A stretch of 64,000 nucleotides of DNA, from assembly GCF_006345805.1 (NCBI RefSeq), contig NC_043002.1, forward strand, positions 92,938,001 to 93,002,000, read 5' to 3'. The first letter of the stretch is position 1. The number at the start of each line of letters is the position of its first letter. The notes under the pieces are model-generated. The model was not told where the DNA came from. It did not search any database and saw only the letters and a program-made list of their open reading frames with translations. Shown here one piece after another: positions 1 to 64,000 of the stretch. The position numbers were made by a program, and so were the translations under genes. This DNA is from Octopus sinensis. Lineage: Eukaryota.

Positions 1-271
1 ATTATCATCATCATTATCATCATCAGTTTAATGTTCACTTTCCCATGCACACATTTGTAGAGGTAAATTTTCTATGGCCAGATAGCTTTCCTGTCTCCAG
101 CCCTCACCTGTTTTCGAGTAAGGTAATGTTTCCCCATGACCAGACATGTTTTCCTGGAAGACTGGAAACAGAGGACATTGCTTGTATGACAGTAACACTC
201 ATTTACAACTACCATGCAATATCAAAGCAAGAAGACAGAATTACACACATACATTCATACATATACATACA

Positions 272-755
272 ATCATCATCATCATCATCGTTTAATGTCT
301 GCTTTCCATGCTAGCATGGGTTGGACGGTTCAACTGGGGTCTGGGAAGCCAGAAGGCTGCACCAGACCCAGTCTGATCTGGCAGTGTTTCTACAGTTGGA
401 TGCCCTTCTTAACGCCAGCCACTCCGAGAGTGTAGTGGGTGCTTTTCACGTGCCACCGGCATAGGTGCAGATGAGGCTGGCAATGGCCATGATTGGATGG
501 TGCTTTTTACGTGCCACCGGCACAGAGGCCAGTCAGGGCGGTGCCGGCTACGGCCATGTTCGGATGGTTCTCTTACGTGCCACCGGCACTGGTATCACAG
601 CTACAAATTCCATTGATGTTGATCGATTTTGATTTTGATTTTCACTTGCCTCAACAGGTCTTCACAAGTAGAGTTTTGTGTCCCAAGAAGGAAAGGTATG
701 CATAAGTGGACTGGCTACATCCCGGGTAGAGGCCACAGGTTATGGTCTCGCTTGT
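272..755 (-). mobile_element. SINE-like family D with RTE-type 3' end and (GAT)n tail
   Basis: Contains ttggcgttaagaagggcatccaactgtagaaac and the ccatgctagcatggaaagc tail, with internal repeats of ggtggcacgtaaaaagcacc. Confidence 0.8.
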
Positions 756-1119
756 TTACATATATGGCTTTGATGCAAGTCTGAGGAAGTACTGCTCCAA
801 TGCCTAAAACCACATATATTACGTAATTTTTCTTTTAGAATTTCCGCATAGACTGGCATTGAAAATGGAGATGGTACACAAACATGTGTAACTTACAATT
901 AAAGATGTGTTAACGAATTTTATTTGTCTTCTCTCCATTGGCTTATTTACTCTTCGCCAAACCATATGACAGTATAATCATCGTGAAACTTGGATTTTCT
1001 GCACGAGAAGTACTCCAGCTTGGGCTTGGATCCTGACAGCATTGATAGCCCAGTATTCAGGTTGAGTGCTTCTCTGGAAATACCCCAACTTCACACCCAA
1101 CTGACTTTATATATACATA

Positions 1120-1327
1120 CAGGGTGCAGCAGAAATACCTCCCATATTTTAAACTTTCACCTATGTGTTGCTAATGAACTTATGCAAGTGCCAAGGATGT
1201 TTTCATTTAGCTAATGAACAAAAACTGTAACCCTTTCTTTAAACAACAGTAAAATTAATTTTTCATAAATGTTGTTTCTTTTTCCTTTTGTCAACCTTTC
1301 AAATGTGGGAGGTATTTCTGCCACACC

Positions 1328-1330
<3 letters not shown>
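1120..1330. mobile_element. Tc1/mariner-type MITE
   Basis: TA-flanked; TIRs cagggtgcagcagaaatacctcc / ggaggtatttctgccacaccctg. Confidence 0.88.
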
Positions 1331-1339
<9 letters not shown>

Positions 1340-1374
<35 letters not shown>

Positions 1375-1935
1375 TATCTCTATTCTCCCTCTCTTATTCT
1401 TTCTTTCTATTTTTCTCTCCCACTCTTTCACTAATTCTCCTCCCCTTTACAATTCTCTTCCTCTCCCTCTCTCTCCATTACTCTTCCTCCTCGACTCTCT
1501 TATTGCTCACATGTGACCAGTGGCTATCTTTCTTTCTTCTCCTTGCCTTACAAGAGGCAATACGCATTTTTGCCCGTCTCCTGTCAGAGCTCGTTTCTCC
1601 AGCATTCACCACTTCATCTTGTTATGGCTTATCAGCCCTTACCATTAGGTTTTAATGTTTTCTTCTTACTCTCCTGTTTTTGTTACCACTTTAACACTCC
1701 ACAAATCCCAAATTTTATTTAATTTGTTTGCTGGAACGACTGTTTTAACAAAGACGCATCTTGTCCCAAGCATTCAAAATGTGGAGTAGATAAAACAAGG
1801 GACAACTGATGAAGGGATTGTTCTTTATGTTGCCTGTCTCGTTTTTCATGTTGTTCACATTTTTTTGATGTCCTGTACCCATATATGCATGTGTATATAC
1901 ATATATATGTAGGTATGTACATATATGTATATATG
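1340..1935 (-). mobile_element. Degenerate repeat, probably Penelope-related
   Basis: Begins with (TA)n-tatgggtacagga, as does the related copy at 29870-30440 (opposite orientation). Contains an eroded hammerhead-like CTGATAA...GAAAC-GAGCTC at ~1575-1640. Confidence 0.4.
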
Positions 1936-1937
1936 CA

Positions 1938-2352
1938 TACTCTTTACTCTTTACTCTTTTACTTGTTTCAGTCATTTGACTGTGGCCATGCTGGAGCACC
2001 ACCTTTAGTCGAGCAAATCGACCCCGGGACTTATTCTTTGTAAGCCCAGTACTTATTCTATTGGTCTCTTTTGCCGAACCGCTAGGTGACGGGGACGTAA
2101 ACACACCAGCATCGGTTGTCAAGCAATGCTAGGGAGACAAACACAGACACACAAACACACACACACATACATATATATATATACATATACACGACAGGCT
2201 TCTTTCAGTTTCCGTCTACCAAATCCACTCACAAGGCATTGGTCGGCCCGGGGCTATAGCAGAAGACACTTGCCCAAGATGCCATGCAGTGGGACTGAAC
2301 CCGGAACCATGTGGTTGGTTAGCAAGCTACTTACCACACAGCCACTCCTGCA

Positions 2353-2353
<1 letters not shown>
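1938..2353 (-). mobile_element. tRNA-derived SINE family A
   Basis: Head with A box (tggctgtgtgg) and B box (ggttcagtcc), internal (TA)n(TG)n, (AAAGAGT)n tail; near-identical to other copies. Confidence 0.9.
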
Positions 2354-2390
<37 letters not shown>

Positions 2391-2960
2391 ATTATTATGT
2401 GACTGAATGCCACACATCCATTTCCAAGTAAGTTTTAGATATATATATATATACACACACACAATGAGCTTCTTTTAGTTTCCAGCAATCAAATCCTTTC
2501 ATAAGGTTTTTATCAGGCTGGAGTGTAGAAGACACTTGCCAAAGTGCCACACAACAGGAGAGAACCTAAAACCATATGGTTGGGAAGCAAGCTTCTTACT
2601 AAACATTCACATCAGCACCTATTAATAATTAAAATTAGTTCTTTTACTTTATTATGCTTTTGAATTTCATTTTTCTTCGCTAGCGAAGAAGCTGTGGTTT
2701 TTCACAACATTTGGATATTGTTTGAGTAATGCCAGACAAAGCTACCGTAAAGATATACAACCAACTTGCGATCCATTCAACAATCAAACAAGTATGGAAC
2801 ATATTTCAGCCAAGCAAGATACAATAAGATACTAATCATTCAACTACCATCAAGCATGGAATATATTTGAGTGAGGCAAGCTACACTAAGTCAATTTGTA
2901 ATGCAATTGATGTTTGAATCCTTGGCTATGTACAGATAGCACGCTTTATAGTTCACTTAA

Positions 2961-3181
2961 CCCTTTCATTACCAACCCGGCTGAAACCGGCTCTGGCTCT
3001 ATAGTACAAATGTCTTGTTTTCATAAGTTTTGAATTAAAATCTTTCACCAAAGCTTAGTCACAATTTATGTTCCTAACACTAGCTTATTGATGACTAAGT
3101 TATTTTACTAAATTCTTTGTTATATTTCAAATAATTGAAAGAAACAAAGAACATCTCAAAATAAATACGGTAACGAAAGGG
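2961..3181. mobile_element. piggyBac-type MITE family E
   Basis: TTAA-CCCTTTC..GAAAGGG-TTAA ends; same element at 21294-21513 and 58723-58943. Confidence 0.9.
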
Positions 3182-3214
3182 TTAAAAGGATTGTATTTAA
3201 GAAAGAAACCTTAC

Positions 3215-3342
3215 AAGTGTATCCTTTTTGGTTCCTACCAAGAATCTACAAGGATTGTCAGCATTTTTGGCAGCATCTGTCATCCAGGTAACTGCTGTGT
3301 GTAGTGTAGATATGTTGGAAAGATCAAAAGCAGTAATTAATA
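3215..3342 (-). CDS. RAB34: RAB34/36 coding exon 6 (LLITAFDLSNISTLHTAVTWMTDAAKNADNPCRFLVGTKKDTL); gene continues left of the window
   Basis: atttcag acceptor, gtaagg donor, phase 1 in and 0 out. G4 motif is TKKD, the Rab34/36 variant of NKxD. No convincing downstream exon in 1-3214. Confidence 0.93.
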
Positions 3343-3483
3343 CTGAAATGATAAAAACAAAGATATTTTTAAATGATTTGCATGTTTTGGTTGTTCCTTC
3401 TCCATTTTTAAACCCTGCTCCCCTTTTTTTTTTTACATAAGCATGAATAGAGTTAGTCCTAGAAATTTAGAAAAGCTAGCAGC

Positions 3484-3567
3484 GTTGTTGTTGTTGTTCT
3501 TCTTCTTCTTCTTCTTCTTCTTCTTATCATCAGCATCATCATCATCATCATCATCATCACCATCACC

Positions 3568-3598
<31 letters not shown>

Positions 3599-3653
3599 CC
3601 GCCGCCACCATCATCACCATCATCATCATCATCATCATCATCATCATTATCAT

Positions 3654-3685
<32 letters not shown>

Positions 3686-3705
3686 TCATCATTCGCCATC
3701 ATCAT
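3484..3705. repeat. Compound trinucleotide microsatellite (GTT)(TTC)(CAT)(CAC)
   Basis: Direct reading; explains the homopolymeric ORFs at 3433-3712. Confidence 0.95.
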
Positions 3706-3924
3706 GGGTTAGAGTTTACTGAGGTAGATTTCCAAAGACAGGACGTTCTTCCTGTCACCAACCCTCCCCCGTTTCCAAATAAGGTAATAAATAGTATTTC
3801 ACGATGGGGCCAGACAGGTTCCCACAGAATATTGGAAATGAACGACACAGCTTATATGACAGTGACAATCATTTACAACAATCACATGACGTCAAGACAA
3901 ACAGACACACACTCACACTTATAT

Positions 3925-4211
3925 ATATATTGTTGTTTTTTTTTCTTCAATTTCTGCAATTTCAACCAATCACTGACGTCTATTGAGGTAAAAAAACATT
4001 CTGTGCCGTATGAATATGTCCCTCATTTAAGAAACAGGTTGGGTTTATTTACATTTGTGAAGAAAAAAAGATACCCTTCCTCCCACCCCTAACCCTAACC
4101 CTAACCCTAAAACAGATTGAAATGCAATAGATCGATACTAGGGTCATAATTATGGGTGACAATTTCATATGACACCGCTAGAAAAAACTGCCGTTCAAAC
4201 CGAAAAGATCC
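3925..4211. mobile_element. MITE family G, one end missing, with four CCCTAA repeats
   Basis: Ends in the TIR ...aactgccgttcaaaccgaaaagatcc; (CCCTAA)4 at 4087-4110. Confidence 0.85.
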
Positions 4212-4514
4212 AAGACATGAAATGAAGCTAAGCATATTGTCTGCGTCTTTTGACATGTCTTTACATATCGCATGACCTTTGTAAAGAATGGGCTTGTTTC
4301 AATGTCATTTGTTTCCACTTCATATACCTGTTCAGGCTGTTTGTTGTTCGACAGGGTGGAAGAATATTACCCCAATTGGGAACAGGGTGGGGGAGGAGGG
4401 GTTTGGTGACAGGAAGGGCATTCAACCATAGAAAAATACTGCTGGAACTAGAACATGCTCTCTTCTGAACCATGCAACCATGAAAAAATAGATGTTTTAA
4501 TAATAATAATAATA

Positions 4515-4549
<35 letters not shown>

Positions 4550-4657
4550 TATTATTATAGATGTCGCACGGTATACAATATCAACGAGGTTGTTGATTGA
4601 AGATGTTGTGTCTACTGGAGGTTTGTACTGTTTGTCAAGTGTGTAGTTCCAAGTAAT

Positions 4658-5060
4658 ACTCTCTTTTACTCTTTTACTTGTTTCAGTCATTTGACTGCGG
4701 CCATGCTGGAGCACCGCCTTTAGTCGAGCAAATCGACCCCGGGACTTATTCTTTGTAAGCCCAGTACTTATCCTATCGGTCTCTTTTGCCGAACCGCTAA
4801 GTGACGGGGACGTAAACACACCAGCATCGGTTGTCAAGCAATGCTAGGGGGACACACAAACACACACACACATACATATATATATATACATATATACGAC
4901 AGGCTTCTTTCAGTTTCCGTCTACCAAATCCACTCACAAGGCATTGGTCGGCCCGAGGCTATAGCAGAAGACACTTGCCCAAGATGCCACGCAGTGGGAC
5001 TGAACCCGGAACCATGTGGTTGGTTAGCAAGCTACTTACCACACAGCCACTCCTGCGCCT
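4658..5060 (-). mobile_element. SINE family A
   Basis: Full-length copy. Confidence 0.9.
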
Positions 5061-5468
5061 AATGCCAACTTTTGCAATACACCTGGATTGTAGGGTATTT
5101 CTAAAGTTTTCAGATGTTTTTTTTTTTTCAGATTGGGTGGTATTGAGCCCAATGCTCCGATAACAATAGGGATAAACTTTATGTTTGACTCTCGTAGCTG
5201 CCACATCTAAGTAATCTCAATTCTCAGGTCTCCATATTTATCAACCTTTTCTCTTTCTTTCATATGTTGATCTCCTGGCACTGCCACATCAATTATTAAG
5301 TACTCTCATTTGTCCCTCCTAAAAGTTACTATATCCGGCCGTCTGATAACTTGTCTGTCTGGAAGTCAAAGTCCCAGAGGATTTTCGCCTTCCCTTTTTC
5401 ATCCATTACCTTTTCCGGTCTATGTTGGTACCAAGCACCCATAGCCTCATATCTCATTATTATAATTA

Positions 5469-5517
<49 letters not shown>

Positions 5518-5953
5518 GGCAGCAAGCTGACAGAATCATTAACATGCTAGGCAAATGCTTGGTAGCATTTCATCCATCCTCACGTTCTAAGTTCAAAATC
5601 TTGCCTTTCATCCTTTTGGGGTTGATAAATTAAGTACCAGTTGTGTACTGAGGTCAATGTAATTGACTATCACCTCCTCCAAATTTCAGGCTTTGTACCC
5701 ACAATAGAAAGGATTATTACTATTATTATTGAGGCAGTGAGATGACAGAATCATTAGCACGCTGGCCAAAATGCTTAGTGGCATTTCATCTGTCCTGATG
5801 TTCTAAGTTCAAAATCTGCTGAGGTTGATTTTACTTTTCATCCTTTCGGGGTTCATAAATTAAGTACCAGTGAAACACTGGGGTCTATATAATCGACTAA
5901 TCCCCCACAACAAAATTTCAGGCCTTGTGCCTCTAATAGAAAGGTTTATTATT

Positions 5954-6798
5954 GAGAGAGAAGTGCGTGCCATCAAAGTGACACTGGGATAAAATATATG
6001 AAGCCCAGTATACCCATCATGACTACCTGTCTGATAAAGGAACACCAGGCACATGCAAATATATGGGAAACTACCACCTGTGTCATCTCTTGTGAAAGGT
6101 AGAGAGTCCAGTTTGCTGGACATTGTTGTAGAGCCGGAAACGAGGCAATTTCTACTCTTCTCCTCTGGAAGCCATCTACTCACAATACCAGAGGGTGCAC
6201 ACTCTCCTACCCTGATGTAATCTCCAGGGATACAGGCATCCAGCAACAGGACCTCCGTAATGCTATGATGGACCGTGAAGTCTGGCGTAGCATGGTAAAT
6301 TCCATTGTCTCGACCACGGTCGAACAATGATGATGATGAGGCACATGCATCACAACAATATGTGCATGACATGGTGATCTCATATCAAGATAAACAGTGC
6401 ATAACCTTGAATGTGAAGCCCAGTTAGAATTTTCTTCAGGTCGAGTAGCCCATCCCGTTCAAAAGGTCCCTGAATAAGGGTTGTTTAAGGATGTTGAAAG
6501 AACCACCTATGTTTCCAGAGGTGAACTATTCAAACCCCAAAGAATCCCTCTCAACACATGGCTATGATGCTCCCCCACTACTTCTGCTCGTGATCAGAGA
6601 TGCACATATCGTCAGCCCCTAAGGGACATGCTCAACTGGTTAAGGCCAAGCAACTGACAAGCAAATCTGTGGTATTGAGCAGAATATTTGCTGTAGCCCA
6701 TCTTTTATACCAAGACAAAACAATGTACATGATAACACTTCCAATCAGTTAAGATCAGAAGCCATGAGAGCCACTGCCTGGTACTGCATCAGGGTATT
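5954..6798. mobile_element. 560-bp non-coding repeat (family I), interrupted by an RTE fragment
   Basis: Same two ends as the copies at 6856-7412 and 16206-16760; flanked by (ATT)n. Confidence 0.85.
6058..6338 (+). mobile_element. 5'-truncated RTE-type LINE 3' end inserted into a 560-bp repeat
   Basis: Encodes YGKLPPVSSLVK..RVQFAGHCCR...MMDREVWRSMV with one frameshift. Terminal hairpin tcgacc/ggtcga, (TGA)n tail, 11-bp TSD aggcacatgca (6047-57 and 6339-49). Confidence 0.85.
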
Positions 6799-6815
6799 TA
6801 TTATTATTATTATTA

Positions 6816-6855
<40 letters not shown>

Positions 6856-7412
6856 GAGTGAGTGAGCAGTGCATGCCATCAAAGTGACACTGGGGTAAAA
6901 TATACGAAGCCCAGTATACCCATCATGACTACCCGTCTGATAAGGGTACACCAGGCACATGCATCACAACCATATGTGCGCGACATGGTGATCTCATATC
7001 AAGATAAACAGCACATGACCTTGCAGGTGGGGCCCAGTTAGAATTTTCTTCAGATCGAGTAACCCATCCCGCTCAAAAGGTCCCTGAATAAGGGTTGTTT
7101 AAGGATGTTGAAAGAACCACCCATGTTTCCAGAGGTGAATTATTCAAACCCCAAAGAATCCCTCTCAACACATGGCTATGATGCTCCCCCACTACTTCTG
7201 CTCGTGATCAGAGATGCACATATCGTCAGCCACTAAGTGACATGCTCAACTGGTTAAGGTCAAGCAACTGACAAGCAAATCTGTGGTATTGAGCAGAATA
7301 TTTGCTGTAGCCCATCTTTTATACCAAGACAAAACAATGTACATGATAACACTTCCAATCAGTTAAGATCAGAAACCGTGAGAGTTACTGCCTGGTACTG
7401 CATCAGGGTATT
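6856..7412. mobile_element. Family I repeat, intact
   Basis: Tandem with the previous copy across ~55 bp of (ATT)n. Confidence 0.85.
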
Positions 7413-8113
7413 TATTATTATTATTATGATTACTATTATTATTATTATTATTATTAAGGCAGTGAACTAGTAGAATCATTAGCAGTCTGGGCAAAACACT
7501 TAGTGGCATTTCATCCATCCTCACGTTCCAAGTCCAAAATCTGCCAAAGCTGACTTTTAGAGATGATAAAATATGTACCAGTTGAACACTGAGGTCGATG
7601 TAATCAATTTACCCCTTCTCCAAAATTGCTGGCCTTGTACCAAAATTTGAAGGTGACAAGCTGGCAGAATTGTTAGCATGCCAGGGAAAATTCTTAGCAG
7701 TATTTCATTCATCCTCATGTTCTAAGTTCAAATTCTGCGAAGGTTGACTTTGCCTATCATCCTTTCAGGGTCAATAAAATAAGTACCAGTTGAGCACTGG
7801 GGTTGATGTAATCAAATTACCCCTTGCCCAAATTTTGCTGGCCTTGTGCTGAAATTTGAAATCATTATCATTATTATTATTGATTGTGGTGGTGGTGAGT
7901 TTTTTTTTTAAGTAATTATTGTGAAGCCAATTTTTCTGGCACCATTTGTCAGCCAAACTGATTCAGCTGTAAACCTTGCCCAACAATACAACAAAAGACT
8001 GTTGTAAGATCTGGACTTACAACCATATAACCAGTAGATTAGGGCTGTAATCACATACGTGCAGTTGAAAGGAGAGGGTCTGATCCACCCTCTCCTTTCA
8101 ACATATCTCTTAA

Positions 8114-8322
8114 CCCTTTAGTATTTAAACCAGCCCTATCCGGCCAAAATATTTAATCTGTTTTATGCTCAAACTGACCAGATCCAGGCTCTCACACCTA
8201 CCCTACAATGTTATTTTACATTAAGTAATTGCACCATCAAGATCTTGAAGATATGAGATAATGCATGATTAATTCAAATCAATAAGCATTATGTTTGATA
8301 GAATAATCTGAACACTAAAGGG
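8114..8322. mobile_element. piggyBac-type MITE family F
   Basis: TTAA-CCCTTTAG..CTAAAGGG-TTAA. A paralogous empty site exists at 9726-9729. Confidence 0.92.
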
Positions 8323-8544
8323 TTAAACAACAAAACAAGCATTTTGAAACCATTTTTCCTTCTACAGAAGTGGTGAACTTTCTGGATCCCAATGAAAGTT
8401 TTCTCAGTTTTGCACAATACTCTACATCCCTCCCACCAACCCCTTGCCTTCATTTACTTCTCTAGAATCTTTAACTATGTCTTTTTTGATCTTCTCATTC
8501 TTCTACATGCTTTCGCATTAATTTCCATTATTCTTATCATCCAA

Positions 8545-8962
8545 CGCAGGAGTGGCTGTGTGGTAAGTAGCTTGCTTACCAACCACATGGTTCCGGGTTC
8601 AGTCCCACTGCATGGCACCTTGGGCAAGTGTCTTCTACTATAGCCTCGGGCTGACCAAAGCCTTGTGAGTGGATTTGGTAGACGGAAACTGAAAGAAGCC
8701 CGTTATATATATGTATGTATATATATATATGTGTGTGCGTGTATGTTTGTGTGTCTGTGTTTCTCCCCCCAACATCGCTTTACAACCGATGCTGGTGTGT
8801 TTATGTCCCCGTCACTTAGTGGTTCGGCAAAAGAGACCGACAGAATAAGTACTGGACTTACAAAGAATAAGTCTCGGGATCGAGTTGCTCGATTAAAGGC
8901 AGTGCTCCAGCATGGCCACAGTCAAATGACTGAAACAAGTAAAAGAGTAAAGAGTAAAGAGT
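8545..8962 (+). mobile_element. SINE family A
   Basis: Full-length copy. Confidence 0.9.
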
Positions 8963-9179
8963 AACCACTTTCATTAATCCTCAGCACATGATCCAGCTAT
9001 TTCATCCAATTTCTCTTCCCCACATCTATCACCAGCTCTATAATTCATTGTTTTCCTCTCCCTAAACTACAGTCTACTCATCCATTGACTCGGTCTCGTG
9101 TCCCTTCTTTCCACCCTTCTCTACTGCTCAATAATCATTACCCTTTTCTAACTCCTAAGAATCATAGCACTTCTTACAT

Positions 9180-9351
9180 AGGCGCAGGAGTGGCTGTGTG
9201 GTAAGTAGCTTGCTCACCAACCACATGGTTGCGGGTTCAGTCCCACTGCGTGGCATCTTAGGCAAGTGTCTTCTGCTATAGCCCCAGGCCAACCAATGCC
9301 TTGTGAGTGGATTTGGTAGACGGAAACTGAAAGAAGCTTGTCGTATATATG

Positions 9352-9382
<31 letters not shown>

Positions 9383-9585
9383 TTGTGTGTTTGTGTGTCT
9401 GTGTTTGTCCCCCTAGCATTGCTGGTGTGTTTACATCCATGTCACTTAGCGGTTCGGCAAAAGAGACTGATAGAATAAGTACTGGGCTTACAAAGAATAA
9501 GTCCTGGGGTCGATTTGCTCAACTAAAGGCAGTGCTCCAGCATGGCCGCAGTCAAATGACTGAAACAAATAAAAGAGTAAAAGAG
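9180..9585 (+). mobile_element. SINE family A
   Basis: Full-length copy with a small internal deletion. Confidence 0.9.
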
Positions 9586-10000
9586 GTAGAACACCTTTTC
9601 TTTTGGTTTCTGTGACATCCCAACCTTATTAGCATGTCACTTGCTTCCCTATACCTCTTTCATGCACATCTCACTTGTAGACATGGTTTAAGAGTCTGAT
9701 CCACCCTCCCCTTTCAACATGTCTCTTAAACAACAAAATGTTTTCAGACCTGGTTAATGCTGCACATTACCACAGTATTGGCCCCTAAAATACACAGCCT
9801 TTGTCTTTATATAAAAAAAAAATGTTACATAGACCCATGGTGAAGTTCTGGATAGGTGAATCGACAGTTGTATTTGATCCTGGAATGGTGAAAGACAAGC
9901 TTGACATCAACATGATTTGAACTCAGAAACGTGCAGACTACAAGGTGGAGAGCTGGCAGAAATTATATCTCAATGCAATTTATAAAATAACAAAACTTAC

Positions 10001-10065
10001 AATTAGCCCCACGGTAATAAGAAGCAGCGATACACTTGAACCGTTCTTGACCAGCTGTGTCCCAT
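10001..10065 (-). CDS. RAB34: RAB34/36 coding exon 5 (WDTAGQERFKCIAASYYRGAN)
   Basis: ttttag acceptor, gtaagt donor, phase 2 in and 1 out. Contains the G3 motif WDTAGQE and the Rab34/36-typical RFKCIA. Confidence 0.97.
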
Positions 10066-10137
10066 CTAAAATAAATATATATGCAAATAAATAAACAGTC
10101 ACAACAATACTTAGTAAAAGACATAGAAAATATTTAA

Positions 10138-10323
10138 CCCTTTAGCATTCAGATTATTCTGTCAAATGTAAAACTTATTTATTCATATTGTTTTGAATTA
10201 ATCATGTATTGTCTTGTAGATTAAAGATTTACAGTGTAGAGTAAGAGGCTAGATATGGTAAGTTTGAACATAAAACAAGCAGAATATTTGGGGCCAGCTA
10301 TGGCCAGTTTAAATGCGAAAGAG
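10138..10323. mobile_element. piggyBac-type MITE family F, internally deleted
   Basis: TTAA TSD with eroded right TIR. Confidence 0.8.
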
Positions 10324-10784
10324 TTAAGATATTACGTTTATATATTTGTTGTGCAAGATTTTTGATGTGAAATCGTGTGTTGAAATAGATATTGTTGTAT
10401 TTAGGAATGGTCATTTTGCCAGTTTAGCCAATAAAAACACACGCACTATATATTTGGTGTTACTTTGCTTCAGCGTTATTTATTTTTTACATTAATCTTA
10501 ATCTTATTTCAGCCAGAGTTCTTTCGTCACACTCCTGTGACCGCATCGGTGGTCCTTTGCTTTCTTCTTTCTTATTTGTGTGTCTCTCCTTACTAACCGT
10601 CAGCCATACTTAATCAAAAAATTGGTTTATAATATAGAAACTGCTGATAGCATTTGAAGATTATATATTTCAAAAGGGCAATGGTGATTTTGCCTTTCTT
10701 GAAGAAAAGAACGAGAGGGGTAATACCAATGTATTACTGTTTTTCTGCAGGGTGCAGTACTTTTCAACTAAATCTCATCTACAG

Positions 10785-11372
10785 TGGGAATCATCATCAT
10801 CATCATCATCATTTAATGTCTGTTTTCCATACTGACATAGGTTGGACAATTTGATAGGAGCTGGCCAGACTACAATTGTCTGTTGTGGCATGGTTTCTAT
10901 GGCTGGATGCCTTTCCTAATGCCAACCACTTTACAGAGTGTACTGGGTGCTTTTCATGTGCCACCAGCACGGATGTGTTTATGCAGCGCCAGCACAAGTG
11001 CATTTTATGTGGCATTGGTACCTGCAAAAGACATGCCTCATGCCGGTGGCACGTAAAAAGCACCATCCGAATGTGGCCGATTCCAGTGCCCACTTTGACT
11101 GGCTTCCATGCCAGTGGCACATAAAAAGCACCAATCCGATCGTGGCTGTTGCCAGCCTCGCCTGGCACCTGTGCCAGTGGCACGTAAAAAGCACCCACTA
11201 CACTCACGGAGTGGTTGGCGTTAGGAAGGGCATCCAGCTGTAGAAACACTGCCAGATCAGACTGGAGCCTGGTGCAATCTTCTGGCTTCCCAGATCCCCG
11301 GTCGAACCGTCCAACCCATGCTTAAATGGAAAACGGGTGTTAAAAGATGATGATGATGATGATGATGATGAT
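10785..11372. mobile_element. Two family D copies in head-to-head orientation
   Basis: 10785-10990 on minus and ~11035-11372 on plus, each ending outward in (GAT)n. Other D copies at ~15555-15812, 20165-20462, 22000-22240, 33628-34110, 35246-35442, 44190-44432 and 52395-52600. Confidence 0.8.
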
Positions 11373-12349
11373 GGCAGCGATTTTACTCAGCTTGATATGT
11401 CTTCTCAAGAACAGCAAATCACCACAACTCCCAGTCCTTGGTCATTTCCTCAGTGAGGCCCAGCATCTGAAGATCTCTTCTCACCACTTCATCCCCAGAA
11501 TAAGTAATAAAACTAGTAAGGAAATAAAATGCATTTTGCTATGAAGGAAAGGAAAAATTATCAATGAATCTGGTAGTGACTATATTCTCAAGAAAGAGAA
11601 TATAGTTGACAAGAAAGAAAAAATCTTTGGATTCTGAATTTTACAGCAGACTGTTTGACCATGAAGAAGTAGCTTCCTTACTGGACACCAAGACCCACCA
11701 GTGTACACTGATGTTCCTTTACATGGAGGAAAATACTGGACAGTCGTACAGCAGACAAGCCAGAGGATAACCCTCTCTCTCTCTCTCTCACACACACATG
11801 TGCACGTGTGCACACACACACACACACGCACGCACACACACACACACGCACGCACACACACACACACACTTTCATTCTGTTTCATTATTCCAGAAATATG
11901 GTAGGAGTAAGGAACAGAGTAAGGTATGAGCTACTTCTGTTTCACAACTTCAGAGAAATGGTTGGTACAAAAGACAATGTGAAATATGAGTTACATAAGG
12001 AGGTCATAGTAGGTGATGAGAGGAATGGTTGATATTTCAGTTACATATATAGATATACTTGCATATCATCATCATCAGTCCCTGGAGTTAAAGGACTCCT
12101 AGAGCCAGTTACCCAGTTTTTATGGTAGATAAGTGAACATTCCTCTTGAACAGAATGCCAGTCCATTGCAAGGTTATTCATTTACAGTTGAGTGAACTGG
12201 AACAATGTGAAATGAAGAGCTTTGCTCAAACAGAATGCACCACCCTGTCTAGAAGTTGAAACCACAATCTTGCAATTTCAAGTGTAACATCCAAACCACT
12301 AGGCCATACACCTTCACATACTTGCATAATTTCTATTATTGTGGCGCTC

Positions 12350-12720
12350 CAGCAGTTACAACGATGGGGGTTCCAGTTGATCCGATCGACACAACAGCCT
12401 GCTCATGAAATTAATGTACAAGTGGCTGAGCATTCCACAGACATGCGTAACTTTAATGTAGTTCTCAGGTAGATTCAGTGTGACACAGAGTGTGACAAGG
12501 CCGGTCCTTTGAAATACAGGTAAAACAGAAACAGGAAGAAAGAATGAGAAAAAGTTGTGGTGAAAGAGTACAGCAGGGTTTGCCACCCCCCCCTGCCAGA
12601 GCCTCATGAAGCTTTAGATGTTTTTGCTCAATAAACACTTACAATGCCCGGTCTGGGAATCAAAACCGCGATCCTACGACCACGAGTCTGCTGCCCTAAC
12701 CACTGGGCCATTGCACCTCC
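12350..12720 (-). mobile_element. tRNA-derived SINE family B (CORE-like subfamilies)
   Basis: tRNA-like head (ggaggtgcaatggcccagtggttagggc...ttgattcccagaccgg). Related copies at ~12060-12320, 12810-13050, 20550-21220, 23480-23810, 23880-24600, 39330-39545 and 39635-39860. Confidence 0.8.
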
Positions 12721-13077
12721 AGATTTATATTATAATAAAAATTAAACACTACTGATAACCCACCATACTTTAGTGAGGTATACAAGTGTTGTAACACCTA
12801 CTTTACATAAGTGGAGGCACATGAGGCACATGTCTTAGAGTGTTGGACTCATGATGGTAAGATTATGGTTTTGATTCCTGGACTGGGCAATGTGTTGTGT
12901 TCTTGAACAAAACACTTCATTTCATGCTGCTCCAATTCACTCATCTAGCAAAAATGAGTAATCCTGTGACAGACCAGTGTCCCATCTAAGTGGGGTATTT
13001 ATATACCAGGGAAACCAGGAAACCGGTCCTTGTAAGTTGACATGACACAAAAAGGTAACTTTACCTTAGTTTACACA

Positions 13078-13480
13078 AATAAGGTGCATTCAAAAAGTAT
13101 CCAACCTTTGGGCATAAAAAAGCAATTTTGTATATTTCATAAATTTTATTTAATCACCTTCAAAATACTCCCCTTGGGAGTTCACACACTTCTCCCAGCA
13201 GGTCTATCATTGCTGGTAACACCTCTGGAATGTTATGGAGCTCCACTGTTTGCTTTTCTCATATAATTTCCTCTCATGACTCAAATCACTTCCCTTTCAA
13301 CATGTTTTTTTTCGGTTTGTTAAAAAGCCAGAAGTCACACGGTGCCAAGTCAGGAGAGTAGGGAGCCTATTGAACAAGTGGTGTGTTGTTCTTGACCAGG
13401 AAAACCTGGATTATGAGGTGTGTTCAAAAAGTATCCAACTTTATTTTTTTGCACCGACACTCTCTGCATGCACAAATCCT
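13078..13480 (-). mobile_element. Mariner transposon 3' remnant
   Basis: Minus strand gives APYSPDLAPCDFWLF and CWEKCVNSQGEYFEGD*. Two copies of the terminal ggtg(t/c)(g/a)ttcaaaaagtatccaac. Confidence 0.8.
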
Positions 13481-14214
13481 CCTCCCCAAGTCGAGAGATA
13501 AGTACCAGTCAAACAGTGGAGTTGGTTTAAGTGACTAGACACATTCTATCCATCTTCTACATCCACTATTCCTGGAAGGAACATGGGAGTAGAATCCTCA
13601 GGTACCTCCTCCACAGACTCCTATGAGAAGCAACCATCATTAGAGTTTTCAGCTGGATTCCCAAGCATGACCAACTGAGACTGGACATTATCCTACCATC
13701 TCATTCTTGGTCTACCCCCAGGTCTCCCAGTTGGCTTGGTTCAAAGAATCCATCTTGCAATTTTCTGCAACTTTCTAATCAAATGTCCATAGTCCCATAG
13801 CTGTCATATTTCAATGGTAAAAATTAATATTGATTTATGGTCAGTTGATAGAGCAATTTATGTAAGTAATTAAAAAGTTTTGCTATTCAAATGATAAAAG
13901 TTCAATTAACTTAAATCCCTAATTATAAAGGGAAAGGTTTATCAATGCTGCACATTACCACAGTATTGGCCCCTAAAATACACAGCCTTTGTCATTATGT
14001 AAAAAAAAAAATATTACATAGACCCATGGTGAAGTTCTGGATAGGTGAATCGACATTGTATTTGATCCTGGAATGGTGAAAGTCAAGCTTGACACCAACA
14101 TGATTTGAACTCAGAAACTTACAGACTACAAATAAGTTCAGTTTTATTAATCTCAGAAGGTAACGATGACTTAGGTGATATTTGAACTCAGTTTATAAAG
14201 TAACATAAAGTTAA

Positions 14215-14420
14215 TCCAAACATGAAAACGCGAGGACGTGGAACAAGTATAGTGTTATTGGATGCTCAGGAAGGAAAGAAAGAAGGAGGATTTAACGTTT
14301 CGAGCAGAGCTCTTCATCAGAAACATAGGAAAAGGAAAGATCCAAGGAAGGGAAAACGGAGGAAAAAAAATCGCCAACGGTACACACGCGGTCAGATATT
14401 GAATCCAATCACATATTGCA
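14215..14420 (-). mobile_element. Penelope-like terminal-repeat fragment
   Basis: CpG-retaining island carrying a minimal hammerhead core, the hallmark of Penelope-like pseudo-LTRs. Boundaries approximate. Confidence 0.55.
14290..14324 (-). ncRNA. Minimal type I hammerhead ribozyme
   Basis: Minus strand reads GUUU-CUGAUGA-A-GAGC(UCU)GCUC-GAAA-CG-UU^AAAU. Intact core, 4-bp stem II, palindromic AACGUU in place of stem III, 4-bp stem I. Confidence 0.72.
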
Positions 14421-14584
14421 TTAAGTAACATAACTATATAACACAAAGTATTTAATTAGCTACTCTACAAATTCTACCATTCACTGGCCTGTATTATTCT
14501 AACTGGAATTTATCTCTGTACTGTCATACTGGCAACATTCATTACCGAGTTTGAAATATTGGTGATGTTAAATGTTTTACTTAC

Positions 14585-14686
14585 AATTGGAGAGTAAAAG
14601 GTGCTGACAGGATGGAAAACTTTTCCACTTCAAAATCTACTCCAATGGTAGCTTTATAATCTCGGTCAAATATATTATGACAGAAC
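14585..14686 (-). CDS. RAB34: RAB34/36 coding exon 4 (FCHNIFDRDYKATIGVDFEVEKFSILSAPFTLQ)
   Basis: ttcctgcag acceptor, gtaagt donor, 102 nt, phase 2/2. Contains switch I YKATIGVDF. Confidence 0.97.
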
Positions 14687-15089
14687 CTGCAGGAAGAACA
14701 GAAACAAGTTATTGAAACACCTGTTTAATGTTAATTTTTTTCTTAAACAGAACAAAAGTTAATGTGATTCAGGTAAAACAATTTTACCCACTACCACCAG
14801 CACCGGGGGCAGAATGACAGTATACTGAAGAAAAGTTACCCAGAAAACTATTTGGTTGTTATGTTCACACAACAGGTAAACTATGGAGAATGACAGAATT
14901 AGAATTTAACATCTTCCATAATAGAACACCTGTAGCAAATATGAATGAACTCATAATCCATGAGAAAGCAGTACAACACTTTAATCACTCAACCATTTTA
15001 TTTCCACAAAGAAACACTACATACAAAATAAATGGCATTTCCTGAATAATATTATGTAGGAAACTGGTGAGAATAAATGATAATTTCTG

Positions 15090-15127
<38 letters not shown>

Positions 15128-15840
15128 TCGTTTAACGTCCACCTTTCATGCTAGCATTTATTATTATCATCATTATCATTATTATTAGATTATTTTTCTT
15201 TTTCTGTGCTGTAACTCGTCCTTCGATATTGTCCTCCATACCTTGGGCCCTTGAGGTCAATAAAACAAATCATCATCATCATCATTATTATTAAGGCAGT
15301 GAGCTGGCAAAATCTTGAGCACACTGGATGAAATACTTAGAAGTTTTTCATCAGTCGTTACATTCTGAGTTCAAATTCTGCCGGGGTTGTCTTTGCATTT
15401 CATCCTTTTGGAGTCAATAAATTGAGTACCAATGAAACACTGGGGCCAATAACTGACTAGTCCCCTCCCGCAAAATTTTAGGCCTTGTACCTTTAGTAAA
15501 AAGGATTATTGTTATTAGTTATCATTATCATCATCATCATTATTATTATTCCCCGTGCCGGTGGCACGTAAAAACATCATCCGTTCGTGGCCGTTTGCCA
15601 GCTCTGTCTGGCACCTGTGCAGGTGGCACGTAAAAAGCACCCACTACACTCACGGAGTGGTTGGCGTTAGGAAGGGCATCCAGCCGTAGAAACACTGCCA
15701 AATCTGACTGGGCCTGATGAAGCCTTCTGGCTTCACAGACCCCAGTTAAACTGTCCAACCCATGCTAGCATGGAAAACGGACGCTAAAAGATGATGATGA
15801 TGATGATGATTATTACATCTGAAGTAATGACGAAAACAAG

Positions 15841-15875
<35 letters not shown>

Positions 15876-16205
15876 TATTATTATTATTATTCAAGTTGAC
15901 TCAGGTTTCTTCTTATTCCTCATAGAAGTTATGTAGGTAACGGGTTACTACCTGTAGCCTTAGATATCCACAAATTTTCAGTAATTTTATGAAGAGCTGA
16001 TAGAACCATTAGCAGGCCACGCAAAATGCTAAGTGGCACTTCATCCATCTTTACGTCCAGAGTTCAAATTCTGTCATGGTTGACTTTACCTTCCAGGATT
16101 GATAAAACAAGTACCAGTTGAATACTGGGGTCAATGTAATCAACTCGCCCACTTGCCTGAAATTTCTAGCTTTGTGCCAAAAATATTATTATTATTATTA
16201 TTATT

Positions 16206-16760
16206 GAGTGAGAGCAGTGTATGCCATCAGAGTGACACTGGGGTAAAATATACGAAGCCCAGTATACTCATCATGACTACCCGTTTGATAAGGGTACACT
16301 AGGCACATGCATCACAATCATATGTGTGCGACATAGTGATCGCATATCAAGATAAACAGCACATGACCTTGCAGGTGGGGCCCAGTTAGAATTTTCTTTA
16401 GGTCGAGTAGCCCATCCTGCTCAAAAGGTCCCTGAATAAGGGTTGTTTAAGGATGATGAACGAAACACCCATGTTTCTAAAGGTGAATTATCTAAACCCC
16501 AAATAATTTCTCTCGACACATGACTAGGATGCTCCCCCACTACTTCTGCTCATGATCAGAGATGCACATATCGTCGGCCAATAAGGGACATGCTCAACTG
16601 GTTAAGGTCAAGCAACTGACAGGCAAATCTGTGGTATTGAGCAGAATATTTGCTGTAGCCCATCTTTTACACCAAGACAAAACAATGTACATGATAACAC
16701 TTCCAACCAGTTAAGATGAGAAGACATGAAAGCCACTGCCTGGTACTGCATCAGGGCATT
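16206..16760. mobile_element. Family I repeat, intact
   Basis: (ATT)n on both sides. A partial copy lies at ~31190-31330. Confidence 0.85.
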
Positions 16761-16819
16761 TATTATTGTTGTTGTTGTTGTTGTTATTATTAATATTATT
16801 ATTTTACTTCTCAGAACAT

Positions 16820-17447
16820 TTAGTCTTGTTTGTTCAGGTAGATTCTGAGAGCATACAGCAGCCTGCTGTCAGAGGTCTCAAGATTGCTGACCTCTGGGTT
16901 TATGTCAAACAGCTGCTCTCATGTGTGGGATGGATCCAGCTATCAGCTGAATCCATAGTGAAGATTGTGCCACTGCCCTCCTTTGGCCAGGAGGGGCTGG
17001 CTGTTTTTATTTGTCTGGTGGATGTAGCGAAAGAGGTAGTATGGTGGACATGTCTGAAAGGGCTAAAGTCAGACACTTTCCTCTTTGGCCAAGCCCTCAT
17101 CAACTTTTTCAAGTTCAGGGTGGAGAGGGAAGTGTTGCCTTGTAGCAAGTTTATTGAAAGGTGGGTGAATGTTGGAAGAATGGCCAGTGTGAAAGGACCA
17201 ATTCTGAGTGTACACATGTAAAAAAAAAGAATTAAAGGAGAAGGGCTCTGCCCTATCAATCAGGCATTTGTGGCTTTTGTGGGTTTTTCCACAAGGACCT
17301 TTAAAGCACCTCCCCTTTTGGGAGTTTTACATATTGTTTACATGCCGTAAAATCCATTGAATCATCCCGTTTTTGTCTTTTATGTTGTTGCATGCCTTTT
17401 AATATTTTGTATGTGAGCCCTTGTGGCTAATAAAAGAATGAATTATT
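16820..17447 (+). mobile_element. Tx1/L1-clade LINE 3' fragment (ORF2 C-terminus plus 3' UTR)
   Basis: ORF 16766-17221 (IADLWVYVKQLLS...AKEVVWW...FIERWVNVGRM) resembles Tx1-type ORF2 tails. The 3' UTR ends gtggctaataaaagaa then (ATT)n. Confidence 0.6.
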
Positions 17448-18071
17448 ATTATTAATATTATTATTATTATTGCTTCAGAAATAAAGGTGGTAAGTTGGCA
17501 GATTTCTTAGTGCCTTTGACAAAAAATGCTTAGGGACATTTGAACTGAACTCAGCTCTTTATGTTCTGAGTTCAAATATCACTAAGGTCAACTTTGCATT
17601 TCATCTTTCAGGGTTGATAAAAATAAGTGCCAGTCAAGTACTGGCGTCAATGTAAACATGTAATTGATTTGTCCCCTCCAACTCTCAAAATTACTGGCTT
17701 TGTGTCAAAATTGGAAAGAATTATTACTTCTGAAGAAGAAATTCCATTCATGGGTTAGAATAAAATAATACAGATAAAACAAGCCATCAGTATTGATCAG
17801 TATTAATGTTTTGTTTTGTTCTTTCTTCTGAGATGATTTATTTAAAAGGAGAAAAGACAGAACCCTTCAATCTTTTATAGGGTCTCCAACAATGGTAGAG
17901 GAAAGTTAGGAAGTAATTCTCAGACCAGAGACTCGGCCAGAATGCTTGCAGCAGACTGGACTCTGTTGAAGACCCCTAAGGGCCAGGTGATGGTGTTAAA
18001 CCAAGAGACTAATTATGTCTGCCACCCAACAACAGGATTTGTCCCACTGACAAGGGACCATCCATGATGAT

Positions 18072-18464
18072 TACTCTCTTTACTCTTTTACTTGTTTCAG
18101 CCATTTGACTGCGGCCATGCTGGGGCACCGCCTTTAGTCGAGCAAATCGACCCCGGGACTTATTCTTTGTAAGCCCAGTACTTATTCTATCGGTCTCTTT
18201 TGCTGAACCGCTAAGTGACGGGGACGTAAACACACCAGCATCGGTTGTCAAGCAATGCTAGGGGGACAAACACACACACATACACATATATACATATATA
18301 CGACAGGCTTCTTTCAGTTTCCGTCTACCAAATCCACTCACAAGGCATTGGTTGGCCCGGGGCTATAGCAGAAGACACTTGCCCAAGATGCCACGCAGTG
18401 GGACCGAACCCGGAACCATGTGGTTGGTTAGCAAGCTACTTACCACACAGCCACTCCTGCGCCT
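18072..18464 (-). mobile_element. SINE family A
   Basis: Full-length; head-to-head with the copy at 18705. Confidence 0.9.
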
Positions 18465-18704
18465 ATTCCGTCCACCATATTTCAATCACAAAATATTGGT
18501 CAACTAGTAACTATGGTAACAGACACTTGCCCAAGTAGTCACGCAGTGAGAGTGGGTCACAGAATCAACAGACTGTTTAACCTTTTAACATTTACACCAG
18601 CCACAGCCAGCCTAAATATTCTACCTGTTTTATGTTAAAACTGGCCAGATACAGCATCTCACACTTAGAGCATACAATTAACATTCTAAAAATAAACAGT
18701 CAGG

Positions 18705-19114
18705 AGGCGCAGGAGTGGCTGTGTGGTAAGTAGCTTGTTTACCAACCACATGGTTACGGGTTCAGTCCCACTGCGTGGCATCTTGGGCAAGTGTCTTCTA
18801 CTATAGCCTCGGGCCGACCAAAGCCTTGTGCTTGGATTTGGTAGACGGAAACTGAAAGAAGCCCGTCGTGTATATGCATATATATATATATGCGTGTGTG
18901 TGTTTGTGTGTCTGTGTTTGTCCCCCTAGCATTGCTTGACAACCGATGCTGGTGTGTTTATGTCCCCGTTACTTAGCGGTTCGGCAAAAGAGACCGATAG
19001 AATAAGTACTGGGCTTACAAAAGAATAAGTCCCAGGGTCGAGTTGCTCGATTAAAGGCGGTGCTCCAGCACGGCCGCAGTCAAATGACTGAAACAAGTAA
19101 AAGAGTAAAAGAGT
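18705..19114 (+). mobile_element. SINE family A
   Basis: Full-length; a 3'-half copy follows at ~19250-19475. Confidence 0.9.
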
Positions 19115-19217
19115 CATACCATCAAAATCTTGAAGCTACAAGACAACGTATAATTAATTCAAAACGATGTGAATAAATAAGCATTACATTTGAAGGATTA
19201 ATGCCATAACTCAGGGA

Positions 19218-19248
<31 letters not shown>

Positions 19249-20598
19249 AGTGTGTGTGTATATGTTTGTGTGTCTGTGTTTGTCCCCTATCATTGCTTGA
19301 CAACCGATGCCGGTGTGTTTACGTCCCCGTCACTTAGCGGTTCCGCAAAAGAGACCGATAGAATAAGTACTGGGCTTACAAAGAATAAGTCCCAGGGTCG
19401 ATTTGCTCGACTAAAGGCGGTGCTCCAGCATGGCCGCAGTCAAATGACTGAAACAAGTAAAAGAGTAAAAGAGAGAGAAGAGTATATATGAAAAACGATA
19501 GTTCAGTTTACTGTTAACATATTTAATGAAGAGAATATTAAGAAGCTAATTAGAAATAATTATGCAATGATGAAATAATTAAAACAATATTAGTTATTGA
19601 TTAATATTGATTATTTTCCTTCTCTGCATAATTACTTCTTATTAACTTTTTAATTGCTTCCTTCATTGAACTGGTTAACACTAACGTAAGTATTGTTTAA
19701 AGGCAATGACTGAGAGATCGTTATTGCTAATGAGATATCTCAAGAAATCAGATCATAGTTCTAAATGTTGACTTTATGTTTTGTTTTTCAGTAGCTTTTT
19801 TTTTTTCATTTATTTATTGTTTGTTTTTTTTCAATATTGACAAGAAATGGATTGATCTAAAAATCAAAAATCACCAACAACAAACTTGAAACCTTTCTAT
19901 TTCATAATCCACTTTCATAATCCATATCACCTTTAGCCTTTCTTCTTCTTTCATCAATCAATTCTAATTTAATACGCAGAGGTTCTAGTTGTCACAGTTC
20001 CACATGCCATGGGAAAGATAATGAAAGTGACAAAGTTAAGTAGAATTTTTTAAAATGTGATTTTATATAGAGGCACAAATTTCTCTAAGTATATGTTATC
20101 TCAAAAATAATTTATGCTGCATTTCATTCATTTAATATCAACAGAACTTTAAAATACCTCAATCAATTTGCCATAAGCCGAAGCCAGTGCCGCCTCGACT
20201 GGCTTCCGTGCAGGTGGCACGTAAAATGCACCAATCCGGCTGTGGCCGATGCCAGCCTCGCCTGGCACCAGTGCAGGTGGCACGTAAAAAGCACCCACTA
20301 CACTCACGGAGTGGTTGGCGTTAGGAAGGGCATCCAGCTGTAGAAACATTGCCAGATAAGACCGGAGCCTGGTGCAGCCTTCTGGCTTCCCAGATCCCCG
20401 GTCGAACTGTCCAACCCATGCTAGCATGGAGAGCGGACGTTTAACGATGATGATGATGATAATGAAGTATCTGAAACGAGATACATACAATGAGAGACCT
20501 TCTATAAGCAAGCTGAATTGTCTAGCTTCAGTGAACTGTAACTAACTGACACTCCATCGGGTATGACGACGAGGGACAGCCTGCTCATGAAATTAACT

Positions 20599-20995
20599 GG
20601 ATCTTTTCGGTTTGAACGGCAGTTTTTAACATAATTTCTAGGTAACTAAAAAATTTTAAACTTCGTATACTGGTAGAATGTGTTTATAAAACAGCTTTTT
20701 CTCTTGGCTTTATCGAGAAAATTCTATGGTTTGTAAGATATTTGTTGTTCTTTTTATGCAATTTCAACCAATCAAATACGTCTATTGAGGTAAAAAAACA
20801 TTCTGTGCCATATGAATATGTCCCTCGTTTAAGAAACAGATTGGGTTTACTTACATTTGTGAAGAAAAAAAGATACCCTTCCTCCCACCCCTAAAACAGA
20901 TAGAAATGCAATAGATCGATACTAGGGTCATAATTATGGGTGACAATTTCATATGACACCACTAGAAAAAACTGCCGTTCAAACTGAAAAGATCC
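20599..20995. mobile_element. MITE family G inserted in a SINE B
   Basis: TIR GGATCTTTTCGGTTTGAACGGCAG; aattaac duplicated at the flanks. Confidence 0.9.
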
Positions 20996-21293
20996 AATTA
21001 ACATGCAAGTGGCTGAACACTCAACAAACATGTGCACCCTTAACATAATTTTCAGTGTGACGAGGCTGGCCCTTTGAAATACAGGAACAACTCATTTTTG
21101 CCAGCTGACTGGACTGGAGCATTGTGAAATAAAGTGTCTAGCTCAAGGTCACAACATGCCACCAGGATTGAACTCGTGACCTTACGATCATGAGCCAAAT
21201 ACCCTAACCACACACCTTCACAAACTGTAAAGATATTGCAACTAATGGGGCACCTACTACAAACACAGAGGGAACCAGACTTTAACTCTTTAA

Positions 21294-21513
21294 CCCTTTC
21301 ATTACTGTATTTATTTTGAGGTGTTCTGTATTTCTTTCAATTACTTTAAATATAACAAAGAATTTAGTAAAATAACTTAGTTATCATTCAGCTAGTATTA
21401 AGAACATAAATTGTGACTAAGGTTTGGTGGAAGATTTTAATTCAAAATTTATGAAAACAAGACATTTGTACTCAGAGCCAGAGCCGGTTTCAGCCGGGTT
21501 GGTAACGAAAGGG
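21294..21513. mobile_element. piggyBac-type MITE family E (opposite orientation)
   Basis: TTAA TSD and CCCTTTC terminal inverted repeats (TIRs). Confidence 0.9.
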
Positions 21514-22264
21514 TTAATAACAGTTCAAGACTGCCCTAGTTCTCTGGTGCAAATTTCTTGCTTTAAAACGATCTAAATTAGTATTTTCCCTAAAAATTTC
21601 ATGCTAATTTATGTTCCAAACATTTGTTTAAAAATGAAAGAGTTATTTTACTATATTCTTCATGATTTTTTCAACTCAACTGAAACAAAGAGGTGTATTT
21701 CAAGAAAAATATGGTAACAAAAGGGTTTAAATATGGCTGTTATTAATAAAGCAGAACTATGAGCAAAGGCATTCCAGCTGTGACCAGCCCATTTTTTCTA
21801 CTCAGACATAATATATCTAAGACTGCATTATCAAATGTGTCCTTTTTCTTTAACACAGTGAGGTATTATTTGAGGGAGATTTGGCTACTATTTCAAATGA
21901 GAGTGACCTAGTAAAATATCCTTCGTTGATGTGTGACTGCTATGTGTTTAAATTAAATTACTTACAGAAATATAGAATATTCATAAAGTTGTGGCTGATG
22001 CCGGTGCCGCATGACTGGCACCTGTGCTGGTGGCACCTGTGCTGGTAGCACATAAAAGCACCCATGCTAGTGGCACATTAAAAGGACCCATTACACTCAT
22101 GGAGTGGTTAGTGTTAGGAAGGGCATCCAGGTGTAGAAACCATGCCAAACCAGACTGGAACCAGCTTGCTAGTTCCAGTCAAACCATTCTAACCCATACC
22201 AGCATGGAAAGCAAACACTAAATAATGATGATGATGATTGTGGATAATGTGGTATAGATAGAAA

Positions 22265-22610
22265 CTGTGTTGCAGTGTATTTGTGATGGATGGAAGCACT
22301 CCGTCGGTTACGACGATGAGGGTTCCGGTTGATCCGACCAACGGAACAGCCTGCTCGTGAAATTAACGTGTAAGTGGCTGAGCACTCCACAGACACGTGT
22401 ACCCTTAACGTAGTTCTCAGGGATATTCAGCGTGACACAGAGAGTGACAAGGCCGGCCCTTTGAAATACAGGTACAACAGACACAGGAAGTACGAGTGAG
22501 AGAAAGTTGTGGTGAAAGAGTACAGCAGGGATCACCACCATGCCCTGCCGGAGCCTCGTGGAGCTTTAGGTGTTTTCGCTCAATAAACACTCACAACGCC
22601 CGGTCTGGTA
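22265..22610 (-). mobile_element. SINE family B, head truncated
   Basis: High similarity to 12350-12720 with CpGs retained. Confidence 0.8.
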
Positions 22611-23231
22611 TTTGTGATACTGTTTAAATAAAGGGTCTTTATAACAAGATCATAAAAATAGTGTAAAGGTGTATCTGTGACACTGTCTTTAAATGTATGA
22701 CACCTCGATCATAAACAGAGTCATACATGAGAAAGAAAGTATTAATGACACAGTCTATGACCGTGCTCTGCATGATTACAGGCTGCCCTTTGGCAAGGCA
22801 TAGCATCTGTTCAGCTACCCTGCCAGGGATACAGCAAAGTCATGGGAGTTGTGTAAGAAGTGGCTTGTGAAGAGGTAGCAGAAGATCACAACTAAGCCAA
22901 CAGTGCTTCTTACGTTGATGCTAAGTGGAAGAATCCTAGAGGATCAATGGTCAGGATGACCAAGTTCTACCAAGAGAGTAACTGCAACGCATCCATAAGG
23001 TGGGCATCAATGGTTGTGTAATCAGCTAATGAAAGATTCACTATGACTCAAGCTCCTGATTCAAATTCATAAAAATGGAATTGGATGGTAACAGAGAGTC
23101 ATGGGAGTCCATGAAAGCAGTGAAAAGAAATATATTATCATTACCTTCTTTACAAACAACTAGGTCATAGATTAAAGCATAATACAGACATACTCTAAAT
23201 ATATAACTTTACTTATAAATGAGGTCATGTA

Positions 23232-23448
23232 CAAGGCGGTACTGAAAAGTTCCTGGCTTAAGGGATAATGCAACAAGTATGGTTGAATGCCCAACTTTCT
23301 GAGTTCTTTTACAGGGCTTAGAAAAACTGAACGACCATTGCAATAAGTGTGTGAATCTGAGACAGGATTATGTTGAATAACATCATAATTAACTGATCCT
23401 CCTGTATTTTCTTTTACTCAAAGCCAGGAACTTTTCACCACTCCCTCA
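23232..23448. mobile_element. Mariner-type MITE
   Basis: TIRs gaaaagttcctggctt / aagccaggaacttttc; TA at the left end. Confidence 0.75.
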
Positions 23449-24135
23449 AAAGATTAGGTAAAGTGTATTTGTGATACAAGATCATTTGGCACTCTTTCGG
23501 TTACAACGATGAAGGTTCCAGTTGATCCAATCAACAGAACAGCCCACTCATAAAATTAACATGCATGTGGCCAAGCACTCCACAGACACATGTACCCTTA
23601 ACATAGTTCTCAGGGAGATTCAGCGGTATGACACAGATGTGACAAGGTTGGCCCTTTGAAATACAGGTACTACTCATTTTTGCCAGCTGAGTGGACTGGA
23701 GCAATGTGAAATAAAGTGTTTTGCTCAAGGACACAACATGTTGCCGAGAACTGAACTCACAACCTTGTGATCATGAGCCGACTACCCTAACCACTAAACC
23801 ACACTGCGAAAAAATAATAATGATACAGTCTATATATATATGGCCATGGTCATAGATAGGATGAAGCATATTACAGTCGTCACTGTATCAACCAGACTAT
23901 CAGATATTGTAATACACCGCTGGTCACAATGTGCTTCCTCACAATGTTGTAGCTTGCAAATGGTGCAACCCAGCTGGCTATGTGGGCAGGCCAATATTTC
24001 CCCTAAATGGAATGCCAGTCTGTCACAGGGTACCCTATCTATAGCTGGGTGAACTGGAGCAACATAAAATGATTATACTCAAGAACACAACACACCACCA
24101 GTCTGGGGATGGAAACTGTGGTCTTGCAATTGTGA

Positions 24136-24551
24136 GGATCTTTTCGGTTTGAACGGCAGTTTTTTTCTAGCGGTGTCATTTGAAATTGTCACCCATAATT
24201 ATGACCCTAGTATCGATCTATTGCATTTCAATCTGTTTTAGGGTTAGGGTTAGGGGTGGGGGAAGGTATCTTTTTTTCTTCACAAATGTATATAAACCCA
24301 ATCTGTTTCTTAAACGAGGGACATATTCATACGGCACAGAATGTTTTTTACCTCAATGGACGTCAGTGATTGGTTGAAATTGCAGAAATTGAAGAAAAAA
24401 CAACAACCAATATCTTACAAACTATAGAATTTTCTCAATAAAGCCAAGAGAAAAAGATGTTTTATAAACACATTCTACCAGTATACGAAGTTTAAAATTT
24501 TTAGTTACCTAGAAATTATGTTAAAAACTACCGTTCAAACCGAAAAGATCC
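24136..24551. mobile_element. MITE family G (Mutator- or Merlin-type)
   Basis: Intact TIRs, perfect 9-bp TSD caattgtga, (TTAGGG)3 inside. Confidence 0.92.
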
Positions 24552-25048
24552 CAATTGTGAATACAACATCCCTAACCACAAAGCTACATGCCTTCATTAT
24601 TACAGACACATACTCTAAGTATATGACCTTGTCTATAAACAAGGTCATATAAGTATTAGTAAAGTACGTTTGCTACACAAGGTCACATAAATGGTGATAA
24701 GACATGAATGACCTTGTTCATAAGCATGGTCATATAAACAGCAATAAAGTACAGTGTCCATAAATTACCTTTACAATTTCAAAAATTCAGAGAAAAAAAT
24801 GAAAAATAAGGATAACTAAGCATAGTTTATTGGCAAACAAACCTTTATTAGAAACATCAGAACACTTCCACATGAGTCCTATTGGTTGCATGCAAAACAT
24901 ATAGATGACACAATATAATAAATTGTGGAAGTAGTAAAGATAATTTACGAACACCTTGTATGTTACTGACACACACTGAATCTATCTATGACCTTGAGCA
25001 AGGTCATAGACTGATTTATAAAAAAAAATAAATAAAATACCAACCTAC

Positions 25049-25114
25049 CTATTCACCATACTTGTTTTACCAATTGAAATATCTCCAACAATCACAGCTT
25101 TTGAGATGCGAAGG
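25049..25114 (-). CDS. RAB34: RAB34/36 coding exon 3, P-loop (LRISKAVIVGDISIGKTSMVN)
   Basis: 66 nt, phase 2/2, donor gtaggt. Contains the G1 motif GDISIGKT. Confidence 0.95.
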
Positions 25115-25820
25115 CTTTCATTGGAAGAAGAAAAAATATGATACATTTGATAAAAATAAACATTAAGAAAATTGTTCGATTAATAAGAGACATTTCTAGG
25201 GATTACTATTATTATTGATTTTTGAAAGTGATGACCAACATAACTAACTATAATATATTATTTTACTGTAGATTTTATTTTTTTTTATATGACATGACAT
25301 TTTGTGAACATAGGTGTTGTGGGTTATAGGTTTCTAACAAGCCAATCACTGCATCCTATGAGGTGAGAGTAACAGGAGACCAGCAGTGCAACTTGGGTGG
25401 AAGAAATATCACACAGGGCACTTTTGTATAAAAAAGTACTAGCTTAACAGTTTTTTCATCAATAACTATAAAAAAAAAAGTATACATATATATACACACA
25501 CACACTATATATATATATAGATATATATATCTATATATATAAAACTCAACTTGTGTGTCTGTGTGTTTAACTTCCCGGCACATCTCCTCCTAGCCAACAA
25601 ATCGTAGAACCACCAAAAATGGGTCACTTAAAGTATAGGCAAATGAAAACACACACACTTACATATATATGACGGGCTTCTTTCAGTTTCCGTCTACCAA
25701 ATCTACTCACAAGGCCCGAGGCTATAATAGAAGACAGTTGCCCGAGGTGCCACGCAGTGGGACTGAACCCGGAACCATGTGGTTCGTAAGCAAGCTACTT
25801 ACCACACAGCCACTCCTATG

Positions 25821-25859
<39 letters not shown>

Positions 25860-25908
25860 GGGGCAAATATATATATATATATATCTATATATATATATAT
25901 TATATTAT

Positions 25909-26090
25909 ATGGGGGGCAAAGGAAAGTGATTGCGTCACTCATAGCCTCTCCTCTCCAGGTGTAATGATCGCTGCAGAACTTCTACTTGGCTGCGCCTTGT
26001 GGAAAGTTCTTGCTAATGGCCTCTCCTGCACTACTGTGTCCACAGCAGCACCTTCACGCGGTACCCCATGTTCTCACTGAGCCTGCTGTG
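25909..26090 (+). ncRNA. Candidate HDV-like self-cleaving ribozyme at the LINE 5' end
   Basis: P1 ATGGGG (25909-14) with CCCCAT (26064-69); P2 CACAGCAG (26041-48) with CTGCTGTG (26083-90); P3 ACC/GGT; L3 TTCACGC; G26070 positioned for P1.1. J4/2 is non-canonical. Confidence 0.5.
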
Positions 26091-29000
26091 TGGCGCGACC
26101 GGGTGCTTGGCGGTATAACCAGGTGGGCAGACTGGGCTCGTTAGCCTTGGTTGGCAGCCAGTCTAGGAGAAGGAAAACTCTGACTCCAAACCCACGCTCC
26201 GCTGCCTTGCGGATGCTCTTGAGAGAGGGAAAGGCTATGGGAGTAAACCCAGACAGAAAATCCGGAGTGGAGCCCCGAAGGCGGTAGGGTGTCGAATCTC
26301 GACCCCTTTCCGGCAACTCCTGCAGCCAACCAGACTCCAAACGTACTGCACTGCATTCCTTTGGATTATGTCTGGGGGGCCGAGAGGGAGATTCTGGTGT
26401 CTGGGCAGCCCAGTGTCTTCGTTTCCACCACCCAGGCTTGCGCCATGGAGGAACTACTCCATCGATGGAACAAGCTGAGATGGCAGTTACGAGTTATAAG
26501 CCAGGGTGAATTGGCGTAATCCCGGGCGCTACGGGCCGTCTCTAACGGTGGGAGGGATCATTGAAGTCCCACTGGTCAGCTACCGCCCTCCTTAAAATGG
26601 GCAGCCCCCAGCCAATAATGGTGCTGACCCGCCACAGACTGCCCGCTTCAATGGGTGCTTGGAGCTAGGACAAAATCTGAAAAGCAGACTGAAAACCCTG
26701 CACCAGCAAACAAAGGAAAAACAAACACCCAGTCACCAGTCTTGCGACTGGCCACCTGAAATGTCAGGACCATGTGCCCTGGCATCATTGACGATCTACG
26801 ACAGATGAACGACAGTAGGAAGACAGCAGTCATCAACACCGAATTGAAAAGGCTGAACATCGACACAGCAGCGCTGCAAGAGACCAGGCTCGCCGCAGAC
26901 AGCATGCTACGGGAGAAGGACAACACCTTCTACTGGCAGGGGAGACCCGTCGAGGAGGCCCGCCAGCATGGCGTGGGGTTTGCCGTGAGGAACAGCTTGC
27001 TCCCCATGGTGATCCCTCCTTCAAATGGCTCAGAGCGCATCCTCACTCTTAACCTTGCAACATCAACGGGGAAGGCAACATAATTAGTGCTTATGCCCCA
27101 ACACTCCACTCTCCTCAGAAATAAAAGACCGGTTCTATGAGGAGCTCGACGCCACCATCAGCCAGATACCAGGGTCGGAGCCCATCTTCCTTCTGGGCGA
27201 CTTCAACGCAAGGGTGGGATCCGATCATCGGGCATGTCCAGATTGCCTTGGACGCTTTGGCGTGGGGAAGGTGAATGAGAATGGCCAGAGACTGTTGGAG
27301 CTTTGCTCTTACCGGAAACTCTGCGTTTCCAACACATTCTTCATGACTAAGCTGCATCACCAGGTCTCATGGAGGCACCCAAGGTCCGGAAACTGGCACC
27401 AACTGGACATGGTCATCACCCGGCAAGCCCACCTCGGCAGTGTGCTTCTCGCACGCAGCTACCATGGTGCTGAGATGGCAGATTATTCGCGACACCACTT
27501 GCAGAATAGCCATGTCATCCCTAGGAAAGAGGGAGCGGAGAAATCAAGACTGGTTTGAAGCTCACCTGCCTGAGATGGAGCCTGTCATTGCTGCCAAGAG
27601 GGAAGCACTGGTCAACTATAAGCGCGACCCATCAGAAAAGAACCTGGCTACTCTGAGAACAGCCAGAAGCGACGCCCAGAGGACGGCCAGAACGTTGCGC
27701 CAACATCTACTGGCAGAACTTATGCCAGAACATCCAGTGCTGTGCTGACAGTGGTAACGTGAAAGGGATGTACGAGGGGATGAAGAAAGCATTCGGGCCC
27801 ACTGTCAGAAAGGTTGCTCCACTGAAGTCCAGAGATGGCGAGGTCATCAAGGACCAAGCGAAGCAGATGGAGAGGTGGGTCGAGCATTACCAGAACCTCT
27901 ACTCCACTGAGAATGTGGTCACCAGGTCTGCCCTCGCTGGCATTCCTGCTCTGCCTGTCATGGAGGAGCTTGACCTGCCTCCAACAAAGGAAGAACTGAG
28001 CAAAGCAATTGACTCACTCGCTCGGGGCAAGGCACCAGGGCAAGACGGCATCCCCACAGAAGTCATCCAGTGCGGGAAGCCAGCCCTTCTGGGCCATCTC
28101 CACGAGCTGCTCTGTCAGTGCTGGGAGGAGGGCTCTGTCCCTAAGGATATGCGTGACGCAAACATCATCACACTGTATAAAAACAAAGGGGACAGAAGCA
28201 ACTGCAATAATTACAGGGGTATATCACTGCTCAGCACTGTCGGTAAGGCATTTGCCAGGGTGGTCCTGAAGAGGTTGCAAATACTTGCAGAGCGTGTGTA
28301 CCCCGAGTCTCAGTCTGGCTTTAGGGCAGAGAGGTCTACAATTGACATGATCTTCTCACTCAGGCAGCTTCAAGAAAAGAGTCAAGAACAGAGACAGCCC
28401 CTATACGTGGCCTTCATCGACCTGGCTAAGGCGTTCGACTCAGTCAGCAGGGAGGGGCTGTTTGCACTCCTGGGTAGGATAGGTTGCCCTCCCAGACTGC
28501 TGAAACTCATCACCTCCTTTCACGACGGTATGCAGGGAACAGTGCAGTTTGACGGATCGCCCTCGGAGTCATTCCCCATCCAGAGTGGAGTGAAGCAGAG
28601 TTGTGTTCTGGCGCCGACGCTCTTCGGAATTTTCTTCTCCCTTGTCCTGTCCTATGCCTTCAGAACGTCCGACGACGGAGTGTTCCTCCACACATGGGCT
28701 GATGGTGGATTGTTCAATCTTGCGTGCCTCAGAGCTAAGACCAAAGTCCGTCAGGTGCTGATCAGAGAGATCCTCTTTGCTGACGATGCCGCCCTAACAT
28801 CACAGAACCAACTGGGTCTCCAGAGGCTGGTCAGCTCCCTGGCGGATGCCTGCCAAGAGTTCGGCCTTACCATCAGCCTGAAAAAGACAGAGATCATGGG
28901 CCAGGACGTCGGAGGGGTCCCCAGCATCAGTGTCGGCGACCACAGCTTGCAGGTGGTGAACGAGTTCACTTACCTGGGATCGACGGTCCTCCAGCAGCCT

Positions 29001-29770
29001 GTCCCTCGAGCCGGAGCTGAACAGACGGATTGGGAGGGCTGCTGCTGCCATGGCTAAGCTCTCCAGGAGAGTGTGGGAAAACAACATGCTCACAATAACC
29101 ACCAAGATCGCAGTGTACCGAGCCTGCATGCTGAGCACCCTACTCTACGGCAGCGAGAGCTGGACAACATACACCCGGCAGGAATGCCGCCTCAGCGGCT
29201 TCCACATGCGGTGTCTTCGACGGATCCTTGGCATCTCCTGGAAGGACCGAGTACCAAACGGAGTCATCCTGGAGCAGACTAATATGCCAAGCATGTATGC
29301 CCTCCTCGTGCGGAGACGACTGCACTGGCTTGGACACGTCTGCCGCATGCAGGACGGTTGCATGCCTAAAGACATCCTGTACAGCGAACTCACCACGGGA
29401 TCCCAACCCAAGGGACGTCCACAGCTACGATACAGGGACGTGTGCAAGCGCGACCTGAGGACTGCCAACATCTGTGTGGACACGTGGGAGGAAACAGCTG
29501 CTGACCGCTCTGCCTGGCGTCGGACGGTGAGGAAAGGCGTTTCCATGGCTGAGGAGAGGAGAGCACAGCTGTGGTTGGACAGACGGGACAGGAGGAGGAC
29601 AACTGCAGCAACACCCCACACGTACCCATCGATGTTCTGTGCAGCAACTGTACCAAGGACTGCCACTCTAGAATTGGACTGTTCAGTCACAGCAGACGCT
29701 GCACATCATCAAAGTAGGCCCCACCCTTGGCGCAACCCATTGTCTATCAAGACAGACGGGGAGAAGAAGA
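25911..29770 (+). mobile_element. Near full-length RTE-clade (BovB-like) LINE, disrupted
   Basis: Has a 5' UTR, APE domain (LRLAT*NVRT, ALQETR, LGDFNARVG) and RT (QSGFR, AFIDLAKAFDSV, LFADD). C-terminal CSNCTKDCHSRIGLFSH finger and GAA tail. Disrupted by a stop at 26757-26759, several frameshifts and an internal deletion near 27474. Both flanks are (TA)n. Confidence 0.96.
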
Positions 29771-29784
29771 TATATATATATTAT

Positions 29785-29832
<48 letters not shown>

Positions 29833-29869
29833 ATATGTATGTATGTATATACATATATATACGCACACA

Positions 29870-30440
29870 CACATGTATATATGGGTACAGGATGTCACCA
29901 GCAGTGCAAATAATATGAAATACGTAAAGAAGAAAAAATGGACAAGTAATCACAGAGAAAAGTCCTTTCATTAGTTATCAGCTATCTACCTACTCCTCAT
30001 TTTGAGCATTCATTGCCAATATGAGTCTTCAAAGACAGTTGCTCCCATAAATTCTAAAATAAAATTGAGGATTTATGTAGGGTCAAAGTTGGGAACAAAA
30101 AAAATATGACAGTGGAGACATACAAGGAAACTGAACAAAAACAAACAAGGAGGGTCATTAGACCAGAGCGAGAAGAAAATAGTGAATGCTGGGAGAAACA
30201 TTTTTTTGAAAAGAGAAAAATAGAAGAGAGAGAGAAAACACGTCCGTTCCTTTAAACGTCCATGCAAGAAAAGAAAGATGGTCATATGAGCAAAAGAAAG
30301 ATAGACGATGGTCACGTGTGAGCAACGAGAGAGAAAAAGGGAAAGAGGTGGAGAGAGAGAAAGAAAGACTGATAGAAAACAGTGAAGGAGGGAGAGGAGA
30401 AAAAGGGAATTAGAAAAGGATGGAGGTAGAAAACAGTATA
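29870..30440 (+). mobile_element. Degenerate repeat related to 1340-1935
   Basis: Shares the tatatgggtacagga start, the gaatgctgg..agaaac block and a purine-rich end. Confidence 0.4.
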
Positions 30441-30555
30441 GAGTAGAGAGTCGCATCAAAAAGGTAAAGATAAACTTACTTGGAAATGTTCAATAATATA
30501 TCATGCTATATACAAGATAGATATAACCAATCTAATCTGTCGTCTACTCTAATAC

Positions 30556-30788
30556 GTATTTCTTTATTACCCACAAGGGGCTAAACATAGAGGGGACAAA
30601 CAAGGACAGACATAGGTATTAAGTCGATTACATCAACCCCAGTGCGTAACTGGTACTTAATTAATCGACCCCGAAAGGATGAAAGGCAAAGTCAACCTCG
30701 GCAGAATTTGAACTCACAACGTAACGACAGGCGAAATACCGCTAAGCATTTCATCCGGCATGCTAACGTTTCTGCCAGCTCGCCGCCT
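30556..30788 (-). mobile_element. tRNA-derived SINE family C, young copy
   Basis: Head aaggcggcgagctggcagaaacg with B box gagttcaaattc. 13-bp TSD tctactctaatac (30543-55 and 30789-801). Confidence 0.9.
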
Positions 30789-31339
30789 TCTACTCTAATA
30801 CCATTACCACCCTACCTGGCTCTTGGGTACCTTTAGTGGAGTCTCTACTCAGTTATATTCTGATCTTCTGACAAATTCTCAAGTCAGAAGGAAACTTGGT
30901 TTCTTAATAGACTGCTACTTCTTGTTGCAGATATCAACAAATTATAGTTTCCATCCCACTTTCTCTTACTAATATTGGATTTCCTACAAAGATCATGATC
31001 AATACCCATCCTACCCTGAATAAATTATAACAGAAAGATGAAAACAAAAGAAAAAAGTGTTGTTAATGCTATTATAATTACACAATGTAACACGATTTTT
31101 GTCGTTGGGTAACAACTGTTATTTCCTATTTGCTTATCCTTAGAAAGTATGAAATATGGCTAATATTTCCTTCAAACTGCTTTTCTTACATTTATTCAAA
31201 CCCCAAAGAATCCCTCTCAACACATGGCTATGATGCTCCCTCACTACTGCCCATCATCAAAGATGCACATCGTGTCAGCCACTAAGAGACATGCTCAAGC
31301 GGTTATGGTTAAGCAACTGACAAGCAAATCTGTAGTACT

Positions 31340-31650
31340 GTTTGTTTGTTCCTTCTCAAGCCATGCCTGGCTCATAAGGGCCGGTTTCCCGGTCTCTTGG
31401 CGTATAGGTTCCCCACCTGGATGGGACGCCGGTCCATTGCAGGTGAGCTGCAAGATGCAGGAGGAAAAAATGTGAGAGAAAGTTGTGGCGAAAGAGTCAG
31501 CAGAAGTTTCGCCATTACCTTCTGCTGGAGCCGCGTGGAGCTTAGGTGTTTCGCTCATAAACACACACATTGTCCGGTCTGAGATTTGAACCCGCGATCC
31601 CTCGACCTCGAGCCCGCTGCTCTAACCACTAGGCCATGTGCCTCCACCTG
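31340..31650 (-). mobile_element. SINE family B variant
   Basis: Same tRNA-like head with a different tail. Confidence 0.75.
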
Positions 31651-32024
31651 TAGTACTAAGCAGAATACTTTGCTAAAATGATATCTCTGCTTCAGCAACT
31701 TAGTGCTGAATCTGTCTGAAAATAGGTCAGTTTCAAAACGTTCATGTCCAGGACACAAAAGCAAAGAACCCAGTACATGACTGGTGCTTATTTTATAGAC
31801 CCAAAAGAATGAAAGGCAATATTGACTTGAGCAGAATCTGAACTGAGAATGATAAAAGCCACAAGAAATGCTACTAAGAATTTTGTCCAGCATGGTAACA
31901 ATTCTGCCAGTTTGCCGCCTTGCACCTAACTTTTCCATTATTTTTAATAATTAATTGAAACAAAGTATTTATCAAAAGAAATACAGTAGTAACAAAAGAG
32001 TTAAACCACTTAGATTAATTAGAG

Positions 32025-32380
32025 CAGGGGTTCACAACCATTTTTTTTTTGTCTGTAGATCCCTTTGATTACTATTTCGTTCTGGTGGACCCCCAAAGCC
32101 ATTCAATGTTTAAAAACTAGTTTTATAGGAACTTCTTTCAAAATCCCTATTCTGTTTTTCACACATTAACTTGTGTAGGCTGATTTATGTAAAATGTTAG
32201 AGAAAGAAACCTAGCTGTTTCTTGCAATACATACAAATACATACATCTAAAGCAAGATCATTTTTATCATTTACCCTTTTAATGCTACTGTGGACCCAAT
32301 TTATTGTTTTGCTGCATCAACCCTCCAAAAATCTTATGTGGACACTTAGGGGTCATATGGAATAAAGTTGAGAACCACTG
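32025..32380. mobile_element. hAT (Charlie-like) MITE
   Basis: TIRs CAGGGGTTCACAAC / GTTGAGAACCACTG; eroded 8-bp TSD aattagag/atttagaa. Confidence 0.8.
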
Positions 32381-32436
32381 ATTTAGAATAAAACCTCAGA
32401 AAATTTAGGATCAATTTACGTGGAACAGTTAGTTAC

Positions 32437-32528
32437 CTAACACGACCAGTTCTGTTCTCCAAACAAGCATTCTTTACTTTGGGATGAAAGTTCGTTTGAA
32501 GGTATGGTGTACCATCAGGATGGAAAGC
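32437..32528 (-). CDS. RAB34: RAB34/36 coding exon 2 (AFHPDGTPYLQTNFHPKVKNACLENRTGRV)
   Basis: tttttctag acceptor, AG|gtaact donor, phase 0 in and 2 out. FHPKVKNACLENRTG aligns with the human RAB34 FHPRVTCACQEHRTG segment. Confidence 0.92.
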
Positions 32529-33784
32529 CTAGAAAAATACAAGAATATAAAAAAAAAAAAAACAGATTTTATACGAGAAGAGAATCTGAATAACAGCTTT
32601 ATCATTTCTTAATTGGTAATGAGATTACTAGCATCACAGTTACCAGAAGTATTCTTATCTCCATCCACCATCCATCAATACCCGTATCATTACAGCTAAC
32701 AACTGATATCTTCATTGTCATCATCATAACAGTCAGAAATATCTTCATCACACTTGTTGCCAATATTAACAGCAATAACAAGGCAGTGAGTTGGCAGAAA
32801 TACTTAGTGGTATTTCACTTGTCTTTATGTTCTGAGTGCAAATTCCACCAAGGTTGACTTTGCCTTTCATCCTTTCGGGGTCGATAAAGTAAGTACCAGT
32901 TGAGCACTGGGGTTGATCTAATCGACTTACCCTGCTGCCCCGAAATCGCTGGTCTTGTGTCAAAATTCCAAACCAGTATTAACAGCAATATCATCATTAT
33001 CATTATCAATGTCATGCCACCAGCAATATCTATGGCATCATAGCAACCAGTGATAACTTCGACATCATAGTGATCAATACTATTAGAGCACATGATCTTT
33101 TTATCTTCATATCAACCAGCAGCAGTAGAAGCAGCAGCAGCATTGTCACCATCATCATCCTCATCACAGCCACCAGTGATATCCTTAGCATCATAGCAAC
33201 CAATATCTTCATCATCAGAGCTTTTAGCAATGTCCTCCTCACCACTTCAATTACAAAAAATGTCACTGCATCTTCTCCAATGTCCATACGTTTTCTGATA
33301 AACACAGAACCAAAGTAGTATAAGGTGAACATCAACTGTATTGACAATATAAGGGGTTCTGCAAAGGCTATGCACATGGTCTTTCTTTCAAAGACAAAGT
33401 AAAGTTGTAGAGGAATCAGAAATTGTGTCCAGTTGTATACAAATGTATAATAATCATCTCACACATACAAGCATGGTACAAGTATGGTATAACAACCATA
33501 TCAAACATCCAAGCATAGCATAATAATCATGGCATAACAATGATTTCACACATTTAAACATGGTACAACCATCTCAGACATACAACTGTCTCACACATAC
33601 AATTAAACATAGAACAACGACCATCTCATCATCACTTAATGTCCGTTTTCCATGCTAGCATGGGTTGGACAGCTTGACAAGAGCTGGTAAAGCCAGGGGC
33701 CATATCAGGTTCCATAGTCTGTTTTGGCTTGGTTTTTACAGCTGGATGCCCTTCCTAATGCCAACCACTTTATAGAGTGTACTG

Positions 33785-34110
33785 GGTGCCTTTTACATGG
33801 CACCATCACCAGTGCTTTTTATGTGGCACCAGCACCAGTGCTTTAAGTAGCACCAGCACCAGTGCTTTTCATGTGCTGCCATCACCAGTGCCTTTTACAT
33901 GGCACCATCGCCAGGGCTTTTTATGTGGTGCCATCACCAGTACTTTCTATGTGTCTCCATCATAGGTACTTTTTATATGGTACCAGTACTTTTTATGTGG
34001 TGCCATCATCAGTGCTTTTTACATGGCTCCAGCAACAGTGCTTTTTATTTGACACCAGCACCAGTGCTTTTCATATAGCATCAGGACCAGTGCTTTTTTA
34101 TGTGGCACCA
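33785..34110. repeat. 26-bp minisatellite, 13 diverged units
   Basis: Consensus agtgctttttatgtggcaccatcacc, derived from the internal motif of the SINE D it extends. Confidence 0.9.
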
Positions 34111-34171
34111 CACGTGTAAAAATGAAATAAATCTGTGAAAAACAAAAAGAAAATCAAAAAGTTTAACTTAC

Positions 34172-34246
34172 AGGTGGAAATTTGCTGATGACTCTGTCTT
34201 TTGCTGCATTCGGGGTGATCAAGATCCGGACGTTGTTGTGAGGCAT
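34172..34246 (-). CDS. RAB34: RAB34/RAB36-family GTPase, first coding exon (MPHNNVRILITPNAAKDRVISKFPP); whole exon is 34172-34287 including UTR
   Basis: Acceptor ttttag at 34288-34289 and donor gtaagt after 34172. In-frame TGA 9 nt upstream of the ATG. DRVISKFP matches the Rab34/36 N-terminal DRV(L/I) motif. Confidence 0.9.
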
Positions 34247-34338
34247 GGTTAGTCAACTACAGCAGGAACTGTTATCACTAGTATCACCTAAAATGTGAAA
34301 CAATATTCAATTACAATTACAATTACAATTACAATTAT

Positions 34339-34571
34339 AAGGCGGTGAGCTGGCAGAAACGTTAGCACGCCGGGCGAAATGCGTAGCCATATTTCGTCTG
34401 CCGTTACGTTCTGAGTTCAAATTCCGCCGAGGTCGACTTTGCCTTTCATCCTTTCGGGGTCGATTAAATAAGTACCAGTTACGCACTGGGGGTGATATAA
34501 TCGACTTAATCCGTGTGTCTGTCCTTGTTAGTCCTCTCTGCGTTTAGCCCCTTGTGGGTAGTAAAGAAATA
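34339..34571 (+). mobile_element. SINE family C, young copy
   Basis: Near-identical to 30556-30788. 15-bp TSD aatattcaattacaa (34302-16 and 34572-86). Confidence 0.9.
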
Positions 34572-34826
34572 AATATTCAATTACAAAACCTTTATTATTA
34601 TGGAACATCAGGTAGCAGATTCAGTGGAATGTTGGACTTGGTGCCTTGTAGTATTTAGAAAAAATGTTTTACATTCTGGGTTCAAATCCTGCTGCTATTG
34701 ATTTTTCTTCTTTTTTAAATTCTTCTGAGGTCAATAAAATAAAGGGCCAGTTAGGTAGAAGTACAACATAATTGAGTGAGGAGTCCCTTCTCTAAACGTA
34801 TAGCTTTGTACGTCATCATCATTTAA

Positions 34827-35046
34827 CCCTTTAGTATTCAGATTATTCTGTCAAATATAACGTTTGTTTAGTTATATTGTTTTGAATTAATGATGCATCA
34901 TCTTGTAGTTAAGAGATTTCAATGATGCGATTGTTTAGTTTTAGAATGATATTGTAAGGTTGGGATGAAGAACCAGATCTGGTCAGTTTCAACAGAAAAC
35001 AGACTAAATATTTTGGCCTGATATGGCCGGTTTGAATGCTAAAGGG
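34827..35046. mobile_element. piggyBac-type MITE family F nested in a SINE D tail
   Basis: TTAA TSD splits catcatttaa|tgtccatttt. Confidence 0.88.
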
Positions 35047-35887
35047 TTAATGTCCATTTTCCATGCTGGGATGCGTTGGACAGTTTGACACAATCTGATG
35101 AGCCACAACGCAGTGTCGGGTTCTAATGTTGGCCTTGTCATGGTTTCTACAGCTAGATGCCCTTCCCAGTGCCAACCACTTTATAGAGTGTACTGGGTGC
35201 TGTTTTTCAAGACATCAGCACTAGTGAGGTCAACTAACTTGTGAAATCATCATCATCATCATCATCGTTTAACGTCCGTTCTCCATGCTAGCATGGGTTG
35301 GACGGTTCGACCGGGGATCTGGGAAGCCAGAAGGCTGCCCCAGGCTCCAGTCTTATCTGGCAATGTTTCTACAGCTGGATGCCCTTCCTAACGCCAACCA
35401 CTCCGTGAGTGTAGTGGGTGCTTTTTACGTGCCACCTGCACAGAGATAAAGAAAGGAAAAGAAAAGAGAAAGGTCCTGCACCTGAGTGGGAGTTTATTTG
35501 AGAGAGAGGAAGAGATGGCTTTATGCTATATGTTGGCAGCTAAAGTATAATAGAGGAATAGGCACTAGTGCCTTACTATAGAGGAGATACATGGCTATCC
35601 TACAATATATACGACTGAGACAGAGAAGCTGGTAGCAAGATAAATGACAGAATATTAGAGAGTACGCTCAAAGTACAAAAAAGAGAGTGTAAGGCAGAAT
35701 ACAGAGAGAAGATCAGCGGGAAGGAAAGGGTGGGTTATTTCATATGAGCATGAAAAGAAAATCACAGATGGTCAGAGATGGGTCTAGAGGAGGATGTAAT
35801 GAATAATGAGCAAGGATCAGAAGTGTGGTTGACGGTAAACATCAGAATGGAGAGAGAAATGAGAGACATAGAAGTAATTGAGGAAGG

Positions 35888-37163
35888 AGGAGGCGACAAG
35901 AGTTGGCTTTTCTCAGCCAACTCTTGTCACCTCCTACGCAACCGCTGAGCCTGGATGCGCATTCATCCATCCGTCAGCAAAGGACCACGTTTCGGACTTC
36001 TCCCACTGGGACGAAGACCGCTTCGCTCAACAAACAAACAAGCATAAGCAGCAGCAGCAGTAGTAGTAGTAGTAGTTGAAAAGTTGAAAACTCTTTAGTG
36101 TCAGTTAACTGTTGTGTTTAGCCAAATAAAATCAAACACTAAGGTACAAGCATGGTTGCATGGTTAAGAAGCTTGCTTTGCAACCATGAGGTTTTGGGTT
36201 CAGTCTCACTGTGTGGCACCATAAACAAATGTCTTCTAATTATAGCCCCTTCTACTTATAGCAAGAGACCAAGCTATCCATGGTTCACTACTTTAACGAT
36301 ACAAGGTGAATTTAAAGTCGTTAGGACATCAGCCTGAATGCCCCATATTTGTTCTGTCTCTCGCCATTCTGAGTTCAAATTGTACTAAGGTCAACTTTTA
36401 TCAGTCATCTTTATTTGGGGGGGGCGGATAAAATAAATGCTAATCCAAGATGCTGGATTAGTGGAAATGTAAGAACGTCAGACTGGATGTTTTGCAGGAT
36501 TTGTTCATGTTCTTTGCATTCTGAATTCAAATTCCACCTTGTCCTATTTGAGCAGTAAACTTAATTTGTCATCCAGTTTAATATTTGTCTCCCACCCATC
36601 CCATCAGCACCTTGGATGCCTTTAGCAGACTCCACTCTGTTTGCAAGCATCCAGACTAGGTTTCCAGTTTAACATTCATCTCCCACCCATCCCCTCAGCA
36701 CCTTTAGCAACTCCATTCTGACTAGGTTTCAGACTAGGCTTCCAGTTTGATGACCCCTCTCTCTCCCTCCCCCTCATTAGACATGAAGGATCTGTAAAGG
36801 TCCTTCAGCACAACCATCATTCCTGACTAAATGAAAAAAAAAAATAGAAAGATGAAGAAATGAGTTGAAGTTTTCTATTTCAAGATCATAGGTTGAGGGA
36901 GTTTTGATTACTATTTCTAGTAGATATAAATGACGGCCTTCTGAACAGTTTCCAAATACCAAATTCTATCACAAGGCATTGGTCAGCCTGGGGCTATAAG
37001 TAGAAGACATTTGTTCATGGTACCACACAGTGGGACTGAACCCAAAACCTCATGGTTGCAGAGCAAGCTTCTTAACCATGCAACCATGCTTGTACCTTAG
37101 TGCTTGATTTTATTTGGCTAAACACAACAGTTAACTGACACTGAAGAGTTTTCAACTTTTCAA

Positions 37164-37207
<44 letters not shown>

Positions 37208-37389
37208 ACTGCTACAGCTGCTGCTGCTTTTGTTTGTTGAGCGAAGCGGTCTTCGTCCCAGTGGGAGAAGTCCGAAACGTGGTCCTTTGCTATTTGTAAG
37301 ACCCGCAGAAGAGAAAGCAGGTCAACCCCCGACACCGAGAGCATCGACGGATGGATGAATGCACATCCAGGCTCAGCGGTTGCGTAGGA
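35888..37389. repeat. Local inverted duplication (arms ~35936-36249 and 36990-37389) with a terminal hairpin
   Basis: Arms are reverse complements across SINE-tail, microsatellite, unique DNA and SINE-head junctions. Confidence 0.92.
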
Positions 37390-37585
37390 AGTCGGAGACA
37401 AGAAACAGGAAGCAAGAGTAAGAGAAAGTTGGAGTGAAAGAGTACAACAGGGGTCGCCACCACCCCCTGCCGGAGCCTCGTGGAGCTGCTCAATAAACAC
37501 ACACAACGCCCGGTCTGGGAATCGAAACCGCGATCCTCCGATTGCGAGTCTGCTACTCTAACCACTGGGCCATTGTGCCTCCACT
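37240..37585 (-). mobile_element. SINE family B variant with a distinct tail
   Basis: Same head; its tail is copied in inverted orientation at ~35936-36030. Confidence 0.75.
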
Positions 37586-37969
37586 TGCTACTGCTACCAC
37601 CAGCACCACCACTACTGCACCTGCTGCTTTATTAAACAATAAAACAGAGTAGTAGTGGTAGTAGTAGTAGTGTAGCCCCAGGTCAACCCTGGTTGAGCAG
37701 ACCTACAATCAAAAGAGGTTACTGTAATGATCATCAGCCTTCTCCCATCCATTCCATATCTAGGACCTAAGGCTACATTACATAGTATGTCCTTCCTTTT
37801 TCAAAATGGTTGAGAGTAATTTGAAAAAGACTGACTGCTATTTCTACCATGTCAAGCAGCCATGTAAAGGTACATTTACATGGCTGTGACAGAGTAATTA
37901 TTTTACAATCATTTTGCTTGTATTAGCAGAGATTCCTACTTGTTACCTACCTAAACGACATAGTAATTA

Positions 37970-38359
37970 CTAGCAGTATCGCCCGGCATTGCTCGGGTTT
38001 GTTTCGACCCTTTAGAATTGAAATTTTTGAAAAGTAAAACTTCTGCAATATGTAGCTTGCTATTCTCTTTAAGTGAACATTTTTCTGGTTGAAATACACC
38101 GAAAAATGGCGACACAGCAGTCAAAAAATCGTAAAAAATAGGGATTTTCATAGAAAAAAAAGCACCTTTTTGATGAAAATAATTTTTGGTGTTAACATGG
38201 TCCGATTTGATTTTATCTTCCACAGAAGGAAGAGCAAGCCTTCTTCTATCATACTCTCAATTTTGGTCAACTTGCGCCGCAGGGTCTCGGGGGAGATAGT
38301 GCTAGTTGAAGGCTACCAAACCTGCCACACACAGACAACTTCAGCTTTATATATATAGA
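37970..38359 (-). mobile_element. Non-autonomous Helitron
   Basis: 5' TCTATATATATAAAG, 3' CCCGAGCAATGCCGGGCGATACTGCTAG with GC hairpin before CTAG, inserted between A and T, no TSD. Confidence 0.88.
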
Positions 38360-40192
38360 TTTACGGCTACATTATATAATGTATCATTCCTTTTCCAAAA
38401 TGGTCATAATTTGATAGAGCGTTGAGTGTTATTTCTAGCAGGTCAAGCAGCCTTGTAAATGTACCCTTGTTGGCTTGTGACAGATAAATTATTTTAAGAC
38501 CACTGAAGTTTGTGCTAGCAGAGATTCCTGCTTGTTACCTAACTTAATGACATAGTAATTAATTAATTTAGGTGGTGTAACAGACAGGAAATTATACCAA
38601 GACAAACAACAATATATATTGTCTTCATATTATCAACAACCATGGAAAGCATGTGATGTGTTTCTCAAAAACACAATGCTTGTCCAAAATCGCCCAATGA
38701 TAACACCTTTCACTCATGACACACCTGTTCACATGACTACAGTATTTCAACAGGTGTTAATGGTAGTGTTAGTGTGAAAGTATAATTAAAGTGGTGAGCT
38801 GGCAGAATTGGTAGCATGATAGGCAAAATGCTTAGTGACATTTCATCCATCCTTACATTCTGAGTTCAAATTTTGCTGAGGTCAGCTTTGCCTTTCATCC
38901 TTTCAGGGTTGATAAAATAAGTACCAGCTGAGCACTGGGGTCGATGTAATCGACTAACCTTCCTCCTCCAAAATTGATGGTCTTGTGCCAAAATTTGAAA
39001 TCAATGTTCTACATTCAAGGGCAGTGAGCTGGCAGAATCATTACCATGCTAGGTAAAATGCTTAGCAGCATTTCATCTGTCCTTATTTTCTGAGTTCAAA
39101 TTCTGCCAAGGTCAACTTTGCCTTTCATCCTTTCAAGGTTGATAAAATAAGTACCAGTTGAGCACTGGGGTCAATGTAATTGACTTACCCACTCACCCAA
39201 AATTGCTGGCTTTGAGCCAGAATTTGAAGCCAATATGTCATAGCATAATTGAAACTCTCAATAATGATAATCCTTGCTTTTGTTTAGGATAAAAAAGGAT
39301 TAAGCTCCTTCCCAAGTCATATTGACTCAGGCCCAGTTTCCCCAGTTTCCTTGGCACATACATTTCCCCACTGGACAGGACACCAGTCTCCTACAAGATT
39401 ACACATTTTTGCCAGTTGAGTGGACTAGAGCAATGTGAAATGAAGTGTTTTGCTCAAGAACACAACGCATCATTCGATCCAGGAATCGAAACTACAATCT
39501 TACAATCATGAGTTCAACACCCTAACCACTAAGCCACAAACCTCCAGTTTTGTTTAGTCCCAGGTTAATCCTGATCCAGCAGATCTTATAACCAAAGGTA
39601 TTATCAAGTTTACCATATAGGAATGTTAGTGGCGGTGCATAGCTTAGTAGTTAGGGGGTTAGACTCATGATTGTAAGATTGTGGTTTTGATAAGGCAACA
39701 CATTGTTCTTGAGCAAAACACTTCATTTCATGTTGTTCAAGTCCACTCAGCTGGTAAAAATGAGTAATCCTGCAATGGACTGGCATCCCATCCAGGTGGT
39801 GAATTTATATGCCATGGAAACCAAGAAACTGGTCTTTGTGAGTTGGTATGACTTGAGAAGGTACGAATTGAGACTTCTTTATTAACAGTGAAAGGATAAA
39901 AACAAGATTGGATTCAGTGTGATTTGAACTCATCAGATAGTTAGAACAATAGCTGCACAGCATTTTGTCCAGTGCTCTAATGATTCTGTTAGTTTACTGA
40001 CACTGAGAAGGTTGAACAATGAACCTGGAGCTAAACAACAATAACAACTTTTACTCATTATGAATCCACCTCTGGCTGATATTTCTGACATATTTGCGCC
40101 ATCCTTAATTTCCAAATTTAAACTTCAGCTCTTGCCATAAGCAAAGCCACCACTTGCCCCAAAGCCTTGTTACACATCTATGTATGTGTGCG

Positions 40193-40224
<32 letters not shown>

Positions 40225-40330
40225 TAATATAAATAACATATAAATATATGAATATATACATACATATATGTATGTGTACATGCATATATTTATATTATTA
40301 TATGATCGAATGCCACGCATCCATTTCCAA

Positions 40331-40385
<55 letters not shown>

Positions 40386-40575
40386 TATATATATATATGA
40401 GTCACTTTAACAGCAAATACTCTGTCATAAAGACACATACCGCAGAGTTTTGTGATGGCAAAAGAAATAGCTGAAACTAGGACACATGATCAACAATGAA
40501 ACATATAATTTAACCTGTGACAGTTTGGTAGAGAAATAACGATGGTCTGGTCAACCATTATTATTATCATTATCA

Positions 40576-40627
<52 letters not shown>

Positions 40628-40897
40628 CATTATTATTATCATTATTAAGCTAAGGGCTATGGTGCTGTCAGAGCCAGTTGATGAAACTACCACAATTGCC
40701 TAAGGTAATGTCACTTATTAGAGAGTATTCTGACATGTAATCTTGCTGAATTCAGGTTAGGATTTGGGTGAACTAATGAGGAATATACACCTTATAGCCA
40801 TAATTCTACTAACTTTATATTTCCTAATACTGACAGGTAACAAGTAAAAGACAAAAGTCTAGAGGAATTTTTCTTTCACTTAACCTAATGTCTAGAT

Positions 40898-41445
40898 CAG
40901 TGGTCCTCAACTGGGGTCTATATAAAATTTGTGGGGAGGCCCACATAACAAACTAGTAAATTGGAGAACCACAATAGTATTTTAAGGGCCCCTTGAAAAA
41001 AAATTTGCTTTAGATGTATGTATTGGTATGTTTCTTTCTCCAACATTATACATAGTTCAATATTTTACAATATTTTGTAAATGTAAGGGTGAAAAACAAA
41101 ATAGGAATTTTGAAAGAATTATCTATAAAACTAGTTTTTAACCCTTTAGTGTTCAGATTATTCTATCAAACATAATGCTTATTGATTCCCATTGATTTGA
41201 ATTAATCATGCATTATCTCATATCTTCAAGTTCTTGATGGTGTAATTACTTCATGTAGAATAACATTGTAGGGTAGGTGTGAGAGCCTGGATCTGGTCAG
41301 TTTGAACATAAAACAGATTAACTATTTTGGCCGGATATGGCCGGTTTAAATACTAAAGGGTTAAACATCAAATGGCTATTGGGGTTCACCAGAATAAAAT
41401 AGTAATCAAAGGGGTCCATATTTAAAAAATGGTTGAGTACCCCTG
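40898..41445. mobile_element. hAT (Charlie-like) MITE with nested piggyBac MITE
   Basis: CAGTGG..CCCCTG ends; 8-bp TSD gtctagat/gtttagat. A truncated copy at 60784-60897 is cut by a Helitron. Confidence 0.85.
41142..41360. mobile_element. piggyBac-type MITE family F nested in a hAT MITE
   Basis: TTAA TSD and intact TIRs. Confidence 0.9.
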
Positions 41446-41469
41446 GTTTAGATCAATCATGAGCAAACT

Positions 41470-42670
41470 GCAACCCATAGGACTGGCAGGATTTGAACTC
41501 AGAAGGTAAAGAGCAAGAAAAAATTCCATGAAGCATTTTTACCAACACTCTAAACAGTCCTATGAGCTGATCACCTTAAATGGTTTCTATTTAAGCTTCA
41601 AGCTAGTAATTTTGAAGGGCAGAGATTAGTTGATTACACTGACCTGGTTCTTAACTGGTGCTTGATTTTATTCACCTTGAAAAAGTGAAAGGCAAAATTG
41701 ACCCTTTATCTTTGATCTCAGAATTTAAAGTGATGGAACAGAAATTGTAAGGCTTTTTTTTTTTTCTGGTGCTCTAACAAATCAACAGGCTGACTGAAAA
41801 TGGTTTCTGATTTTGGATCAAGGTCAGCAATTTTTAGGGCAATGGGGGGAGCGGAGTTCATTACATCAACCCCAGTATTGGACTGGTACTTTTATTATAC
41901 TGACTCTGTTCAGATGAAAGGCAACTGCAGCTTCAGTGAATTTTGAACTCAGGATGTAAGGAACCAGAAAAAATACTACAAGATATTTTTTCCAACATAC
42001 TAACAACTCTGCCAGCTCACCAATCACTACTACTACTGCTACTACAAAATGATAATAAAATTAATAATCCTTTGTACTAAAGGCACAAGGTCTGAAATTT
42101 GGGGGTAGGGGAGTGGTCTAATACATCAACCCCAATGATTCACTGGTACTTAATTTATCAACCCTGACACAATGGAAAGCAAAGTCAACCTAGGTAAAAT
42201 TTGAACTCAGAATGTAAAGACAGATGAAATGCCATTAGGTTTTTTGCCCACCGTGCTGACCATTCTCCCAGCTCACCACCTTAATAATAACAAGAGCACT
42301 CAGAGAGTGCAAACCTCCGCCAAGGTAACGCCAATGTTCTCTCAACAATCAGCCAAAGATGACTTTTAAAATAAGAATATCTGAAATAAACTCAACCTCT
42401 CTCACAAACAAGAATACTAAAAATGAACCCAACTGCTCTCAAAAATTAAGTAAAAAAAAAACAGGAAAAAATAATCCAGAATCCTTGTCAGGTACCAGAT
42501 CGATCTCAAAATCTAATCAATTCATGCTAGTCATGAGGCCAAATATCCCTGAAAGTTTCATCCGAACACATCCAGCAGTTCTTGAGATATCTTATCCATG
42601 GGCAAACAAACAAACACAACTGAAAACAATACTTCCGCCTTCACTGAGGTGGAGAATAATAATAATAATA

Positions 42671-42711
<41 letters not shown>

Positions 42712-43400
42712 GTTTCAAATTTTAGCACAAAGCCAGAGATTTCAGGGAAGTGGCTAAGTCAAATACATCGATCCCAGTAATTAACTGGTACTTATTAGCT
42801 ATTATTAGGGACAGCTACAATACTTAGGAGGGTTCTTGGCATCTAAGGTTGCTTGTTCTAGCCCCATGTTAGGAATTTTTCTTTTCCAACAGTCTAATCT
42901 GTTGTGTGTATATGAATAATAATGGTTTCAAATTTTGTCACAATGCCAGCAATTTCAAGGGAGACCAATTGGTACTTATTTTATTGACAAAGTCAACCTT
43001 GGCGGAATTTGAACTCAGAACATAAGGATGGACAAAATGCTGCTAAGTATTTTGCCTGGCATGCTAAGAGTTCTACCTGTCACCAGGGTAAAGGATGAGG
43101 GAAGCAACATAAAGTGTTGGGGTTTACATACAAAGAAATGATAAAAAAGAAGTCTAATAATAATAATAATAATAATGATAATTTCTGATATAAGCACAAA
43201 GCCAGGAATTTTGAGGACAAGAGGGTTCAGTCAACACCACCAGCACTTCACTAGTACTTTATTTTATTGATCCTATAAAGGATGAACTGCAAAATTAACC
43301 TCAGCAGGATTTGAACCAGAATGCAATGAGTTTGAACAAATGTTGCTAAGCATCTCATCCAACTCTCTAACAATTCAGCCAGCTTGCCCCCTTTTAATAG
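41470..43400 (-). mobile_element. Cluster of at least six older SINE C copies, same orientation
   Basis: Repeated ggtacttattttatc...gtcaacct...gaatttgaactcag blocks separated by (AAT)n. Further eroded copies at ~5515-5945, 7455-7865, 15295-15510, 16000-16185, 17480-17725, 31770-31930, 32780-32980, 38790-39235 and 55480-55615. Confidence 0.75.
42289..42656. mobile_element. Helentron/HINE-like non-autonomous element
   Basis: Subterminal cctccgcc and terminal hairpin ttccgcct/aggtggag; sits in (AAT)n; internal (CAAA)n. Confidence 0.5.
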
Positions 43401-43546
43401 TTTCTGATTTAGGCACAGTTGATTTTAGGAAAGACACCCCACCCCACCCACCCCAGTACTTGACAAGTACGTTATTTTATCAACCCTAAATTGAACCCAA
43501 AAAACCCAGAAGAAACACTGCAAGATATTTTTTTTCAGATGCTCAT

Positions 43547-43714
43547 AGGCGCAGGAGTGGCTGTGTAGTAAGTAGCTTGCTAACCAACCACATGGTTCCG
43601 GGTTCAGTCCCACTGCGTGGCATCTTGGGCAAGTGTCTTCTGCTATAGCCCGGGCCGACCAATGCCTTGTGAGTGGATTTGGTAGACGGAAACTGAAAGA
43701 AACCCGTCGTATAA

Positions 43715-43754
<40 letters not shown>

Positions 43755-43980
43755 ATGTGTGTGTGTGTTTGTGTGTCTGTGTTTGTCCCCCTAGCATTGC
43801 CTGACAACCGATGCTGGTGTGTTTCCCTCCCCGTCACTTAGCGGTTCGGCAAAAGAGACCGATAGAATAAGTACTGGGCTTACAAAGAATAAGTTCCAGG
43901 GTCGATTTGCTCGACTAAAGGCGGTGCTCCAGCATGGCCGCAGTCAAATGACTGAAACAAGTAAAAGAGAAAAGAGAAAG
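43547..43980 (+). mobile_element. SINE family A
   Basis: Full-length copy. Head-only or eroded copies also occur at ~2455-2615, 25655-25823, 36965-37090, 52860-53010 and 60675-60780. Confidence 0.9.
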
Positions 43981-44434
43981 AGAATTCTGCCAACTTGCCT
44001 CTTTTATAATGATTTCTGATTAAAGCTCAAGGCCAACAATTTGAGGGGAGGGGGATAAGTTGAGACCATCAACTCCAGTATTTAACTGGTACTTCAGATG
44101 AGATGACAAAGGAACAAGATACCTGGCACCTTGTTGTACTCAAGAAGACCTGTCCTCCACAGCAGAAGTGTTAAGGCTGCATCCCCTGGTGAAGAAGATC
44201 GGCTTGCAAGAGTCCAGTGCCACATAAAAAGCATTCATGCTGGTAGCACGTAAAAGCACTCTCATGCTAGTGACATGTTAAAAGCACCCAGCACACTGTA
44301 AAGTGGTTGGCATTAGGAAGGGCATCCACCCATAGAAACCAAGCCAAATCAGACAAGAACTTGGTGCAGCTCTCCAGCTTGCCAGCTCTGGTTAAACCAT
44401 CAAACCCATGCCTGCATGGAAAACGGGCGTTAAA

Positions 44435-44502
44435 GGAGGAGGAGGAGCAGCAGGAGCAGGAGGAGGATGATGATTGTTGATGATGATGATGATAATGGAT
44501 GA

Positions 44503-44549
<47 letters not shown>

Positions 44550-44600
44550 TGATGAAGAAGAAGAAGAAGAAGAAGAAGAAGAAGAAGAAGAAGAAGAAGA
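44435..44600. repeat. Compound (GAG)(GAT)(GAA) microsatellite
   Basis: Direct reading. Many shorter (TA)n, (ATT)n, (CA)n and (CAT)n tracts occur throughout the window. Confidence 0.95.
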
Positions 44601-47142
44601 AAAGGATGAAAGGCTAAGTTGACTGCAGCAGACTTTGATCTCAGAAAAGGGTCAAAAGAAATACCACAGGACAGACATTAGTAATTAATAAGTATTTCCT
44701 AATCATAAAAGATTTCAGTAATGAACTATGTCACACGTCTTTACAAATGTGAAAATTATTTGAGGGAGGAATTTAAGATGGGCGGAGAAGGAAATTAAAC
44801 ATGGACAGAAATAGATGGTGATGTAGACGGGGAAGAGAGGAACGTGATGGACATTTGAGGTGAAGGAGAAATAGAAGAAACTAAGGAGGGAGTACGACAG
44901 AGAGTAAGAGAGGGAGATGGGAAAAGACTAAGGAAATGAAAAGAAAAAGAGAAGGGAATGTAAGAAAGAAACGGGAGACCGAAAGGAGGAGGAGGAGAAA
45001 TAGGAAGAAATGGAAGAGACAGGGTGGATGTGAAGGAGAAGGAGAAGACGAGGAGAATAAGACAAACGACATGTGACAGGAAAGATAGAGAGAATACTAA
45101 GGACAAAAATGTTTAGGAGGGGAATGTTTAGGAGACTTATTGTGAAGGAATAAATAGTAAAAGGTGATTGAAACGATGGAGAGAGCCGTGGGAGGGAGAT
45201 GTGCGCAAACAAGTTGCTTTGATATCCATTCCTTACAATTTTCGGCAATAAATTTGAAAATTATAGGGGTAATGTTAGATGTCCAAATGAGTAAGTACAA
45301 CCCCTCCTAATAGGAAAACTAGGAAGTGGAGGTCAAAAGGCGCACATCAAGACGCGAATAGAATTATAATAGAAGAAAAGTGTTGCTAATCAAGCTACGT
45401 AAAAGAAATTTACTAGAAAGTTATATAAGTATATAATAAATGTAAAAATTGAATTCAGTCATATTTTTAACGTGTTTAAAAGCAAAACTCCATTCTTTTA
45501 ATCTTTTTTTTTTTTTTTTTTTTGTTAGTGGTTTAATCATAGGACTGCTGCCATGCTGGTGCACTACCTTAATTTATTTTCATTCAGGTTTGTTGTTGCT
45601 TCGTGGCTGGAAGCTGGTCTGTGATTGAGATTGCAACAGCTGATCTTCCTTGAGTGTATCTTTGAATGATTGGCTGGTCCGGTATCGTCGTTAGGAATTT
45701 ATGCTTTTTTTTTTTTTTTTTTTTGCTTTTTTTAATGCTTCAGTTAAGGTCCGTCCCTTTTATATTTCTGATTTCCTTAGGTAAGCAGTTGAACAACTGA
45801 GGACGTCTAAATATCTAACTGATACAATAGGGTATTGTATCAGTTCGTGCATTAATTCTATATAAGGCCGAAGTTTGGAACAAGCCCCTCCAGGATTTTC
45901 CATACGTATATGACAATCTCTCTCTCTCTCTCTTTCAAATGTGTGTTTGTCTACATATTAAACTTTTCTACTTCTTGGAAGTTTCCGATAATTTTCAAGA
46001 ACACTGCAGTGTCGTTGAAAAACGCCATAAAATGCGTCATTGAGGTAAGTTCTACATCGTGCACTGGACAGAATAGGGATGCTAGCATTGGGGGATTAAG
46101 ATGTGCGGATAGACAGTGCTGCATTATTTATTCATAAACCTGTCCCAACACATCATCACAAAGATGATGATGATGATGATGATTATGGTGGCCTTGATGG
46201 TAGTGATGACGGGGGAGTGGATGATGAATACAGCGACGTTGAGTATAATTAGATATAAACAATATTATTTTTCTGAAAGTACTTTTTTTAATTGATCAGA
46301 AACAATTTCAGTTTGAAGAAATTCCAAAATAAATTTCTTCAAACTGAAAGGACTGCCCGCAAAAAAATGTCAAATCACTTTATCTTAAGTAATTTTTTTA
46401 AGAACAAATTTTTAGACAAGAGGCACAAATTTAGGAGGTGAGTTACTGATGATAAAGTTCTTCGTCTTATATTATAATTCCATTCATCTCTAAGATGCTT
46501 TACAGAAATAATTAAATCGATTCCAGTACTTGACTGGACCTTAATTTTAATTAGGCTTTAGGCCCTCAATTACTGAGGTTGTAGGGATGTCATCGTAATA
46601 TAAGGCGTGTCTTGAGTATTTTTCTTTTTTAACTTGCCAGACCTATCCCTCTCCAGATGCGACCATAGCCGATTTGTTCCTGAGGGAGACAGAACCACCC
46701 TGAAAGATGAACTGTATTTTATCAAACCCCCAGAGGAATGAGTTGATGATGACAATAACAACAACGACAACGATGATGGTGGTGAGGATGATGATGATGA
46801 TGATGATGACCACCACCACCGCCACCACCACGGCGGCGGTGAATGATGATTATGGTGAAAACGACGATAATGAACGATATTTCATAATTGACAAGAAAAA
46901 TACCAGTAGGTACTATAAAAGAAACGAGCTGTCCAAATCAGTCACTTCTGAAAATATCCGGGTAAGATCCTGTAATCGGAGAATGTAAAGTTGATGATGG
47001 TTAGAAACGAGTCGGGCATCATCACAACAAATAATTCATACAGTTAAAAATCAAATTACATCATTGAATCTAGAGTGAAACTGAGAGATAAAATTAAACT
47101 TACAACAGCGTAGACAGCATAGATTCCAATCGAAAAACTTAC

Positions 47143-47230
47143 TTGTAATTTAAACTTGTTAACTTCTTTCTACAGTGTTAACAGATTCCACCCGACTTGT
47201 GATGTGTGTGTATCGCTTCGCAACGAGCTG
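47143..47230 (-). other. RAB34: Probable non-coding first exon of the RAB34/36 gene
   Basis: Consensus donor (AA|gtaagt) at 47137-47142 on the minus strand in non-repetitive CpG-rich DNA next to the RPL23A start. The 5' boundary is a guess. Confidence 0.45.
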
Positions 47231-47353
47231 ACCTCAATTTTCTCTTACGACCCCTGACCTTTGACACGGAAGCGGAAATATTTCTCATGACACGGTACTC
47301 CGTGTTCTTTTACGTGTCAACCCCGATTTCACTAATCTGTCTCTTACACCAAG
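47231..47353. promoter_or_regulatory. Compact bidirectional promoter region between RAB34/36 and RPL23A
   Basis: CpG-rich. Tandem ETS-like acGGAAgcGGAAat at 47266-47279, TGACCTTTGAC at 47255-47265, pyrimidine tracts before the ATG, and YY1-like CAAGATGGC overlapping the RPL23A start codon (common in ribosomal protein genes). Confidence 0.6.
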
Positions 47354-47408
47354 ATGGCTCCCAAGAAGAAGGTTTCATCGAGCAAAGGAGGAAAATCTTC
47401 CTCTAAAA
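47354..47408 (+). CDS. RPL23A: 60S ribosomal protein L23a (uL23) exon 1 (MAPKKKVSSSKGGKSSSK)
   Basis: MAPK start typical of RPL23A. Donor gttagt at 47409, phase 1, in frame with exon 2. Confidence 0.88.
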
Positions 47409-47944
47409 GTTAGTTTTACCTTTCATTTTCACACCAATTTCTTTCTTATTTTCCTCTAAACCTTCTCAACTATGAATATTGTTATTGCATGTATGTCTAA
47501 ATCACCCATTACGTTAGTTAAATTACCTTAATGATAGCACCATGCTGCGGTTTAAACCACATGGTCGGACGAGCTACGTTTTTTTTAGTTTTACAAAAGT
47601 AAAGGCTAAACCAAGTATTTTAAATTTTACACTATAAATATCTGTTGTGTACAGTAACGTAAATGTTTAAAACGATTAACTAGATTCTTTTAAATAATAT
47701 AATCTAAATTAAACGTCAGGGGGAATTTGCTGTAATAGAAAGCTTGTTTATTGCAATAACGACACGATTCAATCATGAAATGGTGAGAATTGGTGATAAA
47801 TTGGTATGTTTCTAAAAATTCAAATTCCAAGGGATATATTAACGTAATCCTTTAACTTTTTATTTTCGGTGGTAAATTTTCAATGTATTTTTAATTAGCC
47901 TTTTTTATTCTTTGTTAATAATTCAGTTATTTCAATGAGTTTTA

Positions 47945-48038
47945 GGCGGAGGTAAAGAATACGTACACCACTCGTTTTCGGCGTAACAAAAATACCCTAA
48001 CCCTTAAATACTGGATGTATGTATTCTTTACTTTCGCC
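47945..48038. mobile_element. 94-bp GG-terminal mini-MITE with internal CCCTAACCCT
   Basis: ~26-bp imperfect TIRs (ggcggaggtaaagaatacgtaca / tgtatgtattctttactttcgcc); TSD unclear. Confidence 0.6.
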
Positions 48039-48103
48039 GATCTTTTTTTTCTCCTTACCGTTTTAATATGAACGAGTTTATTTATTTACCCAGTGTTTTT
48101 AAT

Positions 48104-48297
48104 GGTACTACTTTAGAAGAGTGGTCCCAGCGCGCTTACTCGCGCAAGCTACTCGTGACTAGTCAATCCTCTGTTTTAAAGAATTATTTACTTAGTGTTT
48201 TTGTGTTTTATTTACTTTGCTAGGTAGTCGTGGGATCGACTAGTCAGACTAACTTGCGCGAGTGCGCGCACCGGGACCGTTTTTCTTAAGTAGTACC
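48104..48297. mobile_element. GG-terminal foldback MITE in RPL23A intron 1
   Basis: ~66-bp imperfect TIRs (GGTACTAC...GTAGTACC) and perfect 9-bp TSD gtttttaat (48095-103 and 48298-306). Confidence 0.88.
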
Positions 48298-49060
48298 GTT
48301 TTTAATTACTAATTCCTTGTTTTAACGTAACGTTAATTAAGTACTGGAATTTCTGGTATTCAAAAAGGTTAAATTTTAAAGATCATGCTCTCATTTACAT
48401 TATATTTTAAATTGTCAACAATTCATTGGCCAACTACCATGTTGGAGCACTTATCTATTACTCTGATCGAGATAATTTTAGTTGCATGTACATTTTTTAC
48501 ACGTGGCATATTTAATTCATCGTTAATAATATGTAGCTTTTGTTTCCCCGGCGTCAGGCGGATGATCAAGTTCGATACTATACTGGGTCCAACATAGTTT
48601 CTAAAGTATAATTGTGATTTTCCGATTTGTGTTGAATTGTGGTATCTCATACTCCGTTACCCGAAAAAGTACTTGACGTTCCGGTTGGTTATTACGCATG
48701 CGTTGAAAATATGCAAATAAAGTGAGTGTTTGGCGCCAGGGCATCCCCGACCGGTCAGTTTTGCTTACGCGGTGTCAGTCCCAATTTTTATCCCGCATAT
48801 TCGTTCCTAGCAAAAGCGAAACAAGATTAATTGGACGATGCGGACATCATTTAATTCATCGACTCCTGACCACTTAACTGTATTCACTTTGACAAGATTC
48901 TTTTCGTTTATATGCATATACAAGGTTGATTTTTTTAAAAGGGTAGAGTTTCGGAATAGCTATTCTTCGTGGAAAGGGTAGATCGGGGTTTTTTTCCCCA
49001 CACAGGTGTTTCGATTCTTACTCGTCATTTCTGTATCCCATTTCTTTCCCCACTAGGTAT

Positions 49061-49498
49061 GGGCTCTCTTGTCTGCTGCTGTGCTCATTAACCTCTTTTA
49101 CCCTAAATTGAGGTGTTCATCCAAGGTGCTCCCCCATGTTGGCCAGTCAGCTGCTTGGCTTTCCCAGGACTCTACATTGATAAAGGCCTTCAAATCTCAT
49201 TTTACAACATCCTCGTATGAAGCCGAGGACGACCGGTGGCTCTTCCAGATGCCAGCTCCCCATAGAAAATTTCCTTAGAGATGCGGTGGTCGTGTCCTAG
49301 CCAGTGCATTGTCGAAGCAGGGTGAACATGCTGGGAAGGCCTGCTTGATTCAGGACCGAGCGCAGTAACTCCAACAACTAAGATCGTATACAAATGTGAT
49401 CTATGTGACGGAGACTATCACTCACATTTAGGTCTGTTTAGCTACAGAGACGGTGCTCCAGCTGAGCTGAAAAGGATGCTACCCATGGTCGGCTCTGA
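49061..49498. mobile_element. BovB-like RTE 3' fragment with inverted 5' part, in RPL23A intron 1
   Basis: 49061-49357 reads on minus as VLNQAGLPSMFTLL..WLGH..FYGELASG..GRPRL..AADKRA. 49358-49498 reads on plus as ERSNSN..YKCDLCDGDYHSHLGLFSY plus the ccatggtc tail. Possible TSD taggtat. Confidence 0.8.
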
Positions 49499-49607
49499 TA
49501 GGTATAGGGATTCGAGTGAGCTATCCCAAAGCTTTCACTTGCAGTCATAGTAACCCGTAAATTTGTATAATGGAGGAGTCTAAAATAGTTACATTTTTGT
49601 TTTGCAG

Positions 49608-49896
49608 CTACCAAAAAACCAGAAAAGAAAAGAGAACCACGCGTCCGTAGACGGCCTACCGCTATTAGCAAAGCCAGGTCAAAGGCTGTGAAGGCAAAGA
49701 AGGCCGTTTTGAAAGGTATTCAAGCAAAGAAAGCTATTGTTAAGGGACTTCAAGCAAAGAGAGCAGTCTTAAAAGGTATTCATCCCAGGAAAACCAAGAA
49801 GATACACACAAGTGTGAAGTTCAGGAGACCACGTACTCTTCGATTGCCGAGGGACCCGAAATATCCCAGGAAAAGCACTGGCACACGTGAAGATAA
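49608..49896 (+). CDS. RPL23A: RPL23A exon 2, L23eN region with a triplicated AKKAVLKG motif
   Basis: ttttgcag acceptor and gtaagt donor. Encodes [27 protein letters not shown]. Confidence 0.97.
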
Positions 49897-50282
49897 GTAA
49901 GTGATAAATGCTTTTTTTTTTTATAATGGAAGTTTTAATTTTTTTAGTGGAAAGGATGTAGATGGAATGTATGTTATATTAACATGCATTGCAAATTCAC
50001 TCTAAAATGATTTCATGTTACTGTATTTCTTGTGAGACATTCCAGTGTCAGGAATAGTACGAAGTGATACAAAGTTTATTTCTAATACTTGTAAGGAGTT
50101 TGGGTGAGTGATGTAAGTAATCTAAAAGAAGTCTGTTATTGAGCAGAAACTTACCAGAGTTTGTCTAGCAAATTGTAGGTCAATTATTTAGCAGCTATTG
50201 GTTTAATGTAGTCCATTGATGTAGTTCTACTTGTTGGTATCTGGTCATTTTCATGTATTAATTTAACTTTTTTGTCTTTCAG

Positions 50283-50459
50283 ATTTGATCAATTTAGGAT
50301 TGTAAAATATCCTTTGACCACAGAATCTGCTATGAAAAAGATTGAAGACAATAACACATTGGTATTTATTGTTGACAAGAGAGCTAACAAACATCAAATC
50401 AATCAGGCTGTGAAAAAATTGTATGACATTGATGCTGAAAAAGTCAATACATTAATTAG
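50283..50459 (+). CDS. RPL23A: RPL23A exon 3
   Basis: ctttcag acceptor and gtgagt donor. Encodes [23 protein letters not shown]...VNTLI. Confidence 0.98.
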
Positions 50460-50583
50460 GTGAGTATTTCATCCTGGAGACCACTTAATGTTACTTGGTG
50501 GGAAAACTTTTATGACCAGTCTGTGTTTCATTTATGGTGTCTTTGGAGGAAGATTGGCAGTTTCCTAGCAGTTTGGGTTTTAA

Positions 50584-51161
50584 CCCTTTAGTGTTTAAAC
50601 CGGTCATATCCGGCCAAAATATTCTACCTATTTTATGTTCAAACTAGTCAGATATGGTCATTCATAGCTATCTTATTGTGTCATTTTAAAAATAAGCAAT
50701 CACATCATTGAAATCTCAAAGCCATGAAATGATGCAAGATTAATTTTACTTGGTGTGAATACATAAGCTTTACATTTTACAGAATAATCTGAAAGCTAAA
50801 GGGTTAATAGTGAATGCATTAGATAAGTACTTTATTTAACATATACTTGAAGATAGTCTTTCTATCAGGGAGTTAATAGATACATGTACAAAAGTAACCT
50901 TAACCCTTCAGCATTCAGATTACTTTGTCAAATGTAATGCATATTCTCATTTTTTAAAATTCTTATGTGTTATCTCATCATCATTTTCATCTGCTTTCCA
51001 TGCTGGCACAAGTTGGAAGATTTGATATGGAGCTGTCACACAGGCCCGTGTGTGGGAGACAGCGATTTTACTTTTTGAGATATTGATATTGTTTTATTTT
51101 TAGAATGACATTGTAGGATAGGTGTGAGAGTTTGGATCTAACCAGTTTAAATGCTGGAGGG
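50584..51161. mobile_element. Two family F MITEs in opposite orientation in RPL23A intron 3
   Basis: Copies at 50584-50803 and 50904-51161, each TTAA-flanked. The second carries a SINE fragment. Confidence 0.85.
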
Positions 51162-52757
51162 TTAAAGGTGTTGTGGGTTTTTATATTGTTTGTAAATGTT
51201 GTATCACAATGTAAGGCACTTGACCTTGCTTCGCTGCTATAGGCTTCTTATACATAGTATTTTATTATACTTGTCTTTCAGCGACACATTGAGTTGTTGC
51301 ACATGATTTTTATTAGGCTCGTCATTTTTTAAATTTAATTGAAAGGTGCTTTTCTCTCCTCCCCCTCAGCAGCTAGTGCATTGGCTGGTTTTCTGTTATA
51401 TGTTAGCAGGATATATACTGGCATGTTGTGTCTACAATTCCATTCCATTGTACTACAGCTTGGTCAAGTGCCTGCCATGAACTCATACCTTGGTAACTTA
51501 TAGAATTTGGTACATGGAAACTTCTGGAGTCTGTCTTATTGATTCTGCTTATGCCTATATAGATCTAAAATCTGGCACTTGAATGTGTATATATATATAT
51601 CTTGGAATATATACATACTCCATCACCACTACCTTGTCCTTGGGTTCCTTTAGTAGAGTGCACTCTATTGTAAGCATTCAAGCCAGGTCTTCAGTTTGAG
51701 GATATTATCTTCCCACTTGCCAATCTGAAGGTCCTATAAAGAATTATGGACCCTTCCTTCCCTAAGCTATGAAGGAAGAAAATGTTCTTTAACTTAACTG
51801 TTTGGCATTGAGGTTGGTATGAATATTGATGTTAGTCTGTATGTCGTTGAAATTAGTTATTTCTTTCAAAGGTTTTAGTCTATTTCCAATAACTATGTTT
51901 ACTTTTAACATAATAGATGTATTCATTAGGCATTATCAACCCAAGGCTATGATAGAATAATACCTCAATAATATATTTGTCTAATGTAGCAGGTATGATA
52001 TGAATATAGATTAAGCTTGCTAAAATGTCCCAAAATCCTTCATAGTAAGATAGTGAATTATTGATACAGGAACTGACCCAAACTTAACTCTTGAGCTTGA
52101 TTCAAGTTGTGAAAAGGTCACTAGATGAAACTTGAGGTCATCTTTGTTTTACATATATTTTTTCCATGCTGCTGTGAGCCATTATTGTTGCTCAAGCAAA
52201 GGACTTTTTATTCTACCAGTCTTTGGAATTGCATGATAAAGAATGTCAACTCTTTCTCCTTCCCAAAATTGTTTCAAAGCACAGAATGTAACTAACGTGC
52301 TGCTTCCATATAGTTTCTGTCTACCATTCAGAGCATTGATTAGTATGTAGTTGCGTTAAAATACACTTGCTCAAAGTGCCACCGCATCAACAATATTTAG
52401 CGTATTTTCTATGCTGACAAGGGTTGAACAACTTGACAGGGGCTGGCAAAGTAGGTTCCATGATCTGTTTTGGTTGGTTTCTATAGCTGGATGCTCTTCC
52501 TGATGCCAACCACTTTACAGTGTACTAGGTGCCTTTTCAATGATACCTTGGTTTTAGGATCTCATTTCTGTTGTGGTGTGCAGGTCTCTTGAGTACAGCA
52601 GAGTAAGATAGAATTGAAAACATAGTTACAAAGCGGATGCTATATCTCCCTACTCTCTTGCCTGTTGATTTGTAGTTCATCTTCAATAATTTAAATGTTT
52701 ATTTGTCAAGTGTCAGTATTGTCTTTGCCTTAAATTCTGATTATTTTATTTTTGTAG

Positions 52758-52827
52758 GCCTGATGGAGAGAAGAAAGCTTACGTCAAATTAGTGTCAGAT
52801 TACGATGCTCTGGATATTGCAAACAAG
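52758..52827 (+). CDS. RPL23A: RPL23A exon 4 ([24 protein letters not shown])
   Basis: tttgtag acceptor, gttagt donor, phase 2 in and 0 out. Confidence 0.98.
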
Positions 52828-54073
52828 GTTAGTATTTTAACATTTTTATAACCTATGCAAGTATGGCTGTGGTACGTAGTTTGCTTCCAAGCCATATAGT
52901 GTTGGGTTCAGTCCCACTGTAGGGCACCTTGGTCAAGTGTCTTCTATAGCCTTGGGTCAGCTAAAGCTCTGAGTGGGTTTGGTAGACAAATTGAAAGAAG
53001 CTTCTATGTAAGTGTTTGTCTCCTTGCCTTGACTACACATGATAGTTGCAAACTTGTGTCACTTTCTTGGGGAAATCTTACCCTACATGAGAAAAGATGA
53101 GGGTTGCTGACAGGAGTATCCAGCTGTAGACAACAGATCCATTCAAATTCCATCTGACCCATGTGAGAATGGAAAACTGACTGTTAAAACAGTTATGGTG
53201 AATTGTGCAATAGAGGTGCATATCTTTTTATAAATATAGTTTCTTAGAATTTCTGAGTACATTTGGAATATACTGTAATTAACATAGGGATGTCTGTAAT
53301 GAAATGGGTTGTAAAGAAGTTTCTGATTTCAGTTCCAATGTGTGATACCTTTTATCAAAGATTCAGATTAACCCAATCCTTGTGAGCTAAATTATAAAAT
53401 ATCATATCAGCCATGTCAAAATATACTAGCATATTATTCTAATCTTTGCTTTTACAGAATATCAAGTAACTCCTCTTGGCTCATACTGCATCCAATATAC
53501 TCAGTAATGTGGTTGCAGATGATTAGAGAATACATGACATCTTAATATCCTTTTCCTCCTGTCTCATGGCCATCTCTAGTTCAGTTGATTCAAGAGTTCT
53601 TTCAGTACATTGTAAAGCAAATGTTGGGTGGGGGGGTATTCATTAATGAAATCTGCAAGCAATGTGTTCCTCTGACCAATCTTTAAGGGCCCTGGCTCCC
53701 ATTAAGAATTTCTCCTGAAAGTGTTAACCCATCTAACTTTTGCTGACATCGAATGTGGTGGTGCAGAGCTTCTGTTGGCTTTCCCATACTCTTATTTGTA
53801 TTTGTGCTATCTACTTTGTGGAATTGTTAGGCAAAATGCAAGTTACCTCCAATATAGAACTATGGTGGGCTTGAATGATTTTTGTATTTAACCCTTTAGC
53901 ATTCAAACTAGCCTCTGCCATCTATCCTAAAATGTAATTCTAAAAGTAATTACTTCCTCAAAATCTCAAAGCTACAAGAGAATGCATGAATAATTAAGAA
54001 TTACATTTGAAAGTAATTTAAATAGGTTTCAGCTAATTTGTGTAACTAATTTTTTGTTTTTTTCTATTTTCAG

Positions 54074-54088
54074 ATCGGCATCATCTAA
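54074..54088 (+). CDS. RPL23A: RPL23A exon 5 (IGII-stop); total CDS 606 nt, 201 aa
   Basis: ttttcag acceptor followed by ATC GGC ATC ATC TAA, the canonical IGII C-terminus. Confidence 0.97.
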   Translation: MGII

Positions 54089-54111
54089 ACAGTACTGTAT
54101 AGCTTTATACG

Positions 54112-54117
54112 AATAAA
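54112..54117 (+). terminator. RPL23A polyadenylation signal AATAAA
   Basis: AATAAA lies 24 nt after the stop codon and is followed by T/GT-rich sequence. Confidence 0.75.
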
Positions 54118-57100
54118 CTATTGTGAATGTATTTTTAGTGTTCTTTTTTATCATTTATTGATCTCATTGTGTCCTGTCTCTAAGTAACACTATTGATTTA
54201 TGTTATAGTTATTATCAAAATACTATTCATAGTGTACTTGAGTTGTAAACCAGTTTGTCTTTTGGTTTTGATAGTTTCATTAATGCCTGTAGTGTATATG
54301 AAATAATGAACCTTTTTATATTTTAATGGTTGCATTAAAGAATTGAGATTGCGTAGTTTCATAGCAAATGAGAATTTATTTTAAATACTAGTATCTTGAT
54401 ATTTTTAACTAAATTTATAAGGTTTTCGTTGTACTTTTTTGAAATGAACTTACATGGTCAGTTTGGCTGCAGCAAGTGAAGGTCATTGACACTTTTTGGA
54501 AGACAGTTCTTGTTGGTGCTAAATGATTTATACAGAAGGAAGAATCTTGTTTGAGAGTCCATTAGTGATAAAGACAACTTTTTTTGTAGTTTTTGATAGC
54601 TTTAATCATATAACAAAACAAAATAAATATTTCCCGTCTTCTTTCTCAAATCATAATGACACATGAACAATATTTTCAGGAGGGAAAGGGTTATTGACAA
54701 GTGAAAAACTTATAGTATTCACACTAGTTTTGGTGGATAAAATAAAAACATTCTTTTGGTATTCTGGTAATAGCTTGTATAAGTGAAAATTAATTTAGGT
54801 TGGACAGTTATATTTAGTCATATAGTTAGGTTGTAATAAGTCTAGTTTTGAGTAATGTTGCTGTTCCACTCGGGTTTACATTCAAATTGTTCTAAACATT
54901 GAGCTACACGGTAGCAGCTATAATACTAACAAGCTAAATTGGTGGCATCTCTTTACATGTTATCACTTTAAAGCATGAGTAAATTGTAAATGAAAAGATT
55001 AAGTAAAATAGTAATTAATCCAACAAAAAGTGTTTTTTACCTTGAATAATTTAACTATTCCAACACAATCTGGTAGTTCTGGTTTAAATTAACATTACAG
55101 AGGTTTTATTACATGCAAATTGATGCAACATTTTACGTTTACCTGTTTAAAACCAGTGACATAATGAAACGTGTCATAATATTTGGTGATATGTTTCTTT
55201 ATATACCTGGCAAGATCAAATGATTGTGTAGTGAAATCAGTTGATTTCACAATTGAAATTTGAAACCAGGATGCTGGTTATAGTACTCTGCTAAAACCAA
55301 AGTGTCATTTGCAGAATATTATATATAGCAACCTATAATCCAGTTACTATGACAGCACACAGCTATACTGTAATTAGGTAACGATGTTTTATTGTTGGCT
55401 TATTGCTGTTATGTCTTTGCTCTGAGTATTTAGCTAACTGGTACTTATTCTAAAATCATGCTCAGTCTCACACATATATATATTCTTTTCTACTCTAGGC
55501 ACAAGGCCTGAAATTTTGGGGGAGGGAGCCAGTCGATTAGGTCGACCCCAGTCTGCAACTGGTACTTAATTTATCGACCCTGAAAGGATGATAGGCAAAG
55601 TCGACCTCGGCGTAAATCATATCTGAATAGTAGATACATTTATATTAATCTCTAAGTATAATAGGTTGGCTTAAATGTAATATACTTTAACGTTCCCTTC
55701 TAATTAGCTTTATTCACCTACATTTGAAATAAGCTTTTCATTAAAACATTTCCTGAAAAGGTCTTAACAAAATGTATGGTTGCCTACTGTAAGAACGCAA
55801 TGTTTTTAGCTGCCCTATAAGACGATTTTCTCTAGACAACTAACAAGCAGCATGACTATTTTGTTTAGAATAAGATGTTTAAAATATATTGCATGTAATA
55901 GTTCCTCCATGAATGTGTCTTGACAGATGCTCTTTAAAATGGACAATTTATAAATAATTTTTCAGTTGTACCAAATATAATTTATCAAAACCCGAAAAAA
56001 AAACATTGTGATGAAAAGTTAATACAAGATTCTATGTCGAAAATTATAAAAAAATATTGTTAGACTTCAAGTGGAGTTGTGCAGATCTCTTTATTTTTAA
56101 TAATTCCTCTGGTAAATTTTTGTTTCTTGAACAAACAAAACAGTAAAAAAAAAAAAAAACCATTTCTAAGGAAATAACTTCATTTTCAAACATTTTACTT
56201 TTCATTTTTTAAGTGTTGGTTACTGTAAATCCATGCTTTAAGTATGATGAACTGTAGCATTTGAAACAAGATAAATTAATATGCTAATGATAACAGTGTA
56301 TTAGATACCAATCTTGATCATATTAAATCCTAGAGACGAAAGAAATTTACTGTTTTCTTAATCAAGTGAGAACTTGTTTAAAATTAATAAAAACGAGTGT
56401 CTATAATTGGGTTCTTAGAGCCACATATTTTTAAAAAGTAGTTATAAGGCCTGAATAAAGATGTTTATGGAAGCTCATCAGTTCATGTTTTTATTGGATT
56501 TTTAGGAGCAAATAAAATTACTCTACAGAAATAGCATATTTATAATGAAGCTCAAATTCATGATTGAATATTATTTATTAGCTCTAAAATAAGTTAGCTA
56601 CCAAAGCACTTTGGTTGATATTTAGTTATTTTTTGGAAAAATCCCTCAACTAATACAATTACAATTTTAATAGTTGGTCAGCTATTGAAGATACTTATGA
56701 AGAAAGGCTGCTAAGAGAGTAAGGTGTTATCAACAACATTGAGACTAATAGACTATTGGCAGATCTTGTCAACATGGAATAAGAAGGATTTTTTTCATTT
56801 ATAATTTTTGGTGTTAATTCCATTTTATTTAATAATCAACAGAAAACAAAATTTATCACATAATGAAACACCGGGAGGTATATTGACTCCAACCAGCTCT
56901 GTTAACCAAGGGAGTGAGTGGAAGGGATAGATAATAGGGTTCTGTTTGATCAGCACGGCACTCTTATAGTAAACATTAATCTGTTGGAGTTGTGAATAAT
57001 AGAAGTGTTTCAGATATTTAATTAAACACCGGGGTGGGGGGAATGGGTCATTTGAGTTTAGGCTTTGTTTTTGTTTGTTTGTTTGTTTTTCTTTTTTGCT

Positions 57101-58722
57101 TCAAGTATAGTTGTTACAACCAGTTGGTGCTTTGATATGATGGAGTATTTTGGAACATTGTGCTGATTAAAATACTAGAACAAAACTAAACATGAATACA
57201 CTAAAATTAATAATAGACAATGACTTGAATCTAATTAAGTCTTTGAAAATAAATTCAATGCTTGGTGAACAGGAGATATATTCGTAAACTATTCAACACT
57301 ATCTTAGCGATAATTTAATCGTTTTTATGTTTGTGATAAAAAAACAGAATTAGAAAAAGACAAGTCCTTTGTAAAAACCTGAAAGCTATTATTAGAAAAT
57401 GTTAATATCAAAAAAGTTAATATATAGGAAAGTATTACAAAGTGTTAAAAACTGGTGTGCCAATTTTTAAATTCTATATTAAAGCTTATATAAATATGAT
57501 TGATTAATAACTTAAATGAATGATCTCTATGCAATATCTTACTAGAAATGGGTAGATACAAAAATTATTGGTTATATTTCGTTTAATGTCTCAAATCACC
57601 CTGTTCAAATAGGTATGACTTTCAGTGTAGTGACATATATACATACATGATGGAACTGTCTGGCAGGGTTTTGATATTTAAAAAACAATAGCAATTGCAG
57701 TCTATAAGAATTGCTTATATGAAACAGTTTTAACTCTTGTCAATAGAAACTTTTTTATCTAAATTAATAAAAAAATTCTATCTGTTTTGGAAAGGTGCTA
57801 AATATTATCAACTCATTGGTTAAAAAAAAAAATGGAACTTAAGAATAGTTTGCTGATTATCACCCTTACATAGTACACACCATTTCATAAATAGCTAAAT
57901 AATGCCCACCTAAATGGAAACCTCATTCAATTATAGACACTATGGAAAACTACAGTTGACAGAATATAAATGAAGCAGGGGATGGGAGTGATGTGGAACA
58001 GGAAAAAGCAGCACTGGAGAAATGTGTCTTAACATATTAACAAAAGTAGTATCAGAGAGGATTTTGTTGGATGGAAAACCTTTAATTATAGAACAAATGA
58101 GTTTTTTACTAAAAAAAAAAAAATTTTTTCTATCTTCTCTGCCTCATATTTCAGGGTTTGTCAATCATTTCAATGACATTTTAAATTAAAACAAATATGA
58201 ATTCTAATTCATATTTAAGACAGTGAATTACAATGCCTAAAATACTGGAATTTTACATTTAAAAATCTGTGCTAATATGCAATTGCAGTAGAGCTGGAAC
58301 AAATCTATACCTTGCTCTACTGTGTTAGCAGTGCTATTACATCACTTACGGTTATCTCAACAGATTTTCTATAGAAATTAAAACCAGCACTGATTTTGCT
58401 ACAATGTTTTGTATCCAAGATGCTAGAGGTATACAAACGCACCCGTTTTTCATCTTCGGTTTCATTGTTTACGTCTAGCTTCTCGGATATAACACATCAT
58501 AACAAAATCAGTGCTGGCTATAATTTGTATAGAAAATCTGTAGAAATAACCTTAACAAGTCTAACTGTAAATTATTCAATTTCTTTAAAAGCCGCTAATT
58601 AGAAAATTCTAAGACAATTTCCATTAAAAAAAAACAAGTTTCTTAAATTAATGATTTCTTATAAAATAGCATGGCAGATAAAAATCTAATGTTTTCAAAA
58701 TACAAAACAACTTTGGGTTTAA

Positions 58723-58943
58723 CCCTTTTGTTACTAATCCGGCCAAAACCGGCTCTGGCTGTGTGGTAAAATGTCTTGTTTTCATTAAAAGTTTTGGATT
58801 AAAATCTTCCACCAAACCTTAGTCACAATTTATGTTCCTAACACTAGCTGAATGATAACTAAGTTATTTTACTGAATTCTTTGTTATATTTAAAGTAATT
58901 GAAAGAAACACAGCATCTCAAAATAAATACAGTAATGAAAGGG
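58723..58943. mobile_element. piggyBac-type MITE family E
   Basis: TTAA TSD and TIRs. Confidence 0.9.
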
Positions 58944-59660
58944 TTAAACATATAAGATTGTTGCATCCACTTTTTCCTATTCCAAATGTATGTTTGATCA
59001 ATTTCACTAAATCCAAATATATATATATAATAATTTAAAATTAACTTCAAGTAAAGTAATTATATTACATACTATATGTAAAATGAATGCAAGTGCTGAA
59101 AGAGCTAGTTGCAGGTAAAAATGATCAGAACTCAGCAAAGCAACTGAAACTTATATAGAATCCTACATCAAGCAGCAAGAGAGAGGAAGATAAATGGTTG
59201 TACCAGCAGTAACTTCACTATCTTATTGTAAGAACTCTATAAAAGTATGCCCGTTGGTGAATTTTCAGACTGTACTTTGAGACAAATTCAGTAATACTAA
59301 CACTATTCAAGTAAACGTTAATACATCTAAACACATAAATTTTGGTAAATAAAATAATTTTAAAAAAACAGATGTTGTGCTTAATAAAATATAACTTTTT
59401 TAAATAATTAAAAGTGTTTTAAATTTTAAAAGTTTTAGAAACTATTTACAAAATCTAAATTAAAATGTTAACTGTCGTAATCTTAAAATACTATTTGATG
59501 AAAATGAAGACACTTCTGGTTTTTCACTTGTCTCTGAAAGAATGGAGTGTATGTAATTAGGCAGACAATATAAGTATATACAAAATATTGAGGATAGGTG
59601 TAAGGCAGGAATGGAGAGGTGAAATAATGTGGCTAAAAGAAAAAGTGTTAGTGGAATTAG

Positions 59661-59921
59661 TTATCGAGTTAATTCAGACGACCTCCAGGTGTCGGAGGTT
59701 TTCCAGTCATCTCTGAGACAGTGTTCAAACAAAGCTGCACGATTTTGGTTTTCTCCACGTTTTACCCAATGCCCATAGACTTTAAAAGCACATCCATCTA
59801 TAATTTTCCTGATAGTCTTCAGTTGGTAAGGATTTTTGAGTAGTGTTTCCACTGAGACATTTTGAGGATGTTGATAAAAGTACTGAAGTCGGAAGAAAAA
59901 CCGAATACATATAATGCCAGC
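59661..59921 (-). CDS. Probable terminal coding exon of an unidentified gene (AGIICIRFFFRLQYFYQHPQ...WKTSDTWRSSELTR-stop)
   Basis: Pyrimidine-rich acceptor (ctttgcag) at 59922-59923, then 86 open non-repetitive codons ending in TAA. Composition differs from the flanking AT-rich DNA. Family not recognised. Confidence 0.55.
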   Translation of the reverse strand, partial: AGIICIRFFFRLQYFYQHPQNVSVETLLKNPYQLKTIRKIIDGCAFKVYGHWVKRGENQNRAALFEHCLRDDWKTSDTWRSSELTR

Positions 59922-60124
59922 CTGCAAAGATATCAGAAAAATGAAAAGAACTTAGTTTCAATCAGTGACAGAACAGTCTGAAAGCCAATTTCAGCAAAGA
60001 AATGTTTTAAAAGTTGCCATATAATCTTTAACAATAAAATAGCTGAACTTGAGATACAATTTATTAAATATCACACAAGCCTCGCATTATAGTTCATCTC
60101 TGTCATTTGATGACAAGAATTTTA

Positions 60125-60531
60125 AGATCTTTTCGGTTTGAACAGCAGTTTTTAGCATAATTTCTAGGTAACTAAAAAATTTTAAACTTCATATAGTGGT
60201 AGAATGTGTTTATAAAACCTCTTTTTCTCTTGGCTTTATTGAGAAAATTCTATAGTTTGTTAGATATTTGTTGTTGTTTTTTCTGCAATTTCAACCAATC
60301 ACTGACGTCTATTGAGGTAAAAGAAAACATTCTGTGCCGTATGAATATGTCCCTTGTTTAAGAAACAGATTGGGTTTATTTACATTTGTGAAGAGAAAAA
60401 AGATACCCTTCCCCCCATCCCTAACCCTAAAACAGATTGAAATGCAATAGATCGATACTAGGGTCATAATTATGGGTGACAATTTCATATGACACTGCTA
60501 GAAAAAACTGCCATTCAAACCGTAAAGATCC
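60125..60531. mobile_element. MITE family G
   Basis: TIRs; 9-bp TSD agaatttta/aggatttta; two CCCTAA repeats. Confidence 0.9.
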
Positions 60532-60897
60532 AGGATTTTAATCTATCAACTGAATTAAACAGTAACTTGCTGAACATTCTACAGACACATGTACCCTAAC
60601 TTAACTTTCAAGCAGAATCAGTGTGACAAAGCAGTACCTTTTGAATTACAGGCACTATCCACTTAATGGGCTTCTATACAGTTTCCAGTTAAGTTCACTC
60701 ACAAGGCAATATAAAAGGATATTTGTCCATGATGCCGTAGGATCAAACATGGGACTTGTTGGTTACAAGGCAAACATCTAAACTAGTGGTTCTCAACCAT
60801 TTTTTGCCTGTGGACCCCTGTGACTGGTATTCTACTCAGGTGGACCTTCATAGCTATTCAATGTTTAAAAAAACCCTATTATATTTTTATAATTAAA

Positions 60898-61285
60898 CTA
60901 GCAGTATCGCCCGGCGTTGCTTGGGTTTGTAAGGGAAATAACTATATAAACATTTTTAGAGAGTTATAGCCAAAAAATAGCAAAAAAATGCATTAAAAAT
61001 GGAAAAAAAATTATGGTAAATTTTTTTTTAAATCGTTGACTCATCGTAGACATTTTTAGAGAGTTACTTCTCTTATATAATAGTGAAAAATGCATTAAAA
61101 TGGAAAAAAATGATGGTAAATTTTTTTTAAATCGTAGACGTGAGCTAATACCCAGAAGGGCTCGATATGAATCACGACTATAAGATACCCGCTTTTGGTT
61201 AAACTGCACCGCAAAATGTGGGAGTAGTTAGGAATCTAAATCGTAGGAGACAGACAGCACACAACCTCACTTTTATATATAAAGA
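60898..61285 (-). mobile_element. Non-autonomous Helitron, second subfamily
   Basis: Same 3' ~30 bp and similar 5' TC end but different interior; A|T site. A 5' stub also occurs at ~25530-25630 (+). Confidence 0.88.
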
Positions 61286-62199
61286 TATTAGGAATAACCT
61301 ACTAATAAGTATTCCTTTCCAAGAAATGAGTGGCGCCCATACATGGCTGCTAGTTTTCGCGGGCCGCGACCCCCACCTCTCGATATATCTTTCTCTATCT
61401 CCATCTCTTCACATTGTCTTTCGATTGCCACTCGACCTCCCACTTCCCTTCACCACCACCCTATATGCATATACACTAGCGACTGAATAATAACGGTCCC
61501 ACTTTTTGATTCAAACTGTTGCTGTCAACTTCGTCCGAAAAATGAATTCCAGCTAAGCAATATTAATTTAATTCAGCCCGTACCTACCAGAAATATTTCT
61601 GTGCAATTGATTGATCTTTAGTTACCCCTGTTTATCTCTATTATGTTATGACTTTTACTTTGTCTATTTCAGCCTCACGCCTCAAGTTATATATATATAT
61701 ATAATTCTATAGTTCATCTCAATATATCGATGTCTCTCTCATGTCTTGTGTTAAATATACATATAATCCTATAATTGGCCCCCTAATTTTATCGATCAGC
61801 CTCACGTCTCGTTAAATATAGAATAAATATATTTATAATTTTATAGCTCCTTATCGCTGTCTAAGATAAATTTAGCTTACGTATCTCCCATAAATCTGCA
61901 AAATATCTCTCTCTCAAATTTAGGTATTTTATACCTACTAATAAGTATTCCTTTCCAAGAATTGAGTGGTGCCCATACATGGCTGGTAGTTTTCGCGGTG
62001 CACCCGCCCTCCCACCCCCTCCACCGGTACAGGAAGTCCTAAATTTTCTCATCCTTGTTGTCTCCCATGTACACTTCAAAGTCCTACGCCACCCCCACCT
62101 CCTTCCATAAAAGGTAGTGGTCATTCATTGCAAGATATGTTAGTGTAGTGTACTCAGTTTGAACTTGAGTTTTATTGTTTGTGTATGAATCCTGCCAAA

Positions 62200-64000
62200 C
62201 GCGAGTTTTCTTTTCAGGTTCATGATGCTACTAGGGCCAATACCTCCCACACCCTCAGGGTTAGCACCCTCAACGTTGGCACACTGAAAGGCAGGTCTGG
62301 CGAGATCGTTGAATTGCTTGAAGGGAGGTGTGTTGATATATGTTGCATTCAAGAAGTGAGGTGGAGAGGAGGTTCTGCTAGGTTCCTCACAGGCAAAGGA
62401 CAGAGGTACAAGATTTTCTGGGCTGGGAATACTGACGGGGTCGGGTGTGTGGGTATACTTATCGCTGAAAAATGGGTAGATAAGGTAATCGAGGTAGTCA
62501 GAGTATTTGACAGAATACTTAAGATTAGATTAGTGCTCCATCATAGTTTAGCAACTATTATATCGGCCAGGGCTACCCGATGGACAGAAAGACCGTTTCT
62601 ATGACACCCTACTGCAGACCACCTCATTGACGAATGACAGGGACCTTCTCTTTGTGGCTGGTGACTTCAATGGGCATGTTGGACGACATGCTGGGGGCTT
62701 CCATGGCATACATGGAGGCTACGGTTATGGTTCCCGCAACGAGGAGGGAACCAGGCTGCTGGAGTTCTGCGATGCGAATAGTCTTATGGTTTGCAACACT
62801 AACTTCAGGAAACCAACAAGCCACCTGGTCACCTACCGATCGGGCCGGCATACTAGCCAAATCGACTACATCCTTGCCAGAAAAAGGGAAAGATGGCTGC
62901 TTATAAATGCCAAAACCTTCCCAGGCGAAGAATGTACCCCACAACATAGACTGGTAGTTAGTGACTTTAGGATCAGGACTAAGAGGATGACTAGAAGACG
63001 ACCAACATGGAGAAAAAGGGTCTGGAAGCTTAAAGACCCTGCGAACGGACAGAGATTTAGAGACATGTTACTTGAAGCCTTTGACGAAATAGAAGGGGGT
63101 ATAGCTACACATGGGGTAGAAGACAACTGGACGCTTCTAAGGGACAACCAGCTGAAAGTCACTGACCAGATCTGTGGCTGGTGCAAAGTCCCCTCAAGAC
63201 CCAAAATAACGTGGTGGTGGAACAATGTGGTTGACGGCTATTAAACAAAAGAATCAGGCTTGGAAGAAATAGAAGAACGGTGGTAGCAGGGAAGTGTATC
63301 AGACTGCCAGAAGGGAAGCTAGGAGGCAGGTGTATTTAGCCAGAGGGAAAGCAGATAAGAAAAAATTTGCCAATGTTCTGCACCATGAGGATGAAAGACT
63401 TGAGGTATTTCGTGTTGCAAGACAGTGTGTGAGAGAGAATCGTGATGTGGTAGGAGAGAAATGTGTTCGCAAGGATGACGGTTCACTTGCGCTAAATGAG
63501 GATGCAAAGAGAGAGGTTTGGAGACGCCACTATGAAAGGTTGCTGAATGAAGAAAATGAATGGGATAAAGAGAGTCTGCCGAATGTCGACCCAACAGAGG
63601 AACCAGCAATCCGAGTTGACAGTTCCTTAGTAGTTAAGGCAATTACAAGCATGAAAACAGGGAAAGACCCAGGCCCATCAGGCATTACTGCAGAGATGCT
63701 CAAAATATCTGGTAGTGTCGGCTATAGCCTAGTCACCCATATAGTTAACCAGGTGATACACGAAGGAGTCATACCCAATGACTGGTGTAGCAGCATAATA
63801 GTCAACTGCTACAAAGGTAAAGGTGACACCCTAGATACAAATAACTACAGGGGTATCAAGCTGCTGGATCAGGTAATGAAGGTTACGGAGAGGGTTATAG
63901 CCCAACTAATTAGAGAGAGAGTTAGCTTAGATGAGATGCAGTTTGGGTTCGTGCCAGGGAAAAGTACTACTGATGCTATATTCCTGGTAAGTCAGCTGCA
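62200..64000 (+). mobile_element. Second RTE-clade LINE (APE plus start of RT), disrupted, continues beyond the window
   Basis: Motifs TLNVGTLKG, CIQEVRW, AGDFNGHVG, SQIDYIL, TPQHRLVVSDF, NYRGIKLL and QFGFVPGKSTTDAIF. Frameshifts near 62565 and 63240 plus an in-frame stop. 5' boundary approximate. Confidence 0.93.

Follow-up and report, generated by a model that had tools for sequence, protein, structure and literature searches.

The 5' terminus of an RTE-like retrotransposon

The window, by which we mean the whole 64-kb stretch of DNA that was analysed, contains on its forward strand a degenerate RTE-like non-LTR retrotransposon at positions 25909-29769. The element is G+C-rich and its surroundings are AT-rich eukaryotic DNA. 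It was recognised from its open reading frames, their translations and a Pfam match to RVT_1. The features of the element and of its flanks are as follows.

25823-25908, no strand: upstream (TA)n flank (TRF, which extends the repeat to 25910; period 2, 44.5 copies)
25856-25867, forward strand: second copy of the first 12 nt of the element, ATGGGGGGCAAA, within the upstream TA repeat
25909-29769, forward strand: degenerate RTE-like non-LTR retrotransposon (ORFs, translations, Pfam RVT_1)
29740-29755, forward strand: conserved 3' hairpin UUGUCU-AUCA-AGACAG, with the same stem and different loops in the related elements L005 and L001
29770-29861, no strand: downstream (AT)n (TRF)

The element is about 3.9 kb long and consists of a 5' UTR of about 860 nt followed by the APE, the RT and a C-terminal domain. 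The APE region starts at about 26760, RVT_1 was detected at 7e-32 (Pfam) within the ORF at 27759-29057, and the C-terminal extension reaches about 29720. Translation of the frames revealed that the ORF of the window copy is broken by several frameshifts and in-frame stops. This copy is dead at the protein level, which is a question separate from that of ribozyme activity. When further copies of the element were sought in the 64-kb window, none was found besides 25909-29769.

Comparison with the protein database gave a best APE match of 73% identity, and the APE homologues carry the name craniofacial development protein 2, which we take to be an RTE-derived gene. The RT homologues, at 60-78% identity (best match 78%), come from fish, amphioxus, echinoderms and molluscs and bear the names jockey or BS. 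A peptide read from the 5' region found no match when used as a protein-database query. Two intact relatives, L005 and L008, each encode one 1048-aa ORF with Exo_endo_phos (APE) and RVT_1 as its only domains. The traits of the RTE clade are present, namely a length of about 3-4 kb, a single long APE-RT ORF, no RNase H, a short 3' UTR and a simple-repeat end. We call the element RTE-like, a clade assignment suggested indirectly by the name of its APE homologues and by its domain layout.

At the 3' end, equivalents of the hairpin were observed at 4450-4466 in L005 and at about 10188-10206 in the oyster copy L001, in each case directly before the tail and with a variable 4-nt loop. A hairpin of this kind before the tail is typical of the 3' recognition element of stringent LINEs, and the one seen here is probably the RT recognition element. 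The tails themselves vary: that of the window copy has GAA repeats followed by TA, the oyster copy ends in AAC repeats, and L005 has a GAC/AAC tail. The downstream (AT)n could be either flanking DNA or the element's own microsatellite tail. Outside the element, 25680-25810 and 30560-30800 resemble tRNA-derived SINE copies by eye; ARAGORN identified no tRNA in the window.

Layout of the candidate ribozyme

The first nucleotides of the element open a region, 25909-26090, in which the parts of an HDV-like ribozyme can be read in the following order.

25909-25914, forward strand: P1 5' strand AUGGGG, opposite 26064-26069 (6 Watson-Crick pairs)
25915-26040, forward strand: J1/2 peripheral domain of 126 nt, with hairpins at about 25920-25957, 25958-25972 and 25973-26013 (RNAalifold, MFE)
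26041-26048, forward strand: P2 5' strand CACAGCAG, extendable to 26035-26049
26050-26052, forward strand: P3 5' strand ACC, opposite GGU at 26060-26062
26053-26059, forward strand: L3 UUCACGC, which fits UYCHCGY; C26055 is the proposed P1.1 partner
26060-26062, forward strand: P3 3' strand GGU; the 3-bp P3 closes the 7-nt L3
26064-26069, forward strand: P1 3' strand CCCCAU, preceded by A26063, which is unpaired in the window
26070-26071, forward strand: GU after P1', invariant in the window, L005 and L006
26072-26076, forward strand: 5-nt linker UCUCA in place of P4, equal in length in L005 (UUUCA) and L006 (UACCA)
26077-26082, forward strand: J4/2 CUGAGC, with C26077 as the candidate catalytic cytosine
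26083-26090, forward strand: P2 3' strand CUGCUGUG (DNA CTGCTGTG), 8 perfect pairs, extendable to 26082-26097

An earlier note, made from the letters of this DNA, had claimed P1, P2, P3 and L3 in the order of a nested double pseudoknot. Both direct reading of the sequence and our own layout scanner recovered all four, in that order and at the coordinates given above. The order of the strands, P1, J1/2, P2, P3, L3, P3', P1', P1.1, (P4), J4/2 and P2', is that of the HDV-like ribozymes. The scanner imposes this strand order, requires the L3 pattern and was run on both strands of the window; it returned one full layout in the whole window on either strand, which is 25909-26090.

P1 in the window consists of 6 perfect pairs with an A-U pair at its base, as against the usual HDV-like P1 of about 7 bp without mismatches. 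A seventh position would set G25915 opposite A26063, and these do not pair. The predicted cleavage site lies at 25908/25909; in an alternative register, in which the G run only is used, the cut is predicted at 25910/25911. In both the RNAalifold consensus and the single-sequence MFE structure, P2 was lengthened by wobble pairs to about 14 bp, 26035-49 pairing with 26082-97, and P3 was formed too. One P1.1 pair, C26055-G26070, is possible from the positions of the two residues. We also considered a mini-P4, CUC/GAG (26073-75 with 26079-81), which would make C26082 the catalytic residue. This candidate was rejected as its pairing is not kept in L005 and L006, and it is also opposed by the conserved C26077 and by the conserved spacing.

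The 5' G run, 25911-25917, can also pair with conserved CCUCUCC tracts within J1/2, at 25950-25956 in the single-sequence fold or at 26019-26024 in the consensus fold. Both the MFE and the consensus folds favour this pairing over a G run left free for P1. The pairing could represent an inhibitory or regulatory alternative structure.

The mammalian CPEB3 ribozyme likewise forms just one P1.1 pair, leaves an A unpaired between P3' and P1', and has GU after P1'. Its L3 is UUCACGU and its P2 is CACAGCAG/CUGCUG. The L3 (UUCACGC) and P2 of the candidate in the window are closely similar to these, a likeness that serves as a lead only. The CPEB3 ribozyme differs from the candidate in having a P4 and almost no J1/2, and its place is an intron rather than the end of a retrotransposon. 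On the region around the candidate, the CPEB3 model of Rfam found no match. Neither did Rfam report an HDV match there, be it at the gathering score or, over 801 nt, at E<=10, and its output for the region was confined to microRNA-like noise from the TA repeat. Rfam missed the HDV-like ribozymes of L005 and L008 as well. Since canonical-looking relatives with a long J1/2 are also missed, the negative Rfam result for the window says little. J1/2 inserts of 100-280 nt are apparently too long for the Rfam models.

Homologous cores in related elements

Relatives L005 to L008 were obtained from a scan of metagenome contigs in which a conserved block of the 5' region served as the anchor. Scans with the core pattern gave no match in the bacterial and archaeal genome collection or in the viral contigs. 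Twelve encoding contigs were examined, and most were 5'-truncated or had another 5' region (L001-L004, L009-L015); L016 is the same locus as L008. The relatives that carry the layout fall into two subfamilies, A and B. Subfamily A comprises the window copy, L005 and L006, which have the 5' region of the window in common, and subfamily B comprises L008 and L004.

In L005, whose ORF is intact, the core reads CAUAGCAG-U-ACC-UUCCCGU-GGU-ACCCCCU-GU-UUUCA-CUAAG-GCUGCUAUG. The 5' strand of its P1, GGGGGGU, starts at L005:147, at the border between AT-rich DNA and the G+C-rich element. Its P1 has textbook form, with 7 pairs made up of a G•U wobble at the base, five G-C and a U-A. P2 is 9-10 bp long, P3 is the same as in the window, and J1/2 measures 280 nt.

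The window and L005 differ at 9 positions over the 50-nt core, and every helix survives these differences. Two of the nine make up a compensatory P2 pair (position 3), which is C-G in the window and U-A in both L005 and L006. One lies in P1' (A in the window, C in L005) and is matched by U25910 where L005 has G, such that P1 position 2 is U-A in the window and G-C in L005. Two fall at degenerate positions of L3, and the remainder in the linker or the junctions. The two sequences are 82% identical over the core, against 59% over J1/2. L3 is UUCCCGU in L005 and UUCCCGC in L006, and the residue opposite A26063 is a paired U in both. The cytosine at 26077 is invariant in the three members of the subfamily and is followed by N-R-A-G (UGAG, UAAG, AGAG); all three likewise have GU behind P1' and 5 nt standing in for P4. 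The earlier note had looked to covariation and to a conserved J4/2 cytosine as marks of such a ribozyme, and both were found, the former as the compensatory changes at P2 position 3 and P1 position 2.

The J1/2 insert is evidently structured, since six pairs of the hairpin at 25973-26013 are changed on both sides when the window, L005 and L006 are compared (RNAalifold). L006 itself carries one mismatch each in P1, P2 and P3, that in P1 being at the base. Its identity to L005 is 78% in the core and 91% in J1/2, which is the opposite of what strict purifying selection predicts. We read L006 as a decaying copy, and it weakens the argument for selection. The covariation in subfamily A is real but thin, given that it comes from three sequences.

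L008, which has an intact ORF, and L004 are separate insertions with different flanks. The ribozyme that they carry is unrelated to subfamily A in sequence and canonically HDV-like in form. Its P1 is GGGGUGU/ACACCCC, J1/2 is 99 nt long, P2 has 9 bp and P3 is GGC/GCC; L3 is UCCUAGC, GGG (for P1.1) follows P1', a P4 hairpin is present and J4/2 is CUAAAC. Homology between L008 and L004 begins at the first nucleotide of P1. The cores of A and B could not be aligned by MAFFT, and pairs were tabulated by coordinate, with no covariance model. When this small set of five sequences is compared in this way, P1, P2 and P3 differ in sequence between the subfamilies and the pairing is kept. Judged from these layouts, an HDV-like ribozyme stands at the very start of the element in two subfamilies of the lineage.

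The scanner found no HDV layout in the oyster copy L001, in the Biomphalaria-type L003, L012 and L015, or in L007 and L014. Some of these relatives are plainly 5'-truncated, and others may carry a different 5' module. The Biomphalaria-type sequences L003 (about 4165-4400), L012 (2540-2760) and L015 (about 2380) match the window from about 26125 on, downstream of the ribozyme, and their 5' ends begin with another module, GGGAGTGGTACTGGGGATAAGCTCCC... Taken together, these junctions suggest that the 5' modules of the lineage seem to be exchangeable. A block at about 26258-26400, with its core at 26345-26372 (AAATCCGGAGTGGAGCCCCG...CTCCTGCAGCC...CCAAACGTACTGCACTGCATTCCTTTGGA), is kept at the DNA level across diverged relatives, including oyster, Biomphalaria and several metagenome contigs. 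In the intact L005 and L008 it precedes the main ORF, and no long frame opens there with an ATG. The block may be a conserved element at the RNA or DNA level, or else a small ORF1 with a non-AUG start.

Proposed function of the module and possible role of the TA repeat

We propose, with a probability of about 0.8, that elements of this lineage encode an HDV-like self-cleaving ribozyme at their extreme 5' end and that 25909-26090 is the form it takes in the window copy. The earlier note's placing of an HDV-like module at the 5' end of a non-LTR retrotransposon is borne out by the homologous core in the intact L005 and by the second, canonical form in L008 and L004. The candidate, undetected by the Rfam models, would be an addition to the already known class of retrotransposon HDV-like ribozymes.

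In a read-through transcript begun in the DNA upstream, the G-rich 5' end of the element would pair with the C run just after P3 and form P1, and the long P2 would close the other pseudoknot. The active site would comprise L3, one P1.1 pair and the J4/2 cytosine, and the RNA is predicted to cut itself directly 5' of P1; we infer the cleavage, its site and the identity of the catalytic C from the layout. Such a cut would free a retrotransposon RNA with a defined 5' end, irrespective of the promoter. Subfamily A would achieve this with a build that has a 5-nt linker and no P4, together with a structured J1/2 insert of 126-280 nt.

The window copy is a fossil, with a broken ORF, a P1 of 6 and not 7 bp, and an A-U in place of the usual G•U or G-C as the cleavage-site pair. 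Apart from the shortfall in P1, the other elements of its core are intact. The short P1, the A-U at the cut site and the competing pairing of the G run would count against cleavage by this copy. The earlier note had suspected a dead ribozyme for another reason, the absence of P4 and an atypical J4/2. These features do not point that way, as the 5-nt linker and C-N-R-A-G are also present in the intact L005, and the active ribozymes of silkmoth R2 and that of abalone share this build (PMC3774820).

HDV-like ribozymes sit at the 5' ends of RTE, R4 and L1 elements, and the J1/2 of published examples ranges from 216 to >700 nt (PMC3774820). Their occurrence at the 5' termini of RTE-type elements was described by Ruminski et al. 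(2011), as cited in PMC3774820 and PMC4908430. As far as these citing accounts go, the module described here is like the RTE-type ribozymes in forming a nested double pseudoknot at the very 5' tip of an element that encodes APE and RT, in having its cleavage predicted at the first nucleotide of the element, and in its presumed release of a 5' end from read-through RNA. It differs from them, on the same accounts, in a subfamily A sequence that is new to the Rfam models, in a long structured J1/2 of 126-280 nt and in lacking P4. For the RTE-type ribozymes, the part of the literature cited here also holds that help in translation initiation is possible.

In the R2 ribozymes of the silkmoth Bombyx mori and other Bombycoidea, P4 is lacking and the J1/2 loops measure 216-498 nt; these RNAs self-cleave in vitro, and a C-to-U mutation abolishes cleavage (PMC3774820). 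In these ribozymes the stretch from P1.1 to P2' is little conserved save for the catalytic C and one A (PMC3774820). Our subfamily A resembles them in its missing P4, its very long J1/2 and its weakly conserved P1.1-to-P2' stretch. R2, however, belongs to another clade, encodes a restriction-like endonuclease and is specific for 28S rDNA. Its ribozymes take the 5' strand of P1 from the 28S target sequence (PMC3774820), which is 28S in every copy. Part of the R2 P1 can thus come from outside the element, whereas the P1 of L005 is element-encoded. In the ribozyme of the abalone Haliotis discus, 5 nt replace P4 (Webb and Luptak 2011, as cited in PMC3774820); going by this published description, the linker at 26072-26076 agrees with it in length. 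Structured J1/2 domains are known to activate large HDV-like ribozymes (PMC4908430). By analogy with these systems, every unusual feature of the window ribozyme has a published precedent.

If our reading is right, it adds to the retrotransposon HDV-like ribozymes a subfamily, without P4 and with a long structured J1/2, that the curated covariance models have missed. Scans based on Rfam would then under-count such ribozymes. It also makes L005 and L008 two intact reference elements for 5'-end processing of RTE-like elements in marine invertebrates.

A further proposal of the earlier note was that the (TA)n repeat completes P1 and thereby arms cleavage. The family would accordingly be specialised for (TA)n, the first two nucleotides of P1 (AU) would come from the flanking repeat, and insertion would arm self-cleavage. 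Several observations fit: the last two residues of P1' are AU, and the perfect 6-bp register depends on A25909 and U25910, which continue the TA repeat in phase; (TA)n is found on both flanks; the 12-nt copy of the terminus in the upstream repeat has the same AT; and AT also precedes the G run in L006. The principle, moreover, is established for R2 (PMC3774820). Set against this, a single copy, that of the window, cannot show target specificity or a family-wide CCCCAU. The five relatives whose 5' flank is visible (L005, L006, L008, L004 and L001) all lie outside (TA)n, and in the intact L005 all 7 pairs of P1 are encoded by the element. A cut 5' of A25909 would leave AU on the RNA, and therefore new copies would bring their own AT whatever the target. 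Lastly, one C-to-A change at 26068 would yield the same picture if a decayed copy adjoined TA. The proposal is unsupported by the relatives, and we consider it unlikely.

It may well be that the ancestral register was the G run against CCCCCU, as in L005, with the cut at 25910/25911, and that the AU pairing is accidental and arose after the C-to-A change at 26068. That the family is now a (TA)n-specific RTE lineage in the source genome, with P1' changed to CCCCAU and the cut placed two nucleotides inside the repeat, strikes us as improbable. Were it true, the AU on the RNA would let the end of the cDNA anneal to the repeat and give precise 5' junctions, much as in R2 elements that cut upstream in 28S rRNA, and the ribozyme would be the first to be tied to a microsatellite target. 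The concept of a P1 supplied by the target is not new, as it is documented for R2 and 28S (PMC3774820), and coupling to a microsatellite target would extend that case only modestly in concept.

Our preferred reading of 25909-26090 as an HDV-like ribozyme has also to be weighed against the view that the conserved 5' sequence is an internal promoter, a translation element or a protein-binding site, and that the HDV-like pairing is coincidental to its G-rich and C-rich blocks. Strongly conserved blocks do occur also in J1/2 and further downstream, three helix mismatches are tolerated in L006, and Rfam is without a match, all of which such a view would accommodate. It would leave to coincidence, on the other hand, the complete HDV-like layout at the first nucleotide of the element in two subfamilies of unrelated primary sequence. 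Among the changes between the window and L005 some are compensatory and none is disruptive, and nothing is missing from the L3 consensus, the G behind P1' or the J4/2 cytosine. We regard this explanation as very unlikely.

Chance was assessed by shuffling. A full layout with a P2 of at least 8 bp appeared in 3 of 200 dinucleotide shuffles of the whole window (1.5%), and chance alone readily supplies a 6-bp P1 somewhere in the 200 nt upstream. In local shuffles, the P3-L3-P1' block was kept fixed and the remaining 5' region was shuffled; a P1 no more than 3 nt from the element boundary together with a P2 of at least 8 bp was then obtained in only 6 of 5000, with the rare L3/P3 block already given. 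The weight of the finding rests on the position of P1 at the terminus of the element and on the length of P2. That a flexible descriptor has merely picked up a chance match is hardly credible, as L005 and L006 keep the same core and these homologous cores contradict it.

The 12-nt sequence ATGGGGGGCAAA in the upstream TA repeat is identical to the first 12 nt of the element (25909-25920), and lies 53 nt upstream of them. This upstream copy could serve as an alternative 5' strand of P1. L005 too has a second, internal copy of its 5'-terminal motif, with GGGGGGTGTTGTGAG at 147 and CGGGGTGTGAGG at 279. The duplicate possibly originated by template switching at the 5' end of the RNA during reverse transcription, or by a deletion within a tandem pair of elements.

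What the first reader, a model, noticed from the sequence alone, without database searches (positions are those of the whole stretch)
34172..54088. RAB34/36-RPL23A head-to-head pair as in human
The sequence shows a RAB34/36 gene on minus and RPL23A on plus diverging from a ~200-bp region. Human RAB34 and RPL23A are adjacent and divergently transcribed at 17q11.2 (established). If orthologous, the linkage predates the protostome-deuterostome split and survived the coleoid genome reorganisation and TE-driven intron expansion to >44 kb. This points to a constrained bidirectional promoter linking a ciliary/Golgi-lysosome Rab to a ribosomal protein.
Basis: partly seen in the sequence, partly recalled or inferred. 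Interest (0 to 1): 0.8.

Follow-up and report, generated by a model that had tools for sequence, protein, structure and literature searches.

The report
Ancient RAB34–RPL23A head-to-head gene pair
An octopus Rab34/36 GTPase gene and the ribosomal protein gene RPL23A sit back-to-back as they do in abalone, a damselfly, an acorn worm, a shark and mammals, so this is one more ancient bilaterian gene pair that probably shares a promoter.

Summary
Both genes are real and on the stated strands. RAB34/36 is on minus, with its ATG exon at 34246-34172 and five more coding exons down to 3215. The gene then runs off the window. RPL23A is on plus and complete, from ATG 47354 to the stop at 54088.

The two start codons are 13.1 kb apart, not 200 bp. 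The "~200 bp" figure holds only if RAB34 has a non-coding exon 1 at about 47.1-47.25 kb. No octopus transcript was available, so that exon is inferred. The supporting evidence:
- A conserved splice acceptor lies 41 nt before the ATG.
- Unrelated transposons sit just upstream of that acceptor in two octopus species.
- Two perfect opposite-strand donors lie 210-250 bp from the RPL23A ATG.
- The only CpG-undepleted promoter domain is there.
- A cuttlefish-type transcript has a non-coding exon 1 that starts 154 bp from the cuttlefish RPL23A ATG.

RAB34/36 and RPL23A are divergent immediate neighbours in Octopus (two species), Acanthosepion, Haliotis, Ischnura, Ptychodera and Callorhinchus. The pairing was not seen in a sponge, and a sea star was unresolved.

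The bilaterian age of the linkage is supported. This is a new example of a known class, of moderate interest.

The parts
34172..34246 (-). RAB34/36 first coding exon, coding part (ATG at 34246; MPHNNVRILITPNAAKDRVISKFPP); donor GTAAGT
   Evidence: tblastn 100% to the Octopus RAB34-like N-terminus; splice check
34247..34287 (-). 41-nt 5'UTR part of the ATG exon, preceded by the acceptor TTTCACATTTTAG (AG at 34289-34288)
   Evidence: Acceptor and UTR are identical in O. bimaculoides, while sequence upstream of the acceptor is unrelated TE in each species. The cuttlefish equivalent acceptor is confirmed by a transcript.
34288..47103 (-). Inferred RAB34 intron 1 (about 12.8 kb; the 5' boundary would be 47142 if the other donor is used). 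TE-rich, including a SINE at 34334-34508 directly upstream of the acceptor.
   Evidence: 42% is covered by within-window repeats. No gene is called in the orthologous O. bimaculoides interval. No RNA genes were found.
47104..47250 (-). Inferred non-coding RAB34 exon 1. The donor GTAAGT puts the exon's last base at 47104, or at 47143 for the alternative donor. The 5' end (TSS) is not determined and is placed by analogy with cuttlefish.
   Evidence: Two of only three perfect minus-strand GTAAGT donors in the 13.1-kb interval lie here. Both are conserved in O. bimaculoides. The cuttlefish transcript has the same architecture. No octopus transcript was available.
47104..47353 (.). Putative shared bidirectional promoter block. 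It has a tandem ETS-type motif ACGGAAGCGGAAAT at 47266-47279, an ACGTG motif, and a pyrimidine-rich TOP-like stretch (CTCTTAC) just before the RPL23A ATG.
   Evidence: Sequence read. The motifs recur in cuttlefish (ACGGAAACGGAAAC) and abalone (GCGGAAGCGGAAC). CpG o/e is about 1.0-1.2 against a window median of 0.39. It has 0% repeat coverage.
47354..47408 (+). RPL23A exon 1, coding part (MAPKKKVSSSKGGKSSSK + 1 nt)
   Evidence: tblastn; splice model
49608..49896 (+). RPL23A exon 2
50283..50459 (+). RPL23A exon 3
52758..52827 (+). RPL23A exon 4
54074..54117 (+). RPL23A exon 5 (IGII, stop at 54086-54088) and the AATAAA signal at 54112-54117
32437..32528 (-). RAB34/36 coding exon 2 (AFHPDGTPYLQTNFHPKVKNACLENRTGRV)
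25049..25114 (-). RAB34/36 coding exon 3 (P-loop GDISIGKT)
14585..14686 (-). RAB34/36 coding exon 4 (switch I region)
10001..10065 (-). RAB34/36 coding exon 5 (WDTAGQERFKCIAASYYRGAN)
3215..3342 (-). RAB34/36 coding exon 6 (ends ...FLVGTKKDTL). The remaining 3' exons lie beyond the window.

Best explanation
The window, from an Octopus species, carries a Rab34/36 pro-ortholog on minus and the ribosomal protein gene RPL23A (uL23) on plus as immediate head-to-head neighbours. [quoted passage not shown]

In octopus the RAB34 start codon has been pushed 13.1 kb away from RPL23A by transposon accumulation in a 5'UTR intron. A short non-coding RAB34 exon 1 most likely remains beside the RPL23A core promoter, with its donor at 47104 or 47143. 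The two transcription start sites would then be less than about 200 bp apart and would use one CpG-undepleted promoter block that carries ETS-type motifs.

What is shown: gene identities, exon structures, orientation, and synteny in seven species of four phyla. A transcript-defined non-coding exon 1 next to RPL23A is also shown in a cuttlefish. What is inferred: the octopus exon 1 and TSS, and that promoter sharing is the selective reason why the pair has not been separated.
For: Gene models:
- RPL23A is 201 aa from 5 GT-AG exons, 200/201 identical to O. bimaculoides uL23.
- RAB34 gives 176 aa from 6 GT-AG exons. All 120 listed hits are Rab-34/36 where a source names them.
- The gene is pro-orthologous to vertebrate RAB34 and RAB36.

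Synteny, as divergent immediate neighbours with ATG-to-ATG distance:
- Window: 13,107 bp.
- O. bimaculoides: 16,482 bp.
- Acanthosepion: 4,234 bp.
- Haliotis: 1,620 bp.
- Ptychodera: 622 bp.
- Callorhinchus: 5,103 bp.
- Ischnura: 4,312 bp.
- Cattle gene order is ...PROCA1, RAB34, RPL23A, TLCD1... (PMC4784436).

Exon 1 and promoter:
- Nt 1-114 of sepiid transcript L003 map to the minus strand of the A. pharaonis genome at L004 9847-9734. They then splice to an exon that starts 49 nt before the RAB34 ATG. RPL23A's ATG is at L004 10001, so the transcript's 5' end is 154 bp from it.
- In octopus the same kind of acceptor lies 41 nt before the ATG. It is conserved in two species, with unrelated TEs immediately upstream.
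- Only 3 perfect minus-strand GTAAGT donors occur in the 13.1-kb interval. Two of them lie 210-255 bp from the RPL23A ATG. The third is in a SINE.
- CpG o/e is 1.0-1.7 across 46.7-49.0 kb against a median of 0.39. The only other peak upstream of the ATG exon is a young SINE.
- The tandem GGAA motif is shared with cuttlefish and abalone RPL23A promoters.
- GABP/ETS sites are known to drive bidirectional transcription in human (PMC2077898).
Against: - No octopus RAB34 transcript exists in the searchable collections, so neither the TSS nor the exon 1 donor is observed.
- The cuttlefish exon 1 has no detectable sequence similarity to the octopus candidate region (z = 0.5).
- Octopus-octopus identity in the promoter block (91-95%) is no higher than in several other intergenic blocks. 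Conservation therefore does not single it out.
- The cuttlefish intron 1 donor reads GC rather than GT in the A. pharaonis genome.
- The pair is absent in a sponge and unresolved in a sea star.
- RP genes and a ciliogenesis Rab are not obviously co-regulated, so the selective rationale is unproven.
Confidence: 0.7

Rival explanations
1. The pair is linked, but in octopus it no longer shares a promoter. RAB34 is transcribed from a start site elsewhere in the 13-kb interval, for example a TE-derived promoter or the conserved GA-rich block at about 44.8-45.1 kb. The adjacency would then be a relic.
For: The start codons are 13.1 kb apart. There is no octopus transcript. Other blocks in the interval are as conserved as the promoter or more so, at 95-98% over 44.66-44.95 kb. 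A third perfect donor lies at 39183.
Against: The donor at 39183 lies in a 16-copy SINE. No CpG-undepleted domain other than a SINE exists between 34.3 and 46.7 kb. The cuttlefish transcript shows that exon 1 is kept next to RPL23A despite a 3.9-kb intron. Two perfect donors sit exactly where predicted and are conserved in O. bimaculoides.
Confidence: 0.2
2. The adjacency is ancient but selectively neutral. Two independent promoters happen to abut, and the pair simply has not yet been broken in the sampled lineages.
For: The pair is absent in the sponge and not seen near one sea-star copy, so it can be lost. The two genes have no known functional link. ATG spacing varies 26-fold (622 bp to 16.5 kb).
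Against: Identical orientation and immediate adjacency are retained in four phyla and through the coleoid genome reorganisation (context PMC9023564). In cephalopods the intron expanded while exon 1 stayed at the partner's promoter, which is the pattern expected under constraint. 5'-5' pairs with short spacing are the class shown to be preferentially retained (PMC3514665).
Confidence: 0.12
3. The constraint is long-range. Regulatory elements for one gene lie inside the other gene's introns (a bystander or regulatory-block model), rather than in a shared core promoter.
For: This mechanism explains many conserved microsyntenic pairs (PMC3514665). RAB34 introns are large.
Against: Neither gene is a developmental regulator. 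RAB34 introns are mostly TEs. RPL23A introns hold no detectable conserved RNA genes. The strict divergent orientation with close 5' ends fits promoter sharing better.
Confidence: 0.05

Closest known systems
Human/mammalian RAB34-RPL23A neighbourhood at 17q11.2 (SUPT6H-PROCA1-RAB34-RPL23A-TLCD1-NEK8)
   Same: The same two orthologous genes are adjacent. The cattle gene order is given in PMC4784436, and both genes are listed as chr17 neighbours in PMC9525008. The divergent orientation in human is from my own knowledge. A shark shows it directly.
   Different: The flanking genes differ. The octopus gene downstream of RPL23A is a phosphorylase kinase gamma homolog, not TLCD1/NEK8. Octopus RAB34 is more than 44 kb long with TE-filled introns, against a few kb in mammals. 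No snoRNAs were detected in octopus RPL23A introns, whereas human RPL23A hosts SNORD4/SNORD42 (my own knowledge). Vertebrates also have a second paralog, RAB36, elsewhere in the genome.
Conserved ancestral microsyntenic pairs (CAMPs) with 5'-5' orientation, e.g. HSPE1-HSPD1 (Irimia et al. 2012, PMC3514665)
   Same: A divergent orientation is kept across phyla, the 5' ends lie close together, and promoter sharing is the proposed constraint.
   Different: HSPD1/HSPE1 are functionally coupled and co-expressed. RAB34 and RPL23A have no known functional link. The pair is not named in the main text of PMC3514665, whose supplement was not available. It is also absent from the supplements of three related surveys that were searchable.
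GABP/ETS-driven bidirectional promoters (Collins et al. 2007, PMC2077898)
   Same: A tandem GGAA (ETS-type) motif lies between the inferred divergent start sites in a CpG-undepleted block.
   Different: Binding and bidirectional activity are untested here. The motif match is short and only marginally above shuffles (12/300).

Membership tests
Rab34/Rab36 subfamily of Rab GTPases | P-loop GxxxxGK[ST], switch II WDTAGQE followed by RFKCIA..YYRG, and an NKxD-type motif (GTKKD) | tested here: met
   GDISIGKT, WDTAGQERFKCIAASYYRGAN and LVGTKKD are present in the spliced exons.
Rab34/Rab36 subfamily of Rab GTPases | A long (~55 aa) N-terminal extension before the P-loop, with the conserved FHPKV..AC..TG block | tested here: met
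   57 residues precede the P-loop. FHPKVKNACLENRTGRV aligns with RAB34/36 orthologs.
Rab34/Rab36 subfamily of Rab GTPases | Closest relatives are RAB34/RAB36 rather than other Rabs; phylogenetic position | tested here: met
   All 120 listed hits (E <= 7e-49) are Rab-34/Rab-36 where a source names them. The NJ tree places the gene with molluscan orthologs, outside a vertebrate RAB34+RAB36 clade with bootstrap 0.99.
Rab34/Rab36 subfamily of Rab GTPases | C-terminal prenylation cysteines | not testable with these tools
   The 3' exons lie outside the window. The O. bimaculoides and sepiid orthologs end in KCCH.
Ribosomal protein uL23 (RPL23A/L25) | Ribosomal_L23eN (PF03939) and Ribosomal_L23 (PF00276) domains in a complete ORF | tested here: met
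   The 201-aa spliced ORF is 200/201 identical to O. bimaculoides 60S L23a, which carries both domains.
Bidirectional-promoter gene pair (divergent genes, TSSs <1 kb apart) | Head-to-head orientation with no gene in between | tested here: met
   RAB34 is on minus and RPL23A on plus. No gene is called between them in O. bimaculoides. The interval holds only low-complexity or TE ORFs and no RNA genes.
Bidirectional-promoter gene pair (divergent genes, TSSs <1 kb apart) | Transcription start sites less than 1 kb apart | tested here: inconclusive
   There is no octopus transcript and the ATGs are 13.1 kb apart. Indirect support comes from the acceptor, donors and CpG domain. The feature is met in a cuttlefish, where the RAB34 transcript's 5' end is 154 bp from the RPL23A ATG.
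Bidirectional-promoter gene pair (divergent genes, TSSs <1 kb apart) | One element drives transcription in both directions | not testable with these tools
   This needs reporter or deletion assays.
Conserved ancestral microsyntenic pair (sensu Irimia et al. 2012) | Orthologous genes adjacent in both protostomes and deuterostomes, with conserved orientation | tested here: met
   Mollusca (4 species), Arthropoda (Ischnura), Hemichordata (Ptychodera) and Chordata (Callorhinchus) all show the divergent pair. A motif check confirms the RPL23A strand in five loci.
Conserved ancestral microsyntenic pair (sensu Irimia et al. 2012) | Presence in non-bilaterian animals (pan-metazoan age) | tested here: not met
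   In Oscarella lobularis the divergent partner of RAB34/36-like is CENP-S, and no RPL23A lies within +/-10 kb. Only one non-bilaterian was sampled.

The most novel reading that the evidence does not exclude
Across Bilateria, RAB34/36 has no autonomous promoter and depends on the RPL23A promoter. Its short non-coding first exon stays tethered to the ribosomal-protein promoter even when transposons push the coding exons 4-16 kb away. Transcription of a ciliogenesis/membrane-traffic Rab would then be coupled to the growth-responsive ETS/TOP-type promoter of a ribosomal protein gene. That dependence would be what has kept the pair together for more than 500 million years.
Probability: 0.2. Interest if true: 0.6.

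Novelty: new member of a known kind. Interest (0 to 1): 0.4.

Why it matters
The pair adds a clean, easily testable example to the few hundred gene pairs whose adjacency has survived since the bilaterian ancestor.

It has one instructive feature. In cephalopods the coding body of RAB34 has drifted up to 16 kb away through transposon insertion. In the cuttlefish, by transcript evidence, the non-coding first exon nevertheless stays beside the RPL23A promoter. That is the signature expected if the shared promoter, rather than the genes themselves, is under constraint.

The pair also links a ribosomal protein gene to a Rab needed for intracellular ciliogenesis (bioRxiv 10.1101/2020.10.29.360891). 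Any regulatory coupling between them is untested.

On the practical side, the window shows that public octopus RAB34 models are incomplete. P0002 lacks the P-loop exon, and P0015/P0016 lack exon 6.

Tried and rejected
- **Octopus RAB34 transcript.** None is in the protein-indexed collections. Only three imperfect genome models appeared. Look-ups of P0002 and P0025 were not on record.
- **Cuttlefish exon 1 against the octopus candidate region.** No signal was found (z = 0.5).
- **Octopus-octopus conservation profile.** The species are too close (83% overall), and the promoter block does not stand out.
- **snoRNAs in RPL23A introns, as in human.** There were no Rfam hits. The only sub-threshold match, to mir-598, lies in a trinucleotide repeat. 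No tRNAs were found.
- **Extended synteny with human NEK8.** The downstream kinase is phosphorylase kinase gamma, not NEK8.
- **The sigma-70/terminator scan.** It is irrelevant for a eukaryote and gave nothing.
- **Literature.** No paper names this pair as conserved or as sharing a bidirectional promoter. The supplement of Irimia 2012 is not held. The supplements of four other surveys lack the pair.
- **A promoter directly upstream of the RAB34 ATG exon.** This was rejected. The CpG peak there is a SINE, and the upstream sequence is not shared with O. bimaculoides.


Full report
**What is in the window**

The window is cephalopod DNA. It aligns at about 83-94% nucleotide identity with Octopus bimaculoides chromosome CM046606.1 around 76.15-76.22 Mb, colinear through genes and intergenic DNA.

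On the minus strand, motif scans and tblastn found Rab34-type exons. With exact GT-AG boundaries the coding exons are 34246-34172, 32528-32437, 25114-25049, 14686-14585, 10065-10001 and 3342-3215. Together they give 176 aa with an intact P-loop (GDISIGKT), switch II (WDTAGQERFKCIAASYYRG) and GTKKD. The remaining exons lie beyond position 1.

On the plus strand, RPL23A is complete. Its exons are 47354-47408, 49608-49896, 50283-50459, 52758-52827 and 54074-54088, all GT-AG. They encode 201 aa, 200/201 identical to O. bimaculoides 60S L23a. An AATAAA signal lies at 54112-54117.

Position 34172 is the 3' end of the RAB34 ATG exon, and 54088 is the RPL23A stop.

**Checking the '~200 bp' claim**

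The two start codons are 13,107 bp apart (34246 and 47354). They are 16,482 bp apart in O. bimaculoides. The ~200-bp figure requires an untranslated RAB34 exon 1 next to RPL23A. The evidence for that exon is as follows.

- **Acceptor.** The ATG exon is preceded, 41 nt upstream of the ATG, by a consensus acceptor (TTTCACATTTTAG|G). The acceptor and UTR are identical in O. bimaculoides. The DNA just upstream of the acceptor is a SINE in the window and unrelated repeat sequence in O. bimaculoides, so no conserved promoter lies there.
- **Donors.** On the minus strand, the 13.1-kb interval holds only three perfect GTAAGT donors. One is inside a 16-copy SINE. The other two have exon ends at 47104 and 47143, which is 211-250 bp from the RPL23A ATG. 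Both are conserved in O. bimaculoides.
- **CpG.** CpG observed/expected is 1.0-1.7 across 46.7-49.0 kb, against a window median of 0.39. The only other peak upstream of the ATG exon is the SINE itself.
- **Repeats.** The 46.7-47.35 kb block is free of within-window repeats, whereas the putative intron 1 is 42% repeat.

**Transcript evidence from a relative**

In the cuttlefish Acanthosepion pharaonis, a 265-aa Rab34 gene (minus, ATG at L004 5766) and RPL23A (plus, ATG at L004 10001) are also divergent neighbours. A Logan transcript contig from a closely related sepiid (L003, run SRR29271484) encodes the full 265-aa protein and has a 164-nt 5'UTR.

Nt 1-114 of that transcript align to L004 9847-9734 on the minus strand. 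The transcript then jumps to an exon that begins 49 nt before the RAB34 ATG, behind a TTTATTTTAG acceptor. The RAB34 mRNA 5' end is thus at most 154 bp from the RPL23A ATG. It is about 130 bp from the likely RPL23A start in the pyrimidine tract.

The architecture matches what is inferred for octopus: a non-coding exon 1 at the RP promoter, one 5'UTR intron, and an ATG exon with a 40-50-nt UTR. Two caveats apply. The A. pharaonis genome reads GC, not GT, at this donor. The exon 1 sequence itself is not alignable to octopus (z = 0.5).

Promoter motifs are shared, however. Octopus has ACGGAAGCGGAAAT (47266-47279) and cuttlefish has ACGGAAACGGAAAC. Abalone has GCGGAAGCGGAAC and GGAAACGGAAGC on the RPL23A strand. 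A similar pyrimidine-rich ...CTCTT(T)AC..CAA(G/C)ATGGC start region is also shared. Tandem ETS/GABP sites are a known driver of bidirectional transcription in human (PMC2077898).

**Orthology**

All 120 listed database hits (E <= 7e-49) are Rab-34 or Rab-36 where a source names them. In an NJ tree of 15 sequences (226 columns, 300 bootstraps), vertebrate RAB34 and RAB36 are each monophyletic (1.0). Together they form a clade (0.99) that excludes all invertebrate sequences. The octopus gene groups with the sepiid and abalone genes. The octopus gene is therefore a pro-ortholog of both vertebrate paralogs, and 'RAB34/36' is the right label.

**Synteny survey**

Annotated contigs around RAB34/36 orthologs show RPL23A (Pfam Ribosomal_L23eN + Ribosomal_L23) as the immediate, divergently oriented neighbour in the following species.

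| Species | Group | ATG-to-ATG distance |
|---|---|---|
| Octopus (window) | cephalopod | 13,107 bp |
| Octopus bimaculoides | cephalopod | 16,482 bp |
| Acanthosepion pharaonis | cephalopod | 4,234 bp |
| Haliotis rufescens | gastropod | 1,620 bp |
| Ischnura elegans | insect | 4,312 bp |
| Ptychodera flava | hemichordate | 622 bp |
| Callorhinchus milii | chondrichthyan | 5,103 bp |

A degenerate RPL23A motif search confirmed the expected strand in five of these loci. For mammals, a cattle study lists the order SDF2, SUPT6H, PROCA1, RAB34, RPL23A, TLCD1, NEK8, TRAF4 (PMC4784436). This matches my recollection of human 17q11.2.

There were two exceptions:
- In the sea star Patiria miniata, the queried copy has a second, tandem Rab34-like gene upstream and no RPL23A within 10 kb. 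This case is unresolved.
- In the sponge Oscarella lobularis, whose genome is very compact, the divergent partner is CENP-S and no RPL23A lies within 10 kb.

The linkage is therefore at least bilaterian. Nothing here shows that it is older.

**Introns and transposons**

With exon 1 at about 47.1-47.25 kb, the part of RAB34 inside the window already spans about 44 kb. Within-window repeats cover 18-63% of its introns. A roughly 6.1-kb insertion carrying a reverse-transcriptase ORF (27759-29796) is present in the window but absent at the orthologous O. bimaculoides site. For comparison, the CDS span is 28 kb in abalone, 12.8 kb in Ptychodera, 7.8 kb in Callorhinchus and 1.3 kb in Oscarella. 'TE-driven intron expansion' is a fair description.

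**Mechanism and rivals**

The best-supported reading is an ancestral compact bidirectional promoter. Ptychodera still has only 622 bp between the two ATGs. In cephalopods this promoter has been preserved by keeping RAB34 exon 1 in place while the 5'UTR intron absorbed insertions.

- Shown: adjacency, orientation and age of the pair, and the cuttlefish exon 1.
- Inferred: the octopus TSS, a truly shared element, and selection on it.

The rivals are a relocated octopus TSS (about 0.2), neutral persistence of two abutting promoters (about 0.12), and long-range regulatory entanglement (about 0.05). Conservation between the two octopuses cannot discriminate among these.

**Novelty**

Conserved 5'-5' microsyntenic pairs are a known class. 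Irimia et al. 2012 describe hundreds and explain them by shared cis-regulation (PMC3514665). Schmidbaur et al. report that 275 metazoan microsyntenic blocks survive in a squid despite genome reorganisation (PMC9023564).

I found no paper that names RAB34-RPL23A as such a pair. Irimia's supplementary list could not be read. I rate the pair as a new member of a known kind, of moderate interest (0.4). It is a good test case for promoter tethering, but it is not surprising to specialists.

Noticed in passing
window 25541-31693 (RT ORFs at 27759-29057 and 29050-29796, plus strand): A GC-rich (52-55%) insertion of about 6.1 kb carries reverse-transcriptase ORFs of a LINE-like element inside a RAB34 intron. 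About 200 bp occupy the orthologous O. bimaculoides site, so the insertion is lineage-specific.
   Followed up: partly
window 34334-34508, with more than 10 further copies (e.g. 5492-5953, 7412-7881, 38781-39236, 42052-42290): A SINE-like family is present in 10-16 copies within the window. One copy sits directly upstream of the RAB34 ATG-exon acceptor and produces a false CpG peak there.
   Followed up: partly
window ~59650-60900 minus (orthologous to L002 21333-26067): The gene downstream of RPL23A, on minus, is a phosphorylase kinase gamma catalytic-subunit homolog. Its last exon matches PDB 8jfk_C at E = 4.7e-15. It is not NEK8/TLCD1 as in mammals, so only the two-gene core of the neighbourhood is shared.
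   Followed up: partly
window 62179-63244 plus: ORFs have an apurinic-endonuclease-like N-terminus typical of LINE elements (…CCIQEVRWRG…). This is probably another non-LTR retrotransposon, and it was identified by eye only.
   Followed up: no
window 44656-45110: A purine-rich (GA-rich, strong GC skew) block about 2.3-2.7 kb upstream of RPL23A is 92-98% identical to O. bimaculoides, more than the promoter itself. Part of it recurs elsewhere in the O. bimaculoides locus (L002 2510-2666). Its function is unknown. It could be a repeat or a regulatory element.
   Followed up: partly
window 47409-49607 and other RPL23A introns: No snoRNA or other Rfam family was detected in RPL23A introns, although human RPL23A hosts SNORD4/SNORD42 (from memory). 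CpG o/e stays at 1.2-1.7 through most of intron 1 (47.5-49.0 kb). A LINE RT-tail fragment lies antisense at about 49202-49393.
   Followed up: partly
Public protein models P0002 (O. vulgaris), P0015 and P0016 (O. bimaculoides): The public octopus RAB34-like models are defective. P0002 skips the P-loop exon. P0015 and P0016 lack the exon encoding LLITAFDL…GTKKDTL, which tblastn did not find in L001. All six exons within the window are intact.
   Followed up: partly
L008 (Patiria miniata) 1-2822 and 10001-16361: The sea star has two tandem, same-strand Rab34/36-like genes. Whether RPL23A lies upstream of the first copy could not be checked.
   Followed up: no
Anopheles cluster of P0146: Some Anopheles Rab34/36 entries are fused or clustered with 'dynein axonemal intermediate chain 4' models. 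This hints at a different, cilium-related neighbour in mosquitoes and possible loss of the RPL23A pairing in Diptera.
   Followed up: no
window 47408/49608 junction: Residue 19 of RPL23A is Thr in the window (A|CT) and Ala in O. bimaculoides (G|CT). This is the only amino-acid difference between the two proteins, and the codon is split by intron 1.
   Followed up: yes
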